This document shows positions 1 through 24,000 of a stretch of DNA of 24,000 nt, piece by piece (the first letter of the stretch is position 1; each line of letters begins with the position of its first letter). A model generated the notes under the pieces. The model had not been told where the DNA came from and did no database searches. It was given only the letters and a program-made list of their open reading frames with translations. The stretch comes from an uncultured Halobacteriales archaeon (GTDB taxonomy: Archaea; Halobacteriota; Halobacteria; Halobacteriales; SW-7-71-33), in contig CAYODS010000006.1 of the NCBI GenBank assembly GCA_964402765.1, positions 1 to 24,000 on the forward strand. The letters run 5' to 3'. The translations under genes were made by a program, and so were the position numbers.

Positions 1-298
1 CAAGTCCGCCCACCTCTCGGAGTATCTGGCCACCCCCGAGGCGCAGTTCGTCGGTATCCGTCCCCGGGACATCGTCGAGTACGACCTCCCCACGGACCCG
101 CTGTCGGACTCGGACGTGAACGCCCTCGAGTCGGAACTCGAGGATCCACGCTTCGACACCGAGTTCTGGCGCGAGCAGATCGAACTCCAGTTGGACATCG
201 GGAAGAAGGCCGAACAGCAGTCACTCGCCTCCCGGGGCCTGGACTTCGTCACCGAGACGTACCTCCCTGAGCGGCTCGCCGAGATGGACGTGATCTGA
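1..298 (+). CDS. top6A: DNA topoisomerase VI subunit A (Spo11 family), C-terminal fragment; the 5' end lies outside the window
   Basis: The frame starting at nt 2 is open from the window edge to TGA 296-298. Translation: [99 protein letters not shown] recognise this as the conserved C-terminal tail of archaeal Top6A. GC3-rich codons. Confidence 0.8.
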
Positions 299-307
299 CC
301 GCGCGGC

Positions 308-2518
308 TCAACCCTCCACCCTGACGTCGCCGACCCGTACGCTGACCAACCACCTCGTCTGCACCTCCGAGGGTGCCTTCCCGACGTCCAGCAACAGCAC
401 GACGTTGTTGCGGTCGGTGCCGCCATCGTTGTCGTCGACCTCGACGACAGCGACGACCTCGTTCTTGTCGAGGTCGAGTTGCTGCTGTCCGTCGCCGTCG
501 AAGTCGGTCGTGAGTTCGTCGGGGATCGCGGTGGCGGTGCCGTTCTGCCACCACCACGCCGCGCCGGTCGGCAGGTCCGAGCCGTTCGTGTAGATCGTCG
601 CGCCGGTCGACGAGGCGTTCACCCCGCCGGGCGCGGTGCAGCGGGCGATCTGGTACTCCTTCGAGGCGTTCCACGAGGGGGCTATCGTCGCGCCAGTCGT
701 TGTGTTCGCCGTGCAGTCGTACACGCGGGTCTGGTTGACTGTGAGCGCCTGGCCGTCGTCGACACCGAACAGGGACGGCGAGAGGTCCTCGGGGGTCTGG
801 ACGTTCAGTCCGGGGCCGGTCGGCGTCGCCGAGCCGACCCAGGGCCTGACCGTGTTCGGACCGACGCCGAGGTCGACGACCGTCGGCGTGTTGACGACGT
901 ACCGCTCCGGTACGCGGGTCTGGGAGACGTCCCGGTAGATGTCGTCGAAGACGCTGGGCAGGTCGGCGGCGGTCGGCGCGTGGTACTCGTTGCCGCCGGT
1001 CTGGTCGGCGATCTGCTTCGTGACACGCCGGTCGGCCCCGCCCCCGACGGCGACGGTGTACACCGGGATGCCGCTCGCGTTGGTGACCTGTGTCTCGTTC
1101 ACCCAGTTCGTGAAGTCGGGACCGGAGTCGCCGTGGGCCACGTCCCCGCTGTACGGGACGTTCGGGGGCTGGTCCTCTGTCGGCTTTCCGTCGGTCAGCA
1201 GGACGATCACCTGCTTGTGGGAACTGTTGCCGTCGCGCTCCAGGAGGCGACGGGCGTCACGGAGTCCGGCGTCGGTCGGCGTGGCGTAGTCCAGCGTCCC
1301 GGAGTTGCGCACCTGAGTCTTCGCACCCGAGAGGTTCTCGGTGAGGGTGAAGTGCGTGACCGCCGGGTCCAGCGGCCCGGAGTAGGTGGCATTGTTGTGG
1401 GCGTGTTTCCCGGGGAAGCCGACCGCCGCGACCCGATGGTCGACCGGGTCGCCCTGCAGTTCGTCGATGAACTGCACCGTCGCGTCCTTGGCCTCGTGGA
1501 TCGGCGTCCCCGAGGGGTGGGTCGTGTCGCTCGGGCACCCACCGCTGAGCATCGAACACGACTCGTCAATCACGAAGACGATGTCGACTGGCGTCGTCGA
1601 CACGTTCGAGGTGACGTTGATGTGCGTCTTGTTGTAGCCGTTCTCGGCCGCCAGCAGTCGCGTCGACACCTCGTAGGTGTTGCCGACACCCTTGTCGACC
1701 CGCACGCCGTTCGAGAGCAGTTCTCCGGTGTCGCTGTCTCCGTCGGTGAAGTCGACGACCTTGTTGCGGTCGTCGTCCGCCCGTCGCGGGAGTTCGTCTT
1801 CGTCGAGTTTGAGCGTGACCACGTCACCGGTCCGCGTGACCGACGCCGAGTCCGGGAACTCCGCCTCGAAGTGCTCGCGCCACTGGCCCGGGAACTGGCT
1901 CTCGACCGAGACGGTGATCTCGTCCGGCCTGGTACACCCCGGCTTCGCGAACAGGCGCTCCATCGCCGTCCGGGTTCGCTCGCGAGTCCCCGTCGCGTTC
2001 TCGACGGCGGTGAACGTCCCGTCGGCGCCGCCGCCGCTGACGTTGAACGTCGTCACGCTCAGCGTGCCGTTCCGGTAGCCCACCGCCGGCGGCGACACCG
2101 TCGTCGGCCCCGACTCGGTCACGGCGAACACCCCACCCGCCTGGTACACCAGTTCGGGCCCCTCGTCGACGTCGTACCGGATACTGTCCAGCGCCAGCGT
2201 TCGCGTGCAGGTGCTCGTGCGCTGGACCGACACGGTCACCCGCCCGCCCGTCGTCACCGACGTCGACCCGTCCGTCCCGAGAGACGCCGGCACCGACTGC
2301 CGGTTCGGGCTCACGATCACCGACCGGAGCCGCCCGTCGAGTTCCTGGATCGACTGCGTGGCCCGCTCGGTCGCCGCCTCCTCGGTCAGTTGCCCGCTCA
2401 CCGTCGACCCCCCGACGTAGATCGCCGCCGCCCCGGCGACCACGAGCCCGAACAACAACACCACCCCGACCACCTCCGTCACCCCCCGTCTCGGCCTCGC
2501 GTCGGGTGTCTCTCTCAA
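308..2518 (-). CDS. P1: pilin-signal/vWA family paralogue. Class III (type IV prepilin-like) signal, conserved N-domain, vWA domain, conserved C-domain; predicted secreted or surface protein
   Basis: 736-aa ORF with GC3-rich codons. N-terminus MRETPDARPRRGVTEVVGVVLLFGLVVAGAAAIYV has a basic n-region, RG|VTEV and about 20 hydrophobic residues. vWA MIDAS residues: DxSxS in VDIVFVIDESCSM (aa 311-323), T in DYATPTDAGL, D in VIVLLTDGKP; the vWA segment is roughly nt 923-1591. Many N-x-S/T sequons. No C-terminal TM helix or PGF-CTERM. The only available start codon is TTG at 2516-2518: there is an in-frame stop at 2573-2575 and no ATG or GTG between. Confidence 0.85.
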   Translation of the reverse strand: MRETPDARPRRGVTEVVGVVLLFGLVVAGAAAIYVGGSTVSGQLTEEAATERATQSIQELDGRLRSVIVSPNRQSVPASLGTDGSTSVTTGGRVTVSVQRTSTCTRTLALDSIRYDVDEGPELVYQAGGVFAVTESGPTTVSPPAVGYRNGTLSVTTFNVSGGGADGTFTAVENATGTRERTRTAMERLFAKPGCTRPDEITVSVESQFPGQWREHFEAEFPDSASVTRTGDVVTLKLDEDELPRRADDDRNKVVDFTDGDSDTGELLSNGVRVDKGVGNTYEVSTRLLAAENGYNKTHINVTSNVSTTPVDIVFVIDESCSMLSGGCPSDTTHPSGTPIHEAKDATVQFIDELQGDPVDHRVAAVGFPGKHAHNNATYSGPLDPAVTHFTLTENLSGAKTQVRNSGTLDYATPTDAGLRDARRLLERDGNSSHKQVIVLLTDGKPTEDQPPNVPYSGDVAHGDSGPDFTNWVNETQVTNASGIPVYTVAVGGGADRRVTKQIADQTGGNEYHAPTAADLPSVFDDIYRDVSQTRVPERYVVNTPTVVDLGVGPNTVRPWVGSATPTGPGLNVQTPEDLSPSLFGVDDGQALTVNQTRVYDCTANTTTGATIAPSWNASKEYQIARCTAPGGVNASSTGATIYTNGSDLPTGAAWWWQNGTATAIPDELTTDFDGDGQQQLDLDKNEVVAVVEVDDNDGGTDRNNVVLLLDVGKAPSEVQTRWLVSVRVGDVRVEG

Positions 2519-2530
2519 AAAGTACTCACC

Positions 2531-2566
2531 TGTATAACCAACTAAACCCGAATAAATTAAATTTTG
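2531..2566 (-). promoter_or_regulatory. AT-rich promoter island upstream of P1 (TATA-like candidates)
   Basis: The minus strand reads AAAATTTAATTTATTC (2566-2551) and GGTTATACA (2539-2531), in an otherwise very GC-rich context, 13-48 nt upstream of the TTG start. Which box is used and where the TSS lies cannot be decided from sequence. Confidence 0.35.
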
Positions 2567-2677
2567 CCCCAGTTAGATTCATCTATTGCAAACAGCAGAG
2601 AAGTAACGGCTCCCGCCGAGGGAGGACGATCGCGCCGTCTGCCGAGGGCACGACGGGGTCGGCGGTCGACTGGAAGA

Positions 2678-2685
2678 ACTTTTAC
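2678..2685 (+). promoter_or_regulatory. TATA-like box for the 2709 gene (a leaderless transcript is implied)
   Basis: ACTTTTAC is centred about 27 nt upstream of GTG 2709. This spacing is typical of haloarchaeal promoters driving leaderless mRNAs. Confidence 0.4.
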
Positions 2686-2708
2686 CCGAGAGGTCCGGCG
2701 GGGCGTCC

Positions 2709-3209
2709 GTGAGTGACGGCGCCGGCGGCACGGACGGTCACGGCGGCAAGGGGCCTGACCGTGCCGGGGAACGAGCGGGCGAGCGCGAGCGCGAGCGGCG
2801 CCGGGACAGTCGCCGCCCGCCGCGCTCGTTGCAGGTCGCGGTCGCGGTCGGACTCGGACTCGTCCTGGTCGCCATCGCCGCGCTCGGGGTCGCCGTCTAC
2901 CTCGACGGCGCCGCGCCCGGCGGACTCGACGTACCCCGGGCGGAGTTGCAGTTCTCGTACGACGGGGAGACGGGCACGCTCGCCGTCGAGCACGTCGGTG
3001 GGCCGGCGTACACCACCGAGAACACCGCGGGGCTGTACGTCGCGGTGAACGGCACCGCCCGCGAGACCGTCACCCTGCCGTTCGGACCGGGCGAACGCCA
3101 CGTTCTCGAGGACGTCCCCGCCGGCCAGGAGGTGGCACTCGTGTGGGTCGCGGAGGGCGGCGAGGAGGAACGGACCGTCAGCTCGACCGTCGTGGGCGAG
3201 AGCGAGTGA
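2709..3209 (+). CDS. Small membrane-anchored protein: Arg/Glu-rich N-tail, one TM helix, and a beta-rich ectodomain of about 100 aa reminiscent of archaeal pilin (Pilin_N/DUF1628-type) globular parts
   Basis: 166-aa ORF with strong GC3 bias and an acidic C-terminal part. TM segment: LQVAVAVGLGLVLVAIAALGVAVYL. It is followed by RAELQFSYDGETGTLAVEHVGGPAYTTENTAGLYVAVNG, which resembles the 'FSF..D..G.tltvtH.GGd.l.a..l.v.vnG' pattern I recall from haloarchaeal pilin-like proteins. GTG start with a TATA-like box at -27. Transcribed divergently from P1. Confidence 0.6.
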   Translation: MSDGAGGTDGHGGKGPDRAGERAGERERERRRDSRRPPRSLQVAVAVGLGLVLVAIAALGVAVYLDGAAPGGLDVPRAELQFSYDGETGTLAVEHVGGPAYTTENTAGLYVAVNGTARETVTLPFGPGERHVLEDVPAGQEVALVWVAEGGEEERTVSSTVVGESE

Positions 3210-3251
3210 GGCGGTGTCCACGCGATCGGCCACCACCGGCACAGGGCAGGC

Positions 3252-6200
3252 TCAGCCCGACTCCCCTCCCGAGACGGACTCGGGATCCGGGTCGGCGCCC
3301 GGCTCCGACGCTTCAGAGTCCGGGGCGAGTTCGTCCCGCAGTCGGCGGAACTCCTCGCGGCGCTCCGCCAGGTCGAGGTCGTCCGCGGCGTCGATCCGCT
3401 CCAGAGCGCGCTCACACCACTCCCGGGCGGCCTCGTCGTCGCCGGACTCGCGCTCGAGGTCTTGGAGACGCTCGACGGTCTCGAGCCCCTCCCTGACGGC
3501 GCCCATCCGGTCGTAGCGGTCGAGTGCCTCCTGTAGGTGCTCACGCGCCCGTTCCGTGTTCCCGCGCCGTTCGGCGACATCCGCGAGCGTACCCAGGGCG
3601 TTCGCCTCGCCACGGACGTGCCCGATCTCGACGAACACCGACTGTCCCTCACGGGCGTACTCGCGGGCCCGGTCGAGGTCATCCTGCAACACGGCGACCT
3701 TGCCGAGGTTGTTGAGACAGCCCCCGACGGACTCGGGGTCGCCGAGCCGCCGGTTCTCCGCAAGTGCCCGCTCGAAGAACTCCCGCGCCCGGTCGAGGTC
3801 GCCCTCCTCGCCCGCCACCATGCCGAGGTTGTTGAGCGCTCCGGCCACGCCGTCCCGGTCGCCGATCGTCTCACAGAGGTCGAGCGCCCGCTGGAACTGC
3901 TCTCGCGCCCGGTCGTGTGCGCCGCGGTCGAAGGCGACGTTGCCCAGGTTGTGCAGGGCGATGGCCTCTCCCTGGCGGTCCCCGAGGGCACGGGCGAGTT
4001 CGAGACCGTCGAGGTAGTGCTCCCGTGCGTCCTCGAGGGCGCCCTTCATCCGCTCGACGGTGCCCAGGTCCGTGAGGATCCCCCGCACGGAGCGACGGTC
4101 GCCGGCTTCGCGGGCGATCTCCAGGCTTCGCCGGAACCGCTCGCCCGCCCGGTCCAGGTCGCCGCGCTTCCTGTCGACCCAGCCGAGCTGGTTCAGACAC
4201 TCCGCGACCCTTCCCCGGTCGTCACCCCGTCGCGCCCGCTCCAGTGCCGTCCGGGCGTGCTCCTCGGCGGCGTCGTAGTCGTCACGGGCGTGTGCCACCT
4301 CCGCGAGCCCGAGCGGCCGGACCACGCCCTCGTCCGGCAGCGACTCGAACGCCCGCTCGGCGCGCTCGGGGTCGCCACGGTTCAGCGCCGCCCGGCCGAG
4401 CCAACGGTCCAGGTCCGCCTCCGTGACCCGCTCGCACGCCGCCGGTAGGTCGACGCTCGCGCCGGACGCGCCGAACAGCGGAACCACCTTCGGGCGCTCC
4501 CGGGCCAGCGAGAACAGCGCCTCGGCGGTCTCGTCGGCCCACTCCGTCGGCGCCGCCTCGACCCGGGGCAGTGCCGACGCCTCGGTCTCCTGGCGGAGCC
4601 GCTCGCGGCGCCGTGGGTCGTCGGCGAGCGCGAGCAGCCGCGAGATGGCCCGGCCGAACCGCTCCGTGGCCCGCTCCGCGTCCGCGGCCGCGGCGAGAAA
4701 CGCCGTCGCCCACGCCTCGTGGACCGTCCGGTAGGTGCCGTCGTCGCCCACGCCGAACAGCAGTCGACCGTCCAGCAGGTCGACCGTCCGCTCGGCCGTC
4801 TCCTCGCCCGGCTCGGCCAGCGCGTGGAGGTGTCCCGGCCCGAACGGCACCCCGGCGGCGGTCAGCGCCGCCGCCGTCGTCGCCACGCTGACGGAGTGTT
4901 CTTCCTCCGAGACGCGCTCGCGGAGCCGCTCGACGGCCTCCTCCAGCGTGGTCGAGTCCTCGGCCAGCGGGTCGGCGTACAGCGCCAGCCGGTGGGTGAG
5001 CAACAACACCTCGTCCGGCGCCGCCCCGTCGCCGCCGGGGCCCCGGTCACCCTCGATCGTCTCCCGCAGGCGCTCGACCGGCACGTCGATCGTCGTCTCG
5101 GCGGTCCGCTCGAACTGCTCGACCACGCGCCGGTAGTCGGTGTCGTCGAGCGACGGCATCGGCTCGACGGCGAGGTCGAGGGCGTCGAGGTCGGTCGCCG
5201 GCGCCGCCGGCGGGTCGTGCCACTCCGACAGGCGGGCGTCGAACAGGAACGAGACCGACGCCCCGGCCAGCCGTCTCGCCGCCTCGACGGCCCCGACCGC
5301 CCCGGGCTGGACGACGTCCTCGACGACCACCAGCGTGTGCCCGTCGGTCGCCTCGACGGCGGCGACGAGGTCGTCGACCGACTCGACCGCCGCCCCGCGC
5401 CCGCGCTCCCGGTACAGCACCGGCCCGTGCCCGGCGTCGTACCACTCGCAGGCGACCTGCTTGCACACCGTCGACTTCCCCGACCCCGGTGGGCCGACGA
5501 CCAGCGTGTCCTCGCCCGCCGTCAGGGCCGCCAGCAGGCGGTCGGTCAGCGACTCGCCCTCGTCTGTCGTCCGGTCGGCGGCGTAGCCGCTCTGGACCTC
5601 GGCCACGTCCAGCCCGGCACGCCACGCCGTCGCCGGGTCCGCGACGGGACTGTCGACGAAGTACGACCGGTCCAGGGCGACGAACCCCTCGCGCTCCAGT
5701 GCGACCGGCAGTCCGCCCCGCCCGTCGTCGAGGTCGCTGGCCCCCGTCTCCCTGGCGACGGACGCCGTCACCGGCGTGGCCGCTGACCGCAGGTCGGCGT
5801 AGGTCGACTCGGCCCAGCGAACGGCCGCCTCGGCGTCGTTCCGGATCACCGCGTGGACGCCCCCGTCGACGACCACGACCACCGTGACGACCGTCCGGTC
5901 GCCGGTCTCGGCGACGACGACCCCGAACGACGGCACCTCGCCCGTCAGCAGTTCGAACTCCTCGGCGGCCATCGCGCGCAGTTCGCCCCCGAACCTGGCG
6001 GCCAGGGATTCCCGGACCGCCGGGGAGACGACCACCTCGACCGCGGCGTCGTCCCTGACGACGCGGTCGTACAGCAGCCGCGCCGTCGGCGCCGAGACGG
6101 TCGGCAGGGCGGCCCGGACCCGGTCGGCCTCGCGGAGACTCTCCCGGAGTCGCCCTGGCGCCCGGTAGCGCTCGCCGTCGGACGGGCCGACGACCTCAGC

Positions 6201-6530
6201 GTCCGACAGCACGGCGGGGACGAGCGGGGCGTCAGCCGGGAGTGGGTCAAGCGCCCCCTGGGCCGCCACCACCCCCTCTACGCGACGCCGGTGTGCCCGG
6301 TGGGCGTCCAGTGCCAGCCGACCCGACGGCGTCAGCGCGTAACCCTCGCTGTCGTCGCTCCCCTCGACGAACCCGGCGGCCGCCAGTCTCCGCACCGCAC
6401 GGCTGGCGGTGCTCTTCGAGACGTCGGTACGGTCCGCCAGCTCACCGAGCGTCAGCCGGTCGTCCGCCAGTGCCCCCAGCAGGTGTCGGCGCCGGGCCAG
6501 CAGGTCGACGGGGTCGTCGGCGTCCTCCAT
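3252..6530 (-). CDS. Multidomain regulator-like protein: winged-HTH plus COG4742/FilR1-like regulator module, P-loop NTPase (STAND/AAA-like), and C-terminal TPR array
   Basis: 1092-aa ORF starting at ATG 6530. The wHTH is at aa 10-75 (LGELADRTDVSKSTASRAVRRLAAAGFVE...GYALTPSGRLAL). A regulator C-domain-like block covers aa 150-250 (VVVVVDGGVHAVIRNDAEAAVRWAESTY). Walker A GPPGSGKST is at aa 346-354 (nt 5469-5495). Walker B-like LVVVEDV is at aa 400-406 (nt 5313-5333). A helical linker follows, then six or more 40-aa TPR-like units at aa 776-1015 with degenerate flanking units, and an acidic tail. Confidence 0.85.
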   Translation of the reverse strand: MEDADDPVDLLARRRHLLGALADDRLTLGELADRTDVSKSTASRAVRRLAAAGFVEGSDDSEGYALTPSGRLALDAHRAHRRRVEGVVAAQGALDPLPADAPLVPAVLSDAEVVGPSDGERYRAPGRLRESLREADRVRAALPTVSAPTARLLYDRVVRDDAAVEVVVSPAVRESLAARFGGELRAMAAEEFELLTGEVPSFGVVVAETGDRTVVTVVVVVDGGVHAVIRNDAEAAVRWAESTYADLRSAATPVTASVARETGASDLDDGRGGLPVALEREGFVALDRSYFVDSPVADPATAWRAGLDVAEVQSGYAADRTTDEGESLTDRLLAALTAGEDTLVVGPPGSGKSTVCKQVACEWYDAGHGPVLYRERGRGAAVESVDDLVAAVEATDGHTLVVVEDVVQPGAVGAVEAARRLAGASVSFLFDARLSEWHDPPAAPATDLDALDLAVEPMPSLDDTDYRRVVEQFERTAETTIDVPVERLRETIEGDRGPGGDGAAPDEVLLLTHRLALYADPLAEDSTTLEEAVERLRERVSEEEHSVSVATTAAALTAAGVPFGPGHLHALAEPGEETAERTVDLLDGRLLFGVGDDGTYRTVHEAWATAFLAAAADAERATERFGRAISRLLALADDPRRRERLRQETEASALPRVEAAPTEWADETAEALFSLARERPKVVPLFGASGASVDLPAACERVTEADLDRWLGRAALNRGDPERAERAFESLPDEGVVRPLGLAEVAHARDDYDAAEEHARTALERARRGDDRGRVAECLNQLGWVDRKRGDLDRAGERFRRSLEIAREAGDRRSVRGILTDLGTVERMKGALEDAREHYLDGLELARALGDRQGEAIALHNLGNVAFDRGAHDRAREQFQRALDLCETIGDRDGVAGALNNLGMVAGEEGDLDRAREFFERALAENRRLGDPESVGGCLNNLGKVAVLQDDLDRAREYAREGQSVFVEIGHVRGEANALGTLADVAERRGNTERAREHLQEALDRYDRMGAVREGLETVERLQDLERESGDDEAAREWCERALERIDAADDLDLAERREEFRRLRDELAPDSEASEPGADPDPESVSGGESG
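3486..4205 (-). repeat. Six tandem 120-bp (40-aa) TPR-like coding repeats inside the 3252-6530 CDS
   Basis: Units begin AECLNQLGWV.., RGILTDLGTV.., AIALHNLGNV.., AGALNNLGMV.., GGCLNNLGKV.. and ANALGTLADV... Each has the pattern ..LG.V....GDLDRARE.F..AL......GD. DNA-level echoes such as cgcgcccggtcgaggtc recur with a period of 120 bp. Confidence 0.75.
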
Positions 6531-6561
6531 ACGGTAGCCTCGACGGGGGCGGCGTCACAAG

Positions 6562-7260
6562 TCAGTTCGGGTCCTCGAGCACCACGGGAACGCCGCTCTC
6601 GGCCACGTCGGCCGCGAAGGCGCGCTCGTCGGTCTCTATGGCCTCGAAGGTGTCGTAGTGTACCGGCAACACGAGGTCGGGGTCGGCCGCGGCGGCCAGG
6701 GCGGCGGCCTCGTGGCGGTCCATCGTGAAACTGCCACCGATCGGCGGCAGCAAGAGGGAGGCGGCGAGGTCGGCGTGGAAGTCCAGCACGTCGGTGTCGC
6801 CCGGCCAGAACACCGGCAGGCCGTCGACGCGGACCCGGAACCCGACGCCGAACCCCTCCGGGTGGTACGGGGTGCCGTCCTCACGGACGTGGCCGTCGGG
6901 CCGGTTGTGCGCGGGGAAGGACTCGACGCGGACCCCGTCCACCCGGAGGGCGTCGTCCTGGCCGATCCGGTTCACGCGCCGGTCCAGCTCCTCCGGCGGG
7001 ACCACGTCGCGGTCGATCCCCGCCGGGTCGACGCCGTCGTACACGACGAGCGTGGCGTCCTCGCTCGCGACGCGGTCGATCCCCTCGGAGTCGTAGTGGT
7101 GGTCGTGGGTCACACAGACCACGTCGCCGTCGCGGGGCTCGTGGCCGTCGAGCACGCCGTACCGTCCGGGGTCGAGGTAGACGACGCCGTCGCTGCCCTC
7201 GATCCGGACGGTGGCGTAGCCGAGCCAGTCGACGCGCAGGCCCTCGTGTCGGACTGTCAT
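6562..7260 (-). CDS. MBL-fold metal-dependent hydrolase (beta-lactamase superfamily, UPF0173-like)
   Basis: 232 aa. N-terminus: MTVRHEGLRVDWLGYATVRIEGSDGVVYLDPG. Metal-binding motif VCVTHDHHYD (HxHxDH variant). Later residues include PGDTD and LPVHYDTF. Confidence 0.8.
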   Translation of the reverse strand: MTVRHEGLRVDWLGYATVRIEGSDGVVYLDPGRYGVLDGHEPRDGDVVCVTHDHHYDSEGIDRVASEDATLVVYDGVDPAGIDRDVVPPEELDRRVNRIGQDDALRVDGVRVESFPAHNRPDGHVREDGTPYHPEGFGVGFRVRVDGLPVFWPGDTDVLDFHADLAASLLLPPIGGSFTMDRHEAAALAAAADPDLVLPVHYDTFEAIETDERAFAADVAESGVPVVLEDPN

Positions 7261-7282
7261 ACAGGTCGTACGACCGACCGGG

Positions 7283-7291
7283 CCAAAAGAG
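7283..7291 (-). promoter_or_regulatory. T-run (minus strand CTCTTTTGG): either a TATA-like box for the MBL gene or an oligo-T terminator for P2
   Basis: It is centred 27 nt upstream of ATG 7260 and 8-16 nt downstream of the P2 stop codon (7299-7301). The two roles cannot be separated from sequence. Confidence 0.3.
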
Positions 7292-7298
7292 CGCGGTC

Positions 7299-9599
7299 TC
7301 AGGTGCTCTCTTCGACCTCGGTCACGTCGAGATCGAGCACCTGGTTCACCTCGTACTTCGTGGAGTAGCCCACCTCGTACAGCATCACCAGACCGTTCGT
7401 GTCGTGGCTCCCCGCGTCAGCGAACTCGTAGACGACGACCACCTGGTTGCTCTGCAGGTCGAACGTGCCCCCGCTGGTGTAGGGGTCGACGATGTCGGCC
7501 ACGCGCCGCTGCCAGCCGACGGGCGTCCCGCCGTCCGTGACGCTGCTCACCGGGTCGCCCGCGACGGCGACGTGGACGTCGGCCGCACCACCGACACTCG
7601 ACAGCCCCGGTCCGGCACACCGGTACTCGTTGTAGTGGTCGTCGAAGTCTCCCCTCACGGCGTCGTTGTACGGGTACTGGGCGGCGCTCGAGTTGTTCGT
7701 CCGGTACCCCCACTCCCTGTCGACCAGGGTGCGTTCGCCGCTCTTGTTGACGTCACAGGTGTACCGCTCGACCTCGGTGGTGAGCTTCTCGCCGTCGGTC
7801 AACAGCCCCGGCGTCTCGACGCGCCCGCCGTACTCCTGGTGGACGGCGTCCGCGACGGGACTACCGCTGTCACCCCAGGTCTTGCCGTCGTGGGTGTGCT
7901 CGACGGTCACCGGCTCGTGCAGCACACCACGGATGTCCGTGATGTAGTAGGTGTCGGTGCCGTTTGGCACCCTGTAGGAGTAGTTCTCGCCCTTGCCGAT
8001 GAGGTTCTCGAAGGTGTCGTCGAGCTCCTCGCCCTCGCCCTTGTACACGTGGTCGTACTCGGCGTCGGTGTCGGCGGCGACGTCTTTCATCAGCCCCTTG
8101 TTGACGTCGCTGTCGCTGCCGAACGTCACCGTGTACACCTTGTACCCCTTGTCGATGGCGTCCGCGACGGGGCAGTTGTCGCTGGGTGAGGTACTGCCGC
8201 CCAGCGGTCTGCCACAGGACGGGTCGTACGGGCCGGCCCCGCCGTTCGGCTCCCCGTCGGTCATCATGATGATGACCTCGCTGCGGTTGGGGTCCTGCCC
8301 GAGTTCGGACATCGCCTCCTCCAGTCCGTCGTCCATCGGGGTGCCGCCGCTGTCGCTGAGACCGCTGGCCGCGCTCTTGACGTCCCCGAGGTTCGATGTC
8401 AGTCCCTGGTGGACCTTCGTGTTCCCGCCGTGGCTGCCGGAGTAGCCGACCAGCGCCGCCTTGTGACTCTTGTTGTCGCTCTGCAGCCGCGAGGTGAACT
8501 GCTTGACCGCCGCCTTCGTGTCGGAGATCTGCTGGCTGCTCATCGACCCGGACTCGTCCATCAGGAACACCACGTCGAGCGGCTCCTCGCTGCCGGGGTC
8601 CCAGACCCACTTGTAGTCGGGCACCTCCTTCTCGTGTCTGTGGGACTCGTTGTACCCCACGTCGCCGCCGAGCACCTGTGCAGTGAGCCCGTACCGGTTG
8701 TCGTCGGCGGGCTTGTCGACGACGATGTCGACGCCGCTGCCGTTTCTGACGACGGTCCCGTACGCGTCCGGGCCGGACTCGTTGAACGCGACGACCCTGT
8801 TGCGGGAGTCGTTGACGGCGTCGAGCAGCACCCGCTCGGGCATCTCGACCTCGACCCTGTCGGCCGCCGGCGTCGACACCGTCACCCCGCTGACGTCGCC
8901 GAGACGGGACTCGAAGTACCGCTCCCAGCCGCCGGCCCGCTCGCTCTCGACTATCAGCTTCACGCCGTCCGGACGGTTACAGTCCTGGGTGGCGAACAGG
9001 TTCCGAAGCGCCTGCTTCGTCTGCTGGACCGACCCCTCGACGTCCCGGCTGGCGGTGAACTCGTGGGTCAGGTCAGCGGGCAAGTCGAACACCGAACTCT
9101 TCACAGTCCCCTCAGTCAACCCGACGTCCGGCGGCGTGTCGACGACCGTACTGCCGTCCTGGGTGACGAATACGCCGCCCGCCTGGTAGCTGATCACCGT
9201 GCGGTCGTTGACCTCGTAGTCCACGCGGTCGAGGGGCACCGTCGCCTCGCAGGCGCCGGTGTATCCCGTCCCGTCGTGGAAGCGTATCGTCAACTGGTCG
9301 GTCGTGTCCACCCGCACCGACTCCTCGTCACCGACGCGGTCGGTGATCTCGAACGAGACCGCCGAGGAGTCACTCCTGACGGAGAGGTCCGCGAGGGAGG
9401 CGTCGAGTTCCTCGACCGACCCGATCGCCGACTCGTACCTGCTCTGTTCGGAGATCTGGTTCTGTGCGCTCGTTCCCGTGACGACCACCAGTGCCGCCCC
9501 AGCGATGACGAACCCGAATAGTAGTGCGATACCGATGACCTCCGAGACGCCGCGGTCCGGCGCCCCCCCTGGTGACAGTTCTCTATCGCTGGCGTCCAT
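7299..9599 (-). CDS. P2: pilin-signal/vWA family paralogue
   Basis: 766 aa, ATG start. N-terminus: MDASDRELSPGGAPDRGVSEVIGIALLFGFVIAGAALVVV. MIDAS residues: DVVFLMDESGSM (DESGSM is nt 8541-8558), SGGTPMDDGL, VIIMMTDGEPN. The vWA segment is roughly nt 7995-8582. Collinear with P1, P3 and P4 in the N- and C-domains, including four conserved Cys (aa 117, 207, 615, 661). Confidence 0.9.
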   Translation of the reverse strand: MDASDRELSPGGAPDRGVSEVIGIALLFGFVIAGAALVVVTGTSAQNQISEQSRYESAIGSVEELDASLADLSVRSDSSAVSFEITDRVGDEESVRVDTTDQLTIRFHDGTGYTGACEATVPLDRVDYEVNDRTVISYQAGGVFVTQDGSTVVDTPPDVGLTEGTVKSSVFDLPADLTHEFTASRDVEGSVQQTKQALRNLFATQDCNRPDGVKLIVESERAGGWERYFESRLGDVSGVTVSTPAADRVEVEMPERVLLDAVNDSRNRVVAFNESGPDAYGTVVRNGSGVDIVVDKPADDNRYGLTAQVLGGDVGYNESHRHEKEVPDYKWVWDPGSEEPLDVVFLMDESGSMSSQQISDTKAAVKQFTSRLQSDNKSHKAALVGYSGSHGGNTKVHQGLTSNLGDVKSAASGLSDSGGTPMDDGLEEAMSELGQDPNRSEVIIMMTDGEPNGGAGPYDPSCGRPLGGSTSPSDNCPVADAIDKGYKVYTVTFGSDSDVNKGLMKDVAADTDAEYDHVYKGEGEELDDTFENLIGKGENYSYRVPNGTDTYYITDIRGVLHEPVTVEHTHDGKTWGDSGSPVADAVHQEYGGRVETPGLLTDGEKLTTEVERYTCDVNKSGERTLVDREWGYRTNNSSAAQYPYNDAVRGDFDDHYNEYRCAGPGLSSVGGAADVHVAVAGDPVSSVTDGGTPVGWQRRVADIVDPYTSGGTFDLQSNQVVVVYEFADAGSHDTNGLVMLYEVGYSTKYEVNQVLDLDVTEVEEST

Positions 9600-9620
9600 A
9601 CTTGATTAAACCGTATGCGG

Positions 9621-9630
9621 AGTATAATAC
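9621..9630 (-). promoter_or_regulatory. TATA-like box for P2 (a leaderless transcript is implied)
   Basis: The minus strand reads GTATTATACT, centred about 27 nt upstream of ATG 9599, inside an AT-rich island (9600-9685). Confidence 0.45.
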
Positions 9631-9666
9631 AAAATTATCCCGCTGAGTAATGCCTATTGTTCCGTG

Positions 9667-9673
9667 AAATAAA
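9667..9673 (-). terminator. Oligo-T tract (minus strand TTTATTT), candidate terminator for P3
   Basis: This is the first T-rich run downstream of the P3 stop codon, about 120 nt away and beyond the duplicated 3' segment. Archaeal termination commonly uses oligo-T. It overlaps the AT-rich region upstream of P2, so the assignment is weak. Confidence 0.25.
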
Positions 9674-9700
9674 GTAGTGAACTTACTCCGTCGCCTCGAA

Positions 9701-9840
9701 CGCGAACGGGGCGGTGGGGAGGCGAATCAGTTCCCGGGCTCGACCACGCCGGCGCTCGGGTCGATCGCGAGCGGGGCGGTAGAGGAGAGGCGAGTCAGTT
9801 CTCGGGCTCGACCACGTCGACCTTCAGGTCGACCGCGAAC
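9701..9840 (-). repeat. Tandem duplication (units 9701-9765 and 9766-9833, plus 7 nt of a third unit) copying the P3 3' end and its proximal 3' flank
   Basis: Unit A: cgcgaacggggcggtggggaggcgaatcagttcccgggctcgaccacgccggcgctcgggtcgat. Unit B: cgcgagcggggcggtagaggagaggcgagtcagttctcgggctcgaccacgtcgaccttcaggtcgac. My hand alignment gives about 85 % identity with one 3-nt indel. Unit B holds the true P3 end (..FAVDLKVDVVEPEN*). Unit A encodes a relic tail, LAIDPSAGVVEPGN*. Confidence 0.85.
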
Positions 9841-11984
9841 TCCGCGGACATCGAGGTCGACTTGCCGACGGTGTACATCACGACGGCGCCGTTGAGGTTC
9901 GAGCCGGTCGGGTCGCTGTAGGCGACGACCACCTGGTTGCTCTGCAGGTCGAACGTCCCGCTGTCGGTGTAGGGAGCGACCATCTGGTCGAAGTTCGTCT
10001 GCCAGGCGGGCGAGGAACTCGACGGCACGCTGTCGCCGTCGGTGAACACCTGCACCGTGCTCGGGGTCTTCTTGGAGCTGTGGTCGACCGAGTCACACCG
10101 GTACTGGTCGTAGGCGTCGTACTTGTACTTCGGCTTGATTGTCGGCGGCCCGCTGCCGGTGTCGACGACGAGGTCCGAGACGTTCGACGGGAGCGACATC
10201 GAGGCGGGTTCGGTGGGCTTGTTTTTCACGCTTGCGCAGTCGAACAGATTCGCGCGGATCTTCATCCGCTTGCCGTCGGGCAGCGAGGGGACGGCGGTGA
10301 CGTACTCCTGGTAGTTGACCGCCTGCTGGACCTTCGTGGTGCCGCTGACGACGGGCTCGTAGCCGCCGCTGCCGACCTTCTGTTCCAAGACGACGGGCTT
10401 GCGGACGATCTTCGGCGGCTCGGTCAGGTTGTACACCGTCTTCGTGCCGACGGTCCCGTTGTACACCTTGTACCCCAGGTCGTTGACGATGAGCTTGTAC
10501 TCGTCACCGATGGCTTTCGCCTCCGAGATGTGGGCGTAGAGCCCGCCGGTGTTGAACGCGATGCTCCCCAGGGTGGTCTTGTCAGCCCCCGGCCCGAACC
10601 CGATGGTGTAGATCTTGATGCCGTGGTTGTTTGCCTTCTTGACCATCCCGTACGGGTACGAGGCGTGCCCGTCTGACATCAGGGCGATCACCTTGTTGCG
10701 GTCAGACCCCGTGTTCTTCAGCTGATTGATGGCGTGGGACAACGCCGGAGTGAAGTCAGTGCCACCGCTGGCGCTCAGACTGTCCACCGAGTCCTTCAGC
10801 GCCGCCCGGTCGCTGGTGAGACCCTTGTGCGGGTTCGCCCCGCTGTCGAAGCCGACGAGCGACGCTTTGTGGTCCCGATTGTTGGGGAACTCGTCGAGGA
10901 ACTTCCGTATCGGGTCTTTGGTGTTGTCGATCTCGTCGTTCATCGAGCCGGACTCGTCGACCAGGAACACGATGTCCAGGGGCTTGCCGTCCTTGCTCTT
11001 CCACACCCGACCGGTGATGTTCTGCTCCGTCTTCGTCACCTTACCGTTCGTCTGGCCGTACTGCGTCCCGAGCAACTGTGCGGTGACCTTGTAGCTGTTG
11101 TTCGTACCCTTGTCGACCCAGAGCTTCGCACCGTTGCCGTCCGGGATGACGTCGCCGGCGATCGTCTTGTTCGTGAAGTCGACGACGTTGTTGCGGTCGT
11201 CGTCGGTCTCCTTCACCAGCTGAGAGTTGTTGATCACCGCCGTGACCGTCGAGCCGCTGACCGTCACCGACACGCCGGAGGGAGTCTCATCGCGGAGGTG
11301 TTTCGCCCACACTTCCGTGTCGTCCGTGTCGATCGTGACCCGCACCTTCTCCGGGCGCTTGCAGGCACTGTTCCCGAACAGGTCCGACTTCTTCTTGGCG
11401 GTGACCTCCTTGGACCGCTCGACGTCATGTTCGACCCCGAACTCGTCGTCCTGGATGTCGCTCTTGAACTTGGTGAGCCGCAGGCCGAGGGTGCCCTCGC
11501 TGAACCCGAGGTCCGGCTCGCTGACGATCTTCGTGTGGTTCCCCGTCGTCTTGAACACGCCGCCGGCCTGGTGGGTAAATGTCGTCTCGTTGTCGACGTC
11601 GTACACGATCTCCTGCAGCGGGATCGAGGTCATACAGTCGGAACGGAACTTGTTTCCGTCGTGTAACTCGACGGTTACGCTGTCGCCTGTCTCCATGTGG
11701 ACCGACTCGCCGTCGGCGTCACGGTCGGTCAGGTCGAACGAGACCTGTTTCGGCGCGCCGTCGCTCGTGACGTCTGACAGTTTCGTGTCGAACTGCTGAA
11801 CGGCCTTCTCTGCCGACTCCACCTGTCCCTGTTCCTCGAAACTGCTCTGGGCCGAGGTCCAAGTCACGGCGACCAACGCCGCGCCGGCCACGATCAGGCC
11901 GAACAGGAGGACGACGCTTATTACCTCCGAGATACCACGACGCTGGTCCCCCAGGTCAGGACCGTCTCCGCGATCCCCCTTCAT
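9795..11984 (-). CDS. P3: pilin-signal/vWA family paralogue (Lys-rich, lower-GC member)
   Basis: 729 aa, ATG start. N-terminus: MKGDRGDGPDLGDQRRGISEVISVVLLFGLIVAGAALVAV. MIDAS residues: DIVFLVDESGSM, SGGTDFTPAL, VIALMSDGHAS. The vWA segment is roughly nt 10470-10982. Conserved Cys at aa 117, 208, 583 and 630. C-terminal blocks: TFDLQSNQVVVAY, VVMYTVGKST, VDLKVDVVEPEN. Confidence 0.9.
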   Translation of the reverse strand: MKGDRGDGPDLGDQRRGISEVISVVLLFGLIVAGAALVAVTWTSAQSSFEEQGQVESAEKAVQQFDTKLSDVTSDGAPKQVSFDLTDRDADGESVHMETGDSVTVELHDGNKFRSDCMTSIPLQEIVYDVDNETTFTHQAGGVFKTTGNHTKIVSEPDLGFSEGTLGLRLTKFKSDIQDDEFGVEHDVERSKEVTAKKKSDLFGNSACKRPEKVRVTIDTDDTEVWAKHLRDETPSGVSVTVSGSTVTAVINNSQLVKETDDDRNNVVDFTNKTIAGDVIPDGNGAKLWVDKGTNNSYKVTAQLLGTQYGQTNGKVTKTEQNITGRVWKSKDGKPLDIVFLVDESGSMNDEIDNTKDPIRKFLDEFPNNRDHKASLVGFDSGANPHKGLTSDRAALKDSVDSLSASGGTDFTPALSHAINQLKNTGSDRNKVIALMSDGHASYPYGMVKKANNHGIKIYTIGFGPGADKTTLGSIAFNTGGLYAHISEAKAIGDEYKLIVNDLGYKVYNGTVGTKTVYNLTEPPKIVRKPVVLEQKVGSGGYEPVVSGTTKVQQAVNYQEYVTAVPSLPDGKRMKIRANLFDCASVKNKPTEPASMSLPSNVSDLVVDTGSGPPTIKPKYKYDAYDQYRCDSVDHSSKKTPSTVQVFTDGDSVPSSSSPAWQTNFDQMVAPYTDSGTFDLQSNQVVVAYSDPTGSNLNGAVVMYTVGKSTSMSAEFAVDLKVDVVEPEN

Positions 11985-12010
11985 TGATTAATGCATGATT
12001 AGGGCATAGG

Positions 12011-12020
12011 TCAAAAAGGT
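12011..12020 (-). promoter_or_regulatory. TATA-like box for P3
   Basis: The minus strand reads ACCTTTTTGA, centred about 30 nt upstream of ATG 11984, within the AT-rich divergent intergenic region 11985-12100. Confidence 0.4.
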
Positions 12021-12054
12021 TCTCCCCGATAACCTGAACGGCGTGGCGAGGCAT

Positions 12055-12090
12055 CAATAATTAATTTTCACGGCCAGAATAGTAAAAAAC
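12055..12090 (+). promoter_or_regulatory. AT-rich element upstream of cofD (candidate promoter)
   Basis: Sequence: CAATAATTAATTTTCACGGCCAGAATAGTAAAAAAC. The A-run at 12081-12089 is about 26 nt upstream of GTG 12111. This suggests a TSS near 12111, giving either a 45-nt leader to ATG 12156 or a leaderless GTG start. Confidence 0.3.
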
Positions 12091-12155
12091 ACCCGGTCGA
12101 CGGGCGTGGCGTGCGTCCGAAACCCATTAGGGACGGACCGGTCGTATCCCTTCGC

Positions 12156-13148
12156 ATGGTCACGTTCCTGTCAGGCGGCACCGGGACGCCGAAGCTGTTG
12201 GACGGCGCCGCGGCGGCGTTCTCGCCCGGGGAGACGACGGTGGTCGCGAACACCGGTGACGACGTCGAGATCGGTGGGCTGCTCGTCTGTCCGGACCTCG
12301 ACACGGTGCTGTATCAGGGTGGCGGCGTGCTGGACCGCGAGACGTGGTGGGGTGTCAGCGGCGACACGGACCGCACGCACACGGCGCTGCACGACATCGC
12401 GGACGCCGCCGAACTGTCGACCGAGCCACAGTACCTGGACGACGAGCGCCAGACCGCCGGCCGGAACATCGCCGACTGGCGGCGGTTCTCCGGCGCCGGC
12501 GAGTTCATGCGGATCGGCGACCGTGACCGCGCCTTCCACATCACCCGCACGAGCCTGATCGACCGAGGACACACCCTCAGCGAGGCCACCGAGGTGCTCG
12601 CGGACGGGATGGGCGTCTCGATCGACATCCTCCCGATGAGCGACGACCCCGTCGCCACGCTCGTCCACACCCCCGACGGGGTGATGCACTTCCAGGAGTT
12701 CTGGGTCCACCACGACGGCGAGCCAACCGTCGAGAACGTGGAGTTCCGCGGCGCCGCCCGCGCCGACCCCGCGCCGGGCGTCCTCGACGCGCTGGAGGAC
12801 ACCGTCGTGATCGGCCCCTCCAACCCCGTCACCGGCATCGGCCCCACGCTCGCGCTGCCAGGCGTCGCCGAGGCGCTGCAGGAGACCACCGTCGTCGTCG
12901 TCTCGCCGTTTGTCGAGGGCGAGGCGTTCTCCGGGCCCGCGGTGAAGCTGATGGACGCCGTCGACGCCGACCCCGGCACCGCCGGGCTGCCGCGCGCGTA
13001 CCCCTTCGCCGACGCGTTCGTGATCGACGAGGACGACGCCGTCGAGTTCGACGTGCCCACGGTCCGCACCGATATCTCGATCGACGGCCGCGAGGACGCC
13101 GCCCGCGTGATCGAGGCCGTCACCGACGCCGTCGCGGAGGTCCGGTGA
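12156..13148 (+). CDS. cofD: 2-phospho-L-lactate transferase (LPPG:FO transferase, coenzyme F420 biosynthesis)
   Basis: The N-terminus [17 protein letters not shown]...[25 protein letters not shown] is the CofD/YvcK-family signature. Later residues include [20 protein letters not shown]. The ORF track starts at GTG 12111, but ATG 12156 gives the canonical N-terminus. Confidence 0.85.
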
Positions 13149-13149
13149 C

Positions 13150-13935
13150 GTGCGGGCCCGTCTCGCGCTGGCGAGCCTGAGCGGCCGGTCGGACGCCGAG
13201 TGGGCCCGCGACGGTGCCCCACGGGCCGACGTCGCGTTTCTGGGCGGGTTCGCGCTCGACGGGCCGACGAGGTCGGCCGCACGCGGCGCCGTCCTCCGGG
13301 ACCGCGAGGAGTTCCTGCCGCCCGACCCCGTCACCTTCGTCGCGGACCAACTCGACGCACTGGCCGACGCCCCCGTCCGCCCCGGCGTGAACGTCCGTGC
13401 CGTTGATCCCGACGCCGTCGGGTCTGTCGCGCGGGTGTGTGCCGCTCGCGACGCGGTGATCGAGGTCAACGCCCACTGTCGCCAGCCCGAGACGACCGCC
13501 GCCGGCGCCGGGCAGGCACTGATGCACGACCCCGAGCGACTCGCCGCCCACGTCCGGACGGCCAGCGAGACGGGCGCGACGGTCTCGGTCAAGCTCCGCA
13601 CCGAGGTCGACGGCGTGGACCTGCCCGCCCTCGCCGGGCGACTCGCGGACGCCGGGGCCGACGCCGTCCACGTCGACGCGATGGACTCGGAGGGCGTCGT
13701 CGCCGGCGTCGCCGCCGCCGCGCCCGGCACCTGGGTGATCGCCAACAACGGGGTCCGGGACCGCCGCACCGTCAGGGAGTATCTCGCGTACGGCGCGGAC
13801 GCCGTCAGCGTCGGCCGTCCGAGCACCACGCCCGCCGTTCTCCGTCGCGTGCGGACGGCCGTCGACGGGTGGTTCGACGCCGGGGCGTCCACGCCGACAG
13901 AGGGCACCGAGCGCGCCCCTCGGTCGTCGGGGTAG
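13150..13935 (+). CDS. Dus-like FMN-dependent TIM-barrel oxidoreductase (dihydrouridine synthase / dihydroorotate dehydrogenase superfamily)
   Basis: 261 aa. GTG 13150 lies 1 nt after the cofD stop codon, so the two genes look coupled. The EVNAHCRQPE motif resembles the Dus active-site Cys context. Other matches: VSVKLR, GADAVHVDAM, ANNGVRD..., YGADAVSVGR (a phosphate-binding-like C-terminus). The family assignment is from memory only. Confidence 0.55.
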   Translation: MRARLALASLSGRSDAEWARDGAPRADVAFLGGFALDGPTRSAARGAVLRDREEFLPPDPVTFVADQLDALADAPVRPGVNVRAVDPDAVGSVARVCAARDAVIEVNAHCRQPETTAAGAGQALMHDPERLAAHVRTASETGATVSVKLRTEVDGVDLPALAGRLADAGADAVHVDAMDSEGVVAGVAAAAPGTWVIANNGVRDRRTVREYLAYGADAVSVGRPSTTPAVLRRVRTAVDGWFDAGASTPTEGTERAPRSSG

Positions 13936-13950
13936 CGAGCGTCGTGCCGG

Positions 13951-16131
13951 TCAGTCCTCGAACTCCACCACGTCGACCGTCAGGTCGATCGTGGCGGTGG
14001 CGCTGGTCGAGTGTGGCGCCCCGACACGGTACAGCAGGACCGCGTTGTTCGTCTCCCCGGCACCGTCGCCGTCGTCGTCGTAGGAGAACGCCACGATCAC
14101 CTGGTTGCTGTCGAGGGCGAACTCCTCGGCGCCGTCGCCGTCGATGTCGGCGGCGTGGGGGGCGACCATCTCCCTGAACTCCGTCTGCCACTCGGCGGGC
14201 TGGTCGCCGACGGCGGCGTTGACCGGATCGCCGCGGACGTACCCGTCGGCGTCGGCTGGCGGACTGTACGTCGTCGTCACCTCGCACTCGTAGTGGTCGT
14301 AGTACGCGGGGTCGGTCTCGTAGGCCGGCTTCAGGTCGAAGTCGTCGTCGAAGGCGTCCGAAGGGAGCGGGACCCGGGTCCGGAAGGGGGTGTCCGCCTG
14401 GTCGTCGTGGTCGGGACACCCGTAGAAACTGGCGGTCGTGCTCAGGGGCTCGCCGTCCGCGAGTGTCGGCGGCGTCACGACGTACTCCTCGTAGTTGACC
14501 GCCCGGTAGACGGGGCTGGCCCCGCCGACCATCGACTCCCAGGTGCCGCCGCCGAGGCGGTACCGGAGAACGACGGGCTCGTGGACGATCCGCATCGTGC
14601 TGACGTTCGCCTCGACGGCCTTCAGGGTGAGATTCGGGAGCCCGTCGTACAGGTGCATGTAGAACCCGCGGCCGCCACGGTTCTGGATCCGGATCTTGTT
14701 CGACTCCGGGGTGAACAGGAACGTCCGGTCGGCGTCGTCACCGAGCGCGTCGGTGTGGTTGTAGAGTGTCGTCCAAGAGCCGCCGTCTTTCTCCTGGATC
14801 TCGAACCTGGCGTCGTCGAGCAGCTCCCTGTCCGTCGCGGCGGCCAGGACGACCGGCTCACCCGGGTCGACGGTGTACTCCTTCCAGGTGCCGCAGTTGT
14901 TGTACACCACCCACGCCGCCGCCCCCGGCCCCGTGGTCGGCCTGTCGACGCCGCTGGCGCTCGTACAGGTCGACCCCTTCGCGTCGGTCTTCACCGGGTA
15001 ACTCTCCTCAAGCAGGGAGGCGGGCACGCCCGCGATGACGGCACCCGACCCGACGTAGTCGGTGACGTCGACGTCGGCCCTGCCGACGACCCGACCCGAC
15101 CCGTCGACGGTGACGAGTTGCAGCTTCTCGCTGCGGTTGGCCGCCCGACGGAGCAGGGAGCCGTCGATCTCCTTCACCGTCGTGTTCACCGTGAGGTGCT
15201 GCTGACCCGTCTGCGCCCCCAGGAACTCGGTGGAGACGTCGTAGGCGTTCGAGTCGTCGGGCTTGTCCACCTCGATCTCGACCGCCCGGGAGTGTTCGCT
15301 GACCGTTCCGGGGAGCGTGCTGGTGTTGAAGCCGACGACCTGGTTGCGGTCGTCGTCCGCGCGCTCGACGAGCGTGCCACCGCCCAGTTCGACCGTGACC
15401 TCGTCGGGCGTCGAGACGACCGTCGCCGAGTCCGGGGTCTCCTCACGGAGGTGTTCGCTCCAGGCGGCCGTGTGGTCGGTCTCGACGACGAGTTTCACGC
15501 CGTCCGGCCGCCGACAGCCCTCGCCGTCGAACAGGTCCCGGCGCACCTGGTCGGTGGTCCGGCTGGACGCCGTCACGTTCCGGGTCACCTCGAGCCTGCC
15601 GCTGCCGGCGTCGTCCGGCAGCGCCACCGTCCACACGTTCAGGGTGCCGTCGCTGAACCCCACGTCCGGGGCGGTGACGAACTCCGTCGACCCGTCCTCC
15701 TGGCGGAGCACCCCGCCACCCTGGTACACCATCGACGTCTCGTCGGTGACGCGGTAGCGCACCTCGTCGAGGGGCACCGTCACCTGGCACTCCGGCACGT
15801 ACCCGGCGTCGGTGCGCACCCACAGCCGCAACTGGTCGTCTCGCTGGACCGTGACTCGCTCGCCCTCACCGTCCAGCTCCGCCAGGTCGAGCGTATCACT
15901 CCTCGCCTCTCCCTGTGTCGCCACGTCGGTGAGCCGACTGTCGAACTCCTCCATCGTCACCTCGGCGGACTCCACCCGTATCTCTGTCTCCACCCCCGAC
16001 CCGGCCTCCGACCACGCGACCGCGAGGATCGCCGCCGCGGAGACGACCAGCCCGAAGAGGATGACCAGACTCATCAACTCCGAGACGCCCCGGCGTCCGT
16101 CCCCCCGGCTCGTGGCCGGCCTCCCCCTCAT
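13951..16131 (-). CDS. P4: pilin-signal family paralogue lacking the vWA domain (the middle domain is replaced)
   Basis: The ORF track gives 13951-16281, but its first 50 codons run through the AT-rich promoter region. ATG 16131 gives MRGRPATSRGDGRRGVSELMSLVILFGLVVSAAAILAV (726 aa), collinear with P1-P3. The N-domain (C115, C206, YQGGGV, DDDRNQVVGF, VDKPDD) and C-domain (C572, C616, LDSNQVIVAF, VLLYRVG, IDLTVDVVEFED) are conserved. No DxSxS/MIDAS is present in aa 320-512 (nt 14596-15174). Confidence 0.85.
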   Translation of the reverse strand: MRGRPATSRGDGRRGVSELMSLVILFGLVVSAAAILAVAWSEAGSGVETEIRVESAEVTMEEFDSRLTDVATQGEARSDTLDLAELDGEGERVTVQRDDQLRLWVRTDAGYVPECQVTVPLDEVRYRVTDETSMVYQGGGVLRQEDGSTEFVTAPDVGFSDGTLNVWTVALPDDAGSGRLEVTRNVTASSRTTDQVRRDLFDGEGCRRPDGVKLVVETDHTAAWSEHLREETPDSATVVSTPDEVTVELGGGTLVERADDDRNQVVGFNTSTLPGTVSEHSRAVEIEVDKPDDSNAYDVSTEFLGAQTGQQHLTVNTTVKEIDGSLLRRAANRSEKLQLVTVDGSGRVVGRADVDVTDYVGSGAVIAGVPASLLEESYPVKTDAKGSTCTSASGVDRPTTGPGAAAWVVYNNCGTWKEYTVDPGEPVVLAAATDRELLDDARFEIQEKDGGSWTTLYNHTDALGDDADRTFLFTPESNKIRIQNRGGRGFYMHLYDGLPNLTLKAVEANVSTMRIVHEPVVLRYRLGGGTWESMVGGASPVYRAVNYEEYVVTPPTLADGEPLSTTASFYGCPDHDDQADTPFRTRVPLPSDAFDDDFDLKPAYETDPAYYDHYECEVTTTYSPPADADGYVRGDPVNAAVGDQPAEWQTEFREMVAPHAADIDGDGAEEFALDSNQVIVAFSYDDDGDGAGETNNAVLLYRVGAPHSTSATATIDLTVDVVEFED

Positions 16132-16154
16132 TACCGTCAACGTCTGTCGCTGTC

Positions 16155-16170
16155 GGACAAAAAATTTCTG
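16155..16170 (-). promoter_or_regulatory. TATA-like A/T run for P4
   Basis: The minus strand reads CAGAAATTTTTTGTCC, centred about 30 nt upstream of ATG 16131. Confidence 0.4.
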
Positions 16171-16350
16171 CCTATCTCGCTCTCGGTTAAATTTTCGTCG
16201 TGTGCGAGGGCTCAAACCCCGGAGACCGAACGTCACCACCGAGCGGTCGGTCCCAACCTGACGCCCGGGGCGCCCTCCCACCGGGCCGGGAGCGGGCGGT
16301 GCCTGCTTCGCGGTGGGCGAGGACGACGGCGGGGTCGGGGTGCCGCGGCG

Positions 16351-16358
16351 GGTTTAAG
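16351..16358 (+). promoter_or_regulatory. TATA-like box (GGTTTAAG) for the CitG-like gene
   Basis: Centred 27 nt upstream of ATG 16382. The same GGTTTA core sits at -27 of asd and of the MFS gene. Confidence 0.45.
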
Positions 16359-16381
16359 TGTCGGCCCGCGAACCGGGAGGT

Positions 16382-17224
16382 ATGCGAACGGCAGGGCACG
16401 CACAGCTCGCGCTCCTGCTGGAGGTGGCGAGCACGCCGAAGCCGGGAAACGTCGACCGCGACCGGGACCACGACGACCTGCGGTTCGATCACTTCCTCGC
16501 GGGCGCGGTCGGTGCCCGGGACGGCGTCGCGGCGATGGCCGACCCCGCGGTCGGCGTGGGCGAGGCGTTCGAGCGGGCCGTCGCCGGGATGAGCGAGCAG
16601 GAGGGCGGCAACACGCAGTTCGGCGCCCTGTTGAACCTCGCGCCGCTGGCGCGGGCCGGGGCCGACCCGGACCGGTCGCTCGACCCCGACGGCGTGCGGG
16701 GCGTCGTCGAGGCGACGGACGTGGACGACGCTGCCGCATTCTACCGGGCCTTCGAGCACGTCGCCGTCGCGGTGCGAGACCCGCCGGAGGGCCTGGAGCC
16801 ACTGGACGTGCGCCGGGGGGCCGACGCCGTCGAGACGGTCCGGGAGCGCGAGCTGACCCTCGGCGATGTGATGGACCTCTCCGCCGGCCGCGACGGGGTC
16901 GCCCGCGAGTGGGTCGAGGGCCACGAGCGCACCTTTCGTGCTGCCGACGGCATCGTGGAGGGCGAGGGCCCGATCACCGACCGCGGCGCCGAGGTGTACC
17001 TCCAGTTGCTCTCGCGGGAACCGGACACGTTCGTGGTCGACACTCACGGCCGCGAGACTGCCCGGAGCGTGATGGTCCGCGCACAGGAGGCCCGCGAGGG
17101 TGGGCCCGAACTCGTCCGGGCGTTCGCCGAGTCACTCGTCGCGGAGGGCATAAACCCCGGCACGACGGCGGACATCGTGGCCGGCGCGCTGTTCGTCGCG
17201 CTGGAACGCGGAGTCGAGGTGTAA
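16382..17224 (+). CDS. Triphosphoribosyl-dephospho-CoA synthase family protein (CitG/MdcB-like, COG1767)
   Basis: The N-terminus MRTAGHAQLALLLEVASTPKPGNVDRDRDHDDLRFDHFLAGAV matches the CitG-family pattern (..E....PKPGlVdr...G.H.Dm....f..Sa). GINPGTTADIVAGALFVAL lies near the C-terminus. The ORF track starts at 16358; ATG 16382 is preferred because of the TATA spacing. Confidence 0.65.
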   Translation: MRTAGHAQLALLLEVASTPKPGNVDRDRDHDDLRFDHFLAGAVGARDGVAAMADPAVGVGEAFERAVAGMSEQEGGNTQFGALLNLAPLARAGADPDRSLDPDGVRGVVEATDVDDAAAFYRAFEHVAVAVRDPPEGLEPLDVRRGADAVETVRERELTLGDVMDLSAGRDGVAREWVEGHERTFRAADGIVEGEGPITDRGAEVYLQLLSREPDTFVVDTHGRETARSVMVRAQEAREGGPELVRAFAESLVAEGINPGTTADIVAGALFVALERGVEV

Positions 17225-17227
17225 GAG

Positions 17228-17890
17228 ATGGACGCCCCGGACGACCCGCCCACCGGCGAGTGGCCCGACGCCGTCCCCGCCGACGGCGTCACCGAGTCCC
17301 TCGTCGCCACGCTCGGCCCGAACGACCGCTGGAACTTCGCCGCGCTGGGCCTGCAGACCGGCGCGGCGGCCGCGGCCGTGGACCGCGACGGCGTGGTGGA
17401 CCCGCCCGAGGGGACCGTCGGCCCGGTGACCGCCCGCACCTGGGGCCGGACCCGGACCCGCGGCAACTTCGAGCGCCAGGACGGCGGCGTGGTCCAGTTC
17501 GTGGACGACCCGCTTGCGTTCGTGGCGGCGGCCCTGGGGATCGTCGAGCGCGACGACCCCGTCCACCCCGCGGCGGCCGCCCACGTCCGCGTCGACGCAC
17601 AGCGCCTGGCCGTGGGCGAGGCCGGCGACACGGAGTGGGCCGACTGGCACCTGCGACCCCGCGAGACGGTCGTCCGGCGGCGCTCGGTGCCGACGATCCG
17701 GCGGGGGTTCGCCGCGACGGTCGAGGCGACGGTCCACGCCTCCCGCCTGGACGTGCCCGCATACGACGACGGCGAGTTGCTCGACCGCCTCGAGTTCCTC
17801 GCCGAGGTGGTCGACTCGGCGGGCGGTGAGCGCGAGCGCCGTGCCTTCGAGCGGATCGACGACCTCACCGACTGGCGCGGGCGGCGCTGA
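17228..17890 (+). CDS. DUF447-like (FMN-binding split-barrel-like) protein, coupled to the CitG-like gene
   Basis: 220 aa. The ATG lies 3 nt after the upstream stop codon. GVTESLVATLGPNDRWNFAALGLQ resembles the DUF447 N-terminal pattern (e.ivtT......N.aPmG.). Pairing of CitG-like and DUF447 genes is a recurrent archaeal arrangement as far as I recall. The family call is not verified. Confidence 0.5.
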   Translation: MDAPDDPPTGEWPDAVPADGVTESLVATLGPNDRWNFAALGLQTGAAAAAVDRDGVVDPPEGTVGPVTARTWGRTRTRGNFERQDGGVVQFVDDPLAFVAAALGIVERDDPVHPAAAAHVRVDAQRLAVGEAGDTEWADWHLRPRETVVRRRSVPTIRRGFAATVEATVHASRLDVPAYDDGELLDRLEFLAEVVDSAGGERERRAFERIDDLTDWRGRR

Positions 17891-17926
17891 CCGCGCCTCG
17901 GGGGACACCTGGGCTACGACCCGAAC

Positions 17927-17934
17927 GGTTTAGG
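17927..17934 (+). promoter_or_regulatory. TATA-like box (GGTTTAGG) for asd
   Basis: Centred 27 nt upstream of ATG 17958. Confidence 0.45.
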
Positions 17935-17957
17935 AGGGCCACGCCCGCCGGTGGGGT

Positions 17958-19040
17958 ATGCAACCGAAGCGCGTGGGTGTCCTCGGCGCGACCGGCGCCG
18001 TGGGACAGCGACTGGTCGCGCTCCTCGCCGACCACCCGCGATTCGAGATCGTATCGCTCGCCGCGAGTGCCGACTCCGCCGGGAGACCGTACCGCGAGGC
18101 GGTCCCCTGGGGACTGGAGACGCCCGTGCCCGCCGGCGTCGCAGACACGACCGTCGTCGAGGGTCATCCCGACAACGTGCCCGACCTCGATCTCCTCTTC
18201 TCCTCGATGCCCTCGGACGTCGCCGAACGTGTCGAACCCGCCTTCCTGGAGGCCGGCTACGTTGTCTCATCGAACTCCTCGAACGCCCGGATGGACCCCG
18301 ACGTGCCGCTCGTGATACCGGAGGTGAACGCCGACCACCTCGCGCTGCTGGAGCACCAGGCCGACCGCGGCTGGGAGGGCCGTCTCGTGAAGAACCCCAA
18401 CTGCTCGACGATCGCGATGGTGCCGCCACTGGCGGCGCTCGCCGCGGCGGGCCACGACCCCGAGCGGGTGCGGGTCGCGACGATGCAGGCGATAAGCGGC
18501 GCGGGCTACGATGGCGTCTCGGCGTACGAGATCGTGGACAACGTCCTCCCGCACATCGGCGGCGAGGAGGCGAAGATGGAGCGCGAGACGCGCAAACTGC
18601 TCGGGTCGGTGGACGACGGGGTCGCGCTGCACGACGTTGACGTGGCCGCCTCCTGTAACCGTGTCCCCACGCTCGACGGCCACCTGGAGTCCGTGTGGGT
18701 CGACTTCGAGGGCGCGGACGCGGCGGTCGGCCCGGGCGAGGTGGCCGTGGACGCGGGGGTGGGCCCGTCCGTCGAGAGCGCCGAGGCGGCGCTGCGCTCG
18801 GCGCCGACGGTCGACCTGCCCAGCGCCCCCGACCGGTCGGTCCGGGTCCACGACGCGCCCGACCGCCCGCAACCGCGGCTGGACCGCTCGACCGACCGCG
18901 GCATGAGCGTCGCCGTCGGTCCGCTGCAGTCGACGGCGACCGGCCTGCAGTTCGACTGTCTCGTCCACAACACGCTGCGCGGGGCGGCGGGGGCGAGTCT
19001 GCTCAACGGCGAACTGCTCGTCGAGCGCGGCTACGTCTGA
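17958..19040 (+). CDS. asd: Aspartate-semialdehyde dehydrogenase (archaeal type)
   Basis: 360 aa. NAD(P)-binding N-terminus: MQPKRVGVLGATGAVGQRLVALLADHP. Active-site Cys context: VKNPNCSTIAMVPPLAAL. Other matches: QAISGAGY and NRVPTLDGHLESVWV (catalytic His region). Confidence 0.9.
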   Translation: MQPKRVGVLGATGAVGQRLVALLADHPRFEIVSLAASADSAGRPYREAVPWGLETPVPAGVADTTVVEGHPDNVPDLDLLFSSMPSDVAERVEPAFLEAGYVVSSNSSNARMDPDVPLVIPEVNADHLALLEHQADRGWEGRLVKNPNCSTIAMVPPLAALAAAGHDPERVRVATMQAISGAGYDGVSAYEIVDNVLPHIGGEEAKMERETRKLLGSVDDGVALHDVDVAASCNRVPTLDGHLESVWVDFEGADAAVGPGEVAVDAGVGPSVESAEAALRSAPTVDLPSAPDRSVRVHDAPDRPQPRLDRSTDRGMSVAVGPLQSTATGLQFDCLVHNTLRGAAGASLLNGELLVERGYV

Positions 19041-19049
19041 GCCGGCGGG

Positions 19050-20042
19050 CTACCGCAGTCTGTTCCGCAGGTCCGCGTCGTCCGGGTCGGCGTCCCGGAG
19101 GTCCTCGCCGGTCGCCGCCAGTCGACCGACGTTGTCGGCGACGATGTCGGCCATCCGCTCGAAGTACTTCGGCGTGTGCCCGGCGTTGTGTGGCGTGATC
19201 AGGACGTTCTCGAAGTCCCACAGCGGGTGGTCCGGGGGCAGCGGTTCGGGGTCGGTCACGTCGAGGTGCGCGCCGGCGACGGAGCCGTCGCGCACGGCGC
19301 CGACGAGGGCGTCGGTATCGACGACGGGCCCGCGGGCGACGTTGACGACGACGCCGTGTGGCGGCAGCGCCCGCAGCGCCGCTCCGTCCACGAGTCCGCG
19401 GGTGAGGTCGGTCAGCGGGCAGGCCAGCAGGACGTGGTCGGCGGCGCCGAACGCGGTGTCGGCGTCGTCGTACCCCAGGACGCGGTCGGCGGGCCCGCCC
19501 TTCGAGGGGGTGTGTCGCACGCCGATCACCTCGACGTCGAAGGCGGCCAGGCGCTGACAGATCGCCGTGCCGATCGACCCCATCCCGACGACGGCGACCG
19601 TCGACCCGGCGAGTTCGCCGGTCGGGTAGGTGCGCCACTCGCGGTTGTCGGCCCGCCGCCGGGCCACGTCGAACCCGCGCACGAGCGACAGCAGGCCGCC
19701 GATCGCGTGCTCGGCGGCGTTCGGTGCCTGCACCCCCGAGGCGTTCGTGACCGCCGCGCCCCGCTCGGCCATCCGGTCGACCGGCAGGTGGTCCACGCCG
19801 GCGAACACGCAGGCGAACAGTCGCAGCGTCTCGGCCGTCTCGACGAGCTCGTCGTCGACGTGCAGGCCGGTGATCACCGGTGCCTCGGCCGCCAGCGACA
19901 GCAGGCGCTCGCGGTCCCGGGCGACCGCGACGCGGCGCTCCGGCAGTCGCTCGCGCAGCGCCGCGGCGTAGTCGGCAGCGTCGATGCCGTGCACGTCGTC
20001 CGGCAACACGAGCACGTCGACGCGCTCGGGGTCCTGGCTCAT
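19050..20042 (-). CDS. D-isomer-specific 2-hydroxyacid dehydrogenase family, NAD-binding
   Basis: Rossmann motif: GSTVAVVGMGSIGTAICQRL. Catalytic-region motifs: NVARGPVVD, HLDVTDPEPLP, ITPHNAGHT. ATG 20042 (MSQDPERVDVLVLPDD) is preferred over the ORF-track GTG 20120, whose 26-aa extension is Arg-rich and atypical. Confidence 0.8.
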   Translation of the reverse strand: MSQDPERVDVLVLPDDVHGIDAADYAAALRERLPERRVAVARDRERLLSLAAEAPVITGLHVDDELVETAETLRLFACVFAGVDHLPVDRMAERGAAVTNASGVQAPNAAEHAIGGLLSLVRGFDVARRRADNREWRTYPTGELAGSTVAVVGMGSIGTAICQRLAAFDVEVIGVRHTPSKGGPADRVLGYDDADTAFGAADHVLLACPLTDLTRGLVDGAALRALPPHGVVVNVARGPVVDTDALVGAVRDGSVAGAHLDVTDPEPLPPDHPLWDFENVLITPHNAGHTPKYFERMADIVADNVGRLAATGEDLRDADPDDADLRNRLR

Positions 20043-20169
20043 GCGTACCCCCGCGCCCCGGGCGGTCTTCAGTCGTCCGGTCTTCCGCACCCGACGGTGG
20101 TCCTGTCGCCACGAGTACACAACCGCAGTTCAGAAAACGGCTATGTGGACCCCGCCGCTCGCCGGGGCC

Positions 20170-21174
20170 ATGAGCCAGTACAGACGGCTCGGCGCGACCG
20201 GACTGCAGGTGTTCCCGATCTGCTGTGGCTGTGGACGGTTCGGCCAGCGGACCGGCGGCGTCCTGGAGGTGGACCGCGACCGTGCCCACGCGATCCTGGA
20301 CGCCTACGACGAGGCGGGCGGCAACTTCCTCGACACCGCGAACATGTACGGCCAGCCCGGCGGCGGGCCCCGGACCGGCACCTCCGAGGAGTACATCGGC
20401 GAGTGGATGGCGACCCGCGACCGCGACCGGTACGTCCTCGCCTCGAAGGTGTCCATGCGGGTCGGCGACGGCCCGAACGAGGCGGGACTGTCCCGCAAGC
20501 ACGTCCGCGAGGAGATCGAGGGGACGCTCGACCGCCTGGGCACCGACCACCTCGACGTCTACTACCTGCACCGCTGGGACGAGACGACGCCGGTCGAGGA
20601 GACGCTGTCGACGCTTTCCTGGCTGGTCGAGAGCGGTCGCGTCCACCACGTCGGCGCCTCCTCGATGGCCGCCTGGCGGCTGGCGAAGGCGCTGTGGACC
20701 GCCGACCGCGAGGGGTTCGAGCCCGTGACCGTCACGCAACCACTCCTCAACGCCGCCAGCGAGGAGTCGGCGGAGTACCTCGCCCTCTGTGCGGGCCAGG
20801 ACCTCGCCGTCGTCCCGCACTCCCCGCTCGCGGGGGGCTTTCTCACCGGCAAGTACGAGCGCGGCCCCGACGGCGGCGTGATCGGGCCGGACGGCGCCCG
20901 TGCAGACCTGCTCGACGCCTTCGAACGGCGGTACGTGACCGAGCGTGGCTGGCGAACGCTGGACGCCGTGCGGGCGGTCGCCGACGAGGTCGACGCCACG
21001 CCGGCACAGGTTGCGCTGCGGTGGCTCGTGGACCACCCGCTCGACCCGGTCCCGGTGGTCGGCGCCCGCGACCCGGAGCAGATGCGGGAGAACCTCGCCG
21101 CCCTCGACCGCTCGCTCACCGACGACCAGCGCGAGCGCATCACCGCCGCTCGCGACGGGGAGGTGAGCGCCTGA
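20170..21174 (+). CDS. Aldo/keto reductase (long, Tas/YajO-like type)
   Basis: N-terminus: [25 protein letters not shown]. Other matches: [65 protein letters not shown]. The start is ambiguous: ATG 20143 is also in frame. The ORF-track start at 19984 overlaps the divergent gene and is rejected. Confidence 0.8.
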
Positions 21175-21989
21175 TGACGGTCGAGGAGTCCAGCCCGCCC
21201 ACGCCGGGCCTGCCGCTCGGTCTCGGCACCGGGAAGGTGGACGACCGCGAGGTCTGTATCGACGCCGTCCGGTCGGCACTCGATCTCGGCTACCGCCACG
21301 TCGACACCGCACAGGGCTACGAGAACGAGGCCGACGTCGGCACGGCGCTGGAGCGGGCGAACGTCGCCCGCGAGGCGGTGACGCTGGCGACGAAGGTGCT
21401 CCAGCACAACCTCGCGCACGACGAGGTGCTCCGGACCGTCGAGCGGTCGCTGGAGCGGCTCCGGGTCGACGCCGTCGACGTGCTGTACGTCCACTGGCCC
21501 ACCCACGACTACGACCCCGAGGCCACGTTGGCCGCCCTCGACGACCTGTACGACCGCGAACGCGCGGACCGGATCGGCGTCTGTAACTTCACCCAGGACC
21601 AGCTCGTTCGGGCGCGGGACCTGCTCGACGCTCCCCTGTCGGTGTACCAGGTCGAGCACCACCCGCTGTTTCGGCCCACCGACGTCGTGGAGTACTGCCA
21701 CGAGGCCGGGATCGACGTCGTGGGCTACTCGCCGCTGGCGGACGGGCGGGCCATCGAGGAGCCCGTGATCGAGCGGGTCGCCGCCGACCGCGACGCCACC
21801 CCCGCGCAGGTGTGTCTCGCCTGGTCGCTGGCCCACGGGGTGACGCCGATCCCCAAGAGCACCGGCGACCACCTCGCGGAGAACCTCGCCGCGACCCAGC
21901 TGACCCTGACCGAGGCAGAGGTGGCCGCCGTCGACGGGATCGGGCGGAGCGAGCGGGTGTACGACCCGGCGTGGGCGCCGTGGAACTGA
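21174..21989 (+). CDS. Aldo/keto reductase (short, 2,5-diketo-D-gluconate reductase-like type)
   Basis: The ATG overlaps the upstream stop codon (TGATG at 21172-21176). N-terminus: [46 protein letters not shown]. Other matches: VDVLYVHWP, GVCNF, EHHP, YSPLA, IPKS. The long upstream extension of ORF 19176-21989 is a GC artefact. Confidence 0.85.
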   Translation: MTVEESSPPTPGLPLGLGTGKVDDREVCIDAVRSALDLGYRHVDTAQGYENEADVGTALERANVAREAVTLATKVLQHNLAHDEVLRTVERSLERLRVDAVDVLYVHWPTHDYDPEATLAALDDLYDRERADRIGVCNFTQDQLVRARDLLDAPLSVYQVEHHPLFRPTDVVEYCHEAGIDVVGYSPLADGRAIEEPVIERVAADRDATPAQVCLAWSLAHGVTPIPKSTGDHLAENLAATQLTLTEAEVAAVDGIGRSERVYDPAWAPWN

Positions 21990-22070
21990 CGGGGCGGACC
22001 CACCCGGGTCGGACGGAGCGCCGACTGCCACGCGCCGACGGCAGGGGCAAACCCGACCGCCACCAGGGCT

Positions 22071-22078
22071 GGTTTACC
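22071..22078 (+). promoter_or_regulatory. TATA-like box (GGTTTACC) for the MFS gene
   Basis: Centred 27 nt upstream of GTG 22102, which supports that start and a leaderless mRNA. Confidence 0.4.
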
Positions 22079-22101
22079 CCCCGGGACCGTACGGGAGGGC
22101 A

Positions 22102-23490
22102 GTGAGCGGGCGGGACGACACCGGGGCGGCGACGCGGACCGACAGCGGTGCCGCCGGCCCGGACGCCCGCGAGGGACGGGACACCACCCGCCTCCAGCAG
22201 GGCGTCATCGCGCTGGCCGGCACGACGCGGTTCGCGGCGGGCATCATGATGGGGACGGCGATGGCAGTCTACGTCGGCCGCGAGGGCTCGGAGTTCGCCG
22301 TGAGCATGGTGCTGACGGCGTACTTCCTCGGGATGACGGTGTTCGCGCCGGTGTGGGGTGCCGTCGCGGACGTGACCGGCCGGCGTCGCGCCGTGATGGT
22401 CGGGACCGGTCTCGCCGCGACCGTCGCGGTGCTGCCGCTGACCGTCGTCGAGGGGGTCTGGGGGCCGATCGGTCTGCGGGCGCTGTACGCCGTCGTCGCC
22501 GTCGGCTTCCAGCCCGTGATGCTGGCCGTCGTCAGCGACCTCGGCGGCGACGAGGCCCGCGGGCGGTCGCTGGGCTTCTTCAACTCCGCCCGCGGGGTGG
22601 GGTTCGCGGGCGGCCAGGTCGGCGCCGGGGTGCTGCTGGGACTGGTCGCGCCGGCGGGGTTGTACCTCGCCATCGCCGCGCTGAGTCTCGTCTCGACGCT
22701 GGCGGCGGCACTCGTCACCGACCCCTCGCCGACGCCCGAGCGCGCCCCCTCGCTGGGGGCGGTCGTCGCGGAGATCCGCCGACGACTGCTGCCGGCGACC
22801 GAGGACCGCGAGCACCTCCGGACGAACGGATTGCGGTGGCTGTACGTCGCGCTGGCGCTGCGGAACATGACGGTGCTGGGCGTGATGAGTCTGCTGCCGG
22901 TGTACCTCACCGAGACGGTGCTCGCGGGCGGGGTGGACCTTCTGGGGACGGTCCTCGCCGCCGAACTCGTGATGGGCGTCCTGCTGGCGGTGAACCCCAC
23001 CGGACAGAGCGTGTTCATGTACCTGTTCGGCCGCGTGGCCGACTCCTCGGGCCGGAAGCCACTCGTCGTCGCCGGGATGGCCGGGTCGGGCGCCTTCGCG
23101 CTGATCGAGGCGGTGGCCGTCGCCCCGGCGGGACTGTGGCCCAAGGTGGGTCTCGCCGCCGTCGGCATGGTCGTCATCGCCGCCTCCTTCTCCGCGATGA
23201 CCACCGGCGCCCTGGCGTTCATCGGCGACGTGGCACCCCCCGACCGGCGCTCGGAGCTGATGGGACTGCGCTCGACGGCAAAGGGCGTCGGCGGCGTCGT
23301 CGGCCCGCCCATCGTCGGCGGCGTCGCCACCGTCGCCGGTATCCAGGCCGCCTTCGCCGCCGGGAGCGTGCTCGCCTTTCTCGCCGCCGCCCTCGTCGCC
23401 CGGGCGCTCGTCGAGTCCCGCCCCGGCGGCGAGCGCCCGGCAACCGAGCGTGACCCCGGACAGGCGCCGGCGACTGCCGACGACGACTGA
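22102..23490 (+). CDS. MFS transporter
   Basis: 462 aa with about 12 hydrophobic segments. MFS loop 2-3 motif: WGAVADVTGRRRAVMV. Second-half analogue: FGRVADSSGRKPLVV. Substrate unknown. Confidence 0.8.
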   Translation: MSGRDDTGAATRTDSGAAGPDAREGRDTTRLQQGVIALAGTTRFAAGIMMGTAMAVYVGREGSEFAVSMVLTAYFLGMTVFAPVWGAVADVTGRRRAVMVGTGLAATVAVLPLTVVEGVWGPIGLRALYAVVAVGFQPVMLAVVSDLGGDEARGRSLGFFNSARGVGFAGGQVGAGVLLGLVAPAGLYLAIAALSLVSTLAAALVTDPSPTPERAPSLGAVVAEIRRRLLPATEDREHLRTNGLRWLYVALALRNMTVLGVMSLLPVYLTETVLAGGVDLLGTVLAAELVMGVLLAVNPTGQSVFMYLFGRVADSSGRKPLVVAGMAGSGAFALIEAVAVAPAGLWPKVGLAAVGMVVIAASFSAMTTGALAFIGDVAPPDRRSELMGLRSTAKGVGGVVGPPIVGGVATVAGIQAAFAAGSVLAFLAAALVARALVESRPGGERPATERDPGQAPATADDD

Positions 23491-23493
23491 CGC

Positions 23494-23514
23494 ACGGCGG
23501 GCACGGCCCGCCGT
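23494..23514. other. Perfect 9-bp-stem/3-nt-loop inverted repeat between convergent genes
   Basis: ACGGCGGGC-acg-GCCCGCCGT, lying between the MFS stop codon (23490) and the crotonase stop codon (23523). Confidence 0.6.
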
Positions 23515-23522
23515 CCACTGGG

Positions 23523-24000
23523 TCAGCGTCCCTCGAAGGTGGGCTCCTCGTCGCTCCCGAACGCCGCCAGACCGGCCGCGTAGTCGTCGGTGCGGGTCAG
23601 CCGTGTGATGGCGTCGGTCTCGGCGGCCAATTGCCCGGGTAGCGTGCGGGCGAGACTCCGGTCGAGCAGGCGCTTCGTCGCCGCGTGCGCCCTGGTCGGG
23701 CCCCCGGCGAGACGGGCGGCCACCTCGGCGGTCCGCTCGTCCAGCTCCGCCGCGGGGACGACCTCCGTGGCGAGTCCGTCCGCGACCGCCGTCTCGGGGT
23801 CGATCGGCTCGTCCAGCAGGGCGATCTCCCGGGCGCGGCGCCGCCCGACCAGTCGCGGCAGGAAGAACGTCGACCCGCCGTCGCCGGAGACGCCGAGACG
23901 GGTGTAGGCGTACTCCAGTCGCGCCGCCTCGCTCACGAGCACCACGTCGCCCGCGAGCGCCAGGCCGAACCCGCCGCCGGCGGCGACCCCGTTCACCGCC
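23523..24000 (-). CDS. Enoyl-CoA hydratase/isomerase (crotonase fold), C-terminal part; the 5' end lies outside the window
   Basis: The reading frame is open to the window edge. NGVAAGGGFGLALAGDVVLVSEAARLEYAYTRLGVSGDGGSTFFLPRLVG contains the crotonase oxyanion-hole region. A helical tail follows. Confidence 0.8.
   Translation of the reverse strand, partial: AVNGVAAGGGFGLALAGDVVLVSEAARLEYAYTRLGVSGDGGSTFFLPRLVGRRRAREIALLDEPIDPETAVADGLATEVVPAAELDERTAEVAARLAGGPTRAHAATKRLLDRSLARTLPGQLAAETDAITRLTRTDDYAAGLAAFGSDEEPTFEGR

Follow-up and report, generated by a model that had tools for sequence, protein, structure and literature searches.

Our analyses suggest, on balance, that four paralogous genes of an uncultured Halobacteriales archaeon, designated P1 to P4, encode type IV pilin-like proteins of modular design that belong to the DUF7289 family of haloarchaeal minor pilins. 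The encoded proteins are probably adhesins displayed on pili, because all four start with a complete pilin-like module and three of them carry a vWA domain in addition. This assignment draws on the homology, domain architecture and motifs of the four proteins, on a fold model and on the operon context of their relatives.

All four genes lie on the minus strand of the window, i.e. the whole stretch of 24,000 nucleotides (nt) that was analysed, and were found as collinear open reading frames at the positions given in an earlier note on this DNA. P1 (308-2518) encodes 736 aa from a TTG codon, the sole start upstream of its signal; in the representative of its database cluster (P0006) a downstream start (MTEVVG...) was called, so that the leader is missing. 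P2 (7299-9599), P3 (9795-11984) and P4 (13951-16131) encode 766, 729 and 726 aa, respectively. The P4 reading frame is open to 16281, and translation from the ATG at 16131 yields an N-terminus that lines up with those of P1-P3. In pairwise BLASTP comparisons these collinear paralogues of 726-766 aa were 28-38% identical (E 1e-38 to 1e-104). The similarity extends beyond the vWA domain, as had been proposed, with E values of 1e-44 to 1e-74 between isolated N-domains and of 6e-36 to 3e-4 between isolated C-domains, the weakest C-domain pair being P1-P2 (28 bits). The four cysteines described as invariant are conserved family-wide in an alignment of 55 sequences. Other details of that description required amendment: the block YQ[AG]GGV reads HQAGGV in P3 and is not common to all four proteins, and the C-terminal tails had been given in the wrong order, being VRVGDVRVEG in P1, LDVTEVEEST in P2, VDVVEPEN in P3 and VDVVEFED in P4. 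N-x-S/T sequons, reported as abundant, are enriched in P1, P2 and P4 (17, 11 and 7 versus shuffle means of 5.9, 4.3 and 2.9) and only marginally so in P3 (9 versus 6.3). Nor are the genes simply scattered, since P3 and P2 form a tandem pair 195 bp apart. The sequence TTAATCAA stands just before the ATG of both P2 and P3; apart from this, a search of the four upstream regions for a common promoter or regulatory element revealed only AT-rich TATA-like stretches.

The N-terminal scaffold, previously considered an unrecognised family, corresponds to Pfam family PF23960 (DUF7289). P1, P2, P3 and P4 scored 76.2, 77.4, 79.8 and 68.7 bits against a gathering cut-off of 27 (E 1e-19 to 1e-22), with matches running from profile position 1 to about 208-230 of 238. 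The module comprises residues 10-236 of P1 (nt 1811-2491), 15-251 of P2 (nt 8847-9557), 14-249 of P3 (nt 11238-11945) and 13-247 of P4 (nt 15391-16095). In three haloarchaeal operons, those of Haloferax mediterranei, Salinibaculum and Halobaculum, pilB-pilC is followed by five pilin-like genes, the fifth of which encodes a short DUF7289 protein of about 240 aa; the order is ATPase - PilC - DUF7287 - DUF7288 - DUF7261 - DUF7266 - DUF7289 or a subset of these. The Halobaculum operon was assigned from its gene order together with a tblastn match to its last gene only. These short proteins (Hfx. mediterranei pHME505, for example, encodes one of 243 aa at 326710-327441) show homology along their entire length to the N-terminal ~240 aa of P1-P4, aligning with each N-domain over 220-250 aa in tblastn searches (E down to 1e-10), and have the R-[GA]-V-S-E leader and the hydrophobic helix in common with them. 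They end after the pilin-like module, which in P1-P4 is followed by a linker, a cassette (vWA or another insert) and a C-domain of ~210 aa; moreover, their genes sit in the pil operon, whereas those of P1-P4 do not. In Salinigranum marinum, a pilin-like cluster of five genes ends with a full-length member of the family. The sole experimental link is the pil-2 locus of Hbt. salinarum, a candidate match to these DUF families, whose seven ORFs are reportedly co-transcribed; a literature search under the DUF names returned nothing.

The signal strings quoted in the earlier note were recovered, and all four proteins display a class-III-type leader of the form R-G↓[VI]-[ST]-E. RGVT, RGVS, RGIS and RGVS are found at residues 11-16 of P1-P4, respectively, followed by the sole hydrophobic segment of each protein, and a FlaFind-type motif, [KRDE][GA][..][..], precedes that segment in every case. 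With a 19-residue Kyte-Doolittle window, the N-terminal segment reached 2.6-2.8 and no other part of P1-P4 exceeded 1.3, in agreement with the claimed lack of a C-terminal transmembrane helix. PGF-CTERM or archaeosortase features were sought in the four C-termini and not found, the tails being acidic and β-strand-like. The leader consensus of 124 relatives is [DER]-R-[GA]↓[VAQ]-S-[E>P,N,D]-[VLI]-[VIL]-G-x-V-L, and the canonical S-P-V-(I/V)-G is present in some relatives; the class-III-type motif is kept in 124 of 144 relatives, while the remaining 20 resemble truncated gene calls. As regards the proposed archaeal type IV prepilin signal, therefore, the N-termini fit the class III pattern, but the canonical pilin models fell below their cut-offs on P1-P4, with best scores of 15.8 bits for Pilin_N (PF07790; cut-off 25.2) and 17.8 for TIGR02537 (cut-off 20).

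Structural modelling with AlphaFold2 predicted for P3 (pLDDT 86.3) a helix at residues 18-74 (57 residues), a β-domain, an α/β vWA domain and a β-rich C-domain. The P4 model has a helix at residues 15-72 followed by high-pLDDT β-strands, only its N- and C-domains being confident. A Foldseek search of the PDB with the whole P4 model returned no solved pilin (best E 0.036, probability ≤0.13), and among PDB sequences the N-domain matched just one entry, an archaeal flagellin, and only weakly (7txi, E 0.33). The vWA domain is the only one with solved-structure relatives, as would be expected if the pilin likeness were coincidental and P1-P4 were ordinary vWA proteins, secreted or Sec-anchored, whose hydrophobic N-terminus is conserved. 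We regard this explanation as very improbable and already disfavoured by the significant full-length homology to the DUF7289 proteins of pil operons, by the retention of the class-III-type motif among relatives and by the length of the N-terminal helix.

The vWA domain with complete MIDAS proposed for P1-P3 was confirmed by Pfam VWA scores of 55-71 bits (cut-off 23.8) and by the presence of D-x-S-x-S, T and D, residues that are invariant or nearly so across the 55-sequence family alignment. It spans residues 309-531 of P1 (nt 926-1594), where a linker β region occupies residues 238-303, and residues 339-535 of P2 (nt 7995-8585) and 334-502 of P3 (nt 10479-10985). Foldseek related it to solved vWA domains, including those of the pilus adhesins SpaC, RrgA and Mfa5, with E values of 1e-10 to 1e-12 and TM-scores of up to 0.83 on the target. 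By combining a DUF7289 module with vWA, P1-P3 correspond to modular (bimodular) pilins as defined by Raynaud et al. 2021, the modules being recognised here by Pfam, where that survey used IPR012902. The vWA had been described as simply grafted onto a pilin; it is rather a central cassette between two conserved scaffold domains, because relatives of ~500 aa, also recovered by exhaustive profile search, have the N- and C-domains joined directly. The C-domain (residues 538-735 of P1, nt 314-907; 557-764 of P2, nt 7308-7931; 522-728 of P3, nt 9801-10421; 511-726 of P4, nt 13954-14601) had no match in Pfam or among PDB sequences and no significant Foldseek match.

P4 lacks the vWA domain and harbours at the cassette position another insert (residues about 320-506, nt 14614-15174 on the minus strand), for which a Pfam scan gave nothing significant and no family was detected. 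Pfam VWA is absent from P4, and the family vWA HMM scored -1.1 bits on it versus 156 bits on P3. A decayed vWA had been considered, prompted by the pairing of LVTVDGSGRV with VFLVDESGSM in a MAFFT alignment; this HMM score and the lack of a confident AlphaFold2 fold (pLDDT ~35 across the insert) left that reading unsupported. The orthologous cluster P0008 (56% identity) is likewise devoid of D-x-S-x-S.

The exhaustive profile search retrieved 155 representatives at E < 1e-30 and at least 60 full-length clusters of the family. A word-index protein search yielded only 5 matches with P3 as a query, 15 with the 55-sequence alignment (threshold E ≤ 1e-20) and nothing with the C-domain alignment, the query's own database entry included, a null result that reflects a limit of the tool, because the exhaustive search gave 155 representatives. 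Genome and metagenome scans relied on peptide patterns derived from the four paralogues and hence recovered close relatives only (1 locus and 5 loci). An orthologue of P2, 78% identical, occupies the same position in a contig of a Halobacteriales metagenome-assembled genome (L005), which also encodes an orthologue of P3 (72% identical). For each of the four paralogues, separate orthologues exist at 56-78% identity, which indicates that the set is maintained. Two further haloarchaeal architectures likewise join vWA to a pilin-like N-module of the five-gene set: DUF7289+DUF7305+vWA (P0004, 1238 aa), which shares the C-domain of P1-P4 and differs by its extra DUF7305, and DUF7266+PKD+vWA (P0154, 789 aa), which has a different carrier module, lacks that C-domain and is located inside a five-gene cluster.

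The neighbourhood of P1-P4 contains no recognisable assembly machinery, as the earlier note had stated: PilB, PilC and an A24 peptidase were not found in Pfam scans of all sizeable ORFs of the window combined with tblastn searches using haloarchaeal PilB and PilC. Neither minor-pilin genes beyond P1-P4 nor tad genes were detected in the window by Pfam scans and tblastn, and no tRNA genes were found as possible marks of an island boundary. One gene missed earlier, divergent and upstream of P1 (2709-3209, plus strand), encodes a small membrane-anchored Pilin_N-like protein (Pilin_N match at residues 51-106, E 0.002) with no canonical [KR][GA] cleavage motif. Its product is 75% identical over 130 aa to that of an ORF at the matching relative position in L005, and it is possibly a member of the same neighbourhood as P1-P4.

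Several observations speak against the pilin reading. PilB, PilC, PibD and any other minor-pilin gene are absent from the window, most family members of known genomic context are solitary genes surrounded by metabolic ones, two of the five-gene clusters lack an ATPase within about 10 kb, Pilin_N and TIGR02537 stay sub-threshold and the whole P4 model retrieved no solved pilin. The N-module is also much larger than characterised archaeal pilins, and we know of no demonstrated function for DUF7289 itself. The same solitary genes and sub-threshold scores, together with the very large ectodomain, would suit membrane-anchored surface adhesins in which the pilin-like N-terminus serves as a signal-anchor only, either uncleaved or cleaved by PibD yet retained in the membrane, with the protein projecting through the S-layer and its vWA binding ligands. 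Among archaeal proteins, FlaF/FlaG and the Sulfolobus sugar-binding proteins, for example, have class III-like N-termini and are not known to form part of long filaments. We consider such anchored adhesins possible, though rather doubtful, as the N-module is a complete copy of a family with short members encoded in pilB-pilC operons beside four pilin-like genes, one member of the family lies within a cluster of minor-pilin genes, and the leader is strictly conserved (small residue at -1, basic at -2), which a plain signal-anchor would not need. The missing nearby machinery is no argument against a pilin role, because haloarchaeal pilin genes are commonly scattered: the adhesion pilins PilA1-6 of Haloferax volcanii are encoded in different genomic regions (PMC4292770), and its pilB3-C3 operon has no pilin genes inside (PMC6491452).

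The five-gene clusters include no major pilin gene among the five, and this, with the two clusters devoid of an adjacent ATPase, would fit a short pseudopilus or priming complex resembling type II secretion, the five-gene set forming a stub instead of a long pilus. The large paralogues would then be its cap and possibly surface or mechanical sensors rather than simple adhesins, as is conceivable from CpaL, a minor pilin with vWA that affects surface sensing and pilus number in Caulobacter (PMC11870444). This scenario appears improbable, given that PilA-type Pilin_N genes lie beside the operons of Hfx. mediterranei and Halobaculum and that the window shows no sign of signalling partners for P1-P4.

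The fusion of a minor pilin to vWA has bacterial precedents (PMC8179133, PMC11870444). P1-P4 are best read as modular minor pilins or tip adhesins that would function like Streptococcus sanguinis PilB and Caulobacter CpaL/TadG. Like P1-P3, PilB combines a class III signal and a pilin module with a vWA that has a canonical MIDAS. It is a Mg/Mn-dependent adhesin whose vWA bulk, in the published model, fits a tip location only. It differs in being bacterial, with the IPR012902 N-methylation motif and a small pilin module to which a C-terminal vWA is attached by a short loop, whereas P1-P3 have an archaeal DUF7289 carrier of ~240-330 aa and a conserved extra C-domain after the vWA; outside vWA, no sequence homology between PilB and P1-P4 was detected. 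Caulobacter CpaL and Aggregatibacter TadG, minor pilin-like proteins of Tad pili with a vWA (PMC11870444; for TadG also PMC4858521), resemble P1-P3 in their pilin-like N-module, their vWA with MIDAS and their β-rich domains lacking known fold relatives; they are encoded, or act, with a few minor pilins and a tip position is predicted for them. In CpaL, by contrast, the β-rich region interrupts the vWA and the gene lies in or near the tad locus, and no Tad, TadE or TadG Pfam model matched P1-P4 at E up to 0.1. The PilY1/PilC proteins of bacterial type IVa pili are also large effectors displayed at the tip on a minor-pilin complex, some with an N-terminal vWA. PilY1, however, is not itself a pilin and has a C-terminal β-propeller as its defining domain, whereas P1-P4 have their own pilin-like helix, and no such propeller was found in their C-domains by Pfam, PDB sequence search or Foldseek. 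No description of a pilin-like protein with an adhesion module in archaea was found in the literature.

If P1-P4 are modular pilins, the precursor would insert into the membrane and be cleaved after the leader R-G by a PibD encoded elsewhere. The long hydrophobic N-helix would then allow the mature protein to dock among the core helices of a type IV filament, assembled by PilB/PilC proteins that are likewise encoded elsewhere. Within the five-protein minor-pilin set, it may stand in for the usual DUF7289 subunit of 240 aa or lie beside it. An extracellular part of ~700 aa would be too bulky for the filament body, implying a position at the tip or a very low copy number. From cleavage and filament incorporation to tip location and ligand binding, these are steps that we infer: P1-P3 would expose the Mg2+-dependent MIDAS face to bind surfaces, matrix or other cells, P4 would expose a different cassette for binding, and the four anciently diverged paralogues may provide alternative binding specificities. 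More tentatively, the DUF7289 N-module and the C-domain might constitute a dedicated haloarchaeal carrier whose central cassette can be exchanged (none, vWA, DUF7305+vWA or the P4 insert), the paralogues competing for the single tip position of type IV pili whose assembly machine is encoded elsewhere. Were this so, the pilus tips of the cell would be interchangeable and would differ in binding specificity. Such a system would be the archaeal equivalent of the modular pilins and adaptable tips used by bacteria, constructed on a scaffold with no relative found among solved structures.

Haloarchaea encode dozens of pilins, 42 being predicted in Haloferax volcanii (PMC6491452). Only the adhesion pilins PilA1-6 have been studied; pilin-like proteins of ~750 aa with a MIDAS adhesion domain are concrete candidates for the adhesive tip, which may give haloarchaeal pili their binding specificity. 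Even if P1-P4 were anchored adhesins instead, they would represent a fairly widespread class of surface proteins in haloarchaea that has yet to be characterised. Our results define a new C-terminal domain and a cassette position. As modular pilins, P1-P4 would extend to archaea a principle documented so far only in bacteria, and the uncharacterised Pfam families DUF7287, DUF7288, DUF7261, DUF7266 and DUF7289 would gain a testable role as a minor-pilin set.

Four minus-strand open reading frames, P1 (308-2518), P2 (7299-9599), P3 (9795-11984) and P4 (13951-16131), translate into proteins of 736, 766, 729 and 726 aa, respectively, which share one plan, as the earlier note had claimed from inspection. 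They are collinear end to end in a MAFFT alignment, with pairwise identities of 28-38% (BLASTP E values from 1e-38 to 1e-104). Since the N-domains (E 1e-44 to 1e-74) and the C-domains (E 6e-36 to 3e-4) also match when compared alone, similarity is not confined to the vWA domain and the family is real. The P1 leader is retained only with a TTG start at 2518, and the P4 frame is open to 16281, the ATG at 16131 giving an N-terminus collinear with those of P1-P3. Each paralogue has its own orthologue cluster (identities of 64-78% for P2, 66-72% for P3 and 56% for P4); the copies thus arose by duplication long ago and have been maintained. The proposed YQ[AG]GGV block does not hold for P3, which reads HQAGGV, the C-terminal tails had been listed in the wrong order, and P3 and P2 form a tandem pair.

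The window has a G+C content of ~70% and a haloarchaeal-type gene content. Within P1-P4 (308-2518, 7299-11984, 13951-16131) G+C is 62-70% and AT skew strongly negative (-0.15 to -0.27), against 72-76% and a skew near zero in the flanking housekeeping genes, which could stem either from the biased composition of surface proteins rich in Thr/Ser/Asn/Asp or from a foreign origin. Upstream of both P2 and P3 (9600-9794, 11985-12110), an AT-rich TATA-like stretch lies ~25-35 nt from the ATG, and TTAATCAA directly 5' of the ATG is common to both, suggesting that each gene has a promoter of its own and a short leader, both carried over from the duplication.

The class III-type signal was borne out: in each of P1-P4 a FlaFind-type motif, R-G-[VI]-[ST], directly precedes the sole strongly hydrophobic segment, which is N-terminal, so that a C-terminal anchor is absent. 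N-glycosylation sequons, described as abundant throughout, are two- to three-fold enriched in P1, P2 and P4; the excess in P3 is marginal. Across 124 relatives the leader consensus is [DER]-R-[GA]/[VAQ]-S-[E>P,N,D]-[VLI]-[VIL]-G-x-V-L (the slash marking the predicted cleavage site), a minority having S-P-V-(I/V)-G like canonical archaeal pilins. The motif is missing from 20 of the 144 relatives, including P0006, the database representative of P1; in these the called start appears to lie too far downstream. The P0006 call begins MTEVVG..., inside or after the leader, as do those of many family members, and automated annotation therefore often hides the signal. In the leaders of two comparison loci (L009, L006), DUF7289 alone among the five pilin-like families conserves an acidic residue, Glu at +3 from the predicted cleavage site, where the other four have T/F/L/I; this Glu might act like Glu5 of bacterial pilins.

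The first ~210-240 residues of P1-P4 belong to DUF7289 (PF23960; 69-80 bits, Pfam cut-off 27), while Pilin_N (15.8 vs 25.2 bits) and TIGR02537 (17.8 vs 20) remain below threshold. Pfam assigns vWA to P1-P3 only; the central ~185 aa of P4 matched nothing significant in Pfam and score -1.1 bits with a family-derived vWA HMM (P3, 156 bits). The C-terminal ~210 aa of P1-P4 were without a match in either Pfam or the PDB sequences. A confident AlphaFold2 model of P3 (mean pLDDT 86.3), computed from a 55-sequence family alignment, comprises an unbroken helix (18-74), a β-rich domain to ~330, an α/β domain (336-502) and a β-rich C-domain (505-729). Against the PDB, Foldseek matched the vWA domain alone, the hits including ITIH1, ArnB, Cav α2δ, anthrax-toxin receptors and the pilus adhesins SpaC, RrgA and Mfa5. 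In the 55 full-length members, four Cys and the MIDAS residues (D-x-S-x-S, T, D) show no or almost no variation; four such Cys in secreted haloarchaeal proteins may form two disulfides, one per scaffold domain.

When 1.84 billion cluster representatives were searched exhaustively with a profile, 155 were retrieved at E < 1e-30, ~60 of them with 690-820 aa and matched end to end. Domain HMMs from the family alignment were run on 164 database proteins (P0001-P0164), seven locus translations and P1-P4 themselves. N - linker - vWA - C, as in P1-P3, was found in 64 proteins and N - vWA - C in 21; 16 proteins of ~500 aa are N - C, with the insert absent, and ten of ~1050-1600 aa give a split vWA match between N and C, with additional sequence before the vWA (DUF7305 in P0004). 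Among the three N - linker - C proteins, which lack the vWA, are P4 and P0008, the cluster of its orthologues. Judging from these architectures, the conserved unit is DUF7289 plus the C-domain, with vWA as one of several cassettes between them. Database labels read 'VWA domain-containing protein' or DUF7289+VWA.

The pilin-adhesin interpretation was supported in part, and strengthened by a link between DUF7289 and pil operons that the earlier note could not see. With P2 as the tblastn query, annotated plasmids yielded a 764-aa relative in Salinigranum marinum, encoded last in an overlapping co-directional cluster, DUF7287 - DUF7288 - DUF7261 - DUF7266(+PKD) - DUF7289 (242 aa) - DUF7289+vWA+C, all of whose proteins have pilin-like N-termini. 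On Haloferax mediterranei pHME505 the same five families follow in the same order directly after a T2SSE/PilB3-type ATPase and a PilC-type platform gene, with a Pilin_N PilA gene just downstream of the operon. Salinibaculum has ATPase - PilC - DUF7288 - DUF7266 - DUF7289, and Halobaculum halophilum ATPase - PilC - five genes, where tblastn was applied to the last gene and matched it to DUF7289. The short DUF7289 proteins of these operons align over 220-250 aa with the N-domains of P1-P4. The haloarchaea-specific pil-2 of Hbt. salinarum, in which pilB2 and pilC2 are co-transcribed as seven ORFs, three FlaFind-positive (PMC4292770), looks like the same operon type. Grafting of vWA onto the minor-pilin set recurs, since P0154 (789 aa), a DUF7266 member with PKD and vWA, lies within a five-gene pilin-like cluster (L011 6690-12345, and L012; GCA_054021055 / GCA_054019455), followed by two short DUF7289 genes and with no adjacent ATPase. 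Upstream of this cluster are a ParA/MinD-like gene and an S26 signal-peptidase-like gene.

Apart from S. marinum, the large genes stand alone in known contexts (the window, the related MAG contig L005, two metagenome contig types, P0004 and other long DUF7289 proteins), which weakens a strict operon link; such placement is not unusual for haloarchaea. The main rival reading is a membrane-retained adhesin for which the pilin-like helix would serve purely as an anchor; we regard this as possible but less likely than the pilin reading. In both metagenome contig types the family member adjoins an amidohydrolase, and a PilB-like ORF begins ~9.6 kb off. A TnpB/Cas12f-like gene (TNB domain; L014/L016 15163-16458, plus strand) lies ~2.6 kb downstream of the stand-alone member in these contigs.

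L005 carries, in order, orthologues of P3 (72%) and P2 (78%), an MBL gene and a small pilin-like gene (~6485-6900, minus strand). The counterpart of the latter in the window (2709-3209, plus strand), divergent and upstream of P1, had been overlooked; its product combines a run of basic residues and a single TM helix with a β-domain resembling Pilin_N (E 0.002), and lacks a [KR][GA] cleavage motif. It is 75% identical to the L005 ORF at the equivalent relative position, and its association with the large genes is therefore conserved. Between it and the MBL gene the window encodes a 1092-aa regulator-like protein (3252-6530, minus strand) with an HVO_A0261_N/MarR-type HTH, a FilR1 middle domain, a STAND NTPase and TPR repeats; only ~750 bp separate the two in L005, so this gene was inserted in the window or deleted in L005. 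Further along lie asd (17958-19040), a D-2-hydroxyacid dehydrogenase gene (19050-20120, minus strand) and two tandem aldo/keto reductase genes (19984-21174 and 21216-21989, plus strand), ordinary metabolic genes.

The observation was confirmed, and the pilin-plus-vWA principle is already known from bacteria, as the proteins themselves are from databases. The closest systems by function are Streptococcus sanguinis PilB, a tip adhesin joining a pilin module to vWA (PMC8179133), and Caulobacter CpaL / Aggregatibacter TadG, minor pilin-like proteins with vWA and orphan β-domains (PMC11870444). Membership of P1-P4 in either family is not supported: neither Tad/TadE nor PilY1 models matched, the carrier module is archaeal and the domain order differs. 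That P1-P4, like CpaL, cap a short pseudopilus or act as sensors on it is a further, though improbable, reading. The modular-pilin survey relied on a bacterial signature (PMC8179133), and Makarova et al. predicted PilY-like adhesins for methanococcal loci only and discussed archaeal vWA proteins as regulators (PMC4858521); our literature search found no paper on archaeal modular pilins or on DUF7287, DUF7288, DUF7261, DUF7266 or DUF7289. We lean towards the view that P1-P4 are putative modular minor pilins of a type IV filament: PibD would process their leaders, the DUF7289 module would carry them into the filament and, because of their bulk, they would be located at its tip, presenting there either the MIDAS face or a different cassette.

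Follow-up and report, generated by a model that had tools for sequence, protein, structure and literature searches.

Does the long open reading frame at positions 3252..6530 of a 24,000-nucleotide stretch of DNA from an uncultured Halobacteriales archaeon (hereafter the window) encode one protein, of what kind is that protein, and does it control the P-family (DUF7289 plus VWA) genes that surround it? Most archaeal transcription factors are small and have a single domain; to our knowledge few are large and nucleotide-gated, and for none of these has a function been assigned. The probable answer is a STAND-class (NLR-like) regulator that transduces signals to transcription, encoded by one functional gene and belonging to a family apparently confined to haloarchaea. 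The product would most likely be an ATP-gated transcription factor. The parts of the gene, from the N-terminus of its product onwards, are:

3252..6530, minus strand: regulator gene, 1092 aa, in the order wHTH, FilR1_middle, STAND NOD, arm, TPR array, acidic tail
6276..6500, minus strand: wHTH, aa 11-85, recognition helix SKSTASRAV (Pfam HVO_A0261_N, 2.8e-13)
5784..6167, minus strand: FilR1_middle (formerly DUF1724), an alpha/beta domain, aa 122-249 (Pfam PF08350, 2.8e-19)
5712..5783, minus strand: flexible linker from regulator module to NOD, aa 250-273, pLDDT <50 at aa 263-271
5526..5711, minus strand: family-specific pre-P-loop segment, aa 274-335 (LEREGFV...TAWRAGL...EVxxGYA)
5151..5525, minus strand: nucleotide-binding domain (NBD), aa 336-460 (Pfam nSTAND_NTPase5)
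5469-5495, minus strand: Walker A, GPPGSGKST, aa 346-354
5313-5333, minus strand: Walker B, LVVVEDV, aa 400-406
4671..5150, minus strand: helical domain (HD) and winged-helix domain (WHD) of the NOD, aa 461-620, with the invariant H604 past the wing hairpin
4338..4670, minus strand: helical arm or spacer, aa 621-731
3378..4337, minus strand: TPR array of eight 40-aa repeats, putative sensor, aa 732-1051
3252..3377, minus strand: acidic C-terminal tail and stop codon, aa 1052-1092, disordered from about aa 1074

The frame is intact for 1092 codons on the minus strand, uninterrupted as the initial annotation had described it, from the first ATG downstream of the preceding in-frame stop, and the strings quoted there (LGELADRTDVSKSTASRAVRRLAAAGFVE, aa 28-56; GYALTPSGRLAL, aa 63-74; VVVVDGGVHAVIRNDAEAAVRWAESTY, aa 218-244; GPPGSGKST; LVVVEDV) all recur in its translation. 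A codon-usage log-odds caller picked the whole ORF as one gene with strong coding statistics, though this support is partly circular because the ORF sat among the caller's training genes. The linker is free of stop codons, with in-frame GTG limited to aa 254 and 309, and the claim that regulator head, NTPase and TPR array form one fused gene is borne out by relatives: the wHTH-FilR1 head is present in 220 of 238 sampled proteins, which share the contiguous layout, and full-length homologues cover 92-100% of the 1092-aa protein. The fusion is real and old. AF2 models the whole protein at a pLDDT of 87 and a pTM of 0.71, with an NBD-HD-WHD-arm-TPR layout.

The N-terminal head was first assigned to the COG4742/FilR1 type, and both of its domains exceed the Pfam gathering thresholds (GA): HVO_A0261_N with 50 bits against 35, and FilR1_middle with 69.9 bits against 27. 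MarR_2, HTH_20 and IclR HTH are further Pfam matches of the wHTH, for which AF2 gives helices at aa 28-35 and 39-51 and a wing at 55-66; FilR1_middle is modelled at pLDDT 80-95. In an alignment with 46 relatives S38, T41, R44, A45 and L49 vary hardly or not at all, and the recognition helix is almost invariant throughout the family. Relative to the family consensus the window protein carries R29G, R39K and R57G, and of all aligned wHTH domains its own has diverged furthest, sharing 35% identity with the rest where the family mean is 44%. Taken together, wHTH and FilR1_middle make up a predicted DNA-binding module.

The central NTPase is, judged by its Pfam model and predicted fold, of the STAND class, the assignment first suggested for it. 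The nSTAND_NTPase5 model is matched over aa 340-439 with 37.4 bits against a threshold of 34, relatives scoring 44-56 bits, some of them with weak matches to nSTAND3 and AAA_16 as well. In AF2 the order of strands and helices in the NBD is that of an ASCE-like P-loop domain, in which a candidate sensor-1 residue, R433, ends the strand at 426-433. The catalytic motifs are intact: G346, P348, G349, G351, K352, S353, T354, E404, D405, R433 and P459 are invariant in the 46 relatives, as are H604 and W607 further on. There the model has a helix at 544-586, strands at 591-594 and 600-602 and a helix from 605, which puts H604 directly past the wing hairpin, as a candidate for the MHD-like WHD histidine that would contact the ADP phosphate. 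The top Foldseek matches of a NOD-only model are Avs5 (9jap, E 3.9e-8), SAMD9, CED-4, AVAST5 and MalT (8bob), the likeness to solved STANDs being moderate (TMq 0.27-0.47); AAA+ proteins of the Orc1/Cdc6 and Clp types are among the matches too, and a NOD sequence profile searched against the PDB returned P-loop matches only. A kinase-type P-loop was ruled out by the nSTAND_NTPase5 match above threshold and the STAND fold matches. The pre-P-loop segment, which served as a family-specific probe in one search, has a mean pairwise identity of 53% against 57% for the NBD, and is found in kinase-headed variants too.

The helical stretch of some 270 aa noted earlier between NTPase and repeats corresponds to aa 461-731 of the AF2 model, taking in the HD and WHD as well as the arm, which is all-helical with 43% mean pairwise identity. 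Of TPR-like repeats at least six had been counted; eight lie in a clean 40-aa register over aa 732-1051, six of them very regular. TPR_12 (140 bits, 2.4e-41) and TPR_MalT (82.8 bits against a threshold of 45, 3.5e-23) both match, and LGN, CTPR and 6mfv are Foldseek matches of the array. This is the most variable part of the protein (36% identity). The pLDDT falls below 50 over aa 1074-1092 of the tail.

A search with the NTPase core returned 358 clusters at 50% identity, 333 of them at E<=1e-10, and every homologue whose source was named is haloarchaeal, so that the family appears confined to this group. There are several paralogues per genome, tandem pairs occur, and members are present in Haloferax and Halorubrum, two genera with genetically tractable species. 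Seven of the 238 sampled proteins have a kinase-like (Ser/Thr) head, confirmed as Pkinase by Pfam in four, and in another four the N-terminal region is unassigned. Siblings carry a Ser/Thr kinase there, and the N-terminal slot behaves like an exchangeable effector position; with the Pfam model and the NOD fold, this upholds the three-part STAND logic of head, NTPase and TPR array originally proposed.

How such a protein might work can be proposed by analogy with MalT, AfsR and PH0952. At rest the NOD, made up of NBD, HD and WHD, would hold ADP in a closed monomer, which the array of TPRs and the arm would stabilise. The sensor, being a TPR array, would most likely bind a protein or peptide ligand; ATP would then replace ADP, and the NOD would open and oligomerise. 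Oligomerisation would cluster or release the heads of wHTH and FilR1_middle, leading to DNA binding and altered transcription. DNA binding, ATP switch, ligand and targets are all predicted features of this scheme.

As to targets, the neighbors of homologues include PQQ beta-propellers and giants with beta-helix, PKD or CARDB domains. A PQQ or giant surface-type protein is the immediate neighbor at 12 of 35 loci, as against 3 among the 237 genes that lie further than two positions off, an enrichment in which the seed proteins were drawn from the neighbors and the 35 loci are not phylogenetically independent. Family-wide, the best candidate targets would be these neighbors, which encode large, secreted surface proteins. 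One subfamily has a conserved intergenic element that holds the palindrome ACACTGT-N13-ACAGTGT; the element was not found in the window. A bolder version, tentative and short of probable, is that the family consists of haloarchaea-specific ATP-gated switches, often at least three paralogues per genome, each controlling an adjacent giant surface or adhesin-type protein, here perhaps pilin-VWA proteins, and in one subfamily acting through the palindromic element.

Whether the P genes could be targets in the window turns on the following neighbors:

2709..3209, plus strand: gene for a small, weakly pilin-like membrane protein (Pilin_N weak, 0.0023), one flank of a presence/absence site
6531..6561, no strand: intergenic gap of 31 nt between the regulator and the upstream co-directional MBL gene
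6562..7260, minus strand: MBL-fold metal-dependent hydrolase gene (Lactamase_B_3 1.2e-22), other flank of the presence/absence site
7299..9599, minus strand: P1, with DUF7289 (pilin-like N-terminus) and VWA, listed for context, a partnership not being demonstrated

The arrangement is as first reported, the small gene being convergent with the regulator, 42 nt away, and a single gene, MBL, separating the regulator from P1. An unlikely reading has the protein as a local regulator of the surrounding P genes, maybe auto-regulated within a P1-MBL-regulator operon. P1, MBL and regulator are indeed co-directional with gaps of 38 nt (P1-MBL) and 31 nt (MBL-regulator), and neither the sequence nor an AT-island scan of the latter gap gave an AT-rich or TATA-like box; many homologues with a sensibly called start have such a box (ATATAAG, TATAA or TTAAG) some 30-45 nt upstream of the ATG. 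As the regulator has no promoter-like AT box, it may be transcribed by read-through from the P1-MBL unit. AT-rich islands occur within the 24 kb only upstream of the four P genes, and the P proteins are probably at the surface (pilin-like, VWA), in keeping with the regulator family's habit of adjoining surface-protein genes. But the regions upstream of P1-P4, whose AT-rich islands the initial annotation had wished to see checked for a motif bound by the HTH, have no 8-12-mer or palindrome in common, and the family's own intergenic element is missing here. The link to the P genes, put forward earlier as a possible regulation of them, finds no support in comparison either, and the lack of genomic association that the initial annotation had named as refuting it is what the loci display: none of the 35 homologous loci has a P-family neighbor, and all three P loci elsewhere (L053, L054, L055) are without the regulator. 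In L053, a close relative, the order of P1, MBL and small gene is kept, with orthologues 64%, 90% (2357-3067) and 78% (3088-3558) identical, respectively, and 20 nt stand in place of the 3.3-kb regulator gene. Since this relative does without the gene there, the regulator is dispensable at that site. That the gene adjoins the P genes reflects an insertion or deletion particular to the lineage and not a conserved partnership, and regulation of the P genes by this protein is possible but unsupported. At one homologous locus (L001_2) there is a single weak P-family match, about 8 kb distant.

That the protein is an antiviral or conflict STAND of the Avs kind, its TPR array sensing an invader protein and its HTH effector switching on, for example, a defence or dormancy programme, is quite improbable. 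The NOD does have Avs5 as its best fold match, with Avs3 and Avs4 matching too, and HTH domains are known effector modules of NTP-dependent conflict systems (PMC7159879), a precedent for such an effector here. The paralogues and tandem pairs, a gene content that differs between close relatives, and a homologue locus some 5 kb from a CRISPR-Cas array point the same way. Yet PADLOC gives only generic TPR and weak HTH matches and no defence model, an enzymatic effector is absent, and the neighborhoods hold housekeeping or surface-protein genes rather than defence islands. The head, moreover, makes up an entire regulator module, of the type that in FilR1 binds promoters, and a recognition helix conserved family-wide fits a fixed cellular operator. 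A further reading, very unlikely, takes the gene as a passenger that arrived recently and is expressed poorly or does not function, any function belonging to the family and not to this copy. For it, the site is empty in L053, the gene has no promoter-like box of its own, the wHTH has diverged most, every other listed member is longer than its 1092 aa (1130-1465 for most), and the protein forms a cluster by itself, with no BLASTP relative above 45% identity. Against it stand the intact frame and strong coding statistics, the retention of all catalytic and structural invariants and the confident fold prediction, and deletion in the relative accounts equally well for the polymorphism.

The preferred reading, a STAND-class transcription regulator, concerns a large family, of about 350 clusters at 50% identity and several copies per genome, that is widespread in haloarchaea and has a clear and testable neighborhood signal, made up of secreted surface proteins of giant size and, for one subfamily, of the palindromic intergenic element. 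Should control of surface proteins prove true, it would be the first functional assignment of an archaeal STAND regulator, and give a handle on surface remodelling by haloarchaea through an NLR-type switch tied to the archaeal cell surface. It would also offer a model for STAND switches acting on the archaeal, eukaryote-like transcription machinery. For the window itself, caution is in order, since adjacency to the P genes does not amount to evidence of a regulon.

Among known systems, Avs/AVAST proteins (EfAvs5, 9JAP; Avs3/4, 8DGC/8DGF) share the order of effector, NOD and repeat sensor, while the haloarchaeal regulator lacks a nuclease, protease or SIR2 effector; membership was rejected for want of a defence effector, a PADLOC model match or a defence-island context. 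MalT of E. coli and the LAL family are STAND transcription activators with NOD, arm and TPR-like sensor, and the MalT structure (8bob) ranks seventh for the NOD-only model, but their HTH is LuxR-type and C-terminal, whereas here a wHTH is N-terminal. With no GerE/LuxR match, a C-terminus that is an acidic tail, and 20.6 bits for the NCBIfam MalT model against a cut-off of 537, MalT/LAL membership was rejected. AfsR of Streptomyces coelicolor (SARP-NOD-TPR) shares the order, with an N-terminal DNA-binding effector that its NOD-TPR part inhibits until ATP binds (PMC10936776), as is proposed for the haloarchaeal protein. In contrast to AfsR, the haloarchaeal protein has no Pfam match to Trans_reg_C, BTAD or NB-ARC, and the NCBIfam AfsR model gives 80.5 bits against 1430, on the TPR part only; AfsR also contacts bacterial sigma and RNAP, contacts nonexistent in archaea. 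Having neither a SARP head nor an NB-ARC-type NOD, it was rejected as an AfsR/SARP-type regulator. FilR1 of Methanothrix (Methanosaeta) harundinacea has an ArsR-related wHTH and DUF1724 head that binds promoters by ChIP and EMSA (PMC3991700), and stand-alone COG4742/DUF1724 regulators have the same module of wHTH and FilR1_middle (PMC3991700, PMC5847659); control in FilR1 is by a C-terminal REC (phosphorylation), and here by an 830-aa STAND NTPase and TPR array.

A version of the architecture built on the COG4742-type HTH had not been known to be characterised, and a literature search indeed found no paper on a haloarchaeal HTH-STAND-TPR family, but there is an archaeal HTH-NOD-TPR precedent in PH0952 of Pyrococcus horikoshii (PDB 6MFV), a solved STAND with a putative ArsR-like head, NOD and TPR sensor that is a predicted transcription factor (PMC6468293). 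Both are archaeal and run from wHTH head through NOD and arm to TPR array, and an alignment of the full model with 6mfv spans 725 columns (E 3.8e-11, 12% identity, TMq 0.26), though 6mfv is outside the top 50 for the NOD alone and missing from the PDB profile search. Compared with PH0952, the haloarchaeal protein carries FilR1_middle as a further domain of its head, and its NOD matches nSTAND_NTPase5. The logic is thus already known in archaea, and what is new is the haloarchaeal build, with its added FilR1_middle and nSTAND5-type core.

The gene of the regulator proves real and intact, and its reading by the initial annotation as a fusion in one ORF of a winged helix-turn-helix (wHTH), a STAND-type NTPase and a TPR array is confirmed, with Pfam giving four parts that are each above threshold and the peptides quoted earlier all being at their expected positions in the translation.

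Regulator ORF and domains of its product
3252-6530, minus strand: regulator ORF, 1092 uninterrupted codons from the first ATG past the upstream stop
aa 11-85: winged HTH, Pfam HVO_A0261_N, 50 bits, above the curated threshold
aa 122-249: FilR1_middle, Pfam, 69.9 bits, above the curated threshold
aa 340-439: NTPase, Pfam nSTAND_NTPase5, 37.4 bits against a threshold of 34
about aa 740-1052: TPR region, Pfam TPR_12 and TPR_MalT, both above the curated threshold

Where at least six TPR-like repeats of 40 residues had been claimed, laying out aa 732-1051 in lines of that length reveals eight in register, six of them very regular. A codon-usage gene caller chose the entire ORF as a single gene, a check that is partly circular as its training set, the Pfam-supported genes of the window, included this ORF.

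The NTPase falls, as expected, within the STAND/AAA+ signalling clades, with a curated STAND model above threshold and STAND fold matches, and relatives of the regulator score 44-56 bits on nSTAND_NTPase5. Alignment of 46 full-length relatives shows no variation in the Walker A residues, in the Walker B pair E404/D405, in R433, where the fourth strand ends, in P459, or in H604 directly past the wing of the winged-helix domain. The AlphaFold2 model built on this alignment is confident (pLDDT 87, pTM 0.71) and runs from the wHTH through an alpha/beta domain, a disordered linker, a five-stranded P-loop domain, a helical domain, a winged helix and a helical arm to the TPR solenoid. A sequence-profile search of the PDB with the alignment of the NOD (the nucleotide-binding, helical and winged-helix domains) was uninformative, returning only P-loop matches such as ABC transporters and adenylate kinases, and so fold searches were adopted. 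With the full model these are dominated by TPR proteins, though 725 columns still align to PH0952, an archaeal STAND protein with TPRs (6MFV), and because of this swamping a model of the NOD only was made (aa 272-740, pLDDT 77). Its best matches are Avs5, SAMD9, CED-4, AVAST5, Orc1/Cdc6, MalT, Avs3/4 and the plant NLR Sr35, at modest TM-scores of 0.27-0.47. Such scores, and the restriction of the profile matches to P-loops, point to a distant member of the STAND class with no close kin among the solved proteins.

The regulator has a sizeable family that is uncharacterised and appears confined to haloarchaea. A search of 5.8 billion proteins gave 283 matches at E<=1e-5, of which the best 120 have 32-45% identity, mostly over 90-100% of the length, and nearly all the same Pfam domain set; those of the 120 with a named source are all haloarchaeal, and they are called just "tetratricopeptide repeat protein" or "hypothetical protein". 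An exhaustive search of 1.84 billion cluster representatives with the NTPase core (aa 272-740) gave 358 proteins (333 with E<=1e-10), and in most of the best 150 the core is preceded by about 270-400 N-terminal residues. Several genomes, Halovivax gelatinilyticus and Natrialbaceae archaeon A-CW2 among them, have three copies, and paralogue pairs, in tandem or one gene apart and in the same orientation, are present at three of the loci collected elsewhere (L019 10001-17491, L030 3959-12692 and L052 10001-17608). Haloferax sp. Q22 and Halorubrum ejinorense also have members of the family, at loci L003 and L004 respectively. A literature search found no paper on nSTAND5, PF25199, PF25213, DUF7289 or HVO_A0261. 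TbsP of Haloferax was considered as a DUF1724 regulator and rejected, DUF1724 featuring in the TbsP paper solely as a target gene.

The wHTH-FilR1 head is on 220 of 238 family proteins sampled, and this shared layout argues that the fusion is old, conserved and the product of a single gene. Seven others have a Ser/Thr-kinase-like head on the same NTPase-TPR core (P0110, P0116, P0138, P0182, P0211, P0218 and P0220; four are Pkinase by Pfam), four have instead an N-terminal region of 180-230 aa without a Pfam match (P0229, P0230, P0232 and P0236), and seven are fragments. The N-terminal slot thus behaves as a site for interchangeable effectors, a feature characteristic of STAND proteins. No other head in the alignment diverges as far as that of the window's own regulator (35% identity; family mean 44%), whose wHTH deviates at residues nearly fixed in the family (R29G, R39K, E48R and R57G; window 6357-6446, aa 29-57).

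The regulator gene lies among P genes, whose products combine a pilin-like DUF7289 N-terminus with a VWA domain.

P genes and the neighbours of the regulator gene
308-2518, minus strand: P gene
7299-9599, minus strand: P gene P1
9795-11984, minus strand: P gene
13951-16131, minus strand: P gene
6562-7260, minus strand: MBL-fold hydrolase gene (MBL)
2709-3209, plus strand: small, weakly pilin-like gene, convergent with the regulator gene

In a window of 70-76% G+C, AT-rich islands (12 or more A/T in 16 bases) sit just ahead of each of the four P genes, at 2531-2592, 9595-9685, 11980-12093 and 16159-16175, and at no other gene. The two adjacent P genes in 7300-12000 have 62-67% G+C, clearly below the flanking genes (72-76%). 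The P1 upstream spacer also has a 64-nt segment (9716-9779) that is an 80% copy of 9784-9847, where the neighbouring P gene has its 3′ end, and looks like the remnant of a P-gene tandem duplication.

The suggestion that the regulator is linked to the P genes fared poorly, as the homologues show just that lack of genomic association with P-family genes which the initial annotation had named as refuting it. Genes were called at 35 distinct homologous loci, and an HMM built from the four P proteins was run against them; a scan of genome contigs with the full alignment had been swamped by the generic P-loop GPPGSGKST and yielded four useful loci, and the metagenome scan then used a family-specific probe from ahead of the P-loop. 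None of the 35 loci has a P-family neighbour, the only weak match being L001_2 (E 8e-9), about 8 kb from the regulator. The unannotated neighbours of 765-773 aa in L051 and L052 were tested as P-family proteins and found not to be. Reciprocally, the regulator was not found at any of three P-family loci elsewhere (L053, L054 and L055). Of these L053 is decisive because it is from a close relative: identity to the window is 90% for the MBL hydrolase, 78% for the small pilin-like protein and 64% for P1, and after P1 and MBL the convergent small gene follows at just 20 nt (3068-3087). In the window that gap is filled by 3210-6561, the 3.3-kb regulator gene with spacers of 31 nt and 42 nt, and no flanking repeats were seen at the site in a comparison of the two. 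Close relatives thus differ in whether they have the regulator, whereas P1, MBL and the small gene are the unit that is kept, and the position of the regulator next to the P genes reflects an insertion or deletion specific to the lineage and no conserved association. The check for a shared motif that had been proposed gave none: the four P upstream regions have no 8-12-mer in common, with 0-2 mismatches and on both strands, and no common palindrome.

Control of the P genes by the regulator, unlikely given its absence from those three P loci and the lack of P neighbours at all 35 homologue loci, is left possible by two points: its own 31-nt upstream gap has no AT-rich or TATA-like box, and the sole islands in the 24 kb are those of the P genes. 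A TATA-like box, ATATAAG, TATAA or TTAAG, is found some 30-45 nt ahead of the ATG in many homologues with a sensibly called start. With the box missing and the islands so distributed, transcription of the window's regulator may depend on read-through from P1-MBL.

It is the family as a whole that offers the most useful leads, namely its neighbourhood of giant surface proteins and a palindromic element. At 12 of the 35 loci the gene next to the regulator encodes a large protein of secreted or surface type and is often divergently transcribed, and the same kind of protein accounts for 3 of 237 genes more than two positions away at these loci, figures to be read keeping in mind that the seed proteins of the test were themselves neighbours and that some of the loci are orthologous.

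Surface-type neighbours
L018, L019, L030, L033, L035, L041: beta-helix/NosD, PKD, CARDB, Big or fn3 giants, 900 to >3100 aa
L036: further CARDB/PKD giant, second downstream
L014, L019, L026, L032, L036, L043: PQQ-type beta-propeller proteins, about 420-510 aa (>760 aa in L032)

PQQ propeller proteins of such a type are described as surface-associated in a Haloferax study (PMC13464002). In one orthologous group the divergent upstream neighbour is a BAT/HTH_10 (bacterio-opsin-activator-like) regulator (L001 8333-9622, L010 8577-9782, L011 8506-9816 and L016 8612-9922), with a GAF domain too in L001 and L010. L010 has, 4-10 kb upstream, a type IV pilus-like operon (T2SSE, DUF7289, DUF7266/63/62/61). 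The closest relatives of the window protein, in L051 and L052, have housekeeping-gene surroundings.

Ten loci of one subfamily have a conserved element of some 45-50 nt between the regulator gene and the adjacent PQQ or giant surface-protein gene. Its consensus is roughly CCTCATGTTACGGGTCGCnACACTGTTTC-N5-GTGGGACAGTG, and within it is the inverted repeat ACACTGT-N13-ACAGTGT.

Sites of the element
L018: 9838-9885
L019: 9850-9897
L020: about 9019
L034: about 3388
L036: about 9022 and about 13048, the second copy ahead of the PQQ gene
L040: about 2021 and about 3002
L041: about 6842
L042: about 3694
L043: about 4462

The core pattern TGTTTC-N5-GTRNNAC has 11 matches in the 719 kb of collected loci, all intergenic, where an estimated 0.7 or so would be expected by chance; the pattern was derived from five of the 11, and the other six are independent. 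At loci with well-called genes the element is about 120-135 nt upstream of the regulator ATG, facing the surface-protein gene. That it is simply the start codon of that gene (ATGAGG, opposite strand) was rejected, as in 8 of the 9 loci with an ATGAGG at the fixed offset the ORF from it is 2-261 aa and stops short of the neighbouring gene, the exception being L036 with 549 aa running into the PQQ gene. Neither the window nor any of five element-bearing loci matched an Rfam family. With these two readings set aside, and with the recognition helix near-invariant in the family alignment, the element is a reasonable candidate operator of the regulator. It was not found in the window.

The best-supported reading of the protein is that of an ATP-gated STAND-type transcription factor. 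At rest, the NOD would be in a closed form with ADP bound, kept so by the TPR array and the arm; a ligand on the sensor would set off exchange of the nucleotide and oligomerisation, and this would enable the wHTH-FilR1 heads to bind DNA. An antiviral role like that of Avs, the antiviral STAND proteins, is a minor rival, suggested by the fold match of the NOD to Avs5 and set back by the absence of a PADLOC model match, of an enzymatic effector and of a defence-island context.

Published work on other proteins offers parallels. The ArsR-related head of FilR1 binds promoters (PMC3991700), and in AfsR the NOD-TPR part inhibits the DNA-binding head until ATP binds (PMC10936776). The regulator is outside the families of both AfsR and MalT: it has neither the SARP head nor an NB-ARC match of the former, nor the C-terminal LuxR HTH of the latter, and its NCBIfam scores for each are far below cut-off. 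The closest precedent is PH0952 of Pyrococcus, whose structure was solved without the head (PMC6468293), and because of it the architecture is to be seen as a further version of a known kind and not as a new kind.

Follow-up and report, generated by a model that had tools for sequence, protein, structure and literature searches.

An unrelated beta-sandwich module in place of the vWA domain in a pilin-like, putative surface protein of a Halobacteriales archaeon

Introduction

Surveys and studies of modular pilins have so far been confined to bacteria (PMC8179133). Two type IV pilins of Streptococcus sanguinis are built in this way: PilB joins a pilin to a vWA domain, and PilC joins a pilin to a concanavalin-A-like lectin (PMC8179133, PMC9934059). 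MIDAS-bearing adhesive modules are also found on filament-associated proteins of other assembly systems (sortase pili, type V fimbriae and Tad), including SpaC, RrgA, GBS104 and Mfa5, and TadG, from the bacterial Tad pilus, is given as an example of a pilus component with vWA (PMC4858521). None of these proteins has been reported with its vWA domain swapped for a beta-sandwich of the type described here.

The stretch of Halobacteriales DNA analysed (24,000 nucleotides, hereafter the window) encodes four paralogues on the minus strand, P1-P4, which have in common an N module (~315 aa) and a C module (~210 aa) that carries no annotation (Table 1). As in PilB and PilC, an N-terminal pilin-type module appears to bear a grafted binding module, and as in S. 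sanguinis a single organism has both a version with an intact-MIDAS vWA domain (P1-P3) and a beta-sandwich, possibly lectin-like, version (P4). The same idea, that the identity of the module sets ligand specificity, would apply to both. PilB and PilC are bacterial proteins assigned to IPR012902, whereas P1-P4 are archaeal, carry DUF7289 and a Pilin_N-like signature, and are known from sequence alone. The variable module of P1-P4 is internal rather than terminal as in PilB and PilC, because the extra conserved C module follows it, and the P4 beta-sandwich is not concanavalin-A-like by any test run, unlike the PilC lectin. The vWA profile of the P1-P4 family matches the vWA domains of the pilus tip adhesins SpaC, RrgA/GBS104 and Mfa5. 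The locus offers a clean natural module replacement in a multi-paralogue family of putative archaeal surface proteins, in which an internal module has changed and both flanks have been kept.

A conserved scaffold around a divergent centre

All four proteins exceed the Pfam gathering threshold of 27 bits for DUF7289 (PF23960), with scores of 76.2 (P1), 77.4 (P2), 79.8 (P3) and 68.7 (P4; E 7.5e-19, aa 14-238). They are members of the haloarchaeal DUF7289 proteins of Pfam, to which their subfamily adds its specific C module. DUF7289 is uncharacterised, and a literature search found no mention of it. In other members the N module is combined with several downstream modules (DUF7305, TSP_3 with VWA, MG2/GLUG), and the modularity of DUF7289 proteins is real only at this coarser level, that of an N module with varied downstream modules.

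Pfam VWA matches are confined to P1-P3 (E 1e-14 to 1e-19), in which all three elements of a complete MIDAS (DxSxS, Thr and Asp) are present. VWA is absent from P4. Over aa 1-317 (N module) P4 is 34-37% identical to P1-P3, and over aa 513-726 (C module) 26-37%, but the figure falls to 12-16% over aa 318-512. That the flanking blocks align while the middle does not had been proposed in an earlier, sequence-only reading, and MAFFT alignments of four and of ten family members reproduce both blocks. The segment singled out in that reading (14596-15174, minus strand) corresponds to P4 aa 320-512, and every motif quoted from it was found in its place.

Table 1. Positions of P1-P4 and of the parts of P4 in the window
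Feature	Position	Strand	Description	Basis
P1	308..2518	-	DUF7289, then vWA (aa 312-524, window 947-1585), then C module	
P2	7299..9599	-	DUF7289, then vWA (aa 342-522, window 8034-8576), then C module	
P3	9795..11984	-	DUF7289, then vWA (Pfam aa 337-485, window 10530-10976), then C module; closest paralogue of P4	
P4 gene	13951..16131	-	726 aa + stop; DUF7289 pilin-like, no vWA	ORF, translation, Pfam
P4 C module, aa 513-726 + stop	13951..14595	-	Common to P1-P3 and P0122-P0126; two invariant Cys, WQ and SNQ motifs	Alignments
P4 linker from beta-sandwich to C module, aa 498-512	14596..14640	-	One strand modelled at aa 501-505, low confidence after	Alignment; model
P4 core of replacing module, aa 373-497	14641..15015	-	Disulfide-type, Trp/Tyr-rich, all-beta; mobile family without a Pfam model	HMMER, AlphaFold2
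P4 linker, aa 318-372	15016..15180	-	Short helix (aa ~324-333) and beta-hairpin strands; contains LQLVTVDGSGRV	AlphaFold2, orthologue
P4 N module, aa 1-317	15181..16131	-	Class III signal-peptide-like start (RRGVSEL, then hydrophobic helix) and DUF7289; common to P1-P3	Alignments

The start of P4 is the ATG at 16131, where third-codon-position GC rises from 0.60 in the AT-rich upstream region to 0.94 within the gene. The C module has no Pfam match, and PDB sequence searches with it and with the P4 mid domain gave chance-level matches only, so that no relative of solved structure was found for the C module by sequence; the best match of the mid domain, an agarase chain (8wac_A, E 0.064), is weak. 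An AlphaFold2 model of the whole of P4, built from its sequence alone (pLDDT 38), is too poor to define how the scaffold folds or how the central module is inserted in it.

The central segment of P4 is not a vWA domain

Within P4 aa 320-512 nothing rises above a Pfam threshold, and no vWA match appears in Pfam or NCBIfam even at E<=1. Profile-profile comparison (hhalign) of the P4 middle with the vWA profile of its paralogues gave a probability of about 0.1% (0.14% and 0.13% for profiles built from 2 and 68 sequences, respectively). The AlphaFold2 model of aa 311-520 (pLDDT 82, pTM 0.76; pLDDT >90 in the all-beta core) has 15 beta-strands and a single 10-residue helix and is not alpha/beta Rossmann-like, and vWA is absent among the best 50 PDB fold matches listed by Foldseek. 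The segment is not homologous to vWA. The sequence-only reading was therefore right that an unrelated segment stands in place of the vWA domain on a kept scaffold, and the case it had named as refuting, a degenerate vWA fold revealed by a sensitive profile search, is not what the profile comparison returned. It was also right that the MIDAS is missing: neither an aligned Thr nor TDG is present, and there is only a D-G-S-G-R look-alike at aa 343-347. That reading did not remark that the look-alike, LQLVTVDGSGRV (D-x-S-x-R), sits at the position of vWA beta1/DxSxS.

A mobile, Trp/Tyr-rich beta-sandwich family

An exhaustive HMMER search found the domain (query positions ~58-180) in 119 representative proteins (clusters at 50% identity) at E<=1e-3 and in 23 at E<=1e-10, with non-orthologue matches down to 1.7e-44. 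A hybrid full-length alignment of the scaffold with domain fragments was misaligned by MAFFT, which stretched the fragments across the query, and a mid-region alignment was used instead. The family signature is WP..D..C..P.TG.GAA.WF..GCG.WK.Y ... GFY..VY, with conserved Trp/Tyr, and P4 retains the family-conserved P379, D383, C389, G401, A405, W407, C413, K417, D434, E447, W453, P475, F490 and Y491. The module had been described from the sequence as beta-rich with its own Cys pair; this agrees with the all-beta model, and Cys389 and Cys413 are the conserved pair of the family (kept in 88% and 85% of members, respectively).

The domain is mobile, being placed N-terminally, internally or C-terminally in its host proteins, and its partner domains are extracellular in type (PKD, CARDB, Big). 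The P4 core is a bona fide member of this separate family. Among the 119 representatives, a motif scan of residues 1-40 shows the domain joined to a pilin-like N-terminus of the DUF7289 type only in P4 and its orthologue P0002. The best matches, P0003 and P0004, are Tat-signal proteins; P0003 is ~51% identical to P4 in the domain, as close as the P4 orthologue, and a member of its cluster sits in a haloarchaeal genomic context. The family shows no consistent Pfam matches and lacks a model in Pfam, and hypothetical is the only annotation its members bear. An undescribed mobile extracellular domain family is brought to light.

What might such a module bind? The best listed PDB fold matches are jelly-roll CBMs (CBM70, 4, 6, 16, 32 and 35), Cry toxin domains and TNF-like folds. 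All are weak: Foldseek gave no match at E<=1e-3 (all at least 4.9e-3), with TM-scores normalised by target length of 0.3-0.44. A fold search of BFVD likewise gave only weak matches, to phage tail and minor structural proteins. The top structural matches, CBM6, CBM32, CBM35, CBM4, CBM16 and CBM70, resemble the P4 core in belonging to the all-beta sandwich class (~120-130 aa), in their conserved aromatics and in their mobility in secreted multidomain proteins. However, the P4 core has no significant sequence or structure similarity to any defined CBM family, and the signature and Cys pair are specific to its own family. We infer that the new module may be a binding module, most likely a glycan- or lectin-like one; since the structural similarity to CBMs is weak, the lectin reading draws on fold class and aromatic conservation. 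Given the strong signature and the confident predicted fold, the domain lends itself to definition as a new family and to binding studies.

Homologues, age and direction of the replacement

The orthologue P0002, from an independent metagenome assembly (ENA ERZ28435515), has 724 aa and the same architecture as P4, to which it is 56% identical over the full length (57% in the N module, 51% in the replacing module and 63% in the C module). Synteny is kept at its locus, with CitG/DUF447, then P4, then Dus/CofD, then P3. In the neighbour-joining tree of the scaffold, (P2,(P3,(P4,P0002))), with bootstrap values of 0.97 and 0.84, P4 is nested among paralogues that bear vWA, as do all other members. 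This nesting indicates a single old replacement, in which the vWA domain would be the ancestral module and would have been lost once, long ago, in the P4 lineage. GC3 is uniform at 0.93 across the N module, cassette and C module of P4, and tests for a recent transfer of the cassette by composition and junction repeats were negative, with no junction repeats. The most probable donor is a secreted protein of haloarchaea, similar in type to P0003/P0004.

When P4 was the query, a word-indexed search for homologues returned P4 itself and one orthologue, and a search with the four-paralogue profile returned 14 proteins; the C module alone found nothing. Genome contigs scanned with mid-domain patterns yielded no relative, and the same kind of scan with the family alignment identified one Halobacteriales MAG bearing orthologues of P3 and P2. 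A scan of metagenome contigs found nothing, and the alignment of the C module was too variable for pattern building. All 11 other full-length relatives found, namely P1-P3, P0122-P0126 and the P3/P2 orthologues in L001 and L002, keep the vWA domain. The proposal of an exchangeable cassette site on a constant scaffold is therefore only partly supported: the vWA domain has been replaced and the scaffold kept, but recurrence is not seen, and the evidence amounts to one old replacement common to P4 and P0002, the two sequences in which the swap is seen. The survey suggested earlier for other cassettes at the same site gave none among these 11 proteins, and it covers few sequences because the homologue searches returned few.

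Decay, vestige or artefact?

The segment might have been expected to be a vWA fold that had merely lost its MIDAS residues. MAFFT places LQLVTVDGSGRV under beta1/DxSxS with D and S invariant across ten sequences, its distance from the scaffold "GQ" is nearly that of the vWA motif (26 aa versus 24), and at ~195 aa the segment is similar in length to vWA with its linkers. Taken alone, however, the LQLVTVDGSGRV match is not significant, since a score as high is reached by 11.8% of shuffled sequences and by 28 of 243 real segments without vWA; a similar hairpin motif also precedes the core in the non-vWA homologues P0009 and P0004 (by eye). Together with the hhalign result, the all-beta model, the absence of vWA from the listed fold matches and the membership of the core in an independent family found in many non-vWA proteins, this makes a decayed vWA domain very improbable. 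A partial replacement, in which the first vWA strand (aa ~336-346) is a vestige and the remainder was swapped for an imported beta-sandwich, has somewhat more to recommend it but is still improbable. The D-x-S-G look-alike coincides with the position of the MIDAS motif and is kept in the orthologue, in which the linker segment is 56% identical, and a post hoc estimate puts the probability that this score arises by chance at exactly that position at a low ~1e-3 to 1e-2. The observation is itself post hoc, and its significance depends on the positional argument. The segment has a pLDDT of ~70-75, and its modelled strand forms part of a beta-hairpin (pLDDT ~73). The profile match to P0004 and P0009 reaches into this segment and a comparable motif precedes their cores, which suggests that the hairpin may have arrived together with the cassette. 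It is barely credible that the swap is artefactual and reflects a chimeric assembly, a frameshift or a pseudogene rather than a functional protein. The window seemingly derives from a metagenome-type contig and one other sequence has the same architecture, but that sequence comes from an independent assembly with the same three parts and conserved neighbours, and the 726-aa ORF of P4 is intact with uniform GC3.

The pilin-like N-terminus and a possible role

The N-termini of P1-P4 have a basic stretch, an "RRGVSEL/VSEV/ISEV/VTEV" motif and then hydrophobic helices of the LLFGLVVAGAAL type, and a motif like a [KR]-G/A cleavage site is present. This motif we take to be the archaeal Pilin_N signature. 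Pilin_N (PF07790) scores below its cut-off of 25.2 bits on P1 and P3 (15.6-15.8 bits, E 0.027-0.03), as does TIGR02537 on P1 (17.8 bits against 20), and P4 matches neither model; the DUF7289 relative P0130 passes Pilin_N (25.9 against 25.2).

In the explanation that we favour and hold to be likely, a single old replacement of vWA by a beta-sandwich altered binding in a pilin-like surface protein. P1-P4 would be paralogous secreted or membrane-anchored surface proteins. Each would begin with a pilin-like module of archaeal type, continue with a module that binds a ligand and end in the conserved C module, and the middle module would originally have been a vWA domain with a complete MIDAS. In the P4 lineage one domain-shuffling event would have put an unrelated segment of ~180 aa in its place, consisting of a short helix and hairpin followed by an all-beta, disulfide-bearing, Trp/Tyr-rich sandwich of ~125 aa. 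An adhesin role for P1-P4 is suggested by analogy with the proteins described above. The swap probably alters what the surface protein sticks to, and the adhesin whose ligand specificity it would change may be displayed at or close to a structure resembling a type IV pilus. If the adhesin reading is true, the four paralogues form a compact system for how haloarchaea diversify attachment specificity. A more far-reaching version, which we regard as doubtful, has the ~125-aa sandwich founding a new, widespread glycan- or surface-binding family of archaea and bacteria, and P1-P4 as archaeal modular pilins, functional counterparts of PilB and PilC, in which the swap would direct the type IV pili of haloarchaea to glycans instead of MIDAS-dependent ligands.

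P1-P4 could instead be N-terminally anchored envelope proteins, acting in matrix or S-layer interaction or in sensing rather than as pilus-associated adhesins, with a beta-sandwich that is structural and does not bind a ligand. The window contains no genes for pilus assembly (ATPase, TadC or prepilin peptidase), and the P1-P4 genes are dispersed in it; this reading is also favoured by the Pilin_N scores, sub-threshold on P1 and P3 and absent on P4, and by a domain family of hypothetical proteins that lacks a Pfam model. Yet the N-terminus is similar to the archaeal Pilin_N signature in its basic residues, R-G, V/I-S/T-E and run of ~22 hydrophobic residues, and a DUF7289 relative matches Pilin_N above threshold. 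Intact-MIDAS vWA domains and CBM-like sandwiches are typical binding modules, and haloarchaeal pilins are often encoded apart from assembly genes (PMC4858521). On balance a role away from pili and without ligand binding seems unlikely to us, and an altered binding specificity of a pilin-like surface protein remains the preferred reading.

A gene for a STAND NTPase lies nearby and prompted a defence-system reading, for which PADLOC gave nothing on P1, P3 and P4. The neighbours among which the P1-P4 genes are scattered are housekeeping genes, among them those for CofD, CitG, Asd and an aldo-keto reductase.

Scaffold and Middle Segment of P4

Four paralogous surface proteins (P1-P4) are encoded in this window, which has a G+C content of 62-76% and encodes acidic proteins; a collection of species-representative genomes yielded a single relative, in a Halobacteriales MAG. 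In a mechanical ORF list P4 is longer by 50 codons and starts at a GTG. Third-position G+C is 0.60 in this extension vs 0.94 downstream of the ATG, and this jump, together with the AT-rich, promoter-like character of the extension, shows the ATG to be the true start. With this numbering, window 14596-15174 is exactly aa 320-512, and all motifs quoted in the sequence-only reading lie at the positions it gave.

Features of the window discussed here
Feature	Positions	Strand	Description
P1	308-2518	minus	long ORF, paralogue
Small ORF	2709-3209	plus	166 aa, divergent from P1
STAND protein	3252-6530	minus	1092 aa, between P1 and P2
Metallo-beta-lactamase-fold gene	6562-7260		adjoins STAND gene
P2	7299-9599	minus	long ORF, paralogue
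P3	9795-11984	minus	long ORF, paralogue
CofD-like and Dus-like genes	12111-13935	plus	between P4 and P3
P4	13951-16131	minus	long ORF, paralogue; ATG start at 16131
P4 C module	13951-14595	minus	aa 513-726
P4 domain core	14641-15015		aa ~373-497
KLQLVTVDGSGRV	15090-15128	minus	P4 aa 335-347
P4 upstream extension	16132-16281	minus	GTG at 16281
CitG and DUF447 genes	16358-17890	plus	upstream of P4

The vWA domain of P4 had been read as swapped within a constant scaffold; both flanking blocks reappear when either the four paralogues or ten family members are aligned with MAFFT. Identity between P4 and P1-P3 is 34-37% in the N module (aa 1-317) and 26-37% in the C module, vs only 12-16% in the middle (aa 318-512). 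DUF7289 (PF23960) scores above the Pfam threshold in all four paralogues. Pfam VWA is found in P1-P3 only (E 1e-14 to 1e-19), each with a complete MIDAS (DESxS, downstream Thr, TDG/SDG strand); P4 has no vWA match even at E<=1, scanned whole or as the middle segment alone. Because the flanks align, the middle diverges and VWA and MIDAS are confined to P1-P3, the vWA-less middle of P4 is a real observation, well beyond chance.

The C module, including the equivalent ~210 C-terminal aa of P1-P3, is marked by two invariant Cys, by W-Q and S-N-Q motifs and by an acidic tail. No Pfam model covers it, and a sequence search found no relative of solved structure; it is an undescribed domain, confined to a small haloarchaeal family.

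An Unrelated Module or a Decayed vWA Domain?

Could the middle of P4 be a vWA domain that has decayed? Profile-profile comparison with the vWA profile of the paralogues gives a probability of 0.14% from two sequences and 0.13% from a 68-sequence profile. AlphaFold2 modeling of aa 311-520 from a 68-row alignment (pLDDT 82, pTM 0.76) yields an all-beta core (pLDDT >90), in agreement with the beta-rich insert first proposed, with one short helix and then a hairpin (pLDDT ~73) on the N-terminal side of the core. Among the 50 top Foldseek matches listed from the PDB there is no vWA; jelly-roll carbohydrate-binding modules (CBM70, 4, 6, 16, 32, 35), Cry toxin domains and TNF-like sandwiches make up most of them, and every one is weak (E at least 4.9e-3, target-length-normalised TM at most 0.44). 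A BFVD fold search gave weak matches to phage tail and minor structural proteins. Profile comparison, HMMER family, predicted fold and Foldseek list agree that the segment is unrelated to vWA. A decayed vWA is rejected on the ~0.1% profile probability, the separate family, the all-beta model and the fold matches, and replacement of vWA by an unrelated module is supported.

MAFFT places KLQLVTVDGSGRV of P4 under the vWA motif PLDIVFLVDESGSM (beta1/DxSxS), at nearly equal spacing from the scaffold and with D and S invariant in ten sequences. A vestigial first vWA strand would fit this coincidence of position but is improbable: shuffled sequences reach the position-specific score in 11.8% of cases, as do 28 of 243 real non-vWA windows, so that the motif alone is without statistical significance and notable only for its position, and a comparable motif is seen by eye before the cores of the non-vWA homologues P0004 and P0009 (e.g., LSLVVFNDSGED in P0009). 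Since the profile match to these two carriers of the replacing domain also reaches into the hairpin segment, we lean toward the P4 hairpin having arrived together with the imported cassette.

An Undescribed Extracellular Domain Family

With the middle segments of P4 and its orthologue P0002 as query, HMMER was run exhaustively against 1.84 billion representative proteins and returned 119 of them at E<=1e-3 (23 with E<=1e-10), equal to 119 clusters at 50% identity. Matches span query positions ~58-180, the domain core of P4. Host proteins of 127-1685 aa carry the domain at the N-terminus, internally or at the C-terminus; it is a discrete, mobile unit. When the first 40 residues of the hosts were scanned for motifs, P0002 alone showed a pilin-like N-terminus of DUF7289 type. 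The domain has no counterpart in Pfam: the ten best matches are blank in that region, and no Pfam family recurs over it among 96 carriers. Carriers are annotated "hypothetical protein" in source records, and partner domains are of extracellular types (PKD, CARDB, Big_7, Kre9_KNH), with HEAT repeats also present. This mobile extracellular beta-sandwich of ~125 aa is an undescribed domain family.

The consensus is WPxxxDxxxCxxxxGxxxPxTGxGAAxWFxxGGCGxWKxYxVxPG ... D ... E...GxW ... YTPxSxxIRI ... GFYxxVY. P4 retains nearly all family-conserved positions, and its Cys pair, FEIQEK..W and IRIQN..GFYMHLY, all picked out in the sequence-only reading, are thus family signatures; the supposed "own" Cys pair, Cys389 and Cys413, is that of the family. 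A second Cys pair (D.C..C) occurs in a subset and is missing from haloarchaeal carriers. Acidic composition is lacking in many carriers; the family thus seems not to be limited to halophiles.

Origin and Age of the Replacement

The nearest non-orthologous relatives of the domain, P0003 and P0004, both have Tat-type signals. P0003 is 51% identical to P4 in the domain, equal to P4 vs its own orthologue, and the surroundings of one member of its cluster (P0136) are those of an ordinary haloarchaeal chromosome. The donor was likely a secreted protein of this kind from a haloarchaeon.

A word-indexed search of 5.8 billion proteins found one P4 orthologue, P0002 (724 aa, 56% identical; N 57%, middle 51%, C 63%), encoded in an independent ENA assembly in which the genes follow one another as in the window (CitG, DUF447, P4, Dus-like and CofD, P3 orthologue). 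This shared architecture and synteny rule out a chimeric assembly or pseudogene. The swap is old, as it is shared by P0002, third-position G+C is a uniform 0.93 throughout P4 and no junction repeats were found. A neighbour-joining tree from 456 scaffold columns gives (P2,(P3,(P4,P0002))), with bootstrap values of 0.97 and 0.84. The vWA is present in P1, in the relatives P0122-P0126 and in orthologues on an independent metagenome contig (L001) and in a Halobacteriales MAG (L002); because P4 and P0002 nest among vWA-bearing members, vWA is the ancestral module, and its replacement took place in the P4 lineage.

The idea of an exchangeable cassette site is partly supported, by a single replacement (P4/P0002); vWA is kept in all eleven other full-length relatives found. 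These come from small sets (word-indexed searches gave few proteins, genome and metagenome scans one locus), and a C-module search returned no protein; among the relatives found, the data show one replacement event, not a recurrently exchanged site. Modularity is clear at a coarser level: other proteins join the DUF7289 N module to DUF7305, to TSP_3 repeats with VWA, to DUF7305 with VWA, or to MG2/GLUG regions.

Likely Function and Genomic Neighborhood

The N-termini of the paralogues have basic residues, R-G and V/I-S/T-E followed by ~22 hydrophobic residues, a pattern similar to the N-terminal signature of archaeal type IV pilins. Matches to Pilin_N and TIGR02537 are below cut-off on P1 and P3 and absent from P4; one DUF7289 relative exceeds the Pilin_N cut-off. 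No relative of known structure was found for the scaffold. The family's vWA profile matches the vWA of the pilus or fimbrial tip adhesins SpaC, RrgA/GBS104 and Mfa5. The proposed adhesin-type role is partly supported: ligand binding would involve MIDAS in P1-P3 and a sandwich of lectin or CBM type in P4. In bacterial "modular pilins" a binding module is grafted onto a pilin module, and in Streptococcus sanguinis one such pilin bears a vWA (PilB) and another a lectin (PilC) (PMC8179133), to which P1-P3 and P4 would be counterparts by analogy. TadG is a vWA protein of Tad pili (PMC4858521). Pilus assembly genes are absent from the 24-kb window; in haloarchaea, pilin genes often lie in trans (PMC4858521). 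The P4 swap is not categorically new: it varies the known theme of modular adhesins of surface or pilin-like type, and it brings to light a domain family not described before.

The paralogues are interleaved with CofD, Dus, CitG and DUF447 genes and are therefore dispersed among housekeeping genes, not one operon; L001 has the same order of cofactor-biosynthesis-type genes interleaved with surface-protein paralogues. PADLOC assigned none of P1, P3 and P4 to a defence system. The STAND protein, of the MalT-like signal-transducing regulator type, has winged-helix/FilR1-like HTH domains at its N-terminus, together with numerous TPR repeats and a domain named "novel STAND NTPase 5". The order P3-P2-metallo-beta-lactamase gene is kept in L002. 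The small ORF is probably real, given its third-position G+C of 0.89; its product has a hydrophobic N-terminal helix with a weak, sub-threshold Pilin_N match (E 0.0023) and may be a small pilin-like partner.
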